Shown here: one piece after another, positions 1 to 64,000 of the stretch
Layout of the letters: the number at the start of each line of letters is the position of its first letter
How positions within the stretch are numbered: the stretch's first letter is position 1
Source: a virus
Taxonomy: Duplodnaviria; Caudoviricetes
Virus record (IMG/VR): IMGVR_UViG_3300025715_000012
Span: 83,413 to 147,412 of that record
Strand: one strand, 5' to 3'
Length of the DNA stretch: 64,000 nucleotides
The notes under the pieces: model-generated
What the model was told of the DNA's origin: nothing
What the model saw: only the letters and a program-made list of their open reading frames with translations
Database searches by the model: none
Position numbers and translations under genes: made by a program

Positions 1-1
1 T

Positions 2-220
2 GGAAGAGTTGAAGCAGGTGATGTATCCAATCAAACATTGGAAAATGTGTCTGTTCAATTTGAGACATCCCCAATGCATAGAATTAGTTATAAGTTGTTA
101 CCATACTCAGCTAAACCAATGGAGGTCACTGAAATAAGACAATATTGCCCGAACTGCGGATACAGAATTCGTAATAATAGTTGGAAATATTGTCCAAAAT
201 GCTCACAAAAAATTGAGTAA
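2..220 (+). CDS. 5'-truncated phage protein with C-terminal zinc ribbon
   Basis: Frame open from the window start (GRVEAGDVSNQTLEN...); ends CPNCG...CPKC. Confidence 0.7.
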   Translation, partial: GRVEAGDVSNQTLENVSVQFETSPMHRISYKLLPYSAKPMEVTEIRQYCPNCGYRIRNNSWKYCPKCSQKIE

Positions 221-238
221 AAAATAATTTATAAAAAC

Positions 239-859
239 ATGAAAAAGAATATAGATATAATTTGTATAATAGATAAATCTGGTTCTATGAGCCCCATAAA
301 GAATGACGCCATAGGGGGATTTAATAGTTTTCTTGAAGATCAGAAAAAAGCTGAATATCAAGCTTTTATGACAATTGTTTTATTTGATACTCGATTTAAA
401 AAAATATCTGATGAGATTGCTGTACAAAAAATAGAGCCTTTAAATGGAACCACTTATAGTCCTGGTGGCAATACCGCTCTATATGATGCTATCGGACAAG
501 AGATCGATAACTATTTAGATTATTTAGCATCTTTACCAAAAGAAGAAAGAAGCGAAAAAGCTCTTTTTGTGATATTAACAGATGGGGAAGAAAATTCCTC
601 CAAAATCTATCATAAAGAATTGATAAAGAATATGATAGAAGATGTGAGAGAAAATATCGGAATAGAATTTATTTATTTGGGTGCAAATCAAGACTCGTTT
701 TTGGCAGCGACAAATATAGGAATATCCGGTAATAATTCTTTCAATTATGCTGCAACTGGGGATGGAATAAAACTAGCCTACTCTAAGATATCCGAGGCAA
801 CAGCATATTATTCAACAACAGAAGCCAAAGAAGATTTGTTTCAACAAGAAAAGAAATAA
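239..859 (+). CDS. von Willebrand factor A (vWA) domain protein
   Basis: MIDAS motif DKSGSM, GNTALYDAIG, ILTDGEEN. Confidence 0.9.
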   Translation: MKKNIDIICIIDKSGSMSPIKNDAIGGFNSFLEDQKKAEYQAFMTIVLFDTRFKKISDEIAVQKIEPLNGTTYSPGGNTALYDAIGQEIDNYLDYLASLPKEERSEKALFVILTDGEENSSKIYHKELIKNMIEDVRENIGIEFIYLGANQDSFLAATNIGISGNNSFNYAATGDGIKLAYSKISEATAYYSTTEAKEDLFQQEKK

Positions 860-878
860 TTTTTAAATTATTTTTGTT

Positions 879-911
879 AAAAAAACCAGATTTAAAAAAT
901 CTGGTTTTTTT
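879..911. terminator. Intrinsic terminator hairpin
   Basis: AAAAAAACCAGATTT-loop-AAATCTGGTTTTTTT inverted repeat with T tract. Confidence 0.75.
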
Positions 912-949
912 ATTTAAATATATAACTATAATAAAAAAATGTATTCAAC

Positions 950-1402
950 ATGATAATAAAGTTTGAAAATTATTTGAATGAAAACATATTTATAAAAAAT
1001 AAATATAAGAAACTTTATGATAAACTTTATGATTATATAGAGAACGGTCGTATAAGAATGATACCGAATATTTATTCAAATTTATATAGATTCAAAATTG
1101 AAAAAAATGCTGTATCAGTCGAGGATGATCCATTTGGTGAAGAAGGGGGGAGAAAAATCACTGTTGAAGTGTCAATAAAAAAACAAGTTGACATGGATAT
1201 ATTAAGATTGTATGAATATATTTTAGCAATAGATGGGAATGAAGTTGATATGCCAAGTTATTATGTCAAAAAATTATATGATTTATTGGATGATAGAGAA
1301 GAAGAAAATAGAGAAGAAGAAGAAAGGAAAAAGGAAGAACTGGAAATAAAACGTCAAAAAGAACGAGAAGATAAAATTAGAAATATAGAAGAAATATTGT
1401 AA
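950..1402 (+). CDS. Hypothetical protein with capsid-targeting-like leader and DDPFGEE motif
   Basis: MIIKFENYLNE leader; AAATATATAA at 916-925; paralogous to both halves of the next ORF. Confidence 0.75.
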   Translation: MIIKFENYLNENIFIKNKYKKLYDKLYDYIENGRIRMIPNIYSNLYRFKIEKNAVSVEDDPFGEEGGRKITVEVSIKKQVDMDILRLYEYILAIDGNEVDMPSYYVKKLYDLLDDREEENREEEERKKEELEIKRQKEREDKIRNIEEIL

Positions 1403-1406
1403 AATT

Positions 1407-2267
1407 ATGTTAATCAAATTTGAAGATTATTTAGGTGAAAGTATATTCAATAAAAAATATCAAAAATTATTTGATAATTTATATAATTATATTAAAAAAA
1501 ACATACAACTTATAGATGTTGAAACGACAAAAGATTATCCATACAACACTTATGCTTTCAACATTGTGAGATCTATTAAACCTGATTCAGATGATCCATT
1601 TGGAGAAGATTCTGAATCCAAAAAAATTAGAATAAGATTATCAAGAGGTTACGCTTCATTTACATTGGTGATCAATAAAGATATAATTGATATGCCATCC
1701 AATGATATTAGAAAATTATACAATTTGATAGATAATAGAGCTTCAATAATAAGAAAAAATATAGAAAAAGGAAAAGAAAGGGAAAAAGAGGAAAGAATTA
1801 AAAATCTTGATAGTTTTTTTGAAAAAAAAATGTCGAAAAAAGATTATTTAGACGAGTCTCTGTTCAAATCCAATAAATTATATAGCGAATTGTATAAAAA
1901 TTTATATAACTATATTCTCAAAAACTATTCTAAATTGAATGTCATAAAAGATAGAAATAATGAATACGAAATCAATCTAATAAAAACAGATCTTATGGAT
2001 GAAGATGAATTCGGTGAAGATTCATCAACGACAATTTTGAAAATAAAAATCGAAAAAAATCGTGATTTTTCTTCATGGTTTAAAGATTATTGGTATGCAT
2101 TATATATCAATGGAGATAGAATAGATATGGAATATCGATATCTCATTAAATTGTATAATTTAATAGATAAAATAGAAAAGTCAAAAGAAAAAGAAGAGTT
2201 CAAACATTCTGAAAAAGAAAAAGATGAAAAGTTGACGAGTGTTATTGATATTTTAAAAAATAAATAA
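1407..2267 (+). CDS. Hypothetical two-repeat protein, paralog of 950..1402
   Basis: MLIKFEDYLGE leader; two repeats (DDPFGEDS...IDMP..KLYNLID and DEFGEDS...IDME..KLYNLID) separated by DYLDE. Confidence 0.75.
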   Translation: MLIKFEDYLGESIFNKKYQKLFDNLYNYIKKNIQLIDVETTKDYPYNTYAFNIVRSIKPDSDDPFGEDSESKKIRIRLSRGYASFTLVINKDIIDMPSNDIRKLYNLIDNRASIIRKNIEKGKEREKEERIKNLDSFFEKKMSKKDYLDESLFKSNKLYSELYKNLYNYILKNYSKLNVIKDRNNEYEINLIKTDLMDEDEFGEDSSTTILKIKIEKNRDFSSWFKDYWYALYINGDRIDMEYRYLIKLYNLIDKIEKSKEKEEFKHSEKEKDEKLTSVIDILKNK

Positions 2268-2272
2268 AAAAT

Positions 2273-2488
2273 ATGAAAATTAAAAAATTTGATGAGCAAT
2301 TTTTATGGGATGCTGGTAATATGAAAGCTCTAAAATCATATATAGATAAAGATGATAATAAATTATATCAAATAAAAGTAAATGAGCCTTTTGAAATAAA
2401 AACAAAGGATTCAGAAACTTATTACAAATTAAAGTTCATATTGAACTCATATAAAATATCTTTCGAAGATTCTATAACGAATCTATAA
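2273..2488 (+). CDS. Hypothetical protein with leader MKIKKFDE
   Basis: ORF in operon context; leader motif. Confidence 0.6.
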   Translation: MKIKKFDEQFLWDAGNMKALKSYIDKDDNKLYQIKVNEPFEIKTKDSETYYKLKFILNSYKISFEDSITNL

Positions 2489-2505
2489 TTCAAAAAACAC
2501 AAAAA

Positions 2506-2751
2506 ATGATGGAGAATAAAAAATTCACAGATGATGAATTTGAAAAACTTTTAGATAAAAGAAATAAAACTCTTCATATGATAATGGAATCATATAATGA
2601 AAGAACAAAAGATTACGATTTATCTTTTTATAATCTTGATATAATTGAAAATGAAATATATAACCATTTAAAAACAAAGGATGATGAGTTTATAAATAAA
2701 ATAATAGAAAAAAATGATTGGATAAAAAGAAAGAGGATAGAAGAATTATAG
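2506..2751 (+). CDS. Hypothetical protein
   Basis: ORF in operon context. Confidence 0.55.
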   Translation: MMENKKFTDDEFEKLLDKRNKTLHMIMESYNERTKDYDLSFYNLDIIENEIYNHLKTKDDEFINKIIEKNDWIKRKRIEEL

Positions 2752-3390
2752 TTTCAACTTTTTAGCTACATCCATAACACCTTTGACATCTCCTTCACAA
2801 TATTTCATGATAGATTCTTTGTCTTTTCTGTTCCAATAATAATCATAAATCTTTTTTCCATCCAGTGTAGACTTGGGATTTTCTATGCCGAGAGCATAAG
2901 TAACTTCTTCGAGCGAGGCACCGAGATTTGAACCATTTTTCCATATATCATAAATATCTGTGACAAGTATTTCCCAAGGCTTTAATCCATTGAAATTCAA
3001 TGATAAAGGTATGTCTATATTATATTTATACATCTTTCTTACAATCCAAGGTATATCGAAACTTTTTATTCTAAATCCGCATATTCTTTTATTTGTTTTG
3101 CTAACTCTATCAAAGACTCCCTTTATCTTTTGAATCAATTTTTCTTCATCATCATCAATAACACTTCTTATTTGTATAACTCCTTCTGTATCATACACAC
3201 CAAAAGACATACAAATTATTTTTCCAAACTCTGGCAAAAGCGGAGCATTTTCTATATAGAAATTTTCAATGTTGGCAGACGGATCCGTCAATCTTTTCGT
3301 AAAAATATTTCTACCTTCGGCATTCATATCCATAAAATTAGGATATTCTGATGTCGTTTCAATATCAAAATAAAAAAGGTCTTTATACAT
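2746..3390 (-). CDS. DnaQ/PolB-related stand-alone 3'-5' exonuclease
   Basis: ExoI FDIET, ExoII IKSFDIP, ExoIII YCEGDV; TATATTTG box at 3423-3430 (-); start moved to MYKDL. Confidence 0.85.
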   Translation of the reverse strand: MYKDLFYFDIETTSEYPNFMDMNAEGRNIFTKRLTDPSANIENFYIENAPLLPEFGKIICMSFGVYDTEGVIQIRSVIDDDEEKLIQKIKGVFDRVSKTNKRICGFRIKSFDIPWIVRKMYKYNIDIPLSLNFNGLKPWEILVTDIYDIWKNGSNLGASLEEVTYALGIENPKSTLDGKKIYDYYWNRKDKESIMKYCEGDVKGVMDVAKKLKL

Positions 3391-3496
3391 TTTTATACTA
3401 CTTGGCATATTAATTAATATCACAAATATAGTAAATTGTTTTTAATTAAAAAAGTTGATTTGAAAAAAATAATATATAAGAAAAAAAACGTGTTCT

Positions 3497-3865
3497 ATGT
3501 TCAAAAAGAAAAAAAATCTGTTAATAGTTGAAGATGACTTTGATACAGTAAAAATGTTAAAGAAAATGTTAAAAAAGTTTAATTTAAACATCTATGTGAG
3601 CGATACTGGAGAAAACGCTCTTGATGTTATGAAAAATAAAAAAATAGATATTGTTTTAATGGACTATAAACTGCCTTATAAAAATGGTATATTATTGACA
3701 AAAGAAATAAGAAAAATAAATGGGGATATTCCAATAATTTTGGAAACTGGTGAATCAAAACTTTTTGGCAATATGGATACTGTAAAAGGATTTCAGTTCG
3801 ATGATATAATTGAAAAGCCATTGACAATGGATAAAGTGACGGATGTAGTAAAAGAATATATTTAA
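3497..3865 (+). CDS. CheY-like response regulator receiver domain
   Basis: LIVEDD, VLMDYKLP (phospho-acceptor Asp), IEKP; TAATATATA at 3470-3478. Confidence 0.9.
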   Translation: MFKKKKNLLIVEDDFDTVKMLKKMLKKFNLNIYVSDTGENALDVMKNKKIDIVLMDYKLPYKNGILLTKEIRKINGDIPIILETGESKLFGNMDTVKGFQFDDIIEKPLTMDKVTDVVKEYI

Positions 3866-3866
3866 A

Positions 3867-4196
3867 ATGAAACACTTGAAATTATATGAGCAGCTTGATT
3901 TTGAGGATCTATCGGACGAAGAACTTTTTGGTGATGAGAAAGATTTATTTCTAGGTAAAAATGGAAATACACTATATGTTTTATATGATCCAGAATGCAA
4001 ATCTGGAAGATTTAATAGATATTTGATGTATCGTGACCGATCAGATTATTATCCTTCGTATCCAAGAACTATTTTTACTCTGAATGTTTTGCCAGAAGAA
4101 AATTCTAAGATTGGATATTCATCTTATCAAGGTGGTATTCATTACACAACATGGAAAAATTTGGATCCAGAAATAAAGAAAAGAATAAAATTATGA
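3867..4196 (+). CDS. DLSDEELFG-tag cassette protein
   Basis: MKHLKLYEQLDFEDLSDEELFG N-terminus; TTWKNLDPEIKKRIKL C-terminus. Confidence 0.8.
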   Translation: MKHLKLYEQLDFEDLSDEELFGDEKDLFLGKNGNTLYVLYDPECKSGRFNRYLMYRDRSDYYPSYPRTIFTLNVLPEENSKIGYSSYQGGIHYTTWKNLDPEIKKRIKL

Positions 4197-4524
4197 AACA
4201 TATAAAATTATACGAGCAATATGATTTTGAAGATCTGTCAGACGAGGAGTTATTCGGTAAACAAGAAAAAGATTTATTTTTAGGTGAAAATGGGGGGGGG
4301 GGGGGGGGGCATTGTATATTTTGTGTCCTTCTGATAATTCACTTGATGTTGTTATATATGATCATATGGATGGAGTTGGCAAAGAAATATACCCAAGAGC
4401 AATGTTCGAATATAAATTTATTGTTAAAGAAAATTCTAGAATAGCGTATTTAGAGAATCGCAGGTTTCATTATACAACATGGAAAAAACTGGATCCAGAA
4501 ATAAAAGAAAGAATAAAAATATGA
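4193..4524 (+). pseudogene. DLSDEELFG-tag cassette gene frameshifted at a G18 tract
   Basis: Leader frame shifts at poly-G 4292-4309; downstream frame gives ALYILCP...TTWKKLDPEIKERIKI, matching the paralogs. Confidence 0.8.
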
Positions 4525-4841
4525 AACACGTAAAACTATACGAACAATTTGATTTTGAGGATCTTTCGGACGATGAACTTTTTGGTAAACAAGAGAAAGA
4601 TTTAACGATTGCAATATGTTCTGGTGATTATTATATTGTATATGCTTTTACAAATGAGATTCATATTTTTAATGAATACTTAACAAATGATGATGAACCT
4701 GGATATCCTATGAGAATATTTCATTTCGCTGAATATGTCCCAAGAGACACCCAAACCATATGTTATAGAAAAGGGGGTAATACAGCTAGATGTCTATGGA
4801 AAGATTTGTCAGAAGAAATAAAAGAAAGAATACAAATATGA
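4521..4841 (+). CDS. DLSDEELFG-tag cassette protein
   Basis: MKHVKLYEQFDFEDLSDDELFG; LWKDLSEEIKERIQI; ATGA overlaps at both ends. Confidence 0.8.
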   Translation: MKHVKLYEQFDFEDLSDDELFGKQEKDLTIAICSGDYYIVYAFTNEIHIFNEYLTNDDEPGYPMRIFHFAEYVPRDTQTICYRKGGNTARCLWKDLSEEIKERIQI

Positions 4842-5146
4842 AACATTTGAAAATATATGAACAATTTGACGAGAATGATCCTTGGGGTGAAGAGATCGTT
4901 CGTAATAATGACGAAATAAGACCAGAAATATATTTTACAATTGATTGTGATGGCGATATTGAATACGTGACTCCAATGGAATATGAAGACTTTGTGGAAA
5001 ATTTAGTAAATGGTGGAACTATACCTGTCGCTGAAAGAACCGAAGGAACTATATATCCAGATGGAAGAATTGTTTATCGGATTTGTACAGAAGTCAGTGA
5101 AGATTGGAATGATGATGTTTGGGAAGACAACGAAGTATTTATTTAA
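4838..5146 (+). CDS. Acidic protein with leader and DPWGEE tag
   Basis: MKHLKIYEQFDENDPWGEE. Confidence 0.8.
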   Translation: MKHLKIYEQFDENDPWGEEIVRNNDEIRPEIYFTIDCDGDIEYVTPMEYEDFVENLVNGGTIPVAERTEGTIYPDGRIVYRICTEVSEDWNDDVWEDNEVFI

Positions 5147-5162
5147 AAAAATGAAAAAAAAA

Positions 5163-5213
5163 ATGAAGAAACTGAAACTATATGAACAATTTCGATCAGT
5201 ATTTAGATGTTAA
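5163..5213 (+). pseudogene. Leader-only remnant
   Basis: MKKLKLYEQFRSVFRC*. Confidence 0.45.
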
Positions 5214-5250
5214 AAAAATTATATATAATAAAAAAAATAAAGACATTTAG

Positions 5251-5970
5251 ATGATAACCAAATATAATGAATATATTAAAGAAAACTCAGAATATAAACT
5301 CGATGGAAGAAATGGATTTTTTATGTTTTTGAAGACATTAGATGAGTTGAAAATGACATTTATAAAAACGAATCATTATTTATCAATAGGTAAATATTTA
5401 TATTTTTTCACAACAGAAAATTTGAAAAACAAAGACTCTGCTATTGATATATTAGATGATGTCATTTCTCTAAAAGTTTTATCAAAGACCTTGGAAGAAA
5501 ATAAAGACAAAAGATTATCTTTTTATTTTGGCGTCAAAGGATATAGTTTTGAATACGGGCTATGTGATGATATGACAAGCGAAGTTTATATGACGGGTGA
5601 ATTTGTTATAGATAATAATTTTTTGAAAAGTTTAAAATCGTATAAATGTTTGGTTATGATAGAAGATATTCTAAAAAAATCTAATGTGAGAAACCTCATA
5701 CTATTACACGAGATAAAAAATCATTTAAAGTCTTGGTATCCAGATAAAGGAAAACCAGTTATATTGAGCGAAGAAGTTCTAAAAAAGACAATATCCAGAT
5801 CTGATATAGGAGATGAAGCATATGATAAAGTGCTCTTTCGATATGAGCAATGGTGCGAAAAATATAAATGGATAGATAAAGTTTTTTATTATCTTGATGA
5901 TGACGAAGAGAAAAAAGAGATAACATTTTATATAAAAATTAAACCGAAAATTAAAGATAAAGAGTTGTGA
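5251..5970 (+). CDS. Hypothetical protein with leader MITKYNEYIKE
   Basis: 239-aa ORF; TATATATAA upstream; current stop codon supplied by the inserted element. Confidence 0.75.
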   Translation: MITKYNEYIKENSEYKLDGRNGFFMFLKTLDELKMTFIKTNHYLSIGKYLYFFTTENLKNKDSAIDILDDVISLKVLSKTLEENKDKRLSFYFGVKGYSFEYGLCDDMTSEVYMTGEFVIDNNFLKSLKSYKCLVMIEDILKKSNVRNLILLHEIKNHLKSWYPDKGKPVILSEEVLKKTISRSDIGDEAYDKVLFRYEQWCEKYKWIDKVFYYLDDDEEKKEITFYIKIKPKIKDKEL

Positions 5971-6016
5971 ACTACCACTAAACTAAAGATTTAGTGGTTT
6001 TCTTTGGAAATTGATT
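5967..6016 (-). mobile_element. 50-bp minimal IS200/IS605-type non-autonomous element (single hairpin)
   Basis: Minus strand: TTTAT|AATCAATTTCCAAAGAAAACCACTAAATCTTTAGTTTAGTGGTAGTTCAC; removal gives ...GAG TTA TAA, the same KDKEL* terminus. Confidence 0.75.
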
Positions 6017-6078
6017 ATAAATATTTTTTTATTAAAAATAATTATCATATTTTTGTTTAAAATAAAATATTGAGCCCT

Positions 6079-6399
6079 ATGCACGAAGAAACTGATAACT
6101 ATAATGTTATAGATGACTTAAATGAAACAAATCTTCTTATCAAAAAATATGACAGGAAGATAAAAATCTTTGGTTCTTTATATAAAGTGTCGAGAGTATT
6201 ATATTTTTTGACACCACTTGTTTTGTTTGCGGCAATATTTGGCGTAAATATTTTTGTAGTGCTGGGAATAACAGCATTTTCTATTTTATTTACCGGATAT
6301 CTATCTCTAAGATTTAAAACTCTATATTATATAAATTATTATGCTCTAAGTGGATTTGGTCAGTATAAAGAAAAGTTGATAGGAGAGATGTCAAAATGA
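6079..6399 (+). CDS. Small two-TM membrane protein
   Basis: Two hydrophobic segments; TATTTTTG box at 6048-6055. Confidence 0.65.
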   Translation: MHEETDNYNVIDDLNETNLLIKKYDRKIKIFGSLYKVSRVLYFLTPLVLFAAIFGVNIFVVLGITAFSILFTGYLSLRFKTLYYINYYALSGFGQYKEKLIGEMSK

Positions 6400-6551
6400 A
6401 AAATATATTGAAACTCTTTATCATTCTCATTGTTGTTTTATTTTTTTCATCTTGTGCGACAACATACAACAATTGCTCGATAAACGAATATAATAAATAT
6501 AGACAGGTACAAAGAACTATGTACAATATCGATAATCAATGTAAATTTTAA
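6396..6551 (+). CDS. Small putative lipoprotein
   Basis: MKNILKLFIILIVVLFFSS-C lipobox-like signal; not in the ORF track (<60 aa). Confidence 0.55.
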   Translation: MKNILKLFIILIVVLFFSSCATTYNNCSINEYNKYRQVQRTMYNIDNQCKF

Positions 6552-6570
6552 ATAAAAAAAATATAAATAT

Positions 6571-6918
6571 ATGGAAATCAAAGATTTTGAATGGAAAGCT
6601 GTTTATAATCATTGTAAAAAAGTTGAGCCTTCTTTAAATGATTATGAAGTAAATGATGTTATCGCTACAAAAGATATCGGTATATTTATACCAGATATGG
6701 AAAATGAATATCTCCATAAAGAAGAAAGTGAAGATTTCAAAGTATATTCTCGAAAAGAGCAGTTTGATATCGAGCCACTCAAAGGAGATATATTATACTT
6801 TGAAAGATTAAACTCCCTATATAGTGTTGATAACGTTGAAGATAAAAATGATTGTTGGTGCTTTACCATTAAAAGATTTTTGGCTTCAGAAGATTTTGTT
6901 TATAATCAATTTTTATAA
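6571..6918 (+). CDS. Hypothetical protein with its C-terminus interrupted by a mobile element
   Basis: Excising 6904-7162 gives ...EDFVY-MDEEILLS*, followed by a terminator. Confidence 0.7.
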   Translation: MEIKDFEWKAVYNHCKKVEPSLNDYEVNDVIATKDIGIFIPDMENEYLHKEESEDFKVYSRKEQFDIEPLKGDILYFERLNSLYSVDNVEDKNDCWCFTIKRFLASEDFVYNQFL

Positions 6919-7162
6919 TGACCCTTTAGTTTGGTGGATGAATTTGACATTTTTTGATATTTAAATATATAATATATATAATATAAGTTCATTGACACCT
7001 TGATTAATTTGGTTCTGTCATAGGTAAAAATCAAGCAAAGCAAAAAATTAGTCTGGTTGTGGGACGCAAGACGGACTTAAAACAAAAATGCGGTGAGGCG
7101 TTCTCGTTGGAGAAGTCTATGAAACGCGAAACTACTAAATCTTTAGTTTAGTGGTAGTTCAT
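6904..7162 (+). mobile_element. 259-bp non-autonomous IS200/IS605 derivative retaining the TnpB 3' tail/omegaRNA end
   Basis: TTTAT|AATCAATTT left end; GGATGAATTTGAC; TnpB-tail-like peptide LKQKCGEAFSLEKSMKRETTKSLV*; right-end hairpin ending GTAGTTCAT. Confidence 0.75.
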
Positions 7163-7200
7163 ATGGATGAAGAGATCCTCCTTTCTTAATTCATTAAAAC

Positions 7201-7230
7201 AAAACCCGGTTGTAGGAAACCGGGTTTTTT
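7201..7230 (+). terminator. Intrinsic terminator
   Basis: AAAACCCGGTT...AACCGGGTTTTTT. Confidence 0.8.
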
Positions 7231-7263
7231 ATTTTAATATATATTTCTAAAAAATAAATAGTC

Positions 7264-7791
7264 TTGAAACATTTAAAAATATACGAACAATTTGACTTTG
7301 ATGATTTTTCAGATGAAGAACTTTTTGGATTCAAAGACGACAATATAAAGATTGGTGATAAAGTTTATTTAATAAATGATGAAAACGCTCTCTATTATGA
7401 ATATGGAGGTGAATTTGTTTCTTCGGCTAATAGAATTAATTTTTCTGAAGAAGTAAAAGATATACAATTTATAAATGGCGAGAAATGTTTAAAAATAACC
7501 GGACTATGGTATAAATCAAGTTGTTTTTCTCTTACATCATTATTGGCGAAAATATCAAAAAAAGAACAATATGATTTTGAAGATCTATCTGATGAAGAAC
7601 TTTTTGGTAAGGAACCATTTGATTATACTGAATTGAAAGTTGGAGATTTGTTAGAATTAAAGAATGGTGAAATTGTAGAAGTTTATGCGGTGCCAAACAA
7701 AACAAGTTCATTATTATACATATTTGGTAGAAGAAGTGGGATTAGAAAAATTGACACAGAAGAAATAAAAAAAGTTATCAAAAAGAAATAA
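7264..7791 (+). CDS. Two-module DLSDEELFG-tag protein with KOW/SH3-like domains
   Basis: Tag occurs twice (FDFDDFSDEELFG; YDFEDLSDEELFG), each followed by [IL]K[IV]GDx[VL]; TAATATATA at 7235. Confidence 0.8.
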   Translation: MKHLKIYEQFDFDDFSDEELFGFKDDNIKIGDKVYLINDENALYYEYGGEFVSSANRINFSEEVKDIQFINGEKCLKITGLWYKSSCFSLTSLLAKISKKEQYDFEDLSDEELFGKEPFDYTELKVGDLLELKNGEIVEVYAVPNKTSSLLYIFGRRSGIRKIDTEEIKKVIKKK

Positions 7792-7819
7792 AAAACCCAG
7801 TTTAAAACTGGGTCTTTTT
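7792..7819. terminator. Bidirectional terminator between convergent genes
   Basis: AAAAACCCAGTTT-A-AAACTGGGTCTTTTT. Confidence 0.7.
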
Positions 7820-7836
7820 CATATTTACTTGTTTTT

Positions 7837-9465
<1,629 letters not shown>

Positions 9466-9473
9466 TTATTTTT

Positions 9474-9665
9474 TTAATTTTTTTTTATATTCTCCACAGT
9501 TACTATAAAACTCTTATACATGTCAGTTTCATTTTCTTCCATTACATATAATGGAGTTTTATTTTCCAATTTATCTGGATCATACATTATTGGGGATATT
9601 TTTAGATTTTTAGAATCTAAAAAATCTCTAATCATATTTAATAAATCTTTTGTTTCCATAAACAT
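9474..9665 (-). CDS. Hypothetical protein
   Basis: ORF within the groES-groEL operon. Confidence 0.5.
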   Translation of the reverse strand: MFMETKDLLNMIRDFLDSKNLKISPIMYDPDKLENKTPLYVMEENETDMYKSFIVTVENIKKN

Positions 9666-9675
9666 TATTTTTTTT

Positions 9676-10164
9676 TTATTTTTCACACCACAATTCAATC
9701 AAATCATTAATTGCTTCATCAAATGGTTTATATCTTTCATTAATTTCATCAAGCCTGGCTCGAACTCTTCTGACCAAATCTTTAGTTTTTTTATCACATT
9801 CTTCTGGGGTATCGCCATAAACATCATGTTCTAACGATCCTAACCATTCCTTTTTTATTGATTTATTTCGAAATATAATAATTTGTTGTAAAGCCTTTGG
9901 ATAATTGTCTTTGCATTCGATATCATGTCCCCATCCTGCCCAATCAGAGTGACCTTTACATCCTGATGCGCCACTGATACCTGATTGAACTTGATTTTCT
10001 GTGTTTTTATTCAATTTTTCAATTTCATTCTCTGTGAAAACCAACATTTTAACACCAGTTTTTTCACCATTTTTATAAGTGTCACAAAAACCATTTCCGT
10101 CTCGCTCACCGCAAGTAATTTCTCCATCACTTATTTCTTTTTTTCTTTTAAAAAATTTCATCAT
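9676..10164 (-). CDS. Hypothetical protein
   Basis: ORF within the groES-groEL operon; ATGA overlap. Confidence 0.6.
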   Translation of the reverse strand: MMKFFKRKKEISDGEITCGERDGNGFCDTYKNGEKTGVKMLVFTENEIEKLNKNTENQVQSGISGASGCKGHSDWAGWGHDIECKDNYPKALQQIIIFRNKSIKKEWLGSLEHDVYGDTPEECDKKTKDLVRRVRARLDEINERYKPFDEAINDLIELWCEK

Positions 10165-10349
10165 CCCTTAAATCCTATTTTTTGATGAGACCCGTCGCAA
10201 TGTGGTTTTGATTTTGATGCTCCGCATCTACATAAGTAACATCTATGCGGCTCAGATATAGTTTTTCCATCATCTTGGACCAATTTAATATCTCCTAAAA
10301 TCATTATTGGCCCATCTTTCAAAATTGTCACAGATACTTTTTCATCCAT
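10161..10349 (-). CDS. CDGSH iron-sulfur domain protein
   Basis: DGP...LCRCGASKSKPHCDGSH. Confidence 0.92.
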   Translation of the reverse strand: MDEKVSVTILKDGPIMILGDIKLVQDDGKTISEPHRCYLCRCGASKSKPHCDGSHQKIGFKG

Positions 10350-10352
10350 AAT

Positions 10353-10643
10353 TTATTCCTCCTCTTTATTTAAAATACAATAGATATCACTTTGTTTTAT
10401 GATGTAATGTTTTTCATCACCGGCATTTAATTCTACGGATCCCCATTTTCTAAAAAACACATCATCATTAACTTTTACTTCCATCACTTCATCTTTAGTT
10501 CCGGGACCAACAGCCAACACTGTTCCTTTTAAATTATCATCTTCTTTTGCGGTTCCAGGTATTATTATACCACCTTTTGTTTTTTCTTCTGCTGGATAAG
10601 GTTTAACCAACACATGATCTTTCAATAGACTTTTTATTACCAT
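10353..10643 (-). CDS. groES: Co-chaperonin GroES
   Basis: EEKTKGGIIIPGTAKE, GTVLAVGPG, VKVND. Confidence 0.95.
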   Translation of the reverse strand: MVIKSLLKDHVLVKPYPAEEKTKGGIIIPGTAKEDDNLKGTVLAVGPGTKDEVMEVKVNDDVFFRKWGSVELNAGDEKHYIIKQSDIYCILNKEEE

Positions 10644-10664
10644 AATTTTTTTATTTTTTTTTAT

Positions 10665-10861
10665 AATTACCTGTCAAAGAAAACCTCTAAATCTTTAGTT
10701 TAGTTGATGAATTTGACAAAAAATGACTCAAATTATTTAATATATACATTTAACTAGAAATAGTTTAAAGTTCTTTGACGTGATGATATATGGTTCTGGA
10801 TTAAAAACTTGATCCAGGTAAAATCATAAAAGTAGTCAGCGAAAACCAAGCATTAATGACT
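10665..10861 (+). mobile_element. Left-end remnant of the same IS200/IS605-type family, with a structured leader
   Basis: TTTAT|AAT..TGTCAAAGAAAACCTCTAAATCTTTAGTTTAGTTGATGAATTTGACA; shares TAATATATA, AAGTTC(T/A)TTGAC, TGGTTCTG and AGGTAAAA with 6904-7162; no right end seen. Confidence 0.65.
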
Positions 10862-11031
10862 TTCAAGAATTCAGATAGTTGTGCTACTGTCATTAATTCA
10901 TCTCTACTTTTCATATTTTTTATATTAATTTTTAAATAATTACAAGCTTCTTTTATTAAAAAGATCTCTTTATTAACGCATAGTTTTACAATTTTTATAC
11001 CAATAAATGATATATGACAAAATGACACTTT

Positions 11032-11805
11032 TTAGAAGTACCAATCCTCATCATCATAATAATATTTTCTCATACTATCATCTATCTTTGGCACTCCTTC
11101 TTTTGGCAGTCTTTCCCATCTAACACGACAAGCCGCCCTAGCCAATAACTCAACATATTCAATATCAGTTATTTCGCTATGTGTGTGCTCGCCCGAGTAT
11201 CCACAAGATAAATTTGTAACATTAGGTATAATTCCCATAAATGATGCACTATCTGTATAAATGCCAGTTCTATCGAGATAATAATTCAGCCCGCTTTTAT
11301 TGAGTTCCTTGGCTAAAGCGTCACCGAATTCATCTGTGCATCCTCTTCTGCCCATTTGATGTGTTATAACAGAGTCATATCCTCGTCTGTCGAAAGAGAC
11401 CATTCTATCAAAATTATCCGAGAAGAAATTTTTATTTTTTGATATTATTTTGTGTGCACCAGCCATGCCGCTCTCTTCACCAGCGAAGAAATAATATGTG
11501 CCGGGTATGTTTCTCTCTATCATGTAAAGTAAAATTGTCATACCATTTTTATCATCACTTCCCAGTATAGTCGTTCCATCTGATCTGATATAATTTCCAT
11601 CTATGACATGATTAACTTTTTCCATGTGCCATGAAGCAGTGTCCATATGACAAGTAAAGCAAGTTCTGCTTTTTCCTATAACAACATAGTAATTTCCACA
11701 TCCATCTTCAATATGATTTTCTGGCAAATATGGTTTCAACAAATGCTCTTGTCCGTATGTTATAGTATATTCTGTGAGTTTTAAAAAAGTGTCTAAAAAA
11801 TTCAT
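11032..11805 (-). CDS. M28/M20-family zinc peptidase-like protein
   Basis: CHMDT, LGSDDKNG, GEESG, FDRRG, YTDS, EHTHSE. Confidence 0.85.
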   Translation of the reverse strand: MNFLDTFLKLTEYTITYGQEHLLKPYLPENHIEDGCGNYYVVIGKSRTCFTCHMDTASWHMEKVNHVIDGNYIRSDGTTILGSDDKNGMTILLYMIERNIPGTYYFFAGEESGMAGAHKIISKNKNFFSDNFDRMVSFDRRGYDSVITHQMGRRGCTDEFGDALAKELNKSGLNYYLDRTGIYTDSASFMGIIPNVTNLSCGYSGEHTHSEITDIEYVELLARAACRVRWERLPKEGVPKIDDSMRKYYYDDEDWYF

Positions 11806-11864
11806 CTTATTTATTTTTTTTTCTTATATGTCGTTTGTGTTATATTTGTTTAAAAAATTATCTA

Positions 11865-12276
11865 TCAGATACCGTCGAAAAAATGTTCAAGGATAAATGC
11901 TGGGTTTGGCTCGCCAGCGGCTACGGGCACTGGCTGTTCAGTTACTGCATTAACTCCTTGAATACCACGTTCATACTCCTTTTTCTCTATTCTATGAATC
12001 CAATCTTTTTTGAAACTATCTATCACAACGTGTGGAGACTCCACATATTTTATTTACTTCTAATGATATACTTTTGGCTCTATATAAATTGGAAGCACAA
12101 AAATTTCTTAATTCTTTTTTTAGAAGTTTTTCTTCTCTTTTTTGAACAATATTATCATCCACTTTAATAACAACTTGACAATCAATGTCTTCATCTAAGT
12201 TTAGAACACTAACTATCTCGTAATTATAATCTATGAAGGCTAAAATTTCTTCTTTCATTTGCGTAAATATTTTCAT
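11865..12276 (-). pseudogene. Hypothetical gene with an apparent single-base frameshift
   Basis: After ...SLEVNK an alternative frame continues YVESPHVVIDSFKKD...LEHFFDGI*; TATATTTG at 12290-12297 (-). Confidence 0.45.
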
Positions 12277-12329
12277 ACTTGAAGTTTTACAAATATAAAA
12301 ATATTTTTTGAAATAAAAAAATGTAAATA

Positions 12330-12800
12330 TTAAAAATCGGTGTCAAAAAATGTATAAGGGGCATCCTTTGTTGGTAATATGGCTCCATCTCCCTGATACT
12401 CGTCGAAATTGTTTAAGAAATCCTGTAGTTGATCTGTTTTTGGATATTCTTTTTTATTGATCCATGATTTTATATCTTCCAAATCTTCTGTTAAATTGAA
12501 TTCAAAAACCGCTGTTCCTGAATACATTCTTTCTTCACCATTTGGTAATATCATTCTATAATGTTTATCTTCATTTGTTCCACTAACAAATATCATGTCA
12601 CATGGTGGTTCTATTGGAAATCGTTTATATCCGCCTTGGTATTTAACTTCAACATTTCCTTTAAACATGTTTTTTATACTTTTATAAACATCTTTATATT
12701 TCTCTGGAATCTTTTCACCAAAGATATTTGGAAAATTAAATTCTTCTTTTACTGAATAATCTTTTTTTGTGTAATCTTCAAATTTCAATAACTTTTTCAT
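12330..12800 (-). CDS. Hypothetical protein with leader MKKLLKFEDY
   Basis: Leader; TAATATATA at 12844-12852 (-). Confidence 0.75.
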   Translation of the reverse strand: MKKLLKFEDYTKKDYSVKEEFNFPNIFGEKIPEKYKDVYKSIKNMFKGNVEVKYQGGYKRFPIEPPCDMIFVSGTNEDKHYRMILPNGEERMYSGTAVFEFNLTEDLEDIKSWINKKEYPKTDQLQDFLNNFDEYQGDGAILPTKDAPYTFFDTDF

Positions 12801-12871
12801 GTTGTAATTATTTTTTTTATAAAAAACGATTTTATTATATAAATATATATTAAAAAAATAATCATAAAAAA

Positions 12872-13048
12872 ATGAAAAACATACAACTATTTGAAGAATT
12901 TTGTAAATCTTGTTTATCTGAAGACGACAAAGATTTTGCCGAAGTAATGAAAAAAAAGGCTAAAAGAAGTCGTTACAAAGACTCCGATAGAGATAAAGAA
13001 AGAGGAGCCTATATGAAAGAGAGAATGAAAGATAGAATGAAGAAATAA
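12872..13048 (+). CDS. Small charged protein with leader MKNIQLFEEF
   Basis: 58-aa ORF below the track cutoff; divergent from 12800 across an AT palindrome. Confidence 0.6.
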   Translation: MKNIQLFEEFCKSCLSEDDKDFAEVMKKKAKRSRYKDSDRDKERGAYMKERMKDRMKK

Positions 13049-13107
13049 TTATAAAATTTTTAAATCCGTTTAATTTTTTGTAATTTTGTCCAATAAAATA
13101 GAGTTAT

Positions 13108-13335
13108 ATGGACATCGCTGTTTGCAACGCTTGTGGTAAATGTTGTAAGAAACATTGGATATTGAAATTAACCAACCAAAAAGAAATCGAACTTTTTGGT
13201 GATGATGTTGTTTTTGGCAACTACATATGGACTGACAGTTGTAAATATATGGGGGCTAATGGATTATGCTCTATACATGATGAAAGACAGCCCTACAAAT
13301 GTAAAGAATATTTCTGTGAAGGAAATATTATATAA
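13108..13335 (+). CDS. YkgJ-like cysteine-cluster protein
   Basis: CNACGKCC...C...CSIHDERQPYKCKEYFC; TAATTTTG at 13081. Confidence 0.8.
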   Translation: MDIAVCNACGKCCKKHWILKLTNQKEIELFGDDVVFGNYIWTDSCKYMGANGLCSIHDERQPYKCKEYFCEGNII

Positions 13336-13594
13336 TTTCATCTGTATTTTCTCGAGTTAATCCTGGAAACATGCCAGATGATTTCATATCGTGGAATAAT
13401 CTCGATATGTGTGATTTTCCGCTTTCGGTTACATCATCCAATTTCGATTCAGAGAAGAACCCTCGCCAAAATTTCAAGCTCTCTTCTAACTCCGGATAAT
13501 CATATGGAATCAAAGGAGTAATTGTTACTTTACCGTGCTCTTCTTTTCGTTCTTCACCCCAAGGGTCGTCTTCATTGAATATATCTGTGCTCAT
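13328..13594 (-). CDS. Hypothetical protein with N-terminal DDPWGEE
   Basis: MSTDIFNEDDPWGEE. Confidence 0.7.
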   Translation of the reverse strand: MSTDIFNEDDPWGEERKEEHGKVTITPLIPYDYPELEESLKFWRGFFSESKLDDVTESGKSHISRLFHDMKSSGMFPGLTRENTDEII

Positions 13595-13792
13595 AATATT
13601 TTATAATATTTTATAATTTTTATAATTTTTATAATTTCTTGTGATGTTACGACATTACATTTGAATTGAATTTCATTTATTCTTCTTTTTGGAATATCAT
13701 AATGTGTTTTATGAAACCAACATGGTATGAAGATTTTCTATACTATACGGAACACACACCAGATGTCTATCATTGTCACAATAAAAATCCAT
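13591..13792 (-). pseudogene. DUF4031-like gene broken by an internal deletion
   Basis: MDFYCDNDRHLVCVPYSIENLH in one frame; CWFHKTHYDIPKRRINEI in another. Confidence 0.55.
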
Positions 13793-13884
13793 TATCTTAG
13801 TCTATTTAAATTAAATCTTATTTTTTCAGCAATGATTTATCCGAATATTCTTACAAGTTCATCTTCATTAAGACCAAACGATCG

Positions 13885-14244
13885 TTATTTTTGTTTTGAG
13901 TTAATTGATATCAAATGACCAATAAAATTACCCATCTTATCAGAAGATATTACTTCATTGATCTTACTTTCTAATTCATCATCTTTGATATAAAATGTTT
14001 CATTATTTTTGAAATAAAAGATTGTTAATGATATATTACCAATCATATCTAAAAAACAAATTTCAAATATCTTACAACTAACATTATCCCCATATTTTAT
14101 TTTAAAGTCTAGTATGATTTTATTATCCACGATTCGATGTTCAATTAAACCGTTTAAAACACCGCCACTATCTAATGATAAAGATGATGAATATCCATTA
14201 AGTAATTTAACGATTCTTTCACTATATATGTCTTCTGTTTTCAT
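13885..14244 (-). CDS. Hypothetical protein
   Basis: 119-aa ORF in operon context. Confidence 0.5.
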   Translation of the reverse strand: MKTEDIYSERIVKLLNGYSSSLSLDSGGVLNGLIEHRIVDNKIILDFKIKYGDNVSCKIFEICFLDMIGNISLTIFYFKNNETFYIKDDELESKINEVISSDKMGNFIGHLISINSKQK

Positions 14245-14407
14245 ATTTCACCATTGTTAATTCATTATCGATAATATCAATTACTCTTTCAATTAAATAT
14301 TTTGTATAACCAAAATCTATTGATGAATGTGTTATGTGCCACTCAGTTTTACCAGCAGGTAATTCTTCGCCCCAAGGATCATCTTCGTTGAATATATCTA
14401 CGATCAT
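14222..14407 (-). CDS. Hypothetical protein with N-terminal DDPWGEE
   Basis: MIVDIFNEDDPWGEE, same N-terminus as 13328..13594. Confidence 0.65.
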   Translation of the reverse strand: MIVDIFNEDDPWGEELPAGKTEWHITHSSIDFGYTKYLIERVIDIIDNELTMVKYENRRHI

Positions 14408-14572
14408 ATTCTTTTAATTTAATGGTGGTAAATAATGGTTGGGATGATAACCCAAGCATAACAAAGATGATTTTACCCATATTGGCATACGGACACCCAA
14501 ACTTGAGAAATGTTTCAAATAATTCTTTCATAATTCTAATTTTTGTTTTTTATAATTGTTTTTAATTTATTT

Positions 14573-15448
14573 TTATAATATTTTATATTTTTGAAAGATT
14601 CTGAAATTTCCTTTTCCGACTTCTGATATATCAAGTTGATTGCCTTTCTTTTTTGTTTTATAATTATAAAAAGATATTATTTGATTAATAGCGTCTTTAA
14701 CTGATGTTGTTGGTTTCAATTCGTCATTCAATATTATCGTATCAACTTTTTTGAAATCAACATCTGTTTTTAACAGAAATTCCAATATAGCTTTTAAATA
14801 ATATCTTCTTCCTATTTTATCTATCTTTATTGAATATTTAATCAATTTATCGAAAATTTTCTTCAAAAAATCTTGATCATTTTCATCAAAAACCAGTTTG
14901 CCTCTTTTAAAATCATCATAACTAGTTCTCTTATTTTGTTTTATACTTAAAGTGTGCAACATCATTTCGTGTTCAAAACCACTGCCAACTGGATCACAAT
15001 TTTTATATTCTTCATATACATCTTTGTATAATATATAATCCTTTACACCTAAAACAGCTTTTGAATTCATAAAATTTGTAATATCCCATTCTTTACTGGC
15101 GGTATTCAATAACTCCACCATTTCAAGAGATTTTTCTTTTAAATTTATATCAAAATCTCCCATTAAAATAAAAGATATTGGTAAATCTAATTTTTTACAG
15201 GCTTCATATCTATGTTGACCATCAATAATTTTCAGAAATTTTCCATCGGGATCAGATGGATCAAAACCAACAATAACAGATGATTCAGGAATTAATTTCT
15301 TTTTAATGGATTCAACAATTTTTGATAAATTGGGCTGATCTATGTTCCTGTTTCCTTTAATAAAACCAAAAATATCATAATTTCTAGTTTTGTAGACATC
15401 TGTGAACTTCTCAGCATGCTCGGTTAATAAATCTTCTAGATTTTTCAT
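14573..15448 (-). CDS. ParB/Srx-like N-terminal domain protein
   Basis: GNRNID...IIDGQHRYEA. Confidence 0.8.
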   Translation of the reverse strand: MKNLEDLLTEHAEKFTDVYKTRNYDIFGFIKGNRNIDQPNLSKIVESIKKKLIPESSVIVGFDPSDPDGKFLKIIDGQHRYEACKKLDLPISFILMGDFDINLKEKSLEMVELLNTASKEWDITNFMNSKAVLGVKDYILYKDVYEEYKNCDPVGSGFEHEMMLHTLSIKQNKRTSYDDFKRGKLVFDENDQDFLKKIFDKLIKYSIKIDKIGRRYYLKAILEFLLKTDVDFKKVDTIILNDELKPTTSVKDAINQIISFYNYKTKKKGNQLDISEVGKGNFRIFQKYKIL

Positions 15449-15591
15449 TTTTCTTACATTTATTTTTTATTATTTTCGGTGATCACTATCAAAATAGTCT
15501 TTGATCAAATCTCTAAAAATAATGCACAAACATTATAGATTTTGTAATATAAAAAGTTTATTTTAATATATAAACAAAATAATTATTTTTC

Positions 15592-15861
15592 ATGTACAAC
15601 AAAATAAAAGATATAAGTAATAAATGGTGGGCGGCTAAAAATCTTGGCGGAGAATGCGAAAGATGTCATGAAGTGAATATTAAACGAAACGAAGAAGATA
15701 TTTTTAAATTGTGTTTTCACCATAAAGACGGCGATGAAAAGCTTAAAAATATATCTAAAATGATGCAGCTCAATAGAGAAAAAATTGAAAAAGAATTACA
15801 AAAATGTGAACTTTTATGCTTTAATTGTCATGCCGAAGAGCACTATCATAAAAAAAAGTAG
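15592..15861 (+). CDS. Small HNH-type endonuclease
   Basis: GGECERC, FHHKD, KCELLCFNCHAEEH. Confidence 0.8.
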   Translation: MYNKIKDISNKWWAAKNLGGECERCHEVNIKRNEEDIFKLCFHHKDGDEKLKNISKMMQLNREKIEKELQKCELLCFNCHAEEHYHKKK

Positions 15862-15895
15862 CGTTTTGACAGATAAGACTAATGTCATTAAATGT

Positions 15896-16462
15896 TCATC
15901 GTTTCACCCTATATTTTAACTGAATTCTGTCATATTCTCTCCAAAAACTTTGAGCATATACCCATTTAAATTCAACATCACTAATGGACACAACTCTATC
16001 CATTAAAATAATATAATCAATGCCACTTATCATTTTTTCCTTAATATATTCGAGCGTTCCGTCGTTCAACAAACTATTAAAAAATTTTCTAAGATTTTCA
16101 TTATATAATTTTTTGTTTTTATATTTCCAGACATTATCCCAAGTACATATTTTCATTATAGGTTCGCTAAATAACTCCCAATCGGATGTCGATGGATATT
16201 TTTTTATTTCGTATCTAAATCCTTTATTATCAACAGAATCTCTTTTTTCATATAAAGATCCTAAAAAATCTAATTCAATATCATCTGATGAGAAATCTTG
16301 ATAATATATTGAATCTATTTTAGAACTTCCGTTCTTTTTACTTAACCATTTTATATTCGGTTTTATTCTATTAATCGTTAAAGAACGTCTTTCGTTAATT
16401 TCATTCTTAAAAACATTACCTGAAAATGCTCTAACTTGTGTAAAATCATCATATAACGGCAT
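15896..16462 (-). CDS. Hypothetical protein, possibly PD-(D/E)xK fold
   Basis: D..D...YEIKKY; start uncertain. Confidence 0.55.
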   Translation of the reverse strand: MPLYDDFTQVRAFSGNVFKNEINERRSLTINRIKPNIKWLSKKNGSSKIDSIYYQDFSSDDIELDFLGSLYEKRDSVDNKGFRYEIKKYPSTSDWELFSEPIMKICTWDNVWKYKNKKLYNENLRKFFNSLLNDGTLEYIKEKMISGIDYIILMDRVVSISDVEFKWVYAQSFWREYDRIQLKYRVKR

Positions 16463-16784
16463 ATTGTTTAATTTTTTAAATTTATAAATTTGTTTTTCTT
16501 TCTTTATTTTTCCAGAGATAAGATTATTTATACTTTGCAATCCACTCATCATAGGTTAACGAGTTATGTTTTAAATATTCCTTTGCAGTTTTTCTATTAT
16601 CCCAACTATTTTCTGATGCCGGAAACATTTCTCTCGCATAAACTTCTGGCCTCATTGGTGTCCATTCAACACTTTTGCCCAAATTCTTTTTAAATATCAA
16701 GCAAATATAAAGCTAATTTTCTATATAAAAAACCCTGGAATAAAATATATTTTATATAACGAATTTACTTTTTTTCTCTATTTT

Positions 16785-17156
16785 TTAATGAAAATAATGT
16801 TTATTCAGATTCAGATTATAACTAAATATATCAAAATTTTTATTTGGTAAAAATCTCCAATTTGATAGATCGCAAAGATATTTATCACCGTTTTCATCAA
16901 TTATTAGAGTGTCTTTATATCTTTTTGTTTTTTCCAAACAATAAAAATCATATCTAGTTCCAGCATTGAAAGTTTTAATACCATCTGATGTATTATGTAT
17001 TTCCAAATAATGAATTTGATTCGATATAATTATTTCATACAAACCATTATTTTTACTTTTTTCACTTTCTGGTTTTCTCCAAGCTGCTGGATGAACATAA
17101 ACTAGATAACCATTTTCATATAATAAAGATAATGATTTTAATACAAATTTATCCCA
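16785..17156 (-). pseudogene. Fragment of an Eco57I/TaqI-type adenine methyltransferase
   Basis: WDKFVLKSLSLLYENGYLVYVHPAAWRKP...TFNAGTRYDFY (post-NPPY region); no start codon and no NPPY motif. Confidence 0.65.
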
Positions 17157-17323
17157 TTTGTCTCGTGATCTATAAAAAACATGAATTTCATTTTTCCTTC
17201 TTTTTTATTGATTATCTTTTTTCTCTATTCTCATTTTTTTAGATAAAATTTTTATCTGCCTGTGAAGTTTACCACTTTTTATTTGCCTATAACCTTTATT
17301 GTTATGATGTCTTCGAAATTTCA

Positions 17324-17518
17324 TTATTTCAAATGGTCTAAATAAGCCTCGCATCCATCACAAATATAGTTATAATGGTTTCTGCATTTTTCATATACTT
17401 TATCGAACATTGGCTGTGGAGTTTCATAAACGCCACAATCAGGACAAGGCTTTAACGTCACACGATGTTTTCTTTTGCAAGCGCCACAATATTCTAACCA
17501 AACTTTCTTTTCTTTCAT
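17324..17518 (-). CDS. Small Cys-rich (zinc-binding) protein
   Basis: CGAC, CPDC, CDGC. Confidence 0.6.
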   Translation of the reverse strand: MKEKKVWLEYCGACKRKHRVTLKPCPDCGVYETPQPMFDKVYEKCRNHYNYICDGCEAYLDHLK

Positions 17519-17528
17519 TGTTTTTAAT

Positions 17529-17945
17529 TTATTTGGTCCAAGACCAATTCAAAGTACTTTTTGTTTCGAACATCGTTTTATAGTCTGTTGCTGTATCAAT
17601 AGGTCGACTAATTTTGAGATTGGTGAAATCTTTCAGATTAAAATTATCAATTATTCTTTTGATTTCTTCTTCGGCTTTAGATATTCCGCTTTCTAAGACA
17701 TACCAATAATTTGATCTCATAAAACCATCTTCTGGCTCAGTCATGCAAGTCTCTCTACCTCCCCAAGTTCCTATTTCGTTTTTAAACAATTGATAAGTGA
17801 TGGTTGTCAATGACGCATCATATCTTTCCCATTCGTCAGCGCTTGCATCCTTATGAATCTCTAAATCAATACTTACAATTTTTTCAATGATCTTTTTTTC
17901 TTCTCCCCAAGGGTCATTTTCATCCATTTCTTTCATATCAACCAT
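17529..17945 (-). CDS. Hypothetical protein with N-terminal NDPWGEE
   Basis: MVDMKEMDENDPWGEE. Confidence 0.7.
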   Translation of the reverse strand: MVDMKEMDENDPWGEEKKIIEKIVSIDLEIHKDASADEWERYDASLTTITYQLFKNEIGTWGGRETCMTEPEDGFMRSNYWYVLESGISKAEEEIKRIIDNFNLKDFTNLKISRPIDTATDYKTMFETKSTLNWSWTK

Positions 17946-18391
17946 TATTGTTTGAATTTTTTAATATACAAAACCAAAATCCATATATCATCTTCGCTAA
18001 GATCGCTCTGTTTATACATTCTACCTTTACCATTCAATATCACGTAATAAACCTCGTTGTCACTTTTATTTTCTTTGGACAAGTCATACGGGCATAAAGT
18101 TGTGTCCAATCGGGCTTTCAAACCTTCGCCTGTACCATCTACGCCGTGACAAAATTTACAATGTTTCATATATAAATGGCTGGATTTCAACTCTTTAAAA
18201 TTAACAATCTTTATTGAATCGACCAAATATTTTTCATTGTCAATTACTATTGGGGTGGAGCACATCGTAGTATCCGCTACATTGGATTTACAAACACTTT
18301 CATTCCTTTTTTGGAAATTGATGAAGATAAAAGCTAAAACTCCCATCAATAGTATGCTCAAACACAGTAAAATAAGTCCTTTTTTTGTCAT
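17945..18391 (-). CDS. Membrane-anchored class I cytochrome c
   Basis: N-terminal TM segment; heme motif CKFCHG.DG.G; distal KGRM; LSEDDIW.LV.YI. Confidence 0.85.
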   Translation of the reverse strand: MTKKGLILLCLSILLMGVLAFIFINFQKRNESVCKSNVADTTMCSTPIVIDNEKYLVDSIKIVNFKELKSSHLYMKHCKFCHGVDGTGEGLKARLDTTLCPYDLSKENKSDNEVYYVILNGKGRMYKQSDLSEDDIWILVLYIKKFKQ

Positions 18392-18675
18392 AAACTTTTT
18401 ATTTTTTTAATATCTTTTTTTCTTGTTGGATATACAGTTAATATAACATTTCTTTTCTTGGAAAAAACACACCAAAGTTGGATATTCTTATACAACACGA
18501 TCATTTTATATGTTTTATGTCTGCTTGTTTGCTTAAAAAGAACATTTTCTTCTTCTTCTTTTTGACAAATATTACATAATTTAACATAATCCTCATTTTT
18601 TAAAGGAGATCTACCTGGAAATTTTTCTTCAAATCTTTTTAAAGTATGTTCTTGATGCGTATTAATCTTTTCCAT
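18388..18675 (-). CDS. Hypothetical protein with weak RelE-like RNase features
   Basis: HTLKRFEE...VILTVYP. Confidence 0.55.
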   Translation of the reverse strand: MEKINTHQEHTLKRFEEKFPGRSPLKNEDYVKLCNICQKEEEENVLFKQTSRHKTYKMIVLYKNIQLWCVFSKKRNVILTVYPTRKKDIKKIKSL

Positions 18676-19145
18676 TATTTGTCAAAAGTATATGGATTGT
18701 AAAGATAAGTTGATTTTTTTTCATATTCGTCATAACTCCTTGTCCATTTCCCCCAAACACTATCCATCTTTTTTTTCAATTCTTTTTCTTTTATTAATTG
18801 TTCCATTTTCTTTTCATATTCCTTTTTCTTTTCACTCAAATCCCAAGATTTTTCACAAATTTTTGTATAAATTTCCTTGGAGTCTTCACCCCATTCATCT
18901 CCCTCATTTAAAATGGTTTCTATTTTATAAACTTCAACTTTCACTTTATCGTGATGACAAAATTTATCTGGCACAATAAAATATCTTATTTCTTCGTTTA
19001 TAAAAATAAAGTCATTGTCATACACCACATCATTATCATGTATAACAACAACTCTACCTTTTATATCATATCCTGAAAGATTGAGAACATCAATCCTATT
19101 TGTGTCATTCTCTATGAATAACATAAATTTTTCACTATTTGGCAT
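18675..19145 (-). CDS. Hypothetical protein with DEWGEDS variant motif
   Basis: TATATTTG at 19166-19173 (-). Confidence 0.65.
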   Translation of the reverse strand: MPNSEKFMLFIENDTNRIDVLNLSGYDIKGRVVVIHDNDVVYDNDFIFINEEIRYFIVPDKFCHHDKVKVEVYKIETILNEGDEWGEDSKEIYTKICEKSWDLSEKKKEYEKKMEQLIKEKELKKKMDSVWGKWTRSYDEYEKKSTYLYNPYTFDK

Positions 19146-19215
19146 GGCTTTTCTATTTTAAACGACAAATATAGAAATAAATTTTGAAATAAAAAAATAT
19201 ATTTTCAACCAAATT

Positions 19216-19446
19216 CTAATTTTCCCAATATTTGATCACTTCTTCAACATCATTCAATCTATCAGTGCTAAAATCATGTTCTTCCTCAACATGTTTATAT
19301 CCTATTAAACGTATGGTTATATTATCTTTATCACCTTGCACATCAATGTGTACTGGATAGAATTTATCCATATAAAAATGATCTATTCTTTTGGTTTTAT
19401 CCAAAGAAAATCCAAGTTGTTTAAAAAAATTAATAACACGCTCCAT
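19216..19446 (-). CDS. Hypothetical protein
   Basis: 76-aa ORF. Confidence 0.55.
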   Translation of the reverse strand: MERVINFFKQLGFSLDKTKRIDHFYMDKFYPVHIDVQGDKDNITIRLIGYKHVEEEHDFSTDRLNDVEEVIKYWEN

Positions 19447-19527
19447 TAATAATTATCTTTTCTTATATTATTATAACAAAATTAATATATTTTTTCAAAT
19501 AAAAAAATATTAATATATAATAATCAC

Positions 19528-19782
19528 ATGAAACATATAAAATTATACGAGCAATTAAATAACAATGTAGATGATGAAGATCCTTGGGGAGAGGATATTG
19601 ATAGAAATGATAGAATAAAATATTTAAAAGACCGCATTAGTTTGTTGAAAGACGAATTAAAAATTCTCGAAAATGAATTACAAAATATATCACCTAAACC
19701 TACTCATATCATTCCTCCTCGTAGACAATATTATGATGATTTTAATTGGTTAGATCATTTCGATATCGATCAACGTTGGTGA
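19528..19782 (+). CDS. Coiled-coil protein with leader and DPWGE tag
   Basis: MKHIKLYEQLNNNVDDEDPWGED; TAATATATA at 19511. Confidence 0.75.
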   Translation: MKHIKLYEQLNNNVDDEDPWGEDIDRNDRIKYLKDRISLLKDELKILENELQNISPKPTHIIPPRRQYYDDFNWLDHFDIDQRW

Positions 19783-19895
19783 TTTTATAGAAGTAACAAT
19801 TAGTGGTTGGAATCAAGATTTTAAAGATATGGATTGGGTTAAAATAGCATAGAATTTGATATCCATAATATTCTTGTTGTTCATCAGGTATTTCA

Positions 19896-20030
19896 ATGAA
19901 ATTTATAGAATCATTTATGAAATTATATTCGCTTAATTGGTTGGAGTGTAGAAATAATAATTTTTCGGATGATTATAATAAACACATAGAAGATCATTGT
20001 AATGAAAACAATATACAGTTAAAAATGTAA
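19896..20030 (+). pseudogene. C-terminal remnant of an LRR protein
   Basis: LNWLECRNNNFSDDYNKHIEDHCNENNIQL resembles the C-caps of the LRR ORFs at 28926 and 38376. Confidence 0.5.
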
Positions 20031-20069
20031 TATTTCCTTTTTGTATAATAGTTTTTCATCTTCAATTAA

Positions 20070-20104
20070 ACCCCTGGATTCAAATCAGCGACCTAATGAT
20101 TATA
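20070..20104 (-). pseudogene. Degenerate tRNA 3'-half
   Basis: TAATCATTAGGTCGCTGATTTGAATCCAG, like an anticodon arm 3' side plus T arm. Confidence 0.4.
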
Positions 20105-20983
20105 TTAATATCTTTTTACGAAATCATTATAGTTCACATCATCATAAGAGTATATTTCATTAAAATTTTTCATCTCTAATAATTCATCGACACTATTGAA
20201 GTTTTTTATAATATGATGATCATTAATCATTTTTAAAATTATTTTATGTTCTTCTATCACATTCAACATTTTATATATGTCTTTGGAATATAAATAACCT
20301 TTAATTTCAATAAAAATATTATATTTTGGTAAATAAAAATCTGGTGTATAATAATGACAATTTTTAAATTTTATCACATGCCTAAGAAATAAAATATTTA
20401 ATTCATTACATCTATTAGCAAAATCGAATTCCCATTGACCTTGAATCTTAATATTTTGATCGTTGATGTTTTTTATTTCAAACCATTTAACATTTTTATT
20501 TAATGATAGATGCTCTAATCTTTTCTTAGAAATCTTTTCCTTAGCAGAATCGCTTACTTTATAGTTTATGCATTTTTTAGAACAAAATCTATTAGCTTTT
20601 CCTCCCCTATATAAAAATTCTTTGCCACACGTTTCACATATTTTCTTTTTTCTTTGTTTCCCCTCTCTCAAATAATAATTATTTACGCTGTTCTTTATTT
20701 TATTTTTAACATTTTCTGTTATTTTTTTTCCCTTACCATTATATTCGGCTGAACATTTACTACAACAAAATTTTCTTTCTGATTTGATCAAATCAGAAAA
20801 AACAACACTACAATTTTTACAGGTATAATCTTTATAATATTCGACACCAACGCCCAATTTCGATGCTCTATTTTTTAGATAACCAATGCTATATCCTAAT
20901 TCCACTGATATTTCTTTATATCTCTTACCGATTTTGAGTAATTTTTTTAAATCATCGTCTAAATCTTTATTGCGTCTTTTCAT
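20105..20983 (-). CDS. Free-standing homing endonuclease-like protein (zinc fingers plus PD-(D/E)xK)
   Basis: CKNC..FCCSKC and CETC..FCSKKC; YTPDFYLPKYNIFIEIKG. Confidence 0.8.
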   Translation of the reverse strand: MKRRNKDLDDDLKKLLKIGKRYKEISVELGYSIGYLKNRASKLGVGVEYYKDYTCKNCSVVFSDLIKSERKFCCSKCSAEYNGKGKKITENVKNKIKNSVNNYYLREGKQRKKKICETCGKEFLYRGGKANRFCSKKCINYKVSDSAKEKISKKRLEHLSLNKNVKWFEIKNINDQNIKIQGQWEFDFANRCNELNILFLRHVIKFKNCHYYTPDFYLPKYNIFIEIKGYLYSKDIYKMLNVIEEHKIILKMINDHHIIKNFNSVDELLEMKNFNEIYSYDDVNYNDFVKRY

Positions 20984-21077
20984 ATCTATAATTTTTTATT
21001 TATATATAAAAGGTCATAGGTTCAAAAAATCAAAAAGTAATTTTTCTTTATTAAAAAAATTTATATGAGTTTTTAAG

Positions 21078-21149
21078 TGACTCCTGCCTGACTCGAACAG
21101 GCATTTTAAATTTAGAAGATTTAAGTTCTATCCCTTGAACTAAGGAGTC
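21078..21149 (-). tRNA. tRNA-Arg(TCT)
   Basis: GACTCCT/AGGAGTC acceptor, GTTC/GAAC D stem, TAAAT-CTTCTAA-ATTTA anticodon arm, GCCTG-TTCGAGT-CAGGC T arm; TAATTTTG box upstream. Confidence 0.92.
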
Positions 21150-21200
21150 AAATGTATTTATCTACGACAAAATTACAACAAAGTTTTAAATAAAAAAAAA

Positions 21201-21443
21201 TTACATTCTCCATATATTCAAAGAACGATCAAATTCTTTTATTTTATCCCGATCTCCCTCAACGTCTATAGAATATTCTACGTTTATAATTCCCCCAAGA
21301 TTCTTCATTTTAATATCTAATTCAAATTCTTTAGCCTTATTTCTGACATAAGGTTCAAAATCACTAGAACCAAATCTTCCGATATTAATATTAATGGTGG
21401 AATGAGATTCATTCATTTCGTTAAATTGATAAAAATTTTTCAT
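21201..21443 (-). CDS. Hypothetical protein with leader MKNFYQFNEMNE
   Basis: Leader motif. Confidence 0.7.
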   Translation of the reverse strand: MKNFYQFNEMNESHSTININIGRFGSSDFEPYVRNKAKEFELDIKMKNLGGIINVEYSIDVEGDRDKIKEFDRSLNIWRM

Positions 21444-21449
21444 AAAACT

Positions 21450-21794
21450 TCATATATTATTTTTTTTTTTATTTTTCACGTCTTCAAAAAAACTCCTCAA
21501 ATCTGAAATATATTTAGTGGTCTTATTAAGAAAATTTTCCAAATATTCCTCATCCACTCTAACATTATCTGATAATATACCATCATAATCTCTTCTAATT
21601 AATTCTATTTCATAAATATAACTTCCTATGGCGGTTAGTAGGAATTTTTTATCACTGATAGAATTTAGAAAATCCATATCCAGTTCACGAAATTTCCTTG
21701 ACAAATCTAACTTTATATCATCAAATTTTTTGTTGCCGTTAACACTCAAGTCTTTTGACTCATTAAATTTTTTTACACGTTTTAATTTTTTCAT
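21450..21794 (-). CDS. Hypothetical protein with leader ..VKKFNE
   Basis: Leader; TAATATATA at 21817-21825 (-). Confidence 0.7.
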   Translation of the reverse strand: MKKLKRVKKFNESKDLSVNGNKKFDDIKLDLSRKFRELDMDFLNSISDKKFLLTAIGSYIYEIELIRRDYDGILSDNVRVDEEYLENFLNKTTKYISDLRSFFEDVKNKKKNNI

Positions 21795-21846
21795 ATTAGT
21801 AAATTTATTTTTTATGTATATATTAAAAAAAAAATGTAAATATATC

Positions 21847-21871
21847 TGTAACCTTTTTAAAAAATTACGTC
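21847..21871 (+). promoter_or_regulatory. ECF-sigma-type promoter, copy 1
   Basis: TGTAAC-N15-CGTC; same boxes and spacing at 24524. Confidence 0.65.
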
Positions 21872-21899
21872 AAATATGTAAAAATAAGAAAAAAATATT

Positions 21900-22289
21900 A
21901 TGAATAAAAAAAATTACAAAATTTTATTTCTGTCAACAGTAATAACAATTTTATTTTCAAGCATGTCACTACACAATGTCGCTGGAAACGCTAATGATCC
22001 AGCCTTTTCCACCAAAATTTCAACAAAGATGGTTATGAACGACGAAATATACGTGAATGATATTCCATTTAATACTGAGAATATCGCTAAAAGATATTCT
22101 ATGATAAATTTGATTCCAGTGTTAGAAGAAGAGAAATATGCAAATGATATACCGTTTGACACTAAGAAAATATCATCTGATTTTATAATAGCGGAAAAAT
22201 ATAAAAAATATAAATTTGATGTGAATGATTTTATTAACAAAAACAACAACAATGTTGTTATTGCTAATGAATTACCAGAAAAAGAATAA
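21900..22289 (+). CDS. Secreted protein with NDIPF repeats
   Basis: Signal peptide; YVNDIPFNT and YANDIPFDT; paralog of 24574..24885. Confidence 0.75.
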   Translation: MNKKNYKILFLSTVITILFSSMSLHNVAGNANDPAFSTKISTKMVMNDEIYVNDIPFNTENIAKRYSMINLIPVLEEEKYANDIPFDTKKISSDFIIAEKYKKYKFDVNDFINKNNNNVVIANELPEKE

Positions 22290-22296
22290 AAGAGAT

Positions 22297-22551
22297 ATGA
22301 AAAGAATCTATAGAAGAAGAGAAAGAAAAGATGAAAAATCTTTTTTATTAAATGATGATGAATTTGATACATTTAAAAGAATTTTGCAAAAATCTTCTCA
22401 ATCGTTCGAGCATTCTCCTTCTATGTCATTTACACCAAACATAATGAGAATGATAGATAAAGCCAACATAAAGATAGGTTGGGTTGGATGGACAAAAAGA
22501 AGTGCCTCGCTCTGTTCAACTGAGCTACAGGGCCCTGTGTTTTTTTTTTAA
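22297..22551 (+). pseudogene. Truncated paralog of the anti-sigma-like membrane protein
   Basis: PSMSFTPNIMRMI..KIGWVGW, then runs into a tRNA half; TM segments lost. Confidence 0.6.
22498..22534 (-). pseudogene. tRNA 5'-half ending at a TCT anticodon
   Basis: GGCCCTG-TA-GCTC-AGTTGAACA-GAGC-G-AGGCA-CT-TCT. Confidence 0.55.
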
Positions 22552-22620
22552 TCATTTTTGCCATCCAGACCTCTCGCTTACATTCCACCGAAAAAACGGC
22601 TCGGTTATCCCGATATTATG

Positions 22621-22649
22621 TAGAATGCACGGGATTTGAACCCGCGACT
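22621..22649 (-). pseudogene. tRNA 3'-fragment (T arm)
   Basis: GTCGCGGGTTCAAATCCCGTGCATTCTA. Confidence 0.5.
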
Positions 22650-22701
22650 AAAATGATTATTATTATTTACAAAAGTATATATTTTTTCATTTATAAAAAA
22701 A

Positions 22702-22992
22702 TTAATTTTCACTAATTTCCTCCCAACCCCAGTTTTCCTCGCCCCAAGGATCATCTTTTAAATTTAGTATTCTTTTACTGTTCGATGGATAAATTAAATG
22801 AAAATATACATCATAACAACAATTATCTTTACCGTGTAAATATTTGTTAAAACTTGTGGGGAATTTAATTCTAGCCCACCCAGCCGAAGAATGGATTAAT
22901 ATAATTTCTCCAATTTCACCTTTAAAATCAATGTTGTCCATTTTTCCATAAACAGAAACTTTATCTCCAATATGTAATTCTTCTATTTTCAT
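22702..22992 (-). CDS. KOW/SH3-like domain with C-terminal DDPWGEENWGWEE tag
   Basis: IGDKV...FKGEIGEI...IKFP..F...LHG; TAATATATA at 22999-23007 (-). Confidence 0.75.
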   Translation of the reverse strand: MKIEELHIGDKVSVYGKMDNIDFKGEIGEIILIHSSAGWARIKFPTSFNKYLHGKDNCCYDVYFHLIYPSNSKRILNLKDDPWGEENWGWEEISEN

Positions 22993-23073
22993 ATAACATA
23001 TATATTAAAAATTTCACCAATTTTCCTCTCCCCACGGGTCATCTTCTAAATTTAATTTTCTTTTATATGGATT

Positions 23074-24477
23074 TTAAAAATAACTACTTCCATCCCAACA
23101 ATGTGTGCATAACTTACATTTTGGTAATCCTATCGCGTCAACCAGATCTCCAAGTTCTTGATATTTTAAAGACGAGCATCCCATATTTTCACTTATTTTA
23201 TTTACCATATTATTATATCTATCGCTTTTGGGATTAGAATATTCATCCAAATGTGAATCTTCTTTTCCTTCTATTTCTTTAATAACTCTTCGACCTATTA
23301 AATCCAATGATGTTCTCGAGATTGAGAAGTTTAAAAACTCACAAGGAAAAATCAATGGCGGGCAAGCCGGTCTAATATGAACTTCTTTTGCCCCATATTT
23401 GAACAAAGTTTGGGCATTGTTTTTTAGCTGAGTTCCTCTTACAATAGAATCATCCAATAATGCGATTTTAGCATTTTCTGTTATTTCTTTTATTGGTATA
23501 AGTTTCATTGTTGCCACTAGATCTCTATCTGCTTGATTTTGAGGCATAAAACTACGGGGCCAAGTAGGAGTATATTTAACTTCTGATCTTTTATAAGGTA
23601 TCTTTTTTTCATTTGAATATCCTATGGCGTGAGCTACTCCTGAGTCAGGCACACCTGTAACAAAATCTACTTCTACATAATCTTTTTTTGCTAGCGCTCT
23701 TCCACAACGGTATCTAGATGATTCAACATTCAACCCCTCATAATAAGAACCAGGAAATCCATAATAAACCCAAAGAAAACTACAAATTTGCATTTTTTCT
23801 TCTTCTGGTTTAATTTGTTCATATTTATCTGGCGTTATAAATAATATTTCACCTGGTCCAATGTATTTTTCAACTTCATATCCCAAATTAACAAAAGATG
23901 TTGTTTCCGAGCCAACTGCAAAAGCTCCATCTTTTTTACCCAAAACTATCGGTGTCCTGCCCAATTTATCTCTCACTGCGTACATTCCATCTTTTGTTAG
24001 TACGATCATCGAGCACATACCCCTCACTTGCTCGAAAACATTTCTAAATCCTTCCTCAAAGGTGTCGCATTCATTAATAAGAGCAGCGACGACCTCTGTT
24101 GGATTAACACCTATTCCACTCATTTCCAGAAAATGGACGCCTTTCTTTAAAAATCTATCTGTTATCTCTTTTAAATTGGTTATGCGATTTGTTGTCGTGA
24201 TGGTATATTCACCCAAATGAGATTTTAAAATAAGCGGTTGAGATTCATTATCACTTATGCAACCTATTCCACTATTACCTTTAAAATTTTTTAGTTCGTC
24301 TTCAAATTTTGTTCTAAAATATGAATTTTCTATACTATGTATAACTCTTGTAAAACTTCTGCCATCAAAAACTGACATTCCCCCTCTACGTGTTCCAAGA
24401 TGAGTGTTATAATCTGTGCCATAATATAAATCCCTGACACAATCTTCTTTAGAAATTACTCCGAATATTCCTCCCAT
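23074..24477 (-). CDS. purF: Amidophosphoribosyltransferase (variant lacking Cys1)
   Basis: PRPP-binding loop LLDDSIVRGT, VPDSG, C-terminal CTHC; begins MGGIFG. Confidence 0.95.
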   Translation of the reverse strand: MGGIFGVISKEDCVRDLYYGTDYNTHLGTRRGGMSVFDGRSFTRVIHSIENSYFRTKFEDELKNFKGNSGIGCISDNESQPLILKSHLGEYTITTTNRITNLKEITDRFLKKGVHFLEMSGIGVNPTEVVAALINECDTFEEGFRNVFEQVRGMCSMIVLTKDGMYAVRDKLGRTPIVLGKKDGAFAVGSETTSFVNLGYEVEKYIGPGEILFITPDKYEQIKPEEEKMQICSFLWVYYGFPGSYYEGLNVESSRYRCGRALAKKDYVEVDFVTGVPDSGVAHAIGYSNEKKIPYKRSEVKYTPTWPRSFMPQNQADRDLVATMKLIPIKEITENAKIALLDDSIVRGTQLKNNAQTLFKYGAKEVHIRPACPPLIFPCEFLNFSISRTSLDLIGRRVIKEIEGKEDSHLDEYSNPKSDRYNNMVNKISENMGCSSLKYQELGDLVDAIGLPKCKLCTHCWDGSSYF

Positions 24478-24523
24478 AAATTTTCTTTTTATTTAATATA
24501 AAGAAATTAAAATTAAAAGTTTT

Positions 24524-24548
24524 TGTAACCTTTTTAAAATTTAGCGTC
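24524..24548 (+). promoter_or_regulatory. ECF-sigma-type promoter, copy 2
   Basis: TGTAAC-N15-CGTC. Confidence 0.65.
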
Positions 24549-24573
24549 AAATAAATAAAAAGAAAAATAAGTT

Positions 24574-24885
24574 ATGAAAAAGTTTTTATTAATTTTAGGT
24601 ATTATCGGTATTTCAATGATGAGTTTAGCCGAAGGCGAACAGCCAATTAAGAAATATAAAGAAACAAATTATTCCGAAAGTAAAAGTATAAATGAGATTG
24701 AAAGTCATTTGAAGTTTAATGTCAATTATTTTATTGAAAAAGATAGTTTGAGAATGGTAGAAGAAACTCCATCATCGTTGAAGTATTTGAAAGTGAATGA
24801 CGAACCAAATGTTAATGATATTCCGTTTAACACAAAAAAGATTTTTAACATTTATAATAAAAATGAAAAAAGAACTAGAAAATAA
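24574..24885 (+). CDS. Secreted protein with NDIPFNT motif
   Basis: Signal peptide; paralog of 21900..22289. Confidence 0.75.
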   Translation: MKKFLLILGIIGISMMSLAEGEQPIKKYKETNYSESKSINEIESHLKFNVNYFIEKDSLRMVEETPSSLKYLKVNDEPNVNDIPFNTKKIFNIYNKNEKRTRK

Positions 24886-25252
24886 TAACTTCTCTGTTTT
24901 TAGAGAAATATTACATAGGACTGAAATAGAAGATTCTCCTTCATTCTCTTTTACATTTAATGTCATGAGAAAGATAGAAAATGTCAATGTGAAATTGGGA
25001 TGGACAGGATGGTTAACTCGAGGAATTTCTTTGGCGATGATTATGTTGATTTTAGCAATAATTGTTGTGTCAAAATATTATGGAATAAGTTATCAGTTGC
25101 TAGATTTTTCAAAATTTATTCCGACAAGTATCAATCTTTCTACAATTCAATTAATTATAAAAACAATATCCATCGCTGGAACTTTATTTATGGGAACAAT
25201 TCTAGTAGATAAAATAAAAAATAATAAGATAAAAAATGAAAACATTATTTAG
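24863..25252 (+). CDS. Anti-sigma-like two-TM membrane protein
   Basis: PSFSFTFNVMRKI (Px2FTx2VMx2I) cytoplasmic motif, then two TM helices. Confidence 0.65.
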   Translation: MKKELENNNFSVFREILHRTEIEDSPSFSFTFNVMRKIENVNVKLGWTGWLTRGISLAMIMLILAIIVVSKYYGISYQLLDFSKFIPTSINLSTIQLIIKTISIAGTLFMGTILVDKIKNNKIKNENII

Positions 25253-25427
25253 ATCAAGAAAGTATAAAATTTTAGGTGGAGTTTGCGGAGGCATAGCCGA
25301 ATATTTTAATGTGGATCCAATTCTGATCAGATTACTTTATTTAATAACAGCCTTTTTAACTCCTTGGGCCATTGCTGTTTATCTAATTGCTTGGATCGCC
25401 ATACCTCGAGAAGTTATATCCATCTAA
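25236..25427 (+). CDS. pspC: PspC domain protein
   Basis: LFRSR..ILGGVCGGIAEYFNVDP.LIRL...YLIAWIAIP. Confidence 0.92.
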   Translation: MKTLFRSRKYKILGGVCGGIAEYFNVDPILIRLLYLITAFLTPWAIAVYLIAWIAIPREVISI

Positions 25428-26358
25428 CAGAATGGAGATCTAAAAGTTTCTTCCCGCCACCATAACTTATGGAGCTTTGTAAGCATTCTGTTAGATAATC
25501 CATATATTCCAACATGGTTATATTTTTCAACTTGTTTAATTTAACCGTTCCCTCTATACGATTTATCTTATTTCCTTGACGTGAGGAAGCACTACCATAA
25601 AACTCTCTATATTTAACATCGTCTATTTCAACTATTCTACCAGGAGAATCCAAGAATGATGATAACATTCCTCCAACCATAACCATAGAAGCTCCGAGCA
25701 CTATCGACTTGGTTATATCTGCTGGATATCTTATGCCGCCATCAGCTATGATAAGTTTTTTTGTTACTTGTGAGCATTCATTAATAACAGCGGCTTGCAT
25801 ATTTTTGCTACCAAACCCAGTTGTTGGGGCTGTCGTGCAGGCGCTGCCAGGCGATACACCCACCTTTATAGCATCAGCCCCCCAGTTGTCTAGGTCAGCT
25901 GTTGCGTCAACGCTAGCCACATTACCTGCTATGATAAAAGTATCTTTTAGATTTTCTTTTAAAAATTTCAACATCTTTTTCATCTTTTTACAGTGTCCAT
26001 GAGCGATATCTATTGTTATATAGTCTGGTGCAAGATCTTCATCAATCAAATTACTTACTATGTCATATGAATCCTGATTTACCCCTATGGATATTGATGT
26101 AATAAGATTTTCTTTTTTCATATTGATAATGAATTGTTTAGGATCTACTCCAAATCTGTGCATTATATAAAAATATCCATTGAGGGCCAGTTTTTTTGCA
26201 AGCTCTTCATTTATAACAGCTTCCATATTTGCTGGTATAATAGGATTTTTAAAAACAAATTTTCCAACTCTTATACTTGTATCGCATTCTTGTCGAGAAT
26301 CAACCGTGCTATATTTTGGTATCAAATTAATATCATCAAAATCGAATTTTCTATTCAT
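25414..26358 (-). CDS. guaC: GMP reductase
   Basis: PANM, TIDIAHGH, IAGNV, KVGVSPGSACTT, IIADGGI, LQSSISYGGG. Confidence 0.93.
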   Translation of the reverse strand: MNRKFDFDDINLIPKYSTVDSRQECDTSIRVGKFVFKNPIIPANMEAVINEELAKKLALNGYFYIMHRFGVDPKQFIINMKKENLITSISIGVNQDSYDIVSNLIDEDLAPDYITIDIAHGHCKKMKKMLKFLKENLKDTFIIAGNVASVDATADLDNWGADAIKVGVSPGSACTTAPTTGFGSKNMQAAVINECSQVTKKLIIADGGIRYPADITKSIVLGASMVMVGGMLSSFLDSPGRIVEIDDVKYREFYGSASSRQGNKINRIEGTVKLNKLKNITMLEYMDYLTECLQSSISYGGGKKLLDLHSVRWI

Positions 26359-26460
26359 ATATTATTTCTTTTTTTTTGTAATAGTTAGTTTGTTTTTTTA
26401 TGAAAGTTTTTTGAAAAAAAAATATTTATATATAATAGTTGAAAAAAAAAATTATTAGAT

Positions 26461-27711
26461 ATGGTTAAATCTTTTCTTTCTTATATAAAAGAGGCCAACG
26501 ACTATGTTATTTATCGCGTTGGGGATAATGTTCAATGCTATGGTGAAATGGATAGTATTAATTTTAATGGCGAAATTGGTACAATAATTGAAGATGCGGG
26601 GCAAAATTGTTTGATCAGGTTTCCGACCAGATTTAATTCCAATTTACATAATGGTAACGGAAAAGATCCATCTAATAGTTCTTATTATGTTCGAAAAAAT
26701 TTATTGAGATTGATCAATGATGATAAAATTAGAATATTTTTATCTAACGAATTAGTTGGATTGTTGAAAAAAATGAAAGATTGTAAATTGGCCGAATTAT
26801 ATTTGAGCTTATTAAATGGAGTAGATAAAGAATATGTAAAAGATGATTATGTAGATTTTCTAGACATAGAAAATGATAAGACCATATCATTTCTAAAAAA
26901 GAAGTGGTGGGCTGAAGAAGCAGCCAAAATGTTCAGCAAAAGACGAGATAAACAAAGAATAAATAGAGTCATAAAACTCATATTGAAAGATGATTATGTT
27001 GACTCGATCATAAAACAAACTGATGTCGAACTATTTATGAACACACTAAACGCCATATTCAAACCATGTGAGGTTTTGGAGCTTCGTGGCGAAGACATGT
27101 TAAGGGCATTTAATTTTACAAATGAGTTGGATTTGAGAAAGTTTTCAGCATCTTGCGCCAATTATACTGGTGGTAAAAAAAATACTGAAAATTTTAAAAT
27201 CTACACCGATAATCCAAAAAATATGGCAGCTATCGTGACATATGAATTTGGTAAAATAACAGGTAGAAGAACCATACAACAAGGACCTGTGACGAGATCT
27301 CCAAACGAGGAGGACATAGGCAAAATATATACATTCATTGGTAATTTCTATGGAGAAAATGGTGGTGGTTCGAAATATGATTTGGCAATATTGAAATATA
27401 TAAAAGAAAAATATCCATTTTCTGGTATGTCCACAGAAAAAAGAGGAATAACGATATTAATTGAAAACACTAGATTTCCACATTATCCGCCATTTGATGA
27501 CATGAGGGTAAATTTCAAAACAAATGAAATGGGTTGTGTTGGGGGCGAAGAATGGCGAGATGCTTATGGGGCACGTTGTCCAGAAAAATATCTAACAAAC
27601 AAAGATGTATCAAAGGATTATGGTGAGACTGTCTATGTCTATGATGATGATGATGATGACGATGGTTATTATGATGGAGATGATGATTATGTCGATGATG
27701 ATGATTATTAA
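26461..27711 (+). CDS. Protein with leader, KOW/SH3-like domain, uncharacterised domain and poly-Asp tail
   Basis: MVKSFLSYIKE; N-domain homologous to 22702 and to module 2 of 36136. Confidence 0.75.
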   Translation: MVKSFLSYIKEANDYVIYRVGDNVQCYGEMDSINFNGEIGTIIEDAGQNCLIRFPTRFNSNLHNGNGKDPSNSSYYVRKNLLRLINDDKIRIFLSNELVGLLKKMKDCKLAELYLSLLNGVDKEYVKDDYVDFLDIENDKTISFLKKKWWAEEAAKMFSKRRDKQRINRVIKLILKDDYVDSIIKQTDVELFMNTLNAIFKPCEVLELRGEDMLRAFNFTNELDLRKFSASCANYTGGKKNTENFKIYTDNPKNMAAIVTYEFGKITGRRTIQQGPVTRSPNEEDIGKIYTFIGNFYGENGGGSKYDLAILKYIKEKYPFSGMSTEKRGITILIENTRFPHYPPFDDMRVNFKTNEMGCVGGEEWRDAYGARCPEKYLTNKDVSKDYGETVYVYDDDDDDDGYYDGDDDYVDDDDY

Positions 27712-28099
27712 AAAGGTATAAAAATTATGAAATATTTAAAGATATACGAACAATTTGATTTCGAAGATCTTTCAGACGAAGAGATCTTTGGTAGAGAGCC
27801 AAAAAATTTCGAAATAGGCGATGTTGTTCATTTTACAAGAACGAGTTCAGTGAGATGGAATACGGAAAAATTACAAAAGAATAAACCGTTGTGGTTAGAT
27901 AGTACATTTTTTTCTAAAGAAAAATGGTTTGTTGTAACAGCAATAGGTCGTGTTGAAGATATGGATTTTATCAAGATTGTAGCATATAATAAAAAAACAA
28001 TTGGGAATCATCCGTATCAATTTTTCTGGTATGATGCTGACGCTTTTGAAAAGGTATAAAAATTATGAAATATTTAAAGATATACGAACAATTTGATTT
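27711..28099 (+). repeat. 51-nt exact direct repeat (27711-27761 and 28049-28099) spanning the cassette junction
   Basis: AAAAGGTATAAAAATTATGAAATATTTAAAGATATACGAACAATTTGATTT occurs twice. Confidence 0.9.
27727..28059 (+). CDS. DLSDEEIFG-tag cassette protein
   Basis: MKYLKIYEQFDFEDLSDEEIFG plus FEIGDVV. Confidence 0.8.
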   Translation: MKYLKIYEQFDFEDLSDEEIFGREPKNFEIGDVVHFTRTSSVRWNTEKLQKNKPLWLDSTFFSKEKWFVVTAIGRVEDMDFIKIVAYNKKTIGNHPYQFFWYDADAFEKV

Positions 28100-28143
28100 T
28101 GAGGATTATTATGAAGTTTTGAAAAGAGAGACTAAAAAAGAAA

Positions 28144-28869
28144 TTATTTTTTTAACGTCTCATAAAAATCTCCGATCTTTATCTCTTTGATTTCCATAGT
28201 GTTCTTATTCTTTATAACTATTTGAGTATCAAACGATTCGCATTTACCCACATTTGTTTCCCCCATTAAAACATTAAAAGTCCCTTTATCCCATCCACCA
28301 CCAAGCAATAAATCAACATTTCCCCAACCAGATGATATTTTATTTACGGAGACTTCTTGTTTGTGAGACTCGGGATCATCAAAATCGGCTCCTAGATCTT
28401 CATCATCATCTTCTATGATAGACAAATTATTGTATATGGATTTAACTTGCGCCAGTACATCAGAAGCATTATTATAGTCTATTCCCTTTAAATTTCTTAT
28501 TTTTTCAATGCTGTCATAAGCTGTGTTTTTCAATAATTTTTGAAGTTTCCAAGCTTTAAATTTGTCTTCTAACCACTCGGGATCATGTGAGCTATTGTCG
28601 TTTTTTAAAACAGCTTTTATTATATTATTTGATATTTTTTCCTCTGGATCACGAAGTTTTATCATAGCCAATATTTGCTGCGGAGCAGGAACTCTTTTTG
28701 ATTTGCTTACCAAATATTCATCCCGCACGGTTTTATATATGAATTGTATGTCTTCATTATCAAAAAAGGTCGGTTCTATTTTATAGAATTGTGTTGGATG
28801 ATCCAATATCCAAGTAAAGAAAAATTTTTCCATTTGAGAGTTCATTACCTCCATATTCTCATTTGCCAT
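28144..28869 (-). CDS. N-terminal part of a T4 gp41-like replicative helicase fused to a split N-intein
   Basis: ISSGW..VDLLLGGGW....VLMGETNVGK (Walker A), then CESFDTQI...IKIGDFYETLKK*. Confidence 0.88.
   Translation of the reverse strand: MANENMEVMNSQMEKFFFTWILDHPTQFYKIEPTFFDNEDIQFIYKTVRDEYLVSKSKRVPAPQQILAMIKLRDPEEKISNNIIKAVLKNDNSSHDPEWLEDKFKAWKLQKLLKNTAYDSIEKIRNLKGIDYNNASDVLAQVKSIYNNLSIIEDDDEDLGADFDDPESHKQEVSVNKISSGWGNVDLLLGGGWDKGTFNVLMGETNVGKCESFDTQIVIKNKNTMEIKEIKIGDFYETLKK
28147..28242 (-). other. 32-aa split intein N-fragment
   Basis: Block A CESFDTQIVI plus KEIKIGDFY, directly after the Walker A lysine. Confidence 0.8.
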
Positions 28870-28925
28870 ATTTTAGAAATTATTTTTTAATATATAGATT
28901 CATTGATATTAAAAGTTTTTTAATT

Positions 28926-29558
28926 ATGAGACATTTAAAAGTATACGATGAATATTTAAAAGAGGAAAAAAGTTGGTTCAATTTTTTAAAAAAACCAACG
29001 AAATATAAACCAATTCCAATTGACGAAAATGATCCTTGGGGTGAAGATACTCATAGAGAATATACTTTTGGTGATTGGTTTAAAAACAATCGATCAAAAA
29101 TAAAAAATTCTAGATTTCCTTTTTTAATAAAAACAATTGACTGCTCTCAAAGTATGATAACCAGTCTCAAAGGAATCGAGAAATTAATAAATCTTAGTTC
29201 TTTGACCTGCGCAGGAAATCTATTAAGTGATTTAAAGGGAATAGAAAATTTAAAACATCTGGAAATTCTATGGGTCTATGACAACAAACTGAAAAGTATA
29301 AAAGAAGTGAAAAATTTAAAAAATTTAAAAGAATTTTCTTGTTCTGGCAATCTATTAACAAGTTTAGAGGGAATAGAGAATTTGATAAATCTTGAAAGAT
29401 TATATTGCTATCTAAATCCAATAACTTGCGTCATTGGTATAGAAAAATTGAAGAATCTTCAGCAACTATATGCGTTTGGTGGCACTATGTTTTCAGAAAC
29501 ATATAAAGAATATTTGAAAAAATATTGTAGGAAAAAAAATATAGGATATATAATATGA
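28926..29558 (+). CDS. Leucine-rich repeat protein with leader and DPWGE tag
   Basis: MRHLKVYDEYLKE; NDPWGED; LxxLxCxxNxLxxLxGIExL repeats. Confidence 0.88.
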   Translation: MRHLKVYDEYLKEEKSWFNFLKKPTKYKPIPIDENDPWGEDTHREYTFGDWFKNNRSKIKNSRFPFLIKTIDCSQSMITSLKGIEKLINLSSLTCAGNLLSDLKGIENLKHLEILWVYDNKLKSIKEVKNLKNLKEFSCSGNLLTSLEGIENLINLERLYCYLNPITCVIGIEKLKNLQQLYAFGGTMFSETYKEYLKKYCRKKNIGYII

Positions 29559-31486
29559 AAGTTAAAAAGATAAAAGATTTTAAGAGAAAAAACGTTTTAA
29601 TATTTTCTGGATCGGCACGTTATAGAAATAATTGCCCTGGACAAGATAGCAAGACATTACAAATGATAAAGAGTTTGGATTTTCCAGATTTCGATTTTGA
29701 AATTATAGATTTGTCAATAAAAGATGAAGATCCTATCATTCAACCTTGTAAAGGATGCATTTCAACGGCCGGTGGAGCGCACTGTCATTGGACTTGTATA
29801 GGTGGTGATCAAAGAGTACAGACTGAATACGGATATAAAGAAATATCGCAGATTATAGAAAATGACATCTTATCTACCGGTTTGGTTGAAAAATCTTGGA
29901 ATACTTCACCGAAAGAAAATATATATGAAATTGTTTTAACAGATGGAAGAAGATTAAAATGTACTAAAAATCACTATATAAAAACTTTAAGTAATAAAAG
30001 AATTAGAACGATTAATAGTTTATGGAAATTTTATAGAGAAGAAGAATATAAAAAACTAGAAGATATCAAAATAGGTGATTTTATGCCTGAACCAATTTTA
30101 GGAGGGAAATTTAAAGTTGGCGGAGAATATGATGAAAAATATTTTTTGATGGCGGGATTGATTTGGGGAGATGGAACATTTTGTAATGATAGTTTAATAT
30201 TATTTTATGATAATATAACAGAACCAGAACACGGTAAAAAAATACAAGAATTTTTTTCAGATTATATAATTAGTATAAAGGAGCATAAAACTAATATACA
30301 AGACGATTATATTAGAGAAGGATTTAGAACAAAATGTGAAATGATGAAAATAAATTTTGGTGCTAAAAATGGTAGGATTATAAAAAATATGGGATTTATA
30401 AAAAATTCCTCACATACTAGGAGATTGCCAGAAATACTGTTCAATTCTAATGAAATGGAATTGGGTTATTTTTTTAATGGCTGGTTTTCGACTGATGGAT
30501 CAGTAAATAATAAAGGAATATCACTTTATAATGTGAGTTATGAATGTTTAAGAGATGCCCAATTATTATTGTTTAAGATGGGCATTAAATCTAGTGTTTA
30601 TGATATGAGAAAACACAAAACAATTGTGCGAGGAAAGGAATTAGAAAGGGCATCAATGTTATCAATAACAGGACATGATAATTTAATTTTATATAAAAAT
30701 AAAATTGATTTTATTAATCCTTATAAAAAAAACCAATTAGATAAAATATTATCGGTTAAAACAAAAAGAATGAAAAACAAACCGCCTAAAGTAAAGGAAA
30801 TAAATTATATTGGCGAAGGCCCGGTTTATGATTTAACTATATCTGGGACACACGAATTTATAACCGAAGGGATATTGGTTCATAATTGCGATTGTTATAA
30901 AAAAGATGATAAGGAGCATCCAGATTTTATGTATGAAAAAAATATCTATGAAAAATTGGAAAAATGCGATGCTTTTATGGTTATAACTCCAATAAACTGG
31001 TGGAGCGTTCCAACACAAGTAAAAGCGTTGTTTGATAGACTGACATGTGCATCTTTAACCATGACAACCGAGCAGGCTAAGAAAATTTTTGGCGAAAAAA
31101 ATGTTAAAGATCCAGATGTGACAAAGCCTTTTTCAGAAACAGAAGAGTTCAAAAAAATAGCTAAGAATCATTTGGAAGGAAAGGTCGCTGGATTTTTTAT
31201 TCATGGTGATGATGGGGCAGATGATTATGTGGATAAAAAAATACCAGATTCATATAAAAAATATAAACAAGGAATTTGGGAAGATCCAAAAAGTGCCATA
31301 ATGCCGATAGTTTGGCAATGTAGATATATGGGTATAGATGTTCCAGATGATTTAATAGAATCTTTCTATATGAATGAAGAAATAAGTTATAGCGAAGCCA
31401 ATGATAAATACGAAAAAGGAAAACTTGATTTCGCAGTTGATAAAATGAATAATTTTGTAAAAAAAGTATATAATTACATAAAATGA
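29555..31486 (+). CDS. Flavodoxin-fold (iron-sulfur flavoprotein/NADPH-FMN reductase-like) protein with an intein
   Basis: SGSAR, PCKGC...CHWT|CDC, TPINWWSVPTQVKALFDRL. Confidence 0.85.
   Translation: MKVKKIKDFKRKNVLIFSGSARYRNNCPGQDSKTLQMIKSLDFPDFDFEIIDLSIKDEDPIIQPCKGCISTAGGAHCHWTCIGGDQRVQTEYGYKEISQIIENDILSTGLVEKSWNTSPKENIYEIVLTDGRRLKCTKNHYIKTLSNKRIRTINSLWKFYREEEYKKLEDIKIGDFMPEPILGGKFKVGGEYDEKYFLMAGLIWGDGTFCNDSLILFYDNITEPEHGKKIQEFFSDYIISIKEHKTNIQDDYIREGFRTKCEMMKINFGAKNGRIIKNMGFIKNSSHTRRLPEILFNSNEMELGYFFNGWFSTDGSVNNKGISLYNVSYECLRDAQLLLFKMGIKSSVYDMRKHKTIVRGKELERASMLSITGHDNLILYKNKIDFINPYKKNQLDKILSVKTKRMKNKPPKVKEINYIGEGPVYDLTISGTHEFITEGILVHNCDCYKKDDKEHPDFMYEKNIYEKLEKCDAFMVITPINWWSVPTQVKALFDRLTCASLTMTTEQAKKIFGEKNVKDPDVTKPFSETEEFKKIAKNHLEGKVAGFFIHGDDGADDYVDKKIPDSYKKYKQGIWEDPKSAIMPIVWQCRYMGIDVPDDLIESFYMNEEISYSEANDKYEKGKLDFAVDKMNNFVKKVYNYIK
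29795..30886 (+). mobile_element. 364-aa intein with LAGLIDADG homing endonuclease
   Basis: Starts CIGGDQRV; block B CTKNH; AGLIWGDG and NGWFSTDG; ends VYDLTI...ILVHN|C. Confidence 0.92.
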
Positions 31487-32298
31487 TAGAATATAAGATG
31501 TCAGCGGAAAACAGAAAGATATACTCGGATAATATAAATCGAGTTTTATTTCCTATGTATAGAAAAATGGGCAAATTGAAAAGATTGAGCCCCCATAGTA
31601 TGTTTGGAGTAGTTGACACTGGATATGATTTACCAAGTGGAACAAGATCTTATGATTTTTATAATGGAAAAGATCCATATTGGTCTTTTTTGAATTATGT
31701 TAATACCAACATGCGTTCTTTCGCTGTTATTATGAAGCATTATAATGAAATGAATGATGAAAAAATATATAACGTGGACACCGCAGATAAAGTCACAAAA
31801 GTAAATAATTTTATAAATGAATATGCCGAAGAAATATTCAAACCGAGCGATGGTGTGTTTCGAGATTGTTTGTGGGATATACTTGGAAAAATATCAACGA
31901 CTAGATTTTATGGAGATTATGCCGAAGAAATAGCCGCTAGATTGTTGACAGAGAAATATAATATGGAAAATGTGGATAAAAGTGTTCCTGGCGATAAAAG
32001 AGATGCTTTCTATGGAGTTGATATAACATTTGACTTTAAAGGTAAAAATCAAACAGCTCAATGTAAGATTTATAACAATACTGGTTTAAAATTAGAAAAT
32101 GGCGGTTATCTATTTAGTGGTCCAGCAATTACAAATTATAAAAACATAGATTATTTTATTTTTGTGAATATGAATATGAGACATTTCTACATATTTCGCA
32201 CAATTAGTAAAGCCACAGGCGATAGAATAGAAATAAATGAAAATGGATACTTTTTTAAAGAATCCCTAAAAGTAGATGATGGAAGATATGAATATTGA
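31483..32298 (+). CDS. Hypothetical protein with PD-(D/E)xK-like C-terminus
   Basis: GDYAEE...DAFYGVD...TAQCK. Confidence 0.65.
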   Translation: MIEYKMSAENRKIYSDNINRVLFPMYRKMGKLKRLSPHSMFGVVDTGYDLPSGTRSYDFYNGKDPYWSFLNYVNTNMRSFAVIMKHYNEMNDEKIYNVDTADKVTKVNNFINEYAEEIFKPSDGVFRDCLWDILGKISTTRFYGDYAEEIAARLLTEKYNMENVDKSVPGDKRDAFYGVDITFDFKGKNQTAQCKIYNNTGLKLENGGYLFSGPAITNYKNIDYFIFVNMNMRHFYIFRTISKATGDRIEINENGYFFKESLKVDDGRYEY

Positions 32299-33292
32299 AA
32301 CATACATATTACAACATGCTTTTGAATTAAAGTTTCATGAGTCTAGGGATGATTATTTTGAATTTTTTCGAAATAAACTCGAAAACTCTTATATAAGATG
32401 TAAGCTCATTTCAGGTGCACGAGAAATAGAAGAGCACGGTAAAATAAAAAAAGTTACAATCAATCCAATAGATACAAGATCCATTGCGATTTATATAATT
32501 ATGGATAATGGTGATGAGGGATATATACATGTTTATGAACCAATTGTAATATCAAAGAAACCGTTCGAAAAAATTATAAAATTTGATTCAGAAGATGATC
32601 CATTTGGTGAAGATGCAGAATGGCATTGGGGTGAAATAAAAGAATCGAACCATACAATAGAAAATTTTACTATTGGCGATATAGTAAGACTGGATAGGAA
32701 TACAAAAGAATATAAAGAACTTTATCCACATCGCAGATATTTTTATGAGGTAGGAGAAGACGAATTTGGAGTTGTGGAAAGGGTTCTATATAACGAAAAT
32801 TTTATTATAGTTAAATGGGGAAGTGGATATTCAAATGCCTATAGATCAAATGAACTTATTATTGATATAAAAAAAGAAAAAAGAAAACAAAATTTAGAAG
32901 ATGATCCTTGGAATGAAGAAGATTGGGGATATGAAGAAATAAAAGAAAAAAATCATATGAAAAATTTTAGAATGTTTATAAACGAAAATTATACTTTAAC
33001 CATCGCTGATGGAGAAAGTGATTCTGAAGCCGTGTGGCTCGAAGAATGTGATGTGTCTGATATCTGGTCTGATTATAAAAGTGAAAAGATAAATGAAAAC
33101 AATTTCATCAACACTTATAATAGAAGACTCGTTGGGAAGAAAGATAAGCTCGTAAAAATTGGAGTTAAATGTTGGAATGAATTAGCTAAATTGATAAGAG
33201 AAGGAAATGATGATATGATGAAATATTTAGATGACATTTATGATTGGGCCGATAAATACGGAGTTAAAATAATATCAAAGAAAAATGATTGA
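32288..33292 (+). CDS. Three-module tagged protein (putative polyprotein)
   Basis: DDPFGEDAEWHWGEIKE and DDPWNEEDWGYEEIKE separators; internal leader HMKNFRMFINE. Confidence 0.75.
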   Translation: MNIETYILQHAFELKFHESRDDYFEFFRNKLENSYIRCKLISGAREIEEHGKIKKVTINPIDTRSIAIYIIMDNGDEGYIHVYEPIVISKKPFEKIIKFDSEDDPFGEDAEWHWGEIKESNHTIENFTIGDIVRLDRNTKEYKELYPHRRYFYEVGEDEFGVVERVLYNENFIIVKWGSGYSNAYRSNELIIDIKKEKRKQNLEDDPWNEEDWGYEEIKEKNHMKNFRMFINENYTLTIADGESDSEAVWLEECDVSDIWSDYKSEKINENNFINTYNRRLVGKKDKLVKIGVKCWNELAKLIREGNDDMMKYLDDIYDWADKYGVKIISKKND

Positions 33293-33971
33293 TGTCAAAA
33301 AACTTTTTGTGAAATATCATGGTTATGTTGAATGTCTACATATAGCTAAGATTTTGGCTAATATGGGATTTAAAGTTTATGGATACAATTTCACATTTAA
33401 GAGTCATTTGATTGATTTATATATGGATTATAAGGGATTATATTTTAAATATGATGAAAAGTTTGAAACGCCATATTTTACTCTGATAGATGATGATTCA
33501 ATTGAAGGATATAAAACTATTGAATATGAAGATTTTATAAAAATTATTAAAAAAGATTTTCCAGAATTCATGGCAAAAAAATTAAAAAGAAAAATAACTG
33601 AAGATGATCCTTGGGGCGAAGATTCTACATTTGAAAAATTTAATATATACAATCATATGATAACAAAATTTCAAATATTCGAGAAAAGATTTCATCCGGC
33701 CGTGGGTGAATATTATCAAATAAATTACTGGGTTACAGGAGAAGTTGCGCCTGTTAAAATTTTAAAAGTCAATCCGAATAATACTTATTTGGTTGGATTT
33801 GATGTTGAAGGAAGCTCGGTCCGAGGAGCTCCGAATGTCGTTATAAAAAATTCTGATATTGTTGCTCCATATAAACCAATAAGAAGTCCGGTTGGATCAG
33901 GGTTTATATCAACGAACACGAATATGAGTATACGTCAGGTGCATCAAGTTTCAAATGATATGTACTTGTAA
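33285..33971 (+). CDS. Two-module tagged protein
   Basis: DDPWGEDS, then internal leader HMITKFQIFE preceded by TAATATATA inside the ORF. Confidence 0.7.
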   Translation: MIDVKKLFVKYHGYVECLHIAKILANMGFKVYGYNFTFKSHLIDLYMDYKGLYFKYDEKFETPYFTLIDDDSIEGYKTIEYEDFIKIIKKDFPEFMAKKLKRKITEDDPWGEDSTFEKFNIYNHMITKFQIFEKRFHPAVGEYYQINYWVTGEVAPVKILKVNPNNTYLVGFDVEGSSVRGAPNVVIKNSDIVAPYKPIRSPVGSGFISTNTNMSIRQVHQVSNDMYL

Positions 33972-33980
33972 ATCAAATAA

Positions 33981-34457
33981 TTAACTATCTTCTCCCCAAG
34001 GATCATCCAATTTTTGCTCTTCTGGTAAATCTTCTATCGCAAAATATATATCATTGAATATTTTCTTTAAAGTGGACTCTCTTCTTCTTTTACAATATTC
34101 ATATGGCTGTAATCCAATTTTTGGTCCAGTATCGTTGAAACTATCTATAATATGATCTCCGCGTAAAACAATGGCATCATAAAGCATAAATTGGTATTCT
34201 TTTTCAGAAACATATTTAAAAATATAAATATCATAATTCTTATGATGACAAAGGGCATATGTTGAATAATCGGTAGATTTGCCATAAGCGGCTTTAAACT
34301 CTATATTTGGAAAATCTCTTATTATTTCAAATCCAGCAGCATTTAGAATCTCGGTTTCAAAATCATTGAAATATGGTCGTTCTTGATTATTTTGAATTCT
34401 CCTTTTACGAATTTCATCATCTGATGGCATGAATTTGAACTGTTCGAAACTCTTCAT
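33981..34457 (-). CDS. Leader protein with C-terminal DDPWGEDS
   Basis: MKSFEQF; TAATATATA at 34478-34486 (-). Confidence 0.75.
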   Translation of the reverse strand: MKSFEQFKFMPSDDEIRKRRIQNNQERPYFNDFETEILNAAGFEIIRDFPNIEFKAAYGKSTDYSTYALCHHKNYDIYIFKYVSEKEYQFMLYDAIVLRGDHIIDSFNDTGPKIGLQPYEYCKRRRESTLKKIFNDIYFAIEDLPEEQKLDDPWGEDS

Positions 34458-34504
34458 TTTAAATTTTCATTTTTCTTTATATATTAAAAAAATAATTCAT
34501 TTTT

Positions 34505-35689
34505 TTAACTGATGAGTTCTCTCAGATTTCTATTAAATATTTCTTCTATTTCTTTTTTATATTTTATTGGAAAATTTATTGAATCGTGAACAGTAAACAA
34601 ATTAATTTTTGGATATTTTTCATAAATTTCTTTAATAACTTTTCCGAAAATAAAATCGCTTTCCATTCTTTGTAGTCTATGACTCAGAAATCTATAATCC
34701 TCTTTCTCCTTTTTATATTCTAGTATATACTCATAGATTTTAGGGAAGACCCCTTTAAATATCTTATTTTCAGTTGTTTTCAATCCATTTTTACCGAAAA
34801 GCACTTTATATATAATGAGTTTTATTTCTTTTCTATTCAAATTTTTAAATTTATCTTGAAAATAATCATAGAACAAACCATTCTTTGTCAGCTCGATATA
34901 TTTTCTTATTTCTTCATCTGATGGATCCATTTCTTCTTGTAAGAGAACTCCGAGAAAAAGTGGTTGTGAATTTCTAATATCAAGCTCCATTATATCCGAG
35001 CTGCCAATCATTAAAAATTTTTGTCTTATTTCTCTTTTTAATATAGTAAAATTTGTGTGAAATCTACCATATTCATCAAATTTAAAGAATAGATGACCAT
35101 TTTTTATACCTTCTATACTATTTAGATTTTTATAAAATTTGTTGCTATCAATTTGTTTTGTTTCTTTTAGAGATTTCAAATATTCTATAGATTTTTTATA
35201 ATCTATTTTAACTTTATAGATATCATCCACTAGTTTCTTTCTTATATCTGGTGATATAGGAGATAAATTATGGCTCGTTATAGATTCTTCAATAAACTCT
35301 TTTGAGTATTTTTTTAACAATATTTTATCATATATCGAGCATTCTTTAATGCTATCTGGATCAAAGGGATTGATTTTATAAGTTTTAGATTTTTTACCAG
35401 CATAATAGTTCGATACTAGTGTAATGAAACCATCTTCAATTAAATAATCAATATATTTGGAATAGTCCATGCCATATTTTTTCCTCAGTATGAGACTCCA
35501 CAGATTAAAATTATTTTCATTGAAGACCGAAAGCTCGACATCTTCAACAAAATAATGTTTTAAGATTAACTCATGTATAATATTGATGAGATAGGCTGTT
35601 TTTAGACTACTATCTTTATATGAAATTTTACTGGTTTTGGTCAAATATTCATATTTCTGTGGTATAAATTGGTGAATCTGATTAATCAT
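34505..35689 (-). CDS. Compact family-A polymerase-like protein (palm only, no exonuclease)
   Basis: GRFHTNFT, motif A ELDIRNSQP, motif B RKEIK...YKVLFG, LQRMES, motif C TVHDS. Confidence 0.75.
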   Translation of the reverse strand: MINQIHQFIPQKYEYLTKTSKISYKDSSLKTAYLINIIHELILKHYFVEDVELSVFNENNFNLWSLILRKKYGMDYSKYIDYLIEDGFITLVSNYYAGKKSKTYKINPFDPDSIKECSIYDKILLKKYSKEFIEESITSHNLSPISPDIRKKLVDDIYKVKIDYKKSIEYLKSLKETKQIDSNKFYKNLNSIEGIKNGHLFFKFDEYGRFHTNFTILKREIRQKFLMIGSSDIMELDIRNSQPLFLGVLLQEEMDPSDEEIRKYIELTKNGLFYDYFQDKFKNLNRKEIKLIIYKVLFGKNGLKTTENKIFKGVFPKIYEYILEYKKEKEDYRFLSHRLQRMESDFIFGKVIKEIYEKYPKINLFTVHDSINFPIKYKKEIEEIFNRNLRELIS

Positions 35690-35759
35690 ATTTCATATCT
35701 TGTAAAGAAAAATCATAAAAAGTTTTTTAATATATAGAACAAAATTTAAATAATTTTAA

Positions 35760-36116
35760 ATGAATATTCTCAAATTCAATACTTTTAATTCTGTAAATGA
35801 GCAAGATGATAATGGTTTTTATGTCGGGCAAAAAGTTTCTTTAAAAGAAGAATTGATAGGTGGTTACTCAGCATATTTTACTAGAAGAGTTATAAAAGAT
35901 AATGATGGGACCATTGTTCGTATTAACTTTAATATGGAATATCCATTAATTATCGACTGGGGAGATGATTCTGTTGCCAATTATCGTGTGAGTGAAATAA
36001 TACCAAAGGGAATGAAAATAAAAAGAAAACAAAATCTAAAAGACGATCCTTGGGATGAAGAAAATTGGGGGCATGAATTTGTGAAAGAAAATCATAAAAA
36101 GTTTTTTAATATATAG
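35760..36116 (+). CDS. Protein with leader, SH3-like domain and DDPWDEENWG tag
   Basis: TAATATATA at 35728; near-duplicate of module 1 of the next ORF. Confidence 0.75.
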   Translation: MNILKFNTFNSVNEQDDNGFYVGQKVSLKEELIGGYSAYFTRRVIKDNDGTIVRINFNMEYPLIIDWGDDSVANYRVSEIIPKGMKIKRKQNLKDDPWDEENWGHEFVKENHKKFFNI

Positions 36117-36135
36117 AACAAAATTCAATAATTGA

Positions 36136-37134
36136 ATGGTTAATTCTTTTTATGTCGGGCAAAAAGTTTCTTTAAAAGAAGAATTGATAGGTGGTCGCTC
36201 AGTGTTTTTTAGTAGAAGCGCTATAAAAGACAACGATGGAACTATTGTTGATATTAATTTCAATAATGAATATCCATTAACTATCGACTGGAAAAACTCC
36301 AAGGATGTTGATTACACAAAATGTTATCGTTATGGGGTAGATGAAGTTGTACCAAAGGGGATGAAAAGAAAACTGAATTCGGATGATCCCTGGGGAGAAG
36401 AGAATTGGGGATGGGAAGAAGTGAAAGAAAATAATAACTATAAAGGTTTCAATATTGGAGATGAAGTTTTTGTACATGGGCACATGTCCAACATTCACTT
36501 TACTGGTCAAAAAGGAACTGTAATAAAGATTTTTGATTATTCAGATAGAATTTTAGTTAAATTTCCAGAACGATTTGATGACAATTTACACGATGGAAAT
36601 GGAGATGATGAAACAAATAGTTCATATTATATTGATTATGAACTTTTAACATTAGCCGACAATAAAAAAAGAAGAAGAAAACAAAATCTAAAAGACGATC
36701 CTTGGGATGAGGAGTATTGGGGATGGGAATTTAAAAGAAAAACCAATCCAGATGATGATCCTTGGAATGAAGAAGACTGGGGATGGGAGGAAGTAAGTGA
36801 ATCTAATAAATTTGATAATTTAATTGATTATTATATACCTTTTAAAACGAAAGAAGAAATGATCACAATAGCTAAAAAATTGGATGAGTTGGAATATATT
36901 GTTGCAAATTATAGAGAAGTTATTGTTGGAGTAGGATTTGATAATCCAGGACACAAGGTTTATTGTTACCATAAAGGAAAATTTATGAGGGCGACAATAG
37001 ATTTTGCTAATTATAATAATAAAAAAAAATTGAGCCTTGAAGATCTCATTGGGTTCAAAAAAGGAAAAAGAATAACTAATCCAGATGTTGATCCTTGGAA
37101 TGAAGAAGACTGGGGATGGGAAGAGATAAAATAA
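36136..37134 (+). CDS. Multi-module protein with four DPWxEExWGWE tags
   Basis: Three cargo domains, each followed by a basic linker and the tag; TAATATATA at 36107. Confidence 0.8.
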   Translation: MVNSFYVGQKVSLKEELIGGRSVFFSRSAIKDNDGTIVDINFNNEYPLTIDWKNSKDVDYTKCYRYGVDEVVPKGMKRKLNSDDPWGEENWGWEEVKENNNYKGFNIGDEVFVHGHMSNIHFTGQKGTVIKIFDYSDRILVKFPERFDDNLHDGNGDDETNSSYYIDYELLTLADNKKRRRKQNLKDDPWDEEYWGWEFKRKTNPDDDPWNEEDWGWEEVSESNKFDNLIDYYIPFKTKEEMITIAKKLDELEYIVANYREVIVGVGFDNPGHKVYCYHKGKFMRATIDFANYNNKKKLSLEDLIGFKKGKRITNPDVDPWNEEDWGWEEIK

Positions 37135-37189
37135 TTTTTAAACCATTCCATTTTTTCTCAATATATTAGTAAAAATAATTTTTTCAAAA

Positions 37190-37402
37190 ATGCTTTACGA
37201 CGCTAGAAAACAAAAAAGAAAATTTAGATTAACATTCTATATTATTTTATTTTTTCAAAAAAACTGGAAAATTCTTTTAAAAGTTTTATTGGTATTATCT
37301 ATTTTTTCTATTATATTCTTACCGACATTATCTGGTAACATAATCGGCAATTGGATAAAAGATTTTTTTGGAACAATTATCAATATATTGAAAACTATAT
37401 AG
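37190..37402 (+). CDS. Small membrane protein
   Basis: Hydrophobic segment. Confidence 0.55.
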   Translation: MLYDARKQKRKFRLTFYIILFFQKNWKILLKVLLVLSIFSIIFLPTLSGNIIGNWIKDFFGTIINILKTI

Positions 37403-37404
37403 TT

Positions 37405-37593
37405 ATGAGTGAAATTAACAGCGAATTACCTACAGCGAGCGATATGGGTATAAATGATGAATTTGTTTATGCCGCCAAAATTGTAAAGGCTTTATCTAAA
37501 ATCGATTTTTCAAAACCATGTGAAAGAGATGAAGCAATAAGAGCAATTGAAAAAACTTTTTATGAATATAAGGATAAAATATTAAAAAAATAA
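37405..37593 (+). CDS. Hypothetical protein
   Basis: ORF in the operon before dut. Confidence 0.5.
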   Translation: MSEINSELPTASDMGINDEFVYAAKIVKALSKIDFSKPCERDEAIRAIEKTFYEYKDKILKK

Positions 37594-37602
37594 AAATTTT
37601 AT

Positions 37603-38118
37603 ATGATAGTTGATGTTAAAATATTTAATAAGAGCCCAAATGAATTGCCTAAATACGCAAAACTAGGTGATGCTGGTTTCGATCTAAGAGCGGATCTCAG
37701 TAGAATAACAAAAAAATCAGACTTGGTTGGTAATGGAAATTATTCTCTAAAACAAAATGAAAATGAAAACTATATCATCCTATATCCAAAAGGCAGAATA
37801 GTCATACCCACTGGAATACATGTCGCCATACCCGAGGGGTATGAAATACAAGTGAGACCACGTAGTGGCTCGGCTATAAAATATGGTATCAGCGTTTTAA
37901 ATTCGCCAGGCACAATAGATACTGGTTGGAGGGATGAGATTGGGGTGATTTTATTAAACACAAATGATGTCGAATTCTTCATTTATCAAGGAGATAGAAT
38001 CGTACAAGGTGTCTTGAAAGAAGTCTGCTATTGTAATTGGATTGAAGTAGAAAATGAAGAAGAGCTGGGCGAGACAGAAAGAGGGAAAGGTGGATTTGGC
38101 CACACAGGTAAAGAATGA
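37603..38118 (+). CDS. dut: Trimeric dUTPase
   Basis: AGFDL, RPRSG, NSPGTID, GDRIVQ, RGKGGFGHTG. Confidence 0.96.
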   Translation: MIVDVKIFNKSPNELPKYAKLGDAGFDLRADLSRITKKSDLVGNGNYSLKQNENENYIILYPKGRIVIPTGIHVAIPEGYEIQVRPRSGSAIKYGISVLNSPGTIDTGWRDEIGVILLNTNDVEFFIYQGDRIVQGVLKEVCYCNWIEVENEEELGETERGKGGFGHTGKE

Positions 38119-38384
38119 AAAATATGAGAAAAGATAAAAATTACTACATAAAAGAAATAGAAGTCGAAGAGTGGTTGTCTATTGATGAAGGAATTCAAAA
38201 ACATAGATTTAATGATAGAATCGAATATAAAAAGAATTACGAGCTTCATCGCGAGGATGGTCCAGCTGTAGAATATTTTGATAACATCGGAAATCAATAT
38301 TATCTAAATGGAAAGAAATATACAGAAGATGAATGGAAAAATATACAAAAAGATAAAATTATGGGATTGATTATATCATCGTAA
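38115..38384 (+). CDS. Phage LHREDGPA-motif protein
   Basis: LHREDGPAVEY...YYLNG. Confidence 0.7.
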   Translation: MKNMRKDKNYYIKEIEVEEWLSIDEGIQKHRFNDRIEYKKNYELHREDGPAVEYFDNIGNQYYLNGKKYTEDEWKNIQKDKIMGLIISS

Positions 38385-39377
38385 AGACATATAATTATAA
38401 TTCAATCTTATAGCGTTATCCAAACAATGTTCTTCTATTTGATTAGCATAATTTCTATCAAAATTATTTGATACGGCGTCGAGTTCTTGTAAATCTTTCA
38501 GCTCTTTTATTTCGTCTATATTGTTCAATTTATTATGGCTAACATCCAATATACCTAAACTAAAACATTTTGTTAAATGCTTTAAAGTGGTTATTTCATT
38601 ATAAGAACAATCCAAATTGAATAAACTATAAGAATCTTCTATTCCACTAAGATTTTCTAGTTTATTATGCGAGCAATCAACATAATCCATATTTTTGCCT
38701 TTTAACCAATGTAATGATTCTATTGAGTTATGCGAGCAATCTAAAATCGCTAAATTCTTTAAATGTTTTAAATAATATAAATTTTTTATGTTGTTATATT
38801 GACAAGCCAAACTTTTCAAATTTGTGAGATTTTGAATACCGTCTAAAGAATCAATATTTTCTCTCGAACAATCTATAAAAGATATTTTATTCCAAAACGA
38901 TTTATCAGGATATTTTTTCTTTATGAATTTCATTAAACTGTTATCTTCTGGCTCAGCAAATTTAAAAGTATAGTTCTCTATTTTAGGAGATTTCATATTA
39001 AAAATATATATCAGATCATCAACACAATCCTCGATAAAAAGGCTATCATTAGAGATAATGTTATTGTTATATTTTTCTCCCCCTTTAACAACAAAAACAT
39101 TTACTTTATGCTGGTTAATTATAACTTTTTCTTTAGTATTTATATTATGAATTTCAATATAATTTCCATAATCTTTTATGACATCATTGATAAAATTCCT
39201 TAGAGTGTTTATATCTTCTTTACAAATATACCAAGCTCCTTTCAAGTTAAAAACTTTATTTTTTCTAAAATACTGCATAACTGGATCATCTTTATGGGGT
39301 GGCAATAAAAGTTGTCCGGATTCATATACCCGATTCGATTTTAATTCACTAACAAATTTAGAATATGGACCTAACAT
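38376..39377 (-). CDS. Leucine-rich repeat protein with leader-like N-terminus
   Basis: LDCSHNxLxxL repeats; MLGPYSKFVSE. Confidence 0.88.
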   Translation of the reverse strand: MLGPYSKFVSELKSNRVYESGQLLLPPHKDDPVMQYFRKNKVFNLKGAWYICKEDINTLRNFINDVIKDYGNYIEIHNINTKEKVIINQHKVNVFVVKGGEKYNNNIISNDSLFIEDCVDDLIYIFNMKSPKIENYTFKFAEPEDNSLMKFIKKKYPDKSFWNKISFIDCSRENIDSLDGIQNLTNLKSLACQYNNIKNLYYLKHLKNLAILDCSHNSIESLHWLKGKNMDYVDCSHNKLENLSGIEDSYSLFNLDCSYNEITTLKHLTKCFSLGILDVSHNKLNNIDEIKELKDLQELDAVSNNFDRNYANQIEEHCLDNAIRLNYNYMSLR

Positions 39378-39411
39378 ATTACATATATATTCTATTTAAA
39401 AAATGAATTTT

Positions 39412-39819
39412 TTATTCTTCTTCTCCCCAAGGATCATCCTCTGGACTCAAATTGCTTTTTTTTCTTTCTGTTTTATGATAAATGGTGTTATCAAAATTAT
39501 TATCAATATATCTCCTTAAAATAACCTCGTAATATTTCGTGTTTGAAAACATCCTATCTTTCATTTCTTCGTAATATTTCTCAGTGGATAATTGAGCAAA
39601 GGATGTTGCAACACCGTCTTCATAACGAATTTCGAATAAACCATAAGGTTCTTTAGTAACTTCATCGAAGCCTCCACCATCTTCTTTTAAAGTTCTATTA
39701 TAACTATATCCACATTTACTACAAAAAATATATTCTTCATCGCTTTTGTAGTAATATTCATCAAAGCACTCGCTTTCACATCTCGGACAAGAATAATCAT
39801 ATGATATAACGCTTCCCAT
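39412..39819 (-). CDS. Zinc-ribbon protein with C-terminal DDPWGEEE
   Basis: CPRC, CSKCGY. Confidence 0.75.
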   Translation of the reverse strand: MGSVISYDYSCPRCESECFDEYYYKSDEEYIFCSKCGYSYNRTLKEDGGGFDEVTKEPYGLFEIRYEDGVATSFAQLSTEKYYEEMKDRMFSNTKYYEVILRRYIDNNFDNTIYHKTERKKSNLSPEDDPWGEEE

Positions 39820-39826
39820 ATCTTTT

Positions 39827-40093
39827 TTAATAATTAACTTTCATTAAAGATGTTTCATATAATAAATCATGTTTTATAACATAATCTAATATGTTATCTA
39901 CCTGCTTTTCAGTTAGATGTTTATTGGCTGCCACTGCCATAGCATAGGGAATTTCTCCGTCCTCACCCATATAGACAGAAATGATTTTTTTATCATATAT
40001 TTTTAAGTTCTCTAAAATTTCATCCATATCGAGATCTTTAACGTAATCTCTATACGCGAAACCATAAAAAATTATATCATCGAACATAATCAT
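39827..40093 (-). CDS. Hypothetical protein
   Basis: TAAATTTG at 40099-40106 (-). Confidence 0.55.
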   Translation of the reverse strand: MIMFDDIIFYGFAYRDYVKDLDMDEILENLKIYDKKIISVYMGEDGEIPYAMAVAANKHLTEKQVDNILDYVIKHDLLYETSLMKVNY

Positions 40094-40157
40094 AAGTGCA
40101 AATTTAATAAAAATATTTTAATATATACAAATAATAAATAAAAAAAAATGATATCAA

Positions 40158-40256
40158 ATGAAAAAATTTAATGAATTTCTATTAGAGAATTTAAAATGGA
40201 AAATGAGAGATAGAGGCAGATATTTAGAAACCGAAGCACCCGATTTTAAATGGTGA
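40158..40256 (+). CDS. Short leader-bearing peptide or remnant
   Basis: MKKFNEFLLE...; TAATATATA at 40119. Confidence 0.45.
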   Translation: MKKFNEFLLENLKWKMRDRGRYLETEAPDFKW

Positions 40257-40334
40257 GAAATTTCTGGATCATTGTGTGGAATTGGGCGCTGACGTAGATA
40301 GTAAAGATTACAATTAAAAAAAAATATTAAAAAA

Positions 40335-41111
40335 ATGGATTCACAGACATTCAAAAAGTTTTTTGAAAACTCTAGCACATATCATTCTTTTACAGATATT
40401 TTAAATTTGGCAAAAGAAACATCAGATTATATCTACAACAACGATATAATAAAAAGTAAGTTGTTCAACTCCTTTAAAGAAACCGATAAAGGATTTCAAC
40501 TCATTTTTGATAGAGTAGATAAAGATGATATATTTATAGACGCTAGCAAAAAGACAATTAAAGATAAAGAAGGAATAGATATAAATTTAGATAAAGCCTA
40601 TAGTGACATCGAAGATTTATATAGAGATATCAAATTGGAATTTTATGTAAATATAAAACAGATGAACGAAGGATTAAAAACCTTTGAAAAGTTCGCTGGA
40701 AATAAAATAAAAACTTTCTCTGAAATGTCTTTGATAAATGAAAAATTTACAGAAGAGTTTGATATGAAACTATCAGATGATTATAAATCTTTAAAGAAAG
40801 GAATTTTAGAATTAATTGATCAAACATTAAAAGGTGATGTTACAAAAATACAAAAATTTATCAATGATTATATTGAAGAAGACTCGGAAGAGGTCTTGGA
40901 TGGTTTCATCGAAGACGCGGACATATTCGATACCTATTTGAAATACCAATCGGATATAGACGAATTGCTTGATGAAGAATTAAATTATTTTAATGATGCT
41001 CCAACAGAAATTGGATTATATAATTATGTTGTTCGCGGAACATTTGAAGCAGTTGTCTATTGTATGAAATTAATAAAAGAAGAATTATTTGGAAAAGAAG
41101 AAAATGAATAG
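40335..41111 (+). CDS. Acidic protein with several leader-like segments
   Basis: TFKKFFE, NEGLKTFEKF, IKTFSEMSLINE. Confidence 0.75.
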   Translation: MDSQTFKKFFENSSTYHSFTDILNLAKETSDYIYNNDIIKSKLFNSFKETDKGFQLIFDRVDKDDIFIDASKKTIKDKEGIDINLDKAYSDIEDLYRDIKLEFYVNIKQMNEGLKTFEKFAGNKIKTFSEMSLINEKFTEEFDMKLSDDYKSLKKGILELIDQTLKGDVTKIQKFINDYIEEDSEEVLDGFIEDADIFDTYLKYQSDIDELLDEELNYFNDAPTEIGLYNYVVRGTFEAVVYCMKLIKEELFGKEENE

Positions 41112-41364
41112 AATTAAACTATACGAACAATTTGATTTTGAGGATCTCTCGGATGAAGAGCTCTTTGGTAAAAAAACTGCACCAGAAGTTGGAGACAGGA
41201 TTTTAATTTTAGATACATTAAGATATTACGTTATTCGACATGAATGGGATAAAAATATGTTAGAGATCATAGGAAAAGAGACCTATATCACTGAAATTTA
41301 TCATAATAAATATTATATAAGAGAAGGTTGGTACGTTTATAGAGATTGTTTTGAAATAATTTAG
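41104..41364 (+). CDS. DLSDEELFG-tag cassette protein
   Basis: MNRIKLYEQFDFEDLSDEELFG; paralog of the next ORF. Confidence 0.8.
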   Translation: MNRIKLYEQFDFEDLSDEELFGKKTAPEVGDRILILDTLRYYVIRHEWDKNMLEIIGKETYITEIYHNKYYIREGWYVYRDCFEII

Positions 41365-41371
41365 AAAAAAT

Positions 41372-41662
41372 ATGAAACATTTGAAACTATACGAACAATT
41401 TGATTTCGAAGACCTATCTGACGAGGAGCTTTTTGGTAAAAAAACTGAACCAGATATTGGAGATAAAATTTTAATTTTACCGAATTTAAAAGATTATATT
41501 TATGAATACAATTGGTCTGAAAAGATGTTGGATTTTATAGGAAAAGAATTTTCTATTACTAAAATAGTATTAAAAAATGATTATATAAGTCTTTATAATC
41601 AAAATAGATATTATATAAGAGATGGGTGGTTTATTTTTAGAGATTGTTTTGAATTAATTTAG
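41372..41662 (+). CDS. DLSDEELFG-tag cassette protein
   Basis: MKHLKLYEQFDFEDLSDEELFG...YYIRDGW..RDCFELI. Confidence 0.8.
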   Translation: MKHLKLYEQFDFEDLSDEELFGKKTEPDIGDKILILPNLKDYIYEYNWSEKMLDFIGKEFSITKIVLKNDYISLYNQNRYYIRDGWFIFRDCFELI

Positions 41663-41669
41663 AAAAGAT

Positions 41670-42020
41670 ATGAAGCATTTAAAATTATATGAGCAATATG
41701 ATCTCGAAGATCTCTCAGATGAAGAGATTTTTGGTGAAGAAGTGAAAAGAAATATGTTCAAAGCTAAAGAAGGATACTATGCTATTGAATTGAAAAGAAA
41801 TATGAGAGGCGAAAGACTTTATTTATATAAAGATTTTGAGTGGATTGATGTTGAAACTTATAATAAACATATTGTGAATGATTATCCGTTCTTTAACTTT
41901 GATGAATTAAATGATGATGATGAAATAATGATATATAATGATGGAATTTGGAATAAGCATAGAAAAAAAGATCTTCCAGAAAATATAAAAAAAGAAATAA
42001 ATGATTTAAATTTTTTATGA
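41670..42020 (+). CDS. DLSDEEIFG-tag cassette protein
   Basis: MKHLKLYEQYDLEDLSDEEIFG...KDLPENIKKEI. Confidence 0.8.
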   Translation: MKHLKLYEQYDLEDLSDEEIFGEEVKRNMFKAKEGYYAIELKRNMRGERLYLYKDFEWIDVETYNKHIVNDYPFFNFDELNDDDEIMIYNDGIWNKHRKKDLPENIKKEINDLNFL

Positions 42021-42349
42021 GACACGTAAAACTATATGAACAATATGATTTCGAAGATCTCTCGGACGAGGAGCTTTTTGGGACAAATAGAGGACCTTAT
42101 GACAATATTTTAGAATATGGTGAGAATGGACAGGAATTTAAAGCCGGTGATAGAGTTGTTTTAAAAAAAGATCAAAACCGACATTTAAGAGAAGGCGAGA
42201 TAGGAACTGTAGTTTGTTGTTCTGCTGACGATTACTTGATTTGTTTCGATTTTTATACATATGGGCATGAAGGAAATCCAGATGAAACTTATAATATACC
42301 CAGTGGTCACGGCTGGTATGTTCAAGAAAAATATTTAGAAAAGATATGA
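42017..42349 (+). CDS. DLSDEELFG-tag cassette protein with KOW/SH3-like cargo
   Basis: FKAGDRVV...GEIGTVV...GHGWYV. Confidence 0.8.
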   Translation: MRHVKLYEQYDFEDLSDEELFGTNRGPYDNILEYGENGQEFKAGDRVVLKKDQNRHLREGEIGTVVCCSADDYLICFDFYTYGHEGNPDETYNIPSGHGWYVQEKYLEKI

Positions 42350-42684
42350 AACACGTAAAACTATATGAGCAATTTAATTTTGATGATTTTTCGGACGAGG
42401 AGCTTTTTGGTGGACCAGAGAAAGATCTAAATTTGATGGCTACCGCTGATGATGATGGTAACAATAGTTACTATGTTGTTAAAAAATCTTATAAGAAAGA
42501 TCATTATGTCATTTTATTTGATGATGAATCCAATGTGGAGATTGAAGACGCTCTATTTGGAAACATAGATCCTCCACCTCCATTAGAAAATAGTAAAATT
42601 TCCGTTTTTGTAAATAGTAGAGGATTCGATGAATATAAATGGAAAGATCTACCTAAAGAAATAAAAGATAGAATAAATATTTAA
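42346..42684 (+). CDS. DFSDEELFG-tag cassette protein
   Basis: MKHVKLYEQFNFDDFSDEELFG...KWKDLPKEIKDRINI. Confidence 0.8.
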   Translation: MKHVKLYEQFNFDDFSDEELFGGPEKDLNLMATADDDGNNSYYVVKKSYKKDHYVILFDDESNVEIEDALFGNIDPPPPLENSKISVFVNSRGFDEYKWKDLPKEIKDRINI

Positions 42685-42710
42685 TATATAATAAAAAAAA
42701 AATTAAAAAA

Positions 42711-43574
42711 ATGAAACATTTAAAGCTTTTCGAATATTTTGAAAAAAGAAATGAGGAGGAAGAATCAAAAAGAGATCTTCTTTATTTCTCATTTGATATA
42801 GATGATAATTTACTTCATATGCCAACAAGAATACATATGGAACATCTAGTGGATGGCGAGTGGGTAGTCGAGCCTGTTGACACAGATAAGTTTGCGATAG
42901 TTCGTAAAGATAAAGAAAATTGGAGATATGGACCAGGTGATGAATCATTTGTTGAGTTCAGAGATTGGGGGCCAAGAGGAAAAGATACTTTTATGCATGA
43001 TTTTAAAAAAGCCGTGTATGATGGCAAATTTGGTCCATCTTGGAAAAAATTTATAGAATGCTTGGTAAATGGAAACATATTTTCAATCATAACATCTCGA
43101 GGGCATTCACCAATTAATGTCAGAAGAGCTATAGAATGGTTAATATATGAATATGGATTAAATAAATTCAAAAAACTTAATATAAAAAATGTTGATAATC
43201 AAGAAGATTTCGAAGAGCAAATGACAAATAATCTTTTAGAGTATCACGAGCTTTTTGGAACGGATCCAGATTATGTCATTGATCAATACCTTGATCTTTG
43301 TCCGATATATACAATATCATCACCTGAGTTCAAAGAAAGATTTCCAGGACTAAGTGCAGAGGAAAGTAAAAAGGTCGCCCTTAGAGATTTCAATAAAATA
43401 GTGCATGAATACGCTAATATATTGGGAGTTACTGCAAAATTAGGATTTTCTGATGACGATCCAGCATTTGTGAAAGCAGCCGCTGATGAGTTTTCAAAAT
43501 TGAGAGATGATTTCAAAAACGTAGATTATTCTGTTTTTGATACAGGCGGAAGACAGATGAAAAAATTTATGTAA
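42711..43574 (+). CDS. HAD-like hydrolase with leader
   Basis: MKHLKLFE; FDIDDN (motif I), IITSRGH (motif II), GFSDDD (motif IV); TAATATATA at 42682. Confidence 0.75.
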   Translation: MKHLKLFEYFEKRNEEEESKRDLLYFSFDIDDNLLHMPTRIHMEHLVDGEWVVEPVDTDKFAIVRKDKENWRYGPGDESFVEFRDWGPRGKDTFMHDFKKAVYDGKFGPSWKKFIECLVNGNIFSIITSRGHSPINVRRAIEWLIYEYGLNKFKKLNIKNVDNQEDFEEQMTNNLLEYHELFGTDPDYVIDQYLDLCPIYTISSPEFKERFPGLSAEESKKVALRDFNKIVHEYANILGVTAKLGFSDDDPAFVKAAADEFSKLRDDFKNVDYSVFDTGGRQMKKFM

Positions 43575-43626
43575 TCTTTAAAACAATTTTGTTTTTGTCG
43601 TCTATATTTTAAAAAAGAAATTAAAT

Positions 43627-43911
43627 ATGGAAGATTTATTTTTTGGTCTAATTGAAAAATACGGAGAGAAAGGTTTGCTAGATCTCTATGTTGAAAAAAC
43701 AAGCAAATTAAATTCTTCATTAATGCGTCACAAGACATTGGATAAAGATAAAGATTATTTAGAATATGTCACATCATATAACAATATCTGTAAAGAAATA
43801 GCTGATGTTCAAATATTTACAGAAGCGATTGAATTTTTATTCAATAATTTCGAAATAAATAAACATTATGATAATTTGAGAGAAATGTATGATTCAACAT
43901 ATTTCAGATAA
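43627..43911 (+). CDS. Hypothetical protein, weakly MazG-like
   Basis: ICKEIADVQI. Confidence 0.5.
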   Translation: MEDLFFGLIEKYGEKGLLDLYVEKTSKLNSSLMRHKTLDKDKDYLEYVTSYNNICKEIADVQIFTEAIEFLFNNFEINKHYDNLREMYDSTYFR

Positions 43912-43931
43912 TGTATAAAGTTTCTGGATAG

Positions 43932-44645
43932 TTATAATCCAAATCTTCCTTTTGTTGAATTGTAATTTTGTAAAAAATCATTTGAAGACAAATTCGTGTT
44001 ATATATAGACAAACAAGATATATAACCATTATAATAATTATGACCAGGATAAAAGTAATGTCCGATTCTTATCGGATCAGTATTCGATGCCAATGTGCCA
44101 GAACCAACTGGCCCACCTGATACCTCATATCCATTCAAAAATAATCTTCCACCAATAACACTATCATACGACCAACCTATATTATACCAAGTATTTAATT
44201 CCAAAGCAGGACTCATTGGTGAAACAGGACCCCATGTCCCACCTCTATTAGCACCAAAATCAATCATTCTAGTATAAGGAGCCGATTTATAAAAATAATT
44301 AACAAAATTCGAATTCGATGTTGTTCCATTTTGACACTTTGATATGTGATGACTAGCATAACCAGTTGGAGTTGATATATTATAACACCAAAAAGAAATT
44401 GATATTTTTGATGTCAAATTTAAATTTGTAGTTCCACTGATTGATACATGACCATCAGAACCATTAAATAAAAATTTTCCTTCATTTTCACTATAATATG
44501 TTGCGCCTGTTATTGTTCCATCATAACCATTTCCGCTCAAATCATACCAATCATTTCCACTTCCAGAATAACTCTTTGAATTGGCTGCGTCCACATAAAG
44601 AATCAAATTGTTAGTTACTATATTCGGTCCAGCGTATATTGACAT
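43932..44645 (-). CDS. LamG/concanavalin A-like domain protein (probably virion-associated)
   Basis: LILYVDAANSKSY.GSG..WYDLSGN...QNYNSTKGRFGL. Confidence 0.85.
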   Translation of the reverse strand: MSIYAGPNIVTNNLILYVDAANSKSYSGSGNDWYDLSGNGYDGTITGATYYSENEGKFLFNGSDGHVSISGTTNLNLTSKISISFWCYNISTPTGYASHHISKCQNGTTSNSNFVNYFYKSAPYTRMIDFGANRGGTWGPVSPMSPALELNTWYNIGWSYDSVIGGRLFLNGYEVSGGPVGSGTLASNTDPIRIGHYFYPGHNYYNGYISCLSIYNTNLSSNDFLQNYNSTKGRFGL

Positions 44646-44660
44646 TTTTTGAATATTTTT

Positions 44661-45395
44661 TTATAATCCAAATCTTCCTTTTGTAGAATTGTAATTTTGA
44701 AGAATTTCAGAATCGGATAAGACTTTATTGTAAATTTGAACAGAACTTAGATAACATGGCGTAAAATAAGAAGTTCCACCTCTACTTAAAATATAAAGTA
44801 TTCTATTTCCAAAATTTGATGTGTTATTGTTTGAATAACCACCAACTCCCAATGATAATCTATTTTGCCCGTTTGTGTATAATTTTGTTTCTTTTCCAGA
44901 TGTTATAGTCATATCAAAAATCGCACACCAATTTTTCCAATTCAAATCATTTATGTATGTTTTGGACCACGCGTCATTATTATATCCAACGTTTCCCTTT
45001 ACTGCCAAAAAACATTCATAATTTTGTGATGCTGAATTATCATTAGCTGAGGCAACGAAGCAATCTGAATATGAATTGAAATTTGGACCAAGCTCGTATA
45101 GGACATATATATTAGATAAATCATAAGATTTTAATCTTATATTTAATGTGATGGTCAAAGAATTATAAGAGCTTAAATTTAAGTTATTTATTGTTTTGCA
45201 ATAGTCACCAGATCCATTAAAAGAAAAATAACCATTTTCCCAAGTTATTCCAGTTCCATTGAGAGAAACATTATTATTATTCCCGCTCAAATCATACCAA
45301 TCGGTTCCGCTCCCAGGATAACTCTTCGGATTAGCAGCATCCAGATATAAAACCAATCCATCAGTAACTATTTTTGGTGAATAACTTGTGCTCAT
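44661..45395 (-). CDS. LamG-like domain protein
   Basis: Same conserved ends as its neighbours. Confidence 0.85.
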   Translation of the reverse strand: MSTSYSPKIVTDGLVLYLDAANPKSYPGSGTDWYDLSGNNNNVSLNGTGITWENGYFSFNGSGDYCKTINNLNLSSYNSLTITLNIRLKSYDLSNIYVLYELGPNFNSYSDCFVASANDNSASQNYECFLAVKGNVGYNNDAWSKTYINDLNWKNWCAIFDMTITSGKETKLYTNGQNRLSLGVGGYSNNNTSNFGNRILYILSRGGTSYFTPCYLSSVQIYNKVLSDSEILQNYNSTKGRFGL

Positions 45396-46003
45396 AATCC
45401 AAACCTCCCCTTTATAGAATTATAATTTTGTAAACTTTCAGAAGATGTTAAATTTTTATCGTATATCATTATTGTGGATATTGCACCATCTGTAAAAGTA
45501 TAACTTCCATATTTACTGAAATAAAGCATATTCCAAGGATTTGTTAAAAAATTACAACTTTTAAATTCAACCATATGCCAATTATTATCCAATAAATAAT
45601 CATAAATATTAGTTTTTTGTGAACAGTCCATATGAAAAGTTGGTGAGCCTATTCTGCTATTATAAAATTTGCTTCCAACTCTATATGCCCCCAAAAAATA
45701 AGCACTGCTATTTGGGTCAGCTGTCCAAAATAAAGATTGATTGTCTGTTGTCTTTATCCAAAACACGCATGTCGCTGTCAAGCTGTTTGTCGTCATTCCT
45801 GTGTGTGTGATCCCTCCGCCGCTCATAGAGAAATAACCGCCTCCACTATATGCAAATCCATTATTATCAATAACAAAATCATTTTTATTTCCACTCAAAT
45901 CATACCAATTCGTTCCGCTGCCAGGATAACTCTTTGAATTAGCAGCGTCCAGATATAAAACAAGTCCATCTGTTACAATTCTTGGAGAGTGGTGAAAAGC
46001 CAT
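45392..46003 (-). CDS. LamG-like domain protein
   Basis: Same conserved ends; TAATATATA at 46023-46031 (-). Confidence 0.85.
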   Translation of the reverse strand: MAFHHSPRIVTDGLVLYLDAANSKSYPGSGTNWYDLSGNKNDFVIDNNGFAYSGGGYFSMSGGGITHTGMTTNSLTATCVFWIKTTDNQSLFWTADPNSSAYFLGAYRVGSKFYNSRIGSPTFHMDCSQKTNIYDYLLDNNWHMVEFKSCNFLTNPWNMLYFSKYGSYTFTDGAISTIMIYDKNLTSSESLQNYNSIKGRFGL

Positions 46004-46065
46004 TAAAACAACATTTTTTCTTTATATATTAAAAACTTTTAGGTCAATAACGAATATCATTTTTC

Positions 46066-46581
46066 ATGAAAATAAGCATAATATCAACCATATCGAATAA
46101 TAATATTATAGGTCAAAACGGCTTGATGCCTTGGAAACAATCAAGCGATCTAAAAAGATTTAAAGAAATAACTGAGGGTCATATAGTTATAATGGGAAGA
46201 AAAACATATCAATCCATAGGTGGAAGACTTTCCAAAAGAATAAATATTGTTATAACTCGTGATACTTCATTCACCGCTTTTGGTTGTTATGTTGTTCCCT
46301 CAATAGATGATTCCATAAATCTATCTCAAAAATTGATAGATGATGGCATATTCGAGTTAAATGAAGAAGTATTTATAATAGGTGGAGGTGAGATTTATAA
46401 AGAATTTATGAATAAAGCATCCAAATTATATATAACAAAGTTAAATGTTGATTTAGAAGGAGATACAAAATTTCCAGAAATAGATAAGTCTTGGCGTTTG
46501 ATGTATAAAATATCTCATAAAAAAGATGACAAAAATGAATACGATTATATCTATGAAAATTATGAAAGAAATTTTTTATAG
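46066..46581 (+). CDS. folA: Dihydrofolate reductase
   Basis: IG..G.MPW...DLKRFK..T, IMGRKTYQSI, FIIGGGEIY, GDTKFP. Confidence 0.96.
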   Translation: MKISIISTISNNNIIGQNGLMPWKQSSDLKRFKEITEGHIVIMGRKTYQSIGGRLSKRINIVITRDTSFTAFGCYVVPSIDDSINLSQKLIDDGIFELNEEVFIIGGGEIYKEFMNKASKLYITKLNVDLEGDTKFPEIDKSWRLMYKISHKKDDKNEYDYIYENYERNFL

Positions 46582-46621
46582 CGATAAATATTTTTTAAAT
46601 TTGTAAAAATAAAAATGATAT

Positions 46622-46861
46622 ATGTTGAGCAGAGAAATGACAGAATATACAGGATTTAAAAGAGTTGAGAAATCGGAAACCCCAACCTGGGATGATATTC
46701 TAAATGGCTCGTTGGTTCTATATAAAAATGGATATCTTGAAACTATATATGGTCACGTTAGGTTTTTCTGTAAAAGAGAAGATGGAAGTGATGAATGGAC
46801 GGCTGGATCTAGCGATGATGTCACAGATATAGTTGATTGTTGGTTTAAAAAATTAAAATAA
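46622..46861 (+). CDS. Hypothetical protein
   Basis: TAAATTTG at 46596-46603. Confidence 0.55.
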   Translation: MLSREMTEYTGFKRVEKSETPTWDDILNGSLVLYKNGYLETIYGHVRFFCKREDGSDEWTAGSSDDVTDIVDCWFKKLK

Positions 46862-46865
46862 TAAT

Positions 46866-47072
46866 ATGTATAAAACTGGCGATAAATTAATTTGTAAGAG
46901 AAATATATATAATATGATGGATCAACCTCTATTCATAAAGGGTGAAACATATACTGTTCTTTTTAATGACACAGATAATGAAACGGTATCATTAGATCAT
47001 ATTTTATATGGAAATGAATATGGTGAATTTGATTACGATTTTGTTAAAAAGAATTTTGTTTTTGAATTTTAA
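46866..47072 (+). CDS. Small SH3-like hypothetical protein
   Basis: GDKLICK...FIKGETYTV. Confidence 0.55.
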   Translation: MYKTGDKLICKRNIYNMMDQPLFIKGETYTVLFNDTDNETVSLDHILYGNEYGEFDYDFVKKNFVFEF

Positions 47073-47093
47073 AAAATAAAATGTTCAACAATA

Positions 47094-47813
47094 ATGGGTG
47101 ACAATTTCAAATTTTTATTTGAATATAATGATTATTTAAAAAATGATGTTGAAAATTCAGAAAAAGAACTTTATATTTATAATGAAATAAAAAAAAGAAC
47201 CAAGTTTGATAAATTGGTTTTGTCAGAAGGTTTGATATTCACATATCCAGCTTTAAAATCAATTGAAATAATAAAAAGAAGATTTCCAGAACTAATTGTA
47301 AAACTCGAACCAGATGGTGAGATTTATATTGAAAACCATTCAAACACAAAAGAACTAAAAAAATATTTGCCTCTATTTACAAACCTTGGATATTTTGTAT
47401 CTATTTATACAATAGACGGACAAAGATGGATAAAGAATTATGATGAAAACTCAAAACCAATAGCATTGTATCTTGAAGCAAAATATGATTTAAAAGTTGA
47501 AGTACCAGAAAAATTATATCATGCTTCTCCAATAAAATATAAAGAAAAAATATCAAAAATAGGTTTTATACCTAAAACTGGCAATAAAAAATCAGCCCAT
47601 CCAGATAGAATTTATTTGACATCTAGTTTAGAAACAGCAATTAAATTTGGAGAAAATATTAAAGAAGAAGATGGTTATGATTGTTGTATTTATGAAATAG
47701 ATGGAAAATGCATTCAGAATTTATATAGTGATGTAAATCTAAGAGAACAAGGTTATTATACTTTACAAAATATACCACCAAAATGTTTTAAACTTATAAA
47801 AGAAATTGAATAA
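47094..47813 (+). CDS. ADP-ribosyltransferase-fold (KptA/Tpt1-like) domain protein
   Basis: LYHAS...I...GFIPK...RIYLT...IYEID...NIPP. Confidence 0.65.
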   Translation: MGDNFKFLFEYNDYLKNDVENSEKELYIYNEIKKRTKFDKLVLSEGLIFTYPALKSIEIIKRRFPELIVKLEPDGEIYIENHSNTKELKKYLPLFTNLGYFVSIYTIDGQRWIKNYDENSKPIALYLEAKYDLKVEVPEKLYHASPIKYKEKISKIGFIPKTGNKKSAHPDRIYLTSSLETAIKFGENIKEEDGYDCCIYEIDGKCIQNLYSDVNLREQGYYTLQNIPPKCFKLIKEIE

Positions 47814-47831
47814 AAATAAATAAAATATATT

Positions 47832-48098
47832 ATGATAGAAAATATTAACTTTCCGTATGTGAGAAATGTTTCTTCTAAAACAATCGCAGGAGATATTAAA
47901 CATTATGACCCAAATGATCCAAATTGCGTTAGAGAGTGGAAAAAAGTTACCGACGAAATTTTCAATAAAGTAAAAGACGAACTTGATGCAAAAGGAATAC
48001 CAATGCCGAAAATAGTTTTTGATACATCCAAAGAACCAATCACTTATGCTGTAAAAACAACTGACGAAAATGGTAATATAATACATACACAACCATAA
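47832..48098 (+). CDS. Hypothetical protein
   Basis: 88-aa ORF. Confidence 0.55.
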   Translation: MIENINFPYVRNVSSKTIAGDIKHYDPNDPNCVREWKKVTDEIFNKVKDELDAKGIPMPKIVFDTSKEPITYAVKTTDENGNIIHTQP

Positions 48099-48167
48099 AA
48101 ATAAGAATAAAAAATGTATAAAGAAAGAGAGGCTGTTTTCTAGTTATTAAAAAATAATTAGAAAACT

Positions 48168-48422
48168 ATGACAGACAAAAAAATCATGGACACCACAGAT
48201 AATAATGGTGTCTACAACAAAGCCAGAAAACAATATTTAGCAAATTCTGGTAAAATTCATTGCTCGTTTTGCCCTTATCACAAAAATGAAAATTTTACTG
48301 GAGTTTATTTTGGATTTGATTATAAAGGAGTATATTTGTATCCAAATTGGAAATTGACCACAAAGGTTAGAAAACAATGGATGAAAAATTTCAAAAAAAT
48401 AAAAATGAGGAATATATCGTGA
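48168..48422 (+). CDS. Hypothetical phage protein
   Basis: CSFCPYH, PNWKL..K.RKQW. Confidence 0.6.
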   Translation: MTDKKIMDTTDNNGVYNKARKQYLANSGKIHCSFCPYHKNENFTGVYFGFDYKGVYLYPNWKLTTKVRKQWMKNFKKIKMRNIS

Positions 48423-48922
48423 TGGAAAAAAAATTCAATGACTTCATAAAAAACTCTGGTGAGTATATTTTATGTGCATCTATTTGGTATAAAGACTTGG
48501 AATTGAAACGTCCTGATGTCTTAGAGCCCAACGGATTTCGACCTTATAACGTGAACAAAGGAATAGTTTTTTCTGGTTGGCGTCATCACAATTGTTTATA
48601 TCAAATGGTTGCTATGACTGGCAAGGCTCAACACGAAGTCGGAGAAGAAATTCAAGGATTTTTAACCAGTAAAAATCGTTTTGTGGATAGAGAAGAAGGA
48701 GCCAAAATAGCATACGAAGCTGGTCAAATTGGAGATGACATAAAAATTCTATATAGTGAAGACTTATATCCAAGAAGTAACAGAGAAAAATTCATGGAAC
48801 TAGTAGATGGCGAACAATCAGATATTGTGGAAAAAATTTCTGAGAGAATTAAAAAACGTTCAATTCCAAAAGTTCCACCCGAGGATAGAGAAACACTCTT
48901 TGAGGGAGGATTTATACCCTAG
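48422..48922 (+). CDS. Conserved phage hypothetical protein
   Basis: CASIW, GWRH, QGFLTSKNRFVDREE, LYSEDL. Confidence 0.7.
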   Translation: MEKKFNDFIKNSGEYILCASIWYKDLELKRPDVLEPNGFRPYNVNKGIVFSGWRHHNCLYQMVAMTGKAQHEVGEEIQGFLTSKNRFVDREEGAKIAYEAGQIGDDIKILYSEDLYPRSNREKFMELVDGEQSDIVEKISERIKKRSIPKVPPEDRETLFEGGFIP

Positions 48923-49358
48923 GAAACAAACTCGGATTAATTTTTGTAGTATCTATTTTATTAACTTTCAAGAATTTGATAATATCGTTTACACCTTTTT
49001 TATCGAAACACATTTTATCGGATCCAATGTACGCTTCGTATTTATTTGCTAGACCAATATACAACTCAATACTAACACCTGGCTCGGTTGCGTTTAATGT
49101 AATCTTATTGTCATTAAAATCATAAGCTTTTTTTAACGTGATCGCTCTAAAAAGATCTCCGCTGTGATTCAAATAAACATTGATTTTTGGTTCAAACTCT
49201 GGATAATTCTTTTTCTTCAATTCTTTGGCTGTATCCGCTATTCGACGCCCTCTAGGATCATCTCTATTATAACCTATATCAGTAATTCTATCATAAGTTT
49301 CTGGACTCAACTCTTCGTTTGTTTTGTTATATTCTTCATAAGATAATATTTTTTTCAT
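48912..49358 (-). CDS. Hypothetical protein with leader MKKILSYEEY..TNE
   Basis: Leader; CAATATATA upstream on the minus strand. Confidence 0.7.
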   Translation of the reverse strand: MKKILSYEEYNKTNEELSPETYDRITDIGYNRDDPRGRRIADTAKELKKKNYPEFEPKINVYLNHSGDLFRAITLKKAYDFNDNKITLNATEPGVSIELYIGLANKYEAYIGSDKMCFDKKGVNDIIKFLKVNKIDTTKINPSLFPRV

Positions 49359-49498
49359 ATTTTTAATTATTTTTTTTTTGTATATATTGATATTTTTTTT
49401 TGTTTTTTAAAAAAATATATTAATTTTGTATAAAATTAGAAAAAACTAATTAAAAAAGTCTAATATATAATATATAGAATTACGTTCTTTGATTTATT

Positions 49499-49876
49499 GG
49501 GCCCGACAGATCTAGACAGCGAAGTGAAATAGCGAAAACGCATGTATCGCAATGTCTATAAAGCGATTAATACAGTATGTAGGCTAAATTTAAATGGCAA
49601 TAAAATAAACGCTGAGGATATTATGTCATATCCCACAAGTCTAACCAAAAATGTTGTTACTGAATCATTGGTTAAAGATCTTGTTTTAGCGTAAGCCGAC
49701 AGAAAATTCAGTTAACTCTTTTTGATGATCGTTTAAAGAGTATAAATAAAAGCGATTGACTTTTTTTAGTTCGGTCTAAAAAACTAAATATTTTGTTGAT
49801 TTAGAAAAATTAAATAAACTTGTAGTATGTTTCTTAAAGACTTTGTTGGACGAGGGTTTGATTCCCTCCGGGTCCA
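49499..49876 (+). ncRNA. ssrA: tmRNA
   Basis: Acceptor GGGCCCG/CGGGTCC with G3:U70 and discriminator A; T arm GAGGG-TTTGATT-CCCTC; tag ORF 49596-49694 ending LVLA*. Confidence 0.9.
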
Positions 49877-49888
49877 CACAGAAAATAA

Positions 49889-49914
49889 AAAACCCGGCTA
49901 AAACCGGGTTTTTT
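49889..49914. terminator. Bidirectional terminator
   Basis: AAAACCCGG-CTAAAA-CCGGGTTTTTT. Confidence 0.8.
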
Positions 49915-49919
49915 ATTTT

Positions 49920-50201
49920 TTAAAAATGTCCTTTAACATATTCTTCTATTATATCAATTTCTTCTTCTCTAAGATCTTTTGTATCTTCAAATTCGACTTT
50001 TTTACTATAATCACCCCAATATTCATCAGATTCTTCAACTGTCCCTTCATATTCTTTGTCACCATAAAACAGACTCCATCTTTTAACGATGAGACTATTG
50101 ATCACACTCGATTCATAATTAGATATTTCCTTTTGCTTTATCGGAGCGTCTTCACCCCAAGGATCATCATCAGATTGTTCGTATAGTTTCAAGTGCTTCA
50201 T
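49920..50201 (-). CDS. Acidic protein with leader and DPWGE tag
   Basis: MKHLKLYEQSDDDPWGED. Confidence 0.8.
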   Translation of the reverse strand: MKHLKLYEQSDDDPWGEDAPIKQKEISNYESSVINSLIVKRWSLFYGDKEYEGTVEESDEYWGDYSKKVEFEDTKDLREEEIDIIEEYVKGHF

Positions 50202-50527
50202 ATTTTTATTCTTTCTTTTATTTCTGGATCGAGATCCCCCCATTTTGTGTAGTTTAAACGCCTGTGAAACGCACCTCTGTATACTATTACTGATGTATAT
50301 CTAATTCTAGTATCATAATCAATTTCAGAATTAAAAGAAAACATGCTTTTTGGATACATACGCGTGCCTCCACAATAAACAGTAAACATATCATTTTCTT
50401 GGGGCACGAGAACATAAAATCTGGATTTGTGTTTACCCAACACTAAATCTTTCTCTTTTTCGCCAAAAAGCTCTTCATCCGACAGATCCTCGAAATCAAA
50501 TTGCTCATATAGTTTCATATGTTTCAT
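50198..50527 (-). CDS. DLSDEELFG-tag cassette protein
   Basis: MKHMKLYEQFDFEDLSDEELFG...TKWGDLDPEIKERIKI. Confidence 0.8.
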   Translation of the reverse strand: MKHMKLYEQFDFEDLSDEELFGEKEKDLVLGKHKSRFYVLVPQENDMFTVYCGGTRMYPKSMFSFNSEIDYDTRIRYTSVIVYRGAFHRRLNYTKWGDLDPEIKERIKI

Positions 50528-50541
50528 TAAAAATATATATT

Positions 50542-50727
50542 CTATTTTCTTTTTGAAAAATAATTATCTATTTTATTGTGTAAAAGGCCGATTAAAATTG
50601 CCAATCCACTCAAAGAAACTGCTATGATATTTGTTATTGGCGTGTATAAACCGAAATATCCCATAACAACAATAATAAAAATTAATGTTATGACTATCAA
50701 TGTTGCTGAAAATTTTAATGAGTTCAT
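50542..50727 (-). CDS. Small two-TM membrane protein
   Basis: Two hydrophobic helices. Confidence 0.55.
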   Translation of the reverse strand: MNSLKFSATLIVITLIFIIVVMGYFGLYTPITNIIAVSLSGLAILIGLLHNKIDNYFSKRK

Positions 50728-50743
50728 TTATTTTTTATTTTTT

Positions 50744-51454
50744 TTATTCTATTGGTAGATAATCTATTAAAGATGATATATCTTCGTCATCATCACCATC
50801 ATCTTCTTCGTTATCATTATCTTTTAAATCTATTTCTCCAATATGTTTTACTATGAGCGGCTCTTTTGTTGGCGGTCCGCCTTCATATTCTTCCGAGACA
50901 TACTTATCGAAACCTTTTATATGGCTTTCATATGTTGTTTCTTCACCCCAAGGATCATCTTCCATAAGTTTTTCTTTTCCTTCAAAGGGCAATAAATCTT
51001 CTAGTCTATACCAACATGTTTTGCCATTGTCAAATCGAACTTTGTAATCATATGGGTTCCAATCATTTGAAGGAAAATAATCAATGATCACTCCTATTTT
51101 GCCCGCAAAGAGGACCGCGCTCGGAACAATTCTAACTTTTTTTCCAATTTTTCTGAAGTTTGAATTTTCATTTATATGGCTTTCATATTCAAATTTTGTC
51201 TCTTCGCCCCAAGGATCATCTTCAATTCTTATTTCGCGTTTTATTTTCTTTTCTTTTATTGGCAATAAATCTATGTCTCTATATTCATTTCTATGTCCAT
51301 TGCTCCATTTAACACAATAAAAATAATCATCATTATCATCATAAAGTTTCACAACAACACCAAACCCATCTCCACCCTTTTCCATAGCTTGATCATAATA
51401 TTGAGAATCTGGGTTAATCCTAACTTTTTCGCCTATTTCATATTTATATATCAT
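50744..51454 (-). CDS. Two SH3-like modules, each followed by DDPWGEE..YESH
   Basis: IGEKVRI..VKWSNG.RN.YR and IGKKVRI..VRFDNG...YR; TAATATATA at 51461 (-). Confidence 0.8.
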   Translation of the reverse strand: MIYKYEIGEKVRINPDSQYYDQAMEKGGDGFGVVVKLYDDNDDYFYCVKWSNGHRNEYRDIDLLPIKEKKIKREIRIEDDPWGEETKFEYESHINENSNFRKIGKKVRIVPSAVLFAGKIGVIIDYFPSNDWNPYDYKVRFDNGKTCWYRLEDLLPFEGKEKLMEDDPWGEETTYESHIKGFDKYVSEEYEGGPPTKEPLIVKHIGEIDLKDNDNEEDDGDDDEDISSLIDYLPIE

Positions 51455-51517
51455 ATGACATATATATTAAAAAAGAAAAATAAAAATTAATATATAAGAA
51501 TAAAAAAAAAATTCAAA

Positions 51518-52021
51518 ATGATAAAAGATTGGAGCCAATATTTTGAAAGTCTAACTATACCAGGGCTAAAAATGGATGATTTCGTTAAAGGAATACAACC
51601 AGCTGGAAAACAACATAAAAACATATTATCGATGCATTTCAACACGTATGAAAATTATGTTGATTTGAGCGATCCTCAAAAACACATATTCAAAGTCAAT
51701 GATTTGACCGGAGACATATTAAATAATGGACGTGTTCAGTTTAATGCTATGATTTTTGGTAAAGAAGAGATAGAAACAACTATTAGAGATAATATTGTAA
51801 CTCTTTCAATGGCAGAGTTTTATTCAAACTTACCCAATCAACTTAATATTTTTGGTGTAGATATTAAACCGATATCTTTTATAAATAAAGATGATTTGAA
51901 ATATTCATTTGAAAATATATTGACAATTGATGAGCTAAAAAGAATAATAACCTCTGTCTCTGATGGATTCTTTTTTGTTGGTGAAAGAGACGGATATTAT
52001 ATTTGGAGAAAAAATATTTAA
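51518..52021 (+). CDS. Hypothetical protein with leader MIKDWSQYFE
   Basis: TAATATATA at 51488. Confidence 0.7.
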   Translation: MIKDWSQYFESLTIPGLKMDDFVKGIQPAGKQHKNILSMHFNTYENYVDLSDPQKHIFKVNDLTGDILNNGRVQFNAMIFGKEEIETTIRDNIVTLSMAEFYSNLPNQLNIFGVDIKPISFINKDDLKYSFENILTIDELKRIITSVSDGFFFVGERDGYYIWRKNI

Positions 52022-52027
52022 AAAATC

Positions 52028-52615
52028 TTGGAAAGAAAAATAGACACATTTTCATCTTTTGGTGAGCATGAAAGCATAAATATTGGCGATACAGCCATCT
52101 TGATAGATAATAAGATGGCTCTACTTTCAGAGAGAGATTATACATTTAGAGATAGTATAAGAGAAATAGGGAGTAAAATTATTGTGGCTGGCAAAAGATT
52201 GACAATCAATGGAGTGCCAATAATAAAAGATGCGAAGAGTAGAAAATGGTATAAAGAAGAAAATTTTAGAAAACTTTATGAAAAAGAATTTGAAAATGTG
52301 GATGGGCATATAAGAAAGTATGAACAATTTGACTTTGATGATATATCGGATGAAGAACTTTTCGGTAAATCAAATGATGAAATTAAAGTTGGAGATCTCG
52401 TAAAACTAATTGAACCAAATGCCTTATATGTAAATGGTAAACTTTTTCGTACTGGTAGTCTAAATTTAGATGAAAAATATAAAGTTGTTAACATAGATAT
52501 AGAAGGAAATTTCATTTTGATAAGGGTGGCTCGTGAAATTGACACAGCATTTGGGCATATATCTCATGCAATAATCGCCTGGTATGACATAAATTGTTTT
52601 AAAAAAATCACTTAA
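52028..52615 (+). CDS. Two-module protein with internal leader and DISDEELFG tag
   Basis: Internal GHIRKYEQFDFDDISDEELFG. Confidence 0.75.
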   Translation: MERKIDTFSSFGEHESINIGDTAILIDNKMALLSERDYTFRDSIREIGSKIIVAGKRLTINGVPIIKDAKSRKWYKEENFRKLYEKEFENVDGHIRKYEQFDFDDISDEELFGKSNDEIKVGDLVKLIEPNALYVNGKLFRTGSLNLDEKYKVVNIDIEGNFILIRVAREIDTAFGHISHAIIAWYDINCFKKIT

Positions 52616-52652
52616 AAAAAATAATATATATTCAAAAAACACAGACTTATAT

Positions 52653-53402
52653 ATGAAACACTTAAAATTATACGAACAATTCAACAATGATCCAAAAAGA
52701 TACAATCAAATAATAGATTTTACTTATTTGAGAGAAGATGCGAACATAGATAAAATAGAAGAAGTTTGTAATACAGCCATAGAAAATAAATTTTATAGTG
52801 TTTGTATAAGACCGGAGTTTGTGTCTTACGCTTCTAATTTTCTCGAAGGTTCGGATGTCAAGATATGTACGGTAATATCTTTTCCTGGTGGCGAGGACCG
52901 AACTCAAGATAAAGTTACTGAAACACAAAAAGCTATTTCAAATGGAGCAGATGAAATAGATATGGTTATGAATTGGAAGCTTTTACAAAAATCATCAAAA
53001 GAAACTGATGAAGAAAAGAAAAAAGATATTGTCAAGAAAGTATATGATGATATAAGAAAAGTAGCTGATGTTTGTCACGGAGCTGATAGTGTCATATTGA
53101 AAGTTATTATAGAGTCGGGTGAATTAACATTAGAGCAAGTAAAAACAGCTTGTGAGCTCTGCACAAAAGCGGGTGTTGATTTTGTAAAAACCAGCACTGG
53201 GTACACGAAAGGAGCTGAGATGGACAAAGTAAAATTTATGCGTAGCATTTTGCCAGATCACATAAAAATAAAAGCAAGCGGTGGCGTGAGAACTCTAACT
53301 GATATAGAATCTTTTGTTAATGCTGGCGCCGATAGAATAGGAACATCTTCTAATCCAGCTATTATTACAACATCTGTTCAACAATTGCCACAAAGATATT
53401 AA
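52653..53402 (+). CDS. deoC: Deoxyribose-phosphate aldolase with an N-terminal leader
   Basis: GADEIDMV, LKVIIE, DFVKTSTG, IKASGGVR, GADRIGTS; begins MKHLKLYEQF; TAATATATA at 52622. Confidence 0.95.
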   Translation: MKHLKLYEQFNNDPKRYNQIIDFTYLREDANIDKIEEVCNTAIENKFYSVCIRPEFVSYASNFLEGSDVKICTVISFPGGEDRTQDKVTETQKAISNGADEIDMVMNWKLLQKSSKETDEEKKKDIVKKVYDDIRKVADVCHGADSVILKVIIESGELTLEQVKTACELCTKAGVDFVKTSTGYTKGAEMDKVKFMRSILPDHIKIKASGGVRTLTDIESFVNAGADRIGTSSNPAIITTSVQQLPQRY

Positions 53403-53825
53403 TTAATGCCAAATCTCTTCCCAATATGGATCGATATCTACATTTTCGATCCATTTTTTTTCCATATCTATTAAAGTTTTATCAATATCATCGCCAGTCT
53501 TTAAAAAATCTTTATTTAAAATGACAGTCCTCCAATCTTCATATTCGATGTCTCTTAAAAGTTCATTTTTTTTCATAAATGATTTAACATTATCTTTATG
53601 TTTTGCTGTTATTCTACTATAATTATTATGCTCATTTTTTGAATCATAGTAAAAACCATTATAGTAATAATATTCTATTATTGGATTAAAAGATAAAAGA
53701 TACACCAAGTACTCTGAAATTGAAAATTTATTGATAATCATACCTAAATCATTTTCAAATAAAGCAGGAATTTCCTGCGAAATTTTACCATCTATATATA
53801 CTTCTGTTCCAGGAGAAAATTCCAT
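53403..53825 (-). CDS. Hypothetical protein ending IDPYWEEIWH
   Basis: TATATTTG at 53847-53854 (-). Confidence 0.6.
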   Translation of the reverse strand: MEFSPGTEVYIDGKISQEIPALFENDLGMIINKFSISEYLVYLLSFNPIIEYYYYNGFYYDSKNEHNNYSRITAKHKDNVKSFMKKNELLRDIEYEDWRTVILNKDFLKTGDDIDKTLIDMEKKWIENVDIDPYWEEIWH

Positions 53826-53936
53826 GTCTAAAATCTTATATTTTTGCAAATATAAATAATAATTTTTGAAATATAAAAAAAAATATAAAAAAACTTTCAT
53901 TTCTAATCTTCATATAAAAATAAAAAAAAAATAATT

Positions 53937-54104
53937 ATGGATACTATACGTGATATATTAATGAAAAGAGATAAGATGACTCTCGAAGAAGCCGATAAAA
54001 GAATAGAAAAGGCAAAAAATGATATTAAAATGGGAGAAGATCCTTATGAAATAGTTGGAGTTTATTTAGCACTCGAACCAGAGTATATTTTTGACCTCAT
54101 ATAA
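53937..54104 (+). CDS. Small hypothetical phage protein
   Basis: ILMKRD.MT.EEA...LEPEYIFDLI; below the track cutoff. Confidence 0.55.
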   Translation: MDTIRDILMKRDKMTLEEADKRIEKAKNDIKMGEDPYEIVGVYLALEPEYIFDLI

Positions 54105-54143
54105 TGGACTACAACTACTAATTAATATTGGAGAAAAATTAAT

Positions 54144-55289
54144 ATGCTTGAAAAAAGAAAAGAAGTTAAATTAGATATCGATTACATAGAAAGTGTTCTT
54201 CAAATAATATTAAATAAAGCACACGAAGACTCAGAAAAAAAGAAAATTAAAAGATATCCGAATAGAGAAAACCCGGAAAGGTTTAATATGGCTTGTCCTA
54301 TATGTGGTGATTCACATAAAGACAATAGAAAAAAACGTTTTTGGGTCTTTATGAGTAACATGTATTGCGTTTGTTATAATAATAGAGAATCTGATTCGAT
54401 GTCTTTCACAAAATTATGCAAGCGCTTTAATGTCGAGATTGATCCAGAAAAGAGATTGCAATTATATGATTATCTTGATAAAAACTGGACATATAGTAAA
54501 AAGGATGATTTCACAATAAATAATATTGATAAACTTATTGATATAAAGGATTTTATGGAGTATTTTTCAAAAAATAATAAATTTTTATATAATATATCTC
54601 CCATAATAAAAGACTCGTTACAATATAATTATCTGGTCAAAAGAAAGATATACAACCACGAAAATATACTTCAAGCAATATACAAAATAACAGACACCTG
54701 GAGAGAAAATGTCATTATTATATTGAATCGATTTGGCGATAAAATTATAAGTTTTCAGATTAGAAATCTAAAAGAAAAGAAAGAACAAAGAATTTACAAA
54801 TTTTATCAATTTGAACAGATACACGAGATGTTATATCCAGATAAACATTTGGATGAAATAGAAGCGATATCCTATAATAAATTGTCTGCTATATTTAATA
54901 TTCTAAATGTTGATTTTGAAAGAGATGTATATGTCTTTGAAGGATATCTAGATAGTATATTTTTTCCAAACTCCATAGCTCTTGTCGGGCTAGACACGGA
55001 TATATCTTTTTTAGGTGATGAAAATCTATCGCTAAAATTCGTTTTTGATAATGATGAATCTGGAATGATAAAATCCAAAAAAATGATAAATGATAATAAA
55101 AGAGTTTTTTTATGGAAAAAGTTGTTATCCAAATTGTCAAAAAATAATAACAGGCTAGAGTTTTTCTTGAAAAATAATATAAAAGATATTAATAAACTGG
55201 CTGAGTACGTCGATGTTCCAGATGTGTATAGAACTTTGAACTTGGATTCTTATTTTTCAATAGATAAATTAGACTTGATAGATATGTAA
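54144..55289 (+). CDS. DNA primase (T4 gp61-like)
   Basis: Zinc finger CPICGDS; TOPRIM VFEGYLDS and FDND; KDIN. Confidence 0.9.
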   Translation: MLEKRKEVKLDIDYIESVLQIILNKAHEDSEKKKIKRYPNRENPERFNMACPICGDSHKDNRKKRFWVFMSNMYCVCYNNRESDSMSFTKLCKRFNVEIDPEKRLQLYDYLDKNWTYSKKDDFTINNIDKLIDIKDFMEYFSKNNKFLYNISPIIKDSLQYNYLVKRKIYNHENILQAIYKITDTWRENVIIILNRFGDKIISFQIRNLKEKKEQRIYKFYQFEQIHEMLYPDKHLDEIEAISYNKLSAIFNILNVDFERDVYVFEGYLDSIFFPNSIALVGLDTDISFLGDENLSLKFVFDNDESGMIKSKKMINDNKRVFLWKKLLSKLSKNNNRLEFFLKNNIKDINKLAEYVDVPDVYRTLNLDSYFSIDKLDLIDM

Positions 55290-55346
55290 TATTTTTTTTA
55301 TTTTTAAAAATTTTTTATATTTGCGCTGTATAATCTTAGAAAAAAA

Positions 55347-55832
55347 ATGTTTGATTATTATTTTTTTGTAAATGATATTATAGATTCGAAAGACAAAACA
55401 ACTTCTACAAAATTATTACTAGAGTTGGTGATGCATAAAACATGCACTTTTTATATAAAAGGTTCTAATACAATAGAACAAAGATATATAACGAGCGCAG
55501 AGATATATTGGTATGATGAAAGAAACACATATCAAATATATTTAAATGATTATCCAATAGATAAAGATGCTAAAGTTTATGTTAGAGAAAATTCAACTAA
55601 TAAAATCGCCATAGGGATTCCAAGTGGTCAAATTTTAAAATTGAAGTGTGATGAGTTAGAAGAATTAGTTTTACAAAGATTGATTAAATTTGAATTTTTT
55701 TATTCTTGTGGAGATATAAATCTAAAAGATTCATATTTCTTCAAAGATGATAATATAAAGAATATAAATGAATTTTTGGAGTGGAGTAAGGTTAAAAGGT
55801 CTCTTCTTTTGCTGCCAGATTTAGTTAATTGA
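55347..55832 (+). CDS. Hypothetical protein
   Basis: TATATTTG at 55316-55323. Confidence 0.6.
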   Translation: MFDYYFFVNDIIDSKDKTTSTKLLLELVMHKTCTFYIKGSNTIEQRYITSAEIYWYDERNTYQIYLNDYPIDKDAKVYVRENSTNKIAIGIPSGQILKLKCDELEELVLQRLIKFEFFYSCGDINLKDSYFFKDDNIKNINEFLEWSKVKRSLLLLPDLVN

Positions 55833-56168
55833 TCTAGAATATCTTCTCATTTTATTGAATTTATCGAGCTCGGTCATATCTAAAATATCATTTTCTCTTT
55901 TTCCTTTCTTACGATATTCATCCATAAAAGTTTTTTTATCTGCTGATTTTTTCAGATCAGCAAAATATTCAAAATCACTAATAGAAGAAACATTATTTGA
56001 TTGACATTTTTTACAGCTATTTGTTTGTTCGTTGAATAAATAAAATATATTTCCACAATCATTACATTTATAGTAATTTGTAAGAGCCTCTTCGCTTGTT
56101 CCTAAAACCATCAAATTTTTTATTTGATCAGCTTGCTCGTTCAAAAAATCTTTAAATTTCTTTAGCAT
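55821..56168 (-). CDS. Zinc-ribbon protein with leader MLKKFKDFLNE
   Basis: CNDC..CKKC; TAATATATA at 56188 (-). Confidence 0.75.
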   Translation of the reverse strand: MLKKFKDFLNEQADQIKNLMVLGTSEEALTNYYKCNDCGNIFYLFNEQTNSCKKCQSNNVSSISDFEYFADLKKSADKKTFMDEYRKKGKRENDILDMTELDKFNKMRRYSRSIN

Positions 56169-56250
56169 AGATTATAATTTTTTTATTTATATATTAAAAT
56201 AAAAAAACCACATTTGTTCACAAATGTGGTGTAGGAGAGATTAGATTTCG

Positions 56251-57492
56251 TTATCTATGACGAGTTCCCTGTGAAGGTGTAGAAGAACTTCTAGATGGTG
56301 ACGAATAGGTGTTCGAGCTTCTAGATGGTGACGAATAGGTGTTCGAGCTTCTAGATGGTGACGAATAGGTGTTCGAATTTGAATTTCTCTGTGGTTGAAC
56401 ATTTTGAGGGACTCTCTGCTCGCTTCTCTGTGGCTGAACATTTTGAGGAACTCTCTGCTCGCTTCTTTGAGACTGAACATTTTGAGGAACTCTCTGCTCG
56501 CTTCTCTGAATTCTTTCTGAATTTTGCTCTCTTTGTGGTTGAGAAACAACATTTCTTTGTTTTTCTGGAGCTTTATAGACTTCTCTATTTATATTACGAT
56601 AAGCTGGCGTTTCATATTCATTTTTATCTCTACGTTGATTATAAGTAGGTGGAGTATATTTTTGAATTTCTCTTTTCTGATATGAATTGTTTCTAGTTGG
56701 AGACTGAGCGTATCTATATCGGGTGTCATTTCTTTTTGGTTCCACACTGGTCGTTCTTCTACCGTCATTTCTATAAACGCTTGTGCCTCTTTTATTTATG
56801 TCGTTATATTTATCTCCAAAAGTTCTATAATTATTATTTCTTGAGATATTGCCTCCTAAACTATTTCTATGATCTGCATAAAATCCTGAGTTTTTATCAT
56901 AACTATTATAGTATGGCTTATTCCAATATCCTCCTCCGCCATAACCACTCCAATATCCATTTCCATACCAACCGTGATTCCAATAATTCCACCCGTAATG
57001 TGGATAATATCCCCAATATGAATAAGGATCGTAATTCCAATAATACCATCTATTCCAATTATTCCATCTCCAATCATACCAACCATAATAGTGCGGGCTA
57101 TACCAAGGCATGTAATAATAAGGATCCCAGAAATTATAACCGAAATAAATACTTATTCCCCAGTCATATGGATCGTAATCATACCAATATAAGTTGGTGT
57201 AATAATCTGAATAATAACTATTTAAATAATAATTGCTGTGAAATCTTTTTATACGAGAACTGTATTTGAAATCATAATAATCATCATTGTCATAATAATT
57301 ATTTGTGATGTAAGTGTCGCCAGCCGATGTTTCTGTTGGCTCGACATAATAAACAGAATCAGTTTGAATGGACGTATCCTGTTTTTTATATTCTATTTTG
57401 CTCTTTTTAGGTGAGTAATAAACATCATCTTGAGCCATTCCGCTTAAAATAAAAGCGAAAATCATTAAAGAAACTAAAAGGAACTTTTTCAT
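56251..57492 (-). CDS. Secreted Bacteroidota-type protein (QDDVYY; Tyr/Trp-rich core; disordered tail)
   Basis: Signal peptide ending A-Q; DDVYY; YSSRIKRFH; low-complexity tail. Confidence 0.8.
   Translation of the reverse strand: MKKFLLVSLMIFAFILSGMAQDDVYYSPKKSKIEYKKQDTSIQTDSVYYVEPTETSAGDTYITNNYYDNDDYYDFKYSSRIKRFHSNYYLNSYYSDYYTNLYWYDYDPYDWGISIYFGYNFWDPYYYMPWYSPHYYGWYDWRWNNWNRWYYWNYDPYSYWGYYPHYGWNYWNHGWYGNGYWSGYGGGGYWNKPYYNSYDKNSGFYADHRNSLGGNISRNNNYRTFGDKYNDINKRGTSVYRNDGRRTTSVEPKRNDTRYRYAQSPTRNNSYQKREIQKYTPPTYNQRRDKNEYETPAYRNINREVYKAPEKQRNVVSQPQREQNSERIQRSEQRVPQNVQSQRSEQRVPQNVQPQRSEQRVPQNVQPQRNSNSNTYSSPSRSSNTYSSPSRSSNTYSSPSRSSSTPSQGTRHR
56288..56508 (-). repeat. Coding tandem repeats: 30 nt x3 (SNTYSSPSRS) and 39 nt x3 (RSEQRVPQNVQ[S/P]Q)
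   Basis: Read directly from the sequence. Confidence 0.85.
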
Positions 57493-57534
57493 GATAAAGC
57501 ATTTTTTTTAATTTAATACAATAATAGTGCCAAA

Positions 57535-57912
57535 CTATTTTAATATTATTTTTTTTCTTTTATAAAAAATTGGGTGATTTTCATCTACGGTAAAACTAAA
57601 AATATGATAATTATAATCATCATCTTCTTCAGAGTATAACTCGATTTCGCTTTCAAATATAATTGAATCTTTATTTTTATTGTAATAAATTTCAGATACA
57701 TATGTTTTTATAAAATTATTTGGCTCATACATTTCAAGAAGATTTTCATCATCTGTTTCCACTTCTTTATAATAAAAATCTACTCGATCTTCTTCAAAGT
57801 ATATTCCTACTTCTTTTATAATAAGATTATTTAAGAAATTCGATTGCTCTTCTTTGCTTAAAGAAGATATATCCCAAGAATCATCATTTTCAAATTCGTC
57901 AAATTTTTTCAT
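57535..57912 (-). CDS. Acidic protein with leader MKKFDEFE
   Basis: Leader; TATATATA upstream. Confidence 0.7.
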   Translation of the reverse strand: MKKFDEFENDDSWDISSLSKEEQSNFLNNLIIKEVGIYFEEDRVDFYYKEVETDDENLLEMYEPNNFIKTYVSEIYYNKNKDSIIFESEIELYSEEDDDYNYHIFSFTVDENHPIFYKRKKIILK

Positions 57913-57948
57913 CGGTTAAAATTTTTTTATATATATAAATAAAAAGTT

Positions 57949-58770
57949 ATGGATTCCAATATCTTAAAATCCCCAGAAGACGCCAGAGACTGGAAATATT
58001 CTGAACTATCAAATATAGACAATTTATCTTTACCAAAAAAACTGGATTTGAGAAAAAAATTAAAACCAGTGAGAAATCAAGGCGGAACCAGATCTTGTGT
58101 GGCTTTTGCCGCCGCTTGTATAAAAGAATACCAAGAATATAAAAATAATGGATTAATGGAATATATGAGCCCGTTATTTATATACAATAATCGATCTAAT
58201 ACTGGAACGACTGGCATGTACTCGAGGGATCTTTTCAGAATATTATCCAATATAGGAGTTGTTGCTGAAAAAGACTATTCAATCAAAAAACATTATAATG
58301 ATATTTCTATACCGAAAGAGTTGTTGGAAAAAGCAGAAAATTTCAAAATAAGCGGGTACGCTAGAATATACACAACAGAAGAATTAAAAATGGCTCTATA
58401 CAAAAATGGTCCTTGTCAAGTGGTCCTACCTGATTATACACCATTTGGCGTTGAATTTTGGAAAAAATATAAAGAAGATCAACCTTTATTGGGTGGGCAC
58501 GATGTGGTTTGTGTTGGATATGATGATGAAAAAAGAAAATTCATATTGAGAAATTCTAAGGGAAAAAATTGGGGAGATCGTGGATATACATATATTGATT
58601 ATGATGAATATGAAAAAGTTATGTGGGAGACATGGACGATAATCGATGATGAATCATCAATAAGAATAAAAGATTATCTATATGAAGATCAATATTTTAA
58701 AAGATTTCTATTATTTTTGAGAAAAATTTTAGGATATATACTTTGGAAAGAAGAATGGATTTATTATTAA
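57949..58770 (+). CDS. Papain-like (C1) cysteine peptidase
   Basis: VRNQG..SCVAFA (catalytic Cys), GGHDV (His), ILRNS.G..WG..GY. Confidence 0.9.
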   Translation: MDSNILKSPEDARDWKYSELSNIDNLSLPKKLDLRKKLKPVRNQGGTRSCVAFAAACIKEYQEYKNNGLMEYMSPLFIYNNRSNTGTTGMYSRDLFRILSNIGVVAEKDYSIKKHYNDISIPKELLEKAENFKISGYARIYTTEELKMALYKNGPCQVVLPDYTPFGVEFWKKYKEDQPLLGGHDVVCVGYDDEKRKFILRNSKGKNWGDRGYTYIDYDEYEKVMWETWTIIDDESSIRIKDYLYEDQYFKRFLLFLRKILGYILWKEEWIYY

Positions 58771-58816
58771 ACTATAAAAGATAATTGTTATATAATTTAA
58801 AAAACACACCATTTCT

Positions 58817-59263
58817 ATGAAAAATATTGAAGAAGATTTCCAGTCAATTGATCGTTCATATCTATCAATATTAAAACATTTATTGAATATTGGAGATGAG
58901 CATCGCATCATATCTTTTATATTGGATTACGATGATTATGATCCACAAGAAGATTATTATATGGAAGAATTAAAAAAATTCGCTATGGAAAATGATATAG
59001 ATTCAATAGAGGAAATGATATTATCAAGTAATGATTATATAGATGAATATAAATTTGATTTAGATTCAGATGATGAAAATTTTGAAGAAGAACTTTATAA
59101 CTCAAAGGGTGGAGCACAACAAGAAAAATATGAAGACGAAATATTATCAGAAGACAATGAAATAGCATCAGAAATAAACGAGTTAAATCTAGATGGTTAT
59201 GATGGTTCTAATGTAAATTTTGAAGATCTAGGTGAAATCACAGAAGACGATTTTGATATTTAA
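58817..59263 (+). CDS. Highly acidic hypothetical protein
   Basis: Asp/Glu-rich 148-aa ORF. Confidence 0.65.
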   Translation: MKNIEEDFQSIDRSYLSILKHLLNIGDEHRIISFILDYDDYDPQEDYYMEELKKFAMENDIDSIEEMILSSNDYIDEYKFDLDSDDENFEEELYNSKGGAQQEKYEDEILSEDNEIASEINELNLDGYDGSNVNFEDLGEITEDDFDI

Positions 59264-59403
59264 ACAATTATGACATTTTCCGTCTTCACTATGTCAGTCG
59301 ATCCTATGCCCCCAAATAAAATAGCTATCGGATAATATATTCCAATCGTATCTGTTTGTAATTCAAAATATTGTATCGATTCAAAAACTATATCTTCTAT
59401 CAT
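59260..59403 (-). CDS. Small protein downstream of the structural genes
   Basis: MIEDIVFESIQYFELQ...FGGIGSTDIVKTENVIIV*. Confidence 0.45.
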   Translation of the reverse strand: MIEDIVFESIQYFELQTDTIGIYYPIAILFGGIGSTDIVKTENVIIV

Positions 59404-59419
59404 AAATAATTTTTATATT

Positions 59420-61540
59420 TTATTGCGTCAATAAAGACCTAACTATTATTCCAGCTGGAAGAGTTGTTGCAGTATATCTTATATAATTTCCAACATTGTC
59501 AGCTGATGATGACCAACTATTCCAATCTGTTCCATTTGTTGAATATTGCCATGTGCCATAAGATGATAAAACAACTGTATCATCTAAAACTAATGAACCT
59601 GTTGAAGCGTTATATAATCTTATTCTTAAATTTGGTATATTACTACCCCATGATGAAGATTGACGATAAGAGAATATTCTACTTGTTACACTGGACTTAT
59701 TAACAGAGGGTGTATAATGTGAATCTGTTGTGGAATCTTCATAAACAACTGATAATGAATATATTCTACTCGGTACACAAAATGTACCGATTGTTTTAAA
59801 TCTAATTTTAAATTGTATTGAATCAGAAGAAGCTAAATTGGTTAAATCACCTTCATTTGTTAATAAAGTCCACGTTCCACTATTGTTATCTATTCCATCT
59901 ACTCTATATAATAAATCGAAATCTTCTGTCGGAACTCCCAAAGTTAAAGAACCTAATTGTCTTGTTGAATTAACATAAACTCTATAAAATTTTATAGCTC
60001 CTTGAGTGTTTAATTTTGGAGTTATAACATATTCACCTGTTTCATCAGCCCAAGTTCTTTGAGCTAATAATGGGAGACAATATATTTGATTTAAAGCTGC
60101 TGTTGTACCACCCCTAGCTATATAAAGATATCCATTTTCCGAATAAAAACTCATTACGGTTGCATTAGTAGTTGGATGAACAGGCGCACCAGAATCAGAA
60201 GAACTTTGATCATATTGTATATCATTAGCTAAAAATATCATATCTAATGGCGTACTACCATTTGTATAATAATCTGAAATATAACATCTATTAGCTGCAG
60301 CACCACCAATAATTAATTTATCAATTATGGATGATCCTTCTACTGATGTGAAAGTGGATGATATAAAAGTATTAGCACCACCGGGTGGTATATCAGTCAT
60401 ACTATCAGATAGATAAGATGTACCACCATTTGTTATTTGATTTATTGGACAGCGATATACTCTTGTTGTAGTACAAAAGAATATTGATGTCACACCACTG
60501 GCCACACCATGATTTAAAGTTGCTATTCTACCATTATTCGTTTGTATAATAGTACCAGTTAGGGCAGATGCAATATTACCAGTTTTGTATAAGAAAGCTG
60601 TTGTAGATTTACCAGCTGCTAAACCAGTTAGAGGTGCTCTCACATTATATTTGAAAAAATTATAACCGTTTGATGAAACAGTGCCATTCATTATATAACA
60701 ATCCTGAGTTGTGAAATCAGCAGAACAATCATCGAGAGATAAACCCCAAGCAGCTGTCATTGTAACAGTACTAGCGTCAGCTAACCAATATAAGGCTTTA
60801 ATATTATCAACCGTAGTCGCCGTTGAAATAGCCGTTCCAGCTGAATTAAAATCACCATAATTTAATCCCTTTATAACAAATAAACCACCGTTAGTTACTG
60901 TAGCGTTTGTTATTGAGTAATAAGCTCTCAATTCTTCTATTACATAAGGTGTCCCTGGCGAAATAGTCCCAGCTGTTGATGTTAATGTTATACCAGTATT
61001 AGAATCTATTGAAGATATCACATACCAAGTAGATATTTGGGTTGGATCTGTGCTTCCAAAACCTATACGAGAACCTGATGCGAATCTTATGTCTGACCAT
61101 GCTGAACCATTTCCAGTGACAGCAGTTGAACTCACACCAACTGTACCTGTTGAATATTTATAATATCCCATTCTAAATCCTCTGGATGTCATATTTCCAC
61201 CCGGTCCAGTAAATGTTACGAAACCTTTCCAACTAAATTCGTTTAGAGATTTATTATATTCAATTAAAACAACTCTTTTTGTTGTTGTTGCTGCGATATC
61301 AGCAAAAAACACCCAATCTATAGTTGAACTCCAAGAATAAACCCAAGGATAAGAACATGAAACTGGTGTTGCTGCCTCCATTGGTCTTGCTACACTTAAT
61401 TTAAAAGGTGATATATATTTATCAGATGGATTTGTACCTGTATATTGTTTTATAAAATTACCAGAACCGATATAGGTTTTTCCTGTATCATATGTTGTTG
61501 TTACACTTCCAGTAAATAAATGTTCTACTACTGATTTCAT
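59420..61540 (-). CDS. Probable virion structural (tail/fibre) protein
   Basis: 706 aa, T/S/G-rich and beta-rich; YSTGTVGVSSTAVTGNG..W fibre-like segment. Confidence 0.7.
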   Translation of the reverse strand: MKSVVEHLFTGSVTTTYDTGKTYIGSGNFIKQYTGTNPSDKYISPFKLSVARPMEAATPVSCSYPWVYSWSSTIDWVFFADIAATTTKRVVLIEYNKSLNEFSWKGFVTFTGPGGNMTSRGFRMGYYKYSTGTVGVSSTAVTGNGSAWSDIRFASGSRIGFGSTDPTQISTWYVISSIDSNTGITLTSTAGTISPGTPYVIEELRAYYSITNATVTNGGLFVIKGLNYGDFNSAGTAISTATTVDNIKALYWLADASTVTMTAAWGLSLDDCSADFTTQDCYIMNGTVSSNGYNFFKYNVRAPLTGLAAGKSTTAFLYKTGNIASALTGTIIQTNNGRIATLNHGVASGVTSIFFCTTTRVYRCPINQITNGGTSYLSDSMTDIPPGGANTFISSTFTSVEGSSIIDKLIIGGAAANRCYISDYYTNGSTPLDMIFLANDIQYDQSSSDSGAPVHPTTNATVMSFYSENGYLYIARGGTTAALNQIYCLPLLAQRTWADETGEYVITPKLNTQGAIKFYRVYVNSTRQLGSLTLGVPTEDFDLLYRVDGIDNNSGTWTLLTNEGDLTNLASSDSIQFKIRFKTIGTFCVPSRIYSLSVVYEDSTTDSHYTPSVNKSSVTSRIFSYRQSSSWGSNIPNLRIRLYNASTGSLVLDDTVVLSSYGTWQYSTNGTDWNSWSSSADNVGNYIRYTATTLPAGIIVRSLLTQ

Positions 61541-61556
61541 AATATTATATATTTTT

Positions 61557-63998
61557 TTATACTCTTTTCAATTTCATAAAAAATGACAATTTTGTTATAT
61601 ATTCTACAGAATTTACATAAAATTCTAATATATCGCCTGCTGAAACATTTATTCCCCAACTAGTTAAAATATCAGAATAATTTTTTATATCATTTGTGAG
61701 AGTTGGATAATTTTCACCTGTTATGCCAGTAAAAATTGGATAATCATTATAATTCGATTTCTTTATATCTATTTGGCAACTTCCAGTTAGACTCGATAAA
61801 ATCATCCAATCTATAATTTCACAATCATAATCAATTTTTTTATAACCTTTTGTACCAGTGGATATTATATTTAAACCATTATCTGATATAAATCCAACTG
61901 TTTCATATAAAGTAGAGCTATTACCGTCTCTACCAGATGAACCACTTGTGCCAGTTATACCTGAAGTTCCTGATGTACCTGAAACACCAGAAGTTCCTGA
62001 TGTACCTGAAACACCAGAAGTTCCTGATGTACCTGAAACACCAGAAGTTCCTGATGTACCTGAAACACCAGAAGTTCCTGATTCTCCAGATGTACCTGAA
62101 GTACCTGATTCCCCAGATGTTCCAGAAGTTCCATCTACGCCTGAAGTACCTGATGTTCCACTATAACCTGAAGTACCTGATTCCCCAGATGTACCTGAAG
62201 CGCCTGATGTTCCACTAGTTCCTGATGCCCCGGATGTACCCGAAGTACCTGATGTTCCACTATTTCCTGATGACCCAGATGTACCAGAAGAACCAGTTCC
62301 TATGGAATAATATGTAGCGACACCAGAAGGATCAAAACCAGCTAGTGTTGAAGAGTCTCCTATATGACCAGAATCCGACCAAGTTAAATTAGATAATCCA
62401 GCGTGATTTGATGAAGACACATTTGTTATTGAAACTTGAGAAGCTTTAGTACCAGTGACGTAACTTATCCCACCTGTGGATATACAACATTTACCATAAT
62501 TTGTTTGTCCATTAGATGTAAAATAAGTTATTCTAGCAAAAATCACGAATTCAGCTGATAGTCCAGCTAAACTGCCCAAATTCAAACCTCTAACATCTTC
62601 TGATTGTGCAGCAACTAGTGAAGTATATGTCACCTGCGGTTGTAACATCAACATCCTATATCTTTGAGAAGCGCTGTCTAAAGTTGCCGGTAGAATTATT
62701 TGATAAACATTATAATATCGATTGTTAACACCGGCTACCATTGTTCCTGCGGTCGAATCATTCACTTGAATATATTGGTTAGCTCCACCAGCTATAAAAG
62801 GTAAAGTAGAACCAGTATTATAAATTGATGTAGAACCTGATATATAGACTGTTGTGTAAGTTCCTTCTGTCCAAGTTGGTACTAAGGTATCTAGATCTTC
62901 ATCTTTAATGTGTGCTGCGTCAAATCCTGGACTATTTGCCGCGTCAGTATATGTATTTTCAGCGTATGTTCCAACAGTTAATCTGCCACCTGAAGTTAAA
63001 TATGTTCCAATTGTATTATGTAATTCATCGTGTGTCTCCCAATTCATTAATTCGTGAGTTTCACGAGCTACAAAAGTTGAGCTTATAGTTGATTTATACG
63101 ATACAGCCGCCACTTGTATGTGAGAAAGCTCCCAAATAATATTTGACCAATTGAAATTTGTTCCATCAATTGAACTTAAAAACCAAACTCCGTATGAGTC
63201 TGAGTGTCCAGTAGATGTCCAAGGAGATGTTAATTGTTTTTTGACACCTCGCCAATAATATGTCAAATCTCCGATTAAAGTTATCGTTCTTCCAGTATAA
63301 TCATAATATATGTTTATGTCACTACCATACAAGAATCCTGTTGGATCTTGAATATCATTATAAACTGTTGGTATAGATATATTATTAATAGTTAATATAT
63401 TATTAGAATATGTTAATCCACTTGATGTGTTGTATTTAGTGGCAGAAGAATCATCTCTGAACAATATCTCAGTATTGTCGCCTATTATAGACAAGAAACC
63501 TGATGAACCGGATGTACCAGATGTACCTGAGTCTCCAGCTGGCCCGACTCCAGAAGTTCCTGATGTACCAGTTTGACCTGATGTTCCTGATGTACCAGTT
63601 TGACCTGATGTTCCTGATGTACCAGTTTGACCTGATGTTCCTGATGTACCAGTTTGACCTGATGTTCCTGATGTACCAGATTCACCTGTTGGTCCAACAC
63701 CAGATGTGCCAGATGTACCTGTTTCACCTGAAGTTCCTGAAGTGCCAGTTTGACCAGATGTACCAGATGTGCCAGTTTGACCAGATGTACCAGAAACACC
63801 TGAGGTTCCTGAAGTGCCAGATTCACCTGTTTCACCTGAGGTTCCAGATGTACCAGAAACACCTGAGGTTCCAGATGTACCAGAAACACCTGAGGTTCCA
63901 GATGTACCAGAAACACCTGAGGTTCCAGATGTACCAGAAACACCTGAGGTTCCAGATGTACCAGAAACACCTGCTGTTCCTGAAGTACCAGATTCACC
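61557..63998 (-). CDS. 5'-truncated fibre-like protein with (G-x-S/T) collagen-like repeats
   Basis: The frame of 61557..63494 stays open to the window end ([15 protein letters not shown]...[12 protein letters not shown]). Confidence 0.85.
61925..62300 (-). repeat. GTSGxSGTS coding repeat block 1
   Basis: 9/27-nt periodicity. Confidence 0.9.
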
Positions 63999-64000
63999 TG
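63500..64000 (-). repeat. GTSGxSGTS / GTSGQT coding repeat block 2
   Basis: 27-nt near-perfect tandem repeats. Confidence 0.9.

Follow-up and report, generated by a model that had tools for sequence, protein, structure and literature searches.

The peptide D-P-[W/Y/F]-x-E-E-x-W is the core of a short, acidic and tryptophan-rich tag. The tag is characteristic of one clade of huge phages with low GC content, the Mahaphage group including LR756501, and is carried by about 10% (about one in nine) of clade proteins, from the phage analysed here to the 735-kb record holder. It is a lineage-specific, portable and flexible peptide label, located at N-terminal ends, at C-terminal ends or in linkers between domains, and looks like an undescribed address label. 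The label probably has a common reader. Taken as a whole, the tag is tentatively best explained as a label for docking or addressing, whose most likely connection is with the assembly of a T4-type head.

Tag copies and core sequence

The window is a stretch of 64,000 nt (positions 83,413 to 147,412) of IMG/VR record IMGVR_UViG_3300025715_000012 (147,412 bp), from an uncultured large phage. A six-frame scan found 23 copies of DP[WF][GND]E, one of them an orphan and 22 distributed amongst 17 ORFs (950, 1407, 4790/4838, 13328, 14222, 17529, 19528, 22702, 28926, 32276 with two copies, 33285, 33981, 35760, 36136 with four, 39412, 49920 and 50744 with two), together with the variants DEFGED (2004), DEWGED (18899, minus strand) and DPYWEE (53432, minus strand). 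This is exactly the count given by hand in the initial annotation. Their positions are as follows.

1127..1144 (+): tag DDPFGEE, internal, ORF 950-1402
1593..1610 (+): tag DDPFGED, internal, ORF 1407-2267, a paralog of ORF 950
2004..2021 (+): variant DEFGED, second repeat, ORF 1407-2267
4877..4894 (+): tag NDPWGEE right behind leader MKHLKIYEQF, ORF 4790-5146
13550..13567 (-): tag, N-terminal (residue 10), ORF 13328-13594
14363..14380 (-): tag, N-terminal (residue 10), ORF 14222-14407
17898..17915 (-): tag, N-terminal (residue 11), ORF 17529-17945
18882..18899 (-): variant DEWGED, internal, ORF 18675-19145
19579..19596 (+): tag behind leader MKHIKLYEQL, ORF 19528-19782
22717..22752 (-): long form KRILNLKDDPWGEENWGWEEISEN, C-terminal, behind SH3-like domain, ORF 22702-22992
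23017..23040 (-): orphan copy KRKLNLEDDPWGEENW flanked by stop codons (six-frame scan); looks like the remnant of a lost domain and tag unit
29031..29048 (+): tag near N-terminus of LRR protein (PF12799, 1.9e-16), ORF 28926-29558
32597..32614 (+): linker tag DDPFGED..WHWGEIKES, ORF 32276-33292
32903..32938 (+): linker tag KRKQNLEDDPWNEEDWGYEEIKEK behind MIB/HERC2-like SH3-type barrel, ORF 32276-33292
33606..33623 (+): linker tag, ORF 33285-33971
33987..34004 (-): bare C-terminal tag DDPWGEDS before the stop, ORF 33981-34457
36045..36080 (+): long form, C-terminal, ORF 35760-36116
36385..36420 (+): linker tag 1 of bead-on-a-string protein, ORF 36136-37134
36697..36732 (+): linker tag 2, same protein, ORF 36136-37134
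36757..36792 (+): linker tag 3, in tandem with tag 2, ORF 36136-37134
37090..37125 (+): C-terminal tag 4, ending WGWEEIK before the stop, ORF 36136-37134
39418..39435 (-): bare C-terminal tag DDPWGEEE before the stop, CxxC..CxxC protein, ORF 39412-39819
50148..50165 (-): tag behind leader MKHLKLYEQ, ORF 49920-50243
51200..51217 (-): linker tag 1 behind SH3-type barrel 1, ORF 50744-51454
50939..50956 (-): linker tag 2 behind SH3-type barrel 2, ORF 50744-51454
53409..53432 (-): variant DIDPYWEEIWH before the stop, C-terminal, ORF 53403-53900

The whole 147,412-bp record contains 32 six-frame copies against 0.25 expected from order-2 Markov simulations, and its called ORFs contain 30 against 0.09 (maximum 2) in 300 within-protein shuffles, so that the motif is far more frequent than in a shuffled proteome; the reversed pattern had no match across all five records. 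The tag is N-terminal in 8 copies, internal in 10 and C-terminal in 7, the three locations first proposed for it, and both the K/R-rich stretch preceding it and the xWG[WYH]E extension behind it proved real. In the sub-lineage of the window phage the extended form reads [KR][KR]KxNLxD-DPW[GND]EE[ND]WG[WY]EE[IV]xE. In this lineage, 24 of the 25 aligned long-form copies, all with protein sequence beyond them, have [ILV]xE at +12 to +14, and copies at the extreme C-terminus stop short of it (WGWE or WGWEEIK, then the stop codon). Outside the long linker form [ILV]xE follows the tag at 38% vs 23%, a modest enrichment.

Distribution across the phage clade

A search of 1.84 billion representatives yielded 90 tag-bearing protein clusters holding 271 copies, with up to 12 tags per protein at a spacing of about 115 residues, and IMG/VR contains at least 120 tag stretches in more than 25 large contigs. 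D, P, E, E and W, plus an aromatic residue at the W/Y/F position, are invariant clade-wide. The 735-kb phage LR756501, which has homologs of 82 of the 224 ORFs of the window phage genome, carries 108 copies in 92 of its 1047 ORFs, in the form DPYGEExW. Of these copies, 41 begin 8-12 residues upstream of the stop (2.4% expected) and 28 end exactly two residues past the W. As a multi-copy feature the tag was found by pattern scan in none of 185,579 bacterial species genomes. A literature search found no paper describing it, in agreement with the original statement that no described phage system of this kind was known.

Carrier proteins and codon usage

After masking of the tag, the carriers fall into at least 6 unrelated BLAST families and 14 singletons, and 60 domain and tag units fall into 34 clusters; the peptide is portable among unrelated proteins, as had been suggested, and its carriers are not all one homologous family. 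One domain is found in two versions, one preceded by a leader and one tagged at its C-terminus, the leader version stopping exactly where the tag of the other version starts. The commonest bead is a MIB/HERC2-like SH3-type barrel (weak Pfam match; Foldseek top matches 2dk3 and 3dkm), and homologs have their beads in shuffled order. The carriers also include enzymes whose work is plainly cytoplasmic, such as a CCA-adding enzyme-deaminase fusion, a methyltransferase and a GNAT protein, and TM-like segments are present in 7 of the 92 LR756501 carriers, near the background rate. In AlphaFold models of two tag-domain-tag units the tags had pLDDT values of 30-60 and the domains of 71-89, and both flanking tags look like flexible tails rather than elements packed on the domain. 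Neither of these two models showed the tag docking in cis on its neighbouring SH3-type or alpha/beta bead.

Selection on the peptide had been proposed from synonymous variation of its codons. Such variation is present, and in the window phage the Asp, Gly and Glu codons of the tag match genome usage, but Pro is CCT in 25 of 30 copies vs 25% genome-wide; LR756501 likewise prefers CCT (69% vs 34%), TAC (73% vs 36%) and GGT (67% vs 51%) in its tags. The synonymous variation therefore exists yet is not neutral. Since the Gly, Asp and Glu codons are randomised, the tag copies are not recent DNA duplicates.

These features bear on the proposal that the tag has no reader and serves by itself as a linker or cap (a turn or helix started by Asp-Pro and bearing an acidic solubilising tail would be one example), its sequence having spread with a family of shuffling mini-domains via duplication and recombination. 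The shuffled bead order, the tandem tag duplication and the orphan remnant agree with this proposal, the skewed CCT, TAC and GGT codons could reflect DNA copying, and the structured look-alike SIEDPYGEEDWG in enolase shows that a string of this kind can simply be part of a normal fold. The proposal is nevertheless very unlikely, as the tag occurs on unrelated folds, enzymes and membrane proteins and at either end, the codon randomisation speaks against recent copying, and both the precise C-terminal stop two residues past W and the six residues invariant across lineages with domains less than 40% identical indicate specific recognition. The genome-wide pattern scan found the near-identical enolase string, SIEDP[YF]x[EQ][ED]DWG, in Lactobacillaceae, where, in a single conserved protein, it is a strand-turn-helix buried within the TIM barrel, unlike a portable terminal tag. 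No enolase homology was found among the carriers (no Pfam match), and the resemblance is most likely convergent.

Association with a capsid-targeting-like leader

In LR756501 the tag is present in 20 of the 31 ORFs with a MIKKFxxFE-type leader vs 72 of the 1016 others (OR 24, p 4e-15), and the association persists with N-terminal tags excluded (OR 8.8). The initial annotation had considered the tag independent of capsid targeting, which these statistics contradict. In the window phage genome nearly every MKHLKLYEQF leader is followed by DDPWGE or DFEDLSDEELFG, and two groups of small genes with leaders are found.

3867..4841 (+): small genes 3867-4196, 4151-4444 and 4479-4841, all three bearing an alternative leader of 22 residues, MKHxKLYEQxDFEDLSDEELFG
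41104..42684 (+): five tandem small genes with leader MKHLKLYEQFDFEDLSDEELFG

Within the second group, gene 41372-41662 shares its domain with another protein of this genome that is tagged at its C-terminus (36% identity, E 1e-10). The leaders end in [IL]-[FY]-E and the scaffold repeats of relatives in I-A-E-N, and both agree with cleavage after Glu, the rule reported for the head proteases of T4 and of giant phages (PMC9026906).

Possible head loading and other proposed roles

In the favoured reading, one common partner, most likely a prohead-core component of T4 type (protease or scaffold), would read the tag as a docking or address label, and tag and leader together would bring small accessory 'cargo' proteins, which evolve fast, into the head or keep them there. 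In the lineage of the window phage, the [ILV]-x-E behind each internal tag would be the site at which bead-on-a-string precursors are cut, leaving each bead with a C-terminal tail like that of the single-domain carriers. The reader's existence, its location in the head and the cleavage are what we infer here, and the specific head-loading version is possible rather than probable.

Genes for a T4-type major capsid protein (PF07068, 5e-25) and for a gp21-like protease fused with a scaffold of YAEYIAEN repeats are present in relatives. LR756501 has a gp21-like paralog of 178 residues that carries the tag at its C-terminus, where it reads NELDPYGEENWSE. In the 147-kb fragment of the window phage, unlike in relatives, gp21/gp23-type genes were not seen. 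In T4, the internal proteins are a diverse set whose targeting peptide is the sole common feature (PMC3012670), and gp21 and Alt also lose C-terminal propeptides with a suggested core-targeting role (PMC9026906). The tag resembles the T4 CTS (IPI-III, Alt) in being a short peptide that is the only common trait of diverse, fast-evolving accessory proteins (PMC3012670, PMC9026906), in a clade with a T4-type capsid protein and gp21-like protease, and in co-occurring with a CTS-resembling N-terminal leader ending in [IL]-x-E, a likeness resting on a short pattern. The CTS has 10-19 residues, is found strictly at the N-terminus and is removed. The tag is unrelated to it in sequence, may lie between domains as well as at either end, recurs as many as 12 times per chain and marks about 10% of the proteome, with head loading putative. 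The carriers with TM-like segments sit poorly with a role as capsid cargo, ejection-type proteins excepted, the cytoplasmic-type enzymes count against head loading, and a tag right behind the leader looks redundant if both only target the head. A late-promoter-like TAATATATA box lies upstream of portal, protease and capsid genes and is not enriched at tagged genes.

In a rather unlikely alternative, the tag would dock to a non-virion hub, for instance a compartment, condensate or factory built by the phage, or a chaperone or adaptor complex; multi-tag bead proteins would be multivalent scaffolds and single-tag enzymes and small membrane proteins their clients. Portability, terminal preference and invariance apply equally to it; up to 12 regularly spaced tags on one chain is a multivalent-scaffold architecture, the SH3-type barrel binds peptides elsewhere, the clade encodes its own GroEL/GroES (and one relative an Hsp70), and the membrane and enzyme carriers and lack of late-promoter bias also agree. 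No single candidate hub stands out, however, the lack of cis docking in the models counts against it, and the strong link to the leader and the tag on the head-protease paralog are left unexplained. Scaffold-client condensates built on the pyrenoid Rubisco-binding motif or on multivalent SH3/PRM scaffolds likewise use one short motif on many unrelated proteins and multi-copy bead-on-a-string proteins, but those are eukaryotic with known readers, while cis docking is absent from the tag models and condensates are conjectural here.

A role of the tag as a signal that a phage protease recognises or processes, either as a degron for timed removal or as a propeptide to clip, is distinctly unlikely. 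Two candidates exist. The window phage encodes an M16B (MPP/pitrilysin-type) peptidase with an intact HxxEH motif (G000 48559-49704), which 10 of 20 tag-bearing records (most of them fragments) contain; LR756501 and a 243-kb relative each have two paralogs. Members of the M16 family take off targeting or leader peptides in organelles and RiPP pathways; MPP-type M16 chambers, though, prefer basic over acidic peptides, a mismatch with the acidic tag. In two distant members, a gene for a retropepsin-like aspartic protease (DTGS/DTGA; 44% identity between relatives) is convergent with that of a multi-tag protein, but it was found in only 2 of 20 records, and with a tag every few kb such adjacency is weak evidence. 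Terminal placement is typical of degrons, and a tmRNA is also encoded in the window; an invariant 8-residue core with a basic stretch nevertheless exceeds the needs of most cleavage sites, and cleavage itself is putative.

Comparison with known docking peptides

The initial annotation had likened the tag to SSB acidic tails and eukaryotic DPW/DPF motifs. The SSB tail (DDDIPF) and the acidic aromatic tails of T7 gp2.5 and gp4 share acidity, Pro with an aromatic residue and use in hub docking, but the analogy breaks down on anatomy: the SSB aromatic residue must be the last one, whereas the tag has two residues past W and many N-terminal or internal copies, and its carriers are not DNA-replication proteins. 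For the DPW/DPF motifs, we know of no AP2-type reader in bacteria. Encapsulin cargo-loading peptides are unrelated in sequence to the tag, which is also internal and tandem, and no encapsulin shell gene was seen; as short terminal peptides that dock unrelated cargo enzymes inside an HK97-fold shell, they are like the tag a portable address on diverse proteins.

Copy number and anatomy of the tag

The short acidic tag D-P-[W/Y/F]-x-E-E-x-W (for example EDDPWGEENWGWEE) is real, is far more frequent than expected by chance and characterises an entire clade of huge phages. A six-frame scan of the window for DP[WF][GND]E finds 23 copies, comprising exactly the 22 copies in 17 ORFs that the initial annotation had counted by hand and an orphan at 23017-23040 on the minus strand; the variants DEFGED, DEWGED and DPYWEE reported there are also present. 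The window covers bases 83413-147412 of a 147,412-bp record (G000). In that whole record there are 32 six-frame copies, where order-2 Markov simulations give 0.25, and its called ORFs contain 30, where within-protein shuffles give 0.09. Carriers make up 26 of the 224 ORFs of G000 under a wider pattern that includes the variants. Placement at either terminus or between domains, likewise noticed from the sequence, is borne out by 8 N-terminal, 10 internal and 7 C-terminal copies in the window.

Some tags of G000 stand just behind an N-terminal capsid-targeting-like leader (MKHLKLYEQF) and a few acidic residues. Others have the long form [KR][KR]KxNLxDDPW[GND]EE[ND]WG[WYF]EE[IV]xE[NS] and follow small domains, here called beads, either at the protein end or as linkers in bead-on-a-string proteins, of which a further example of 601 residues lies upstream of the window. 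In the third context DDPWGE[ED]x stands bare at the C-terminus. The MKHLKLYEQF leader also begins about 15 further small genes of G000, in which the place of the tag is taken by DFEDLSDEELFG, another acidic aromatic-Gly stretch.

ORFs in the window with long-form tags as linkers
32276-33292, bead-on-a-string ORF
36136-37134, bead-on-a-string ORF
50744-51454, bead-on-a-string ORF

Source phage and its relatives

G000 is a linear IMG/VR virus record with a GC content of 28.7% and is a fragment of a large phage. Homologs of 82 of its 224 ORFs, with identities of 30-82%, are found in the 735-kb uncultured phage LR756501, and the GroEL genes of the two are 77.5% identical. Al-Shayeb et al. 2020 described the 'Mahaphage' clade, with Bacteroidetes as predicted hosts; its largest genome is LR756501 (PMC7162821). 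Because G000 is homologous to so large a genome, the CheckV estimate of 80% completeness is probably too high.

Features of G000 (window coordinates except for the last)
7837-9453, minus strand, GroEL (Pfam PF00118, 2e-76)
10353-10643, minus strand, GroES (Pfam PF00166, 3e-21)
21077-21149, minus strand, tRNA-Arg(TCT) (ARAGORN)
29555-31486, plus strand, flavodoxin/FMN-reductase-like gene split by an intein that contains a LAGLIDADG endonuclease domain
49499-49877, plus strand, tmRNA with a tag peptide ending in VKDLVLA (ARAGORN)
61557-63998, minus strand, large protein that contains collagen triple-helix repeats (PF01391, 8e-38) and continues past the window end
55274-65848 of G000, upstream of the window, minus strand, one ORF of 3,524 residues with no assigned function

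As a complete reference, LR756501 contains 108 tag copies in 92 of its 1047 ORFs, nearly all of the form DPYGEExW. A MIKKFxxFE-type leader precedes 21 of these copies, which are N-terminal; 42 copies are internal and 45 C-terminal. The tag starts 8-12 residues before the stop in 41 of the 108 copies (2.4% expected), and the stop lies exactly two residues past the W in 28 of the 45 C-terminal ones. Among the carriers to which Pfam assigns domains are a fusion of a deaminase with a CCA-adding enzyme and an HD domain, a SAM methyltransferase, a GNAT protein and a nucleotidyltransferase; seven carriers have TM-like segments, near the background rate.

Diversity of the carriers

Once tags and leaders are masked, BLAST sorts the carriers into at least six families and 14 singletons (E 1e-4), among them LRR proteins (Pfam), two kinds of SH3-type barrel and one paralog pair; 60 domain-plus-tag units from G000 and its relatives form 34 clusters. 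The gene at 41372-41662 has a 22-residue leader and ends where its homolog (36% identity, E 1e-10) runs on into KRKLNLEEDPWGEENWGWE, and thus one domain is found in both a leader-bearing and a tag-bearing format. The unrelatedness of the masked carriers and this doubly formatted domain rule out a single full-length family, one of the outcomes that would have undone the initial annotation. Its core idea of a portable short linear label is supported.

In SSB-type tails the last residue of an SSB or replication protein is an aromatic one whose carboxylate is free; the suggested likeness to them fails, since the stop commonly lies two residues past the W, many copies are internal or N-terminal, and the carriers are LRR, SH3-type and other proteins. 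The eukaryotic endocytic motifs DPW and DPF, which are read by AP2 appendage or EH domains, resemble the tag in three residues only, and we know of no readers of these types in bacteria or phages. The T4 capsid targeting sequence (CTS) is an N-terminal propeptide of 10-19 residues, unlike the tag with its N-terminal, internal and C-terminal copies in both G000 and LR756501. No paper using DPWGE, DDPWGE, WGWEE, DPYGEE or PYGEEDW in a relevant sense was found in the literature searched.

Codon usage

Every copy except the orphan is in frame, the Asp, Gly and Glu codons inside the tag track genome usage, and the aromatic residue differs by lineage, being W (27) or F (3) in G000 and Y in LR756501. 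These three observations argue for selection on the peptide, as had been proposed from the synonymous codons, and lead us to reject a DNA-level element. The codons are not neutral, however, and that part of the proposal needs correction. The tag Pro codon in G000 is CCT in 25 of 30 copies (83%) against 25% genome-wide, and in LR756501 the tag codons CCT (69% vs 34%), TAC (73% vs 36%) and GGT (67% vs 51%) are all over-represented. D-P dipeptides outside the tag have no such skew. The bias within the tag may come from a need to translate critical residues accurately or from a codon-pair effect.

Distribution in sequence databases

A 32-position profile of the long form was compared with 1.84 billion representatives and matches 90 clusters (E <= 1e-3), all metagenomic and without names. 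They hold 271 tag copies, with a maximum of 12 per protein; the spacing between tags peaks at 105-125 residues (about 115), and the last tag is mostly 9-16 residues from the protein end. The wider logo is K-K-x-K-[KR]-I-x-N-[PL]-[ED]-x-D-P-[YFW]-G-E-E-[DN]-W-G-[YW], with essentially no variation in its D, P, E, E and W. The W form was recovered from sister contigs by DNA patterns, and the Y form occurs in at least 120 stretches on more than 25 large IMG/VR contigs. LR756501 gives 105 pattern matches against 0 for the reversed-pattern control. Among GenBank phages the tag query matches LR756501 and LR756503 only, and a tblastn search of the same phages with a whole bead protein gave no match.

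Multi-copy DPYGEExW was not found in 185,579 bacterial and archaeal species genomes, which contain single hits only, 72 stretches in total. This argues against mimicry of a host motif, about 20 of the 72 being enolase. Among cellular sequences the tag is most closely resembled by a conserved segment of enolase, SIEDPYGEEDWG(H/N)F (Enolase_C, 4e-94), in locus L224 and about 20 other Lactobacillaceae loci (L237-L293); the resemblance is probably convergent. A few of the bacterial-genome matches are short low-GC contigs of 3-8 kb (L225, L281, L289, L249) with phage-style C-terminal tags ending in RIFSEIDPYGEEDWEN directly before the stop. They were binned into Bacteroidetes/Bacteroidales and other MAGs and are probably mis-binned fragments of clade members; their binning is at best a weak hint of a Bacteroidota host.

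Structure models and candidate proteases

AlphaFold models were made for two tag-domain-tag units; the domain is an alpha/beta bead in one and an SH3-type bead in the other. The domains have pLDDT values of 71-89 and the tags 30-60, and in neither model is the tag packed on its own bead, the alignments being shallow (10 and 6 rows). Within the limit of these alignments, the tags behave as flexible tails or linkers. The top Foldseek matches of the SH3-type model are MIB/HERC2 and CPH domains with weak E-values; Foldseek found no PDB match for the alpha/beta bead. That the tag is a linker without a reader is very unlikely, and this explanation is ranked last.

Three kinds of protease were considered in connection with the tag, one of them the gp21-like domain described below with the head genes.

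Other candidate proteases
48559-49704 of G000 (L217:985-2127), upstream of the window, M16B 'processing protease'-type peptidase with intact HLMEH (HxxEH)
L049:11539-11946 (minus), L055 1441-1860 (minus) and L052:1417-1851 (plus), retropepsin-like aspartic protease with DTGS/DTGA, about 135-145 aa

The M16B peptidase is a core gene of the clade. Of 20 tag-bearing records, 10 contain it, and the two most complete, LR756501 and a 243-kb relative, have it in duplicate. A complex prediction with two copies of it and the tag returned 'no answer' (score 0.00), which is informative neither way. In two distant clade members the retropepsin-like gene is convergent to a multi-tag gene and has the same 288-aa gene behind it, yet it occurs in only 2 of 20 records and was therefore rejected as the cognate enzyme of the tag; a single-sequence locus search with it gave no match. 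A PHROG 'peptidase' at 11032-11805 of the window was also dropped, as it resembles M20 peptidase T and has many paralogs. A role of the tag as a protease or degron signal, for which the core peptidase and the frequent position near the C-terminus might speak, is improbable and is ranked third.

Possible relation to T4-type head assembly

The T4 targeting sequence is MKTYQEFIAE. Compared with the critical positions given in a review, it has aromatics at targeting sites and I..E at processing sites. In T4 the 10-residue N-terminal targeting sequence is the sole common element of diverse internal proteins (PMC3012670). A T4-type head module with a gp23-like capsid protein (PF07068, 5e-25) is present in the relatives G002 and LR756501. 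In both, a gp21-like prohead protease domain (G002, L046 1420-3348; LR756501 73913-76336, L056) forms one protein with a long scaffold, which consists of YAEYIAEN repeats and has an acidic tail; each repeat unit contains I-A-E, and the repeat is similar to the core of the T4 CTS. Genes of the gp23 and gp21 types were not found within the 147-kb G000 fragment. The last residues are [IL]-[FY]-E in the leaders and I-A-E-N in the scaffold repeats, and both fit the rule that T4-type head proteases cleave after Glu (PMC9026906).

The initial annotation held the tag to be independent of capsid targeting, a view at odds with LR756501, where 20 of 31 ORFs with a leader carry the tag against 72 of 1016 others (OR 24, p 4e-15). 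The association persists when internal or C-terminal tags alone are counted. A 178-residue paralog of the protease domain, in which the His and Ser of the GEFDHPD and SSRAAG motifs are replaced, ends in NELDPYGEENWSE; the C-termini of T4 gp21 and Alt are also processed, possibly for targeting (PMC9026906). In the G000 lineage, 24 of 25 aligned long-form copies have [ILV]xE[NS] at +12 to +15, very C-terminal copies being cut short there, a pattern that would look more like a processing site than a docking element. A viral polyprotein has repeated linkers with a consensus site for a cognate protease of its own genome; here the linkers are regularly spaced and the clade encodes candidate proteases (gp21-like, M16B, retropepsin-like), cleavage of the linkers being putative.

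Given the head module, the Glu-ending leaders and repeats, the leader-tag association, the tagged protease paralog and the [ILV]xE[NS] pattern, we favour a link of the tag to head assembly, with the bead proteins as putative precursors. The tag would help to bring labelled proteins into the prohead core, with processing of the bead precursors. Such head-core loading is ranked first, as a tentative reading.

Some observations weigh against it. Four genes of LR756501, those for the portal, the protease-scaffold and the capsid and the one after them (ORFs at 71969, 73913, 76415 and 78282), have the box TAATATATA 25-30 nt upstream of their start codons, and ATATATA is present in 162 of 356 upstream regions, where 13.5 would be expected. 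The box looks like a late promoter, reminiscent of TATAAATA of T4, yet it is not enriched at tagged genes, directly or by operon (19 of 92 vs 194 of 955; early/late table p 0.09, with a crude classifier). Moreover, some tagged proteins are membrane proteins or cytoplasmic-type enzymes, and a tag beside a leader seems redundant. A hub outside the virion that reads the tag would sit more easily with such carriers and with the lack of promoter bias, and less so with the leader-tag association; it is doubtful and is ranked second. Broader and rather unlikely is a proteome-wide addressing code, in which about 10% of the phage proteins (soluble enzymes, small binders and membrane proteins) would be brought together by a dedicated reader in one phage-built assembly, the bead-on-a-string proteins with up to 12 labels acting as multivalent scaffold and single-label proteins as clients. 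If true, bacterial viruses would have in it their counterpart of organelle targeting or of scaffold-client condensates.

Significance of the labelled protein set

To our knowledge, almost none of the hundreds to a thousand proteins encoded by a huge phage has a known role. A tag on about one-tenth of the proteins, in the 147-kb fragment as in the 735-kb genome, divides this proteome into labelled and unlabelled sets, and the peptide itself offers an experimental handle as bait for its reader. Should the prohead core be the reader, the labelled proteins would form a catalogue of those injected with the DNA, likely effectors of host takeover and anti-defence, and the label could serve to load foreign proteins into capsids. 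If the reader lies elsewhere, the tag would mark an unrecognised layer of intracellular organisation during phage infection.

Among the proteins common to G000 and LR756501, a DeoC-type aldolase (PF01791; window 52653-53402, plus strand) shows the highest conservation, with 82% identity. It has the MKHLKLYEQF-type leader as an N-terminal extension, the LR756501 ortholog having MVKNFDKFVRE, and seems an odd bearer for a capsid-targeting-like leader.

Follow-up and report, generated by a model that had tools for sequence, protein, structure and literature searches.

A portable N-terminal peptide joined to many unrelated small proteins in a large uncultured phage

Results

On a 147-kb contig of a large uncultured phage, about 26 small and otherwise unrelated proteins have in common a 22-residue N-terminal peptide, hereafter the head. 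The contig carries 19 copies of the acidic tag that forms the second part of the typical head and 22 copies of a different tag, DPWGE. Most of what follows concerns a stretch of 64,000 nucleotides of this phage (the window); six further tagged genes lie on the contig outside it. In the window, a strict pattern count agreed with the 13 copies in 12 open reading frames that an initial annotation had reported, position by position, and a looser core of 8 residues gave 13 matches, against none in 100 plain and 100 codon-block shuffles. Residues L/I6, Y7, E8 and Q9 of the head are invariant or nearly so, and F21-G22 is present in all heads and is followed by a variable residue.

The genes lie in two tandem arrays (3867-5146 and 41104-42684) and as single genes, much as had been described (plus strand unless stated). 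Array 1 opens with a gene for a head, an acidic tag and a cargo of subfamily A (3867..4196), followed by a second member of subfamily A (4193..4524), frameshifted at a run of 18 G (4292-4309) where one added G would unite the head and tail frames, by a third subfamily A gene with head and acidic tag (4521..4841) and by a last gene in which the head is joined to DPWGE (4838..5146). A decayed head remnant of 16 codons and a stop is found at 5163..5213. Array 2 comprises two genes of cargo subfamily B (41104..41364, with head and acidic tag, and 41372..41662), a subfamily A-like gene (41670..42020), a subfamily C gene encoding an SH3/KOW-like barrel (42017..42349) and a subfamily A gene (42346..42684). 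The domain of its second gene is found again on the contig, headless and with a C-terminal DPWGE tag. Next after this array comes a gene for an untagged protein of 287 aa whose head is a variant (42711..43574); the homologue of this protein in a 243-kb relative is 65% identical.

Outside the arrays, a two-domain fusion with cargo of subfamily D, which is SH3-like, holds two copies of the motif (7264..7791): a head and tag at the N-terminus and, further in, a second copy that retains the acidic tag without the first residues. A lone gene with head, acidic tag and SH3-like cargo (27727..28059) is followed by a decayed, truncated duplicate of its head with identical upstream bases (28065..28190) and, further on, by a gene for an LRR protein that combines a DPWGE tag with a variant head (28926..29558). 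Another lone gene joins head and DPWGE (19528..19782). On the minus strand, a subfamily A member (50198..50527) has a head and DPWGE gene downstream of it (49920..50201). A further fusion carries an internal head and acidic tag between two SH3-like domains (52028..52615), and at 52653..53402 a DeoC/LacD-family aldolase begins with 9 residues of the head only. As the initial annotation had noted, DPWGE occupies the same place after the head at 4838, 19528 and 50201 (minus strand), two arrays close with a DPWGE-type gene, and five genes share the C-terminal end W-K-x-L-x-x-E-I-K-x-R-I, with an ATGA overlap with the next start codon.

Mean pairwise identity is 81% among heads and 23% among cargos, and the array content differs among relatives, which bears out the earlier idea of a constant head on diverse, fast-diverging cargos. 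Could DNA-level exchange among cassettes, by recombination or gene conversion, explain the uniformity of the head, in the manner of the mobile regulatory cassettes of T4-type phages? Local repeats speak for such exchange, namely 144-200 nt at 73-83% in array 2 and the previously reported junction repeat of 139 nt at 86% identity in array 1 (4138-4276 versus 4466-4604), as does the duplicated head at 27727 and 28065. However, among 16 heads the same codon is used at identical residues at a rate of 0.58, versus 0.61 expected from codon usage; heads show no nucleotide identity in excess of the needs of the protein sequence, save in local duplicates; and the DNA upstream of heads is unconserved, save after the common C-terminal end. 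Because synonymous sites are randomised, selection acts on the head peptide, and only local duplications such as 4138-4604 are recent. Shuffling by recombination, as proposed earlier, is thus largely refuted as a general mechanism, and we hold DNA-level homogenisation of the head to be highly improbable. Strong selection at the protein level maintains the head, a portable N-terminal peptide that has come to stand on many unrelated small proteins in this phage clade.

The cargos form at least six clusters without mutual similarity, mostly small beta-barrels (SH3/KOW-like) and also LRR proteins and the DeoC aldolase. The term hypervariable, applied to them before, is too strong for these fast-diverging proteins, since apart from the LRR proteins they belong to a small number of small beta-barrel families. 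Pfam searches on the cargos returned no family apart from a weak hint of DUF4926. For subfamily A, atlas and fold searches gave nothing significant (best Z 4.0, to MBT/Tudor-like barrels; no Foldseek E-value below 0.1), and for subfamily C the fold search gave weak SH3/KOW matches only (E 0.01-0.05). In AlphaFold models of two members the head is of low confidence, flexible and unpacked against the cargo, with a short helix at residues 17-21; pLDDT is 74.5 overall and 51-63 in the head for the 50198..50527 protein, and in the 42017..42349 protein the head and the next 14 residues are disordered.

These proteins might simply be an ordinary expanded paralogue family, with an N-terminal segment that is the most constrained part for reasons of stability, turnover or efficient translation start and has no address function. 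Similar M-K-x-L/I-K-x-F/Y-E starts occur on many genes of the clade, the codons of the head are AT-rich with AAA at position 2, and a metabolic enzyme carries the bare head. We nevertheless consider this explanation unlikely: the same 22 residues stand on mutually dissimilar cargos including LRR proteins, hence not on one family; amino acids are kept with codons free, so that over residues 11-22 a signal in the mRNA is ruled out; and the tag is retained at internal positions.

The acidic stretch, which had been suggested to be a second tag, behaves as a separable module by slot swapping, by internal retention and by its occurrence in a second lineage. In distant relatives DP[F/W]GE takes its place on the same cargo type, and because fused genes keep it in internal copies that have lost the first residues, the tag does not depend on being N-terminal. 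An unrelated lineage of higher GC content (45-48%) has acidic-LFG sequences at N-termini and about every 100 residues within large proteins; this second lineage had no match among deposited phages. Near its genes, only a ClpP-type protease and a GP88-family gene were recognised. A literature search on DPWGE returned nothing relevant. It is possible, and we put it forward tentatively, that an acidic run followed by hydrophobic-F/W/Y-Gly (S-D-E-E-L-F-G, DP[W/F/Y]GE) constitutes a new short linear motif in large phages whose use does not depend on position, a second address, used by at least two unrelated lineages and lying outside the T4 capsid-targeting paradigm, that would sort or dock dozens of small domains onto one phage-built structure.

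A somewhat unlikely explanation is that the head and the DPWGE-type tags are docking motifs with no link to the capsid, bringing many small domain proteins together on a single hub inside the host cell during infection, for example a chaperone, a scaffold or part of a factory for replication or transcription. The occurrence of tags at N-termini, in linkers and at C-termini argues for it, together with carriers such as the aldolase and multi-domain 'beads on a string' proteins, the acidic-LFG repeats inside large proteins of the unrelated lineage, a gp32-like SSB of one relative that begins with an acidic run and then F-L-F-G, and the resemblance of the tag ending to the T4 gp45 clamp-binding motif L-D-F-L-F-G/D (PMC6212786). 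On the other hand, no clamp gene (PF02916, PF00712) was matched in G000-G004, which are fragments, the hydrophobic pattern of the head is unlike L-D-F-L-F, the narrow distribution described below speaks against a conserved host hub, and the conservation of N-terminal L/I-Y-E-Q and the T4-type head genes of a relative would be left unexplained.

The tags might instead be cleavage sites at which a phage protease releases domains from precursors, the candidates being a papain-like C1 peptidase encoded at 57949-58770, an M16 peptidase and the head protease. The S2/S1 preference of papain-type enzymes is well matched by a bulky F/W before Gly, the motifs of the C1 peptidase look by eye like the papain Cys, His and Asn regions, and inter-domain linkers carry tags. 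An L/I-x-E motif lies at most 14 residues after DPWGE in 10 of 37 cases, versus a background of 15%; this excess is marginal and, because it comes mostly from one related linker type, unconvincing. With an N-terminal site the leader itself would still call for an explanation, which points again to targeting, and we regard cleavage at the tags as quite unlikely. As the tag protease, the papain-like enzyme itself was rated unlikely, since its homologues in other phages occur at loci without tags, once beside a CHAP domain in a lysis-like cassette.

The family is limited to 51 clusters among 1.84 billion, and this confinement fits a phage-specific partner; nucleotide and protein searches found no match in 50,697 deposited phage records. 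A 735-kb megaphage was rejected as a carrier: its GroEL is 77% identical to one here, yet the family is absent from it. The closest complete relative, G006 (243 kb), encodes a Gp23 capsid protein (PF07068, E 6e-25), a head maturation protease (phrog_207, E 1.5e-26; PF03420 weak), a portal protein (phrog_213) and a head closure protein. Its LRR proteins carry a related head with D-P-Y-G-E-E, and the acidic-tag form is absent from it. Capsid, head protease and portal genes were not found on the present contig (80% complete by CheckV), nor was a gp21-family protease or gp23-type capsid protein on G001-G003 and G005, all of them fragments. Genes flanking the arrays had no counterparts on the relatives' fragments examined. 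The sequence TAATATATA(A/G), a promoter-like motif, lies ahead of the capsid, protease, portal and baseplate genes of G006 and also ahead of the first genes of most head arrays here, and is absent before the Hsp70, TK, M16 and RNR genes.

Discussion

What would a phage gain from placing one peptide on so many different proteins? In our analysis the best reading, to which we give slightly less than an even chance, is that the head combines a T4-style capsid-targeting leader with a new acidic docking module. Residues 1-10 would be a derived T4 capsid-targeting sequence (CTS), with aromatics three apart and an L/I-x-E site for a gp21-type head protease. Under this reading the proteins would be expressed late, loaded into the core of the prohead and cut after E8. 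Residues 11-22, an acidic run ending in hydrophobic-F/W-Gly, may form an independent short docking motif, exchangeable with DP[W/F/Y]GE and functional at an N-terminal, internal or C-terminal position. A role after ejection, as injected or anti-defence proteins, is conceivable.

The comparison with T4 made in the initial annotation has a real basis: G006 encodes a capsid protein of the Gp23 family, a protease for head maturation and a portal of T4 type, and the invariant L/I-Y-E at residues 6-8 of the head fits the motif cut by that protease family (PMC9026906). In T4, gp21 cuts after L/I-x-E, and residues 4 and 7 of the CTS carry targeting (PMC9026906). Y7 and F/Y/L10 match the spacing of residues 4 and 7 of IPIII if the head has three extra N-terminal residues, in an alignment of 10 residues that is too short for statistics. 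Where T4 has I/L at its processing residues, the head aligns with D/N, so that the alternative L-Y-E is present and the T4 site proper is missing. A second N-terminal class, which matches the full T4 CTS pattern, is enriched about 24-fold at N-termini in the clade (24 of 666 proteins versus 0.15% of internal windows). Besides this D/N difference, several observations run against the targeting reading. The best-conserved part, the acidic tag, lies beyond the proposed cut, for which the T4 model has no explanation, and the density of heads on the contig is far above the handful of CTS proteins of T4. The tag also occurs at internal positions, head genes were not found on this contig, and the closest complete relative is without the acidic-tag form. 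The bare head starts the DeoC aldolase, which speaks against an effector role for all head-bearing proteins, and with related N-termini on other enzyme-like proteins the first nine residues may in part represent a favoured start context.

Should the head prove to be a loading tag, the capsid of this clade would receive a protein set far larger and more modular than that of T4, and the head could serve to identify injected proteins of uncultured phages and to bring foreign proteins into capsids of this type. Less expected is the separable acidic-aromatic-Gly module, which resembles a short linear motif of the eukaryotic kind; finding its partner could reveal an undescribed protein-sorting or docking step in large phages.

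Several known systems resemble the head in part. The double-glycine leaders of bacteriocins and peptide pheromones, handled by C39 peptidase/ABC exporters, share with it a length of about 22-24 residues, an L-S-x-x-E-L core, a Gly end and a variable cargo that reaches about 90 residues. In the head, unlike these leaders, position -2 is F and not the G of GG, GA or GS, and the spacing after E-L is four residues shorter, and no C39 exporter was seen among the proteins scanned. The gp45 clamp-binding motif of T4 gp43 and DNA ligase is likewise acidic-hydrophobic, ends in L-F-G, has a short amphipathic helix, modelled or solved, and can be used at a terminus or in a loop (PMC6212786), but only L-F-G is held in common and the carriers here far exceed the needs of a replisome. 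In phiKZ, 201phi2-1 and SPN3US, which are also large phages, many paralogous head-internal proteins have propeptides cut after Glu by a diverged gp21 homologue (PMC9026906, PMC5694885); there the homology covers whole proteins and the site is S/A/G-x-E, whereas here it is confined to the leader and the site is L/I-x-E-like. The T4 internal proteins IPI, IPII, IPIII and Alt, whose CTS is removed by gp21, differ in that their leader has 10 residues and not 22. In the present phage the acidic tag lies past the putative cut, about 26 carriers occur per 147 kb, copies can be internal and cargos are beta-barrels, LRR proteins and an aldolase. What T4 shares with this family is a short N-terminal leader on unrelated proteins from variable loci (PMC9026906, PMC3012670), aromatics three apart if the offset of three residues holds, an L/I-x-E motif that may serve as the cleavage site and, in the complete relative, a capsid, protease and portal of T4 type.

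Results

The initial annotation had described a 13-residue acidic pattern, tandem arrays and single genes, a common C-terminal end overlapping the start codon of the following gene, a repeated gene junction and DPWGE genes at the end of two arrays, and all of these elements are present in the window. Twelve ORFs contain 13 strict copies of the pattern between them, the arrays occupy 3867-5146 (array 1) and 41104-42684, and the junction repeat spans 139 nt at 86% identity. The 8-residue core of the pattern gave 13 matches versus 0 in 200 shuffles. The whole contig carries 19 acidic tags (residues 11-22 of the near-constant 22-residue N-terminal peptide, here called the head), about 26 heads and also 22 copies of DPWGE, a second tag that can occupy the same slot after the head start. 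Two heads, at 5163 and 28065, are decayed, and in three ORFs, which look like read-through fusions of adjacent genes, the head is internal.

A frameshift within a run of 18 G (4292-4309) splits the second gene of array 1, so that the head and tail of this family member are out of frame by one base. This run, the sole G or C homopolymer of at least 8 on the 147-kb contig, may act as a phase-variable switch, mark a pseudogene or stem from misassembly. A relative, G002, carries an intergenic G10 run and C11 run 10 bases apart (53266-53296; L023 15266-15296), together a perfect G/C hairpin stem within AT-rich surroundings. Immediately 5′ of array 1 lies a gene for a stand-alone response-regulator receiver domain (3497-3865) that, to judge from a promoter-like motif, probably shares its transcription unit.

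That motif, TAATATATA(A/G), is found about 30 or 14 bases 5′ of the start codons of about a quarter of genes, far above chance; examples in the window precede 7264, 19528, 42711, 50527(-), 52653, 57949 and 61540(-). Most head arrays on the contig have it before their opening gene. In G006, a relative with a complete 243-kb genome, it precedes capsid, protease, portal and baseplate genes and is not found before Hsp70, TK, M16 or PurA-like genes. This placement fits late expression of the head arrays, with which it is consistent without being proof.

The window is the final 64 kb of a linear virus record of 147,412 bp (28.7% G+C; CheckV completeness estimate 80%), whose gene set is phage-type: DnaB-like helicase, primase-like protein and ParB; GroEL, the C-terminal half of Hsp70 and DnaJ; ribonucleotide reductase, thymidine kinase and PPK2; homing endonucleases and collagen-like fibre genes. 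No capsid, portal, terminase or head protease gene was found on this 80% complete contig. Elsewhere the Hsp70 gene is split (737-1873 and 3449-4045; L001, genome coordinates 737-4045, outside the window) by an unrelated 368-aa ORF, both pieces matching a single 626-aa Hsp70 of G006. Within the window, a flavodoxin/FMN-reductase-like protein (29555-31486) contains an interrupting intein that bears a LAGLIDADG endonuclease domain, and three tandem paralogues of 237, 244 and 203 aa (43932-46003, minus strand) have matches in the C-terminal portion of a large phage 'virion structural protein' family (phrog_24074, phrog_8510). A papain-family (C1) cysteine peptidase without signal peptide (57949-58770) keeps, as judged by eye, motifs resembling the Cys, His and Asn regions of papain; its homologues in other phages are 40-47% identical, and one of them, located after tail genes, adjoins a CHAP domain.

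Searched with a profile, 1.84 billion protein clusters yielded only 51 family members, all encoded on a few phage contigs from metagenomes (194 kb at most), whose arrays vary in number and content and whose members are 35-60% identical to those described here. G006, reached via the baseplate gene of one relative, has 46 of its 229 proteins in common with the contig (median identity 43%).

Among the 15 full members on the contig, mean pairwise identity is 81% for heads versus 23% for cargos (the remainder of each protein; maximum 48%). Such heads might be no more than a plain constrained N-terminus, a reading we consider improbable. Another is that they are cassettes conserved as DNA. Of identical residues in two heads, 58% also have the same codon, versus 61% predicted by genome codon usage alone; thus head DNA is not being homogenised and selection acts on the peptide, which makes DNA-level cassettes very improbable. 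DNA 5′ of the heads is unrelated between genes, except where the preceding gene ends in the common C-terminal motif. Recent duplication is real, but local.

The cargos are not random: by clustering they sort into two related subfamilies with the common C-terminal end, one whose domain also exists headless with DPWGE at its C-terminus, a subfamily resembling DUF4926 and another that is SH3-like, LRR proteins, and a large group of multi-domain proteins with DPWGE linkers. AlphaFold models of two subfamilies contain small beta-rich domains, one with weak SH3/KOW matches (E 0.01-0.05) and the other with no match above Z 4 in structure comparison. In both models the head is of low confidence, with a short helix only at residues 17-21 and no packing against the cargo. 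A DeoC-family aldolase begins with the bare 9-residue start of the head. Several proteins (32276-33292, 36136-37134 and 50744-51454(-); also genome 50657-52462) resemble beads on a string, in which a basic stretch plus D-D-P-W-G-E-E-N-W-G-W-E-E connects small domains of barrel or alpha/beta type; single-domain versions terminate in the same tag.

The acidic tag itself is a separate module. In its slot, some distant relatives of cargo subfamily A, to which the first gene of array 1 belongs, have an acidic run that is shorter and ends I-F-G, and others D-P-F-G-E-E, doubled in one case. The first five or six head residues are missing from the internal copies in fused genes, which retain E-Q plus the full acidic tag. 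An unrelated phage-like lineage of 45-48% G+C (contigs L038, L045, L046) has consecutive large genes that each start M-R-Y-x-E-L/I-I/V-E, followed by an acidic run and L-F-G, and acidic-L-F-G recurs about every 100 residues within them. On one of its contigs a ClpP-type protease lies upstream. What all tag forms share is an acidic run, followed in order by a residue that is hydrophobic or proline, by F/W/Y, by Gly and by a charged residue.

Discussion

A T4-style loading model would account for the N-terminal position of the head and its invariant L/I-Y-E-Q, for how narrowly the family is distributed, for the way its arrays behave and for the putative late promoter. It leaves unexplained that the best-conserved part lies beyond the putative cut, that tags are also internal and at C-termini, and that an aldolase bears the head. 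These last facts are what a docking motif for a hub would explain, and such a motif does not explain the points that loading covers; as the whole explanation we consider it rather unlikely. Because each model explains only one set of facts, we propose that the head may combine two modules, a T4-style loading leader and a separate docking motif, a tentative reading to which we give somewhat less than an even chance. That the linkers are protease sites had marginal support when examined, and seems to us quite improbable.

The connection with T4 comes through G006. Its capsid protein belongs to the Gp23 family (E 6e-25), and immediately 5′ of the capsid gene is encoded a protein of 808 residues that over its first 224 matches a head maturation protease (phrog_207, E 1.5e-26; PF03420 weak); a T4-type portal and head closure protein are also present. 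The acidic-tag head is absent from this complete genome, in which six or seven LRR-type proteins open with a related head and then D-P-Y-G-E-E. In T-even phages, the leader is the sole common feature of the internal proteins (PMC3012670). The T4 protease cuts after L/I-x-E, and of the 10 residues of the capsid targeting sequence, 4 and 7 are needed for targeting and 8 and 10 for processing (PMC9026906). In the head described here, residues 6-8 are L/I-Y-E and aromatic residues are spaced three apart; another N-terminal class of the clade, enriched about 24-fold at N-termini, fits the full T4 pattern.
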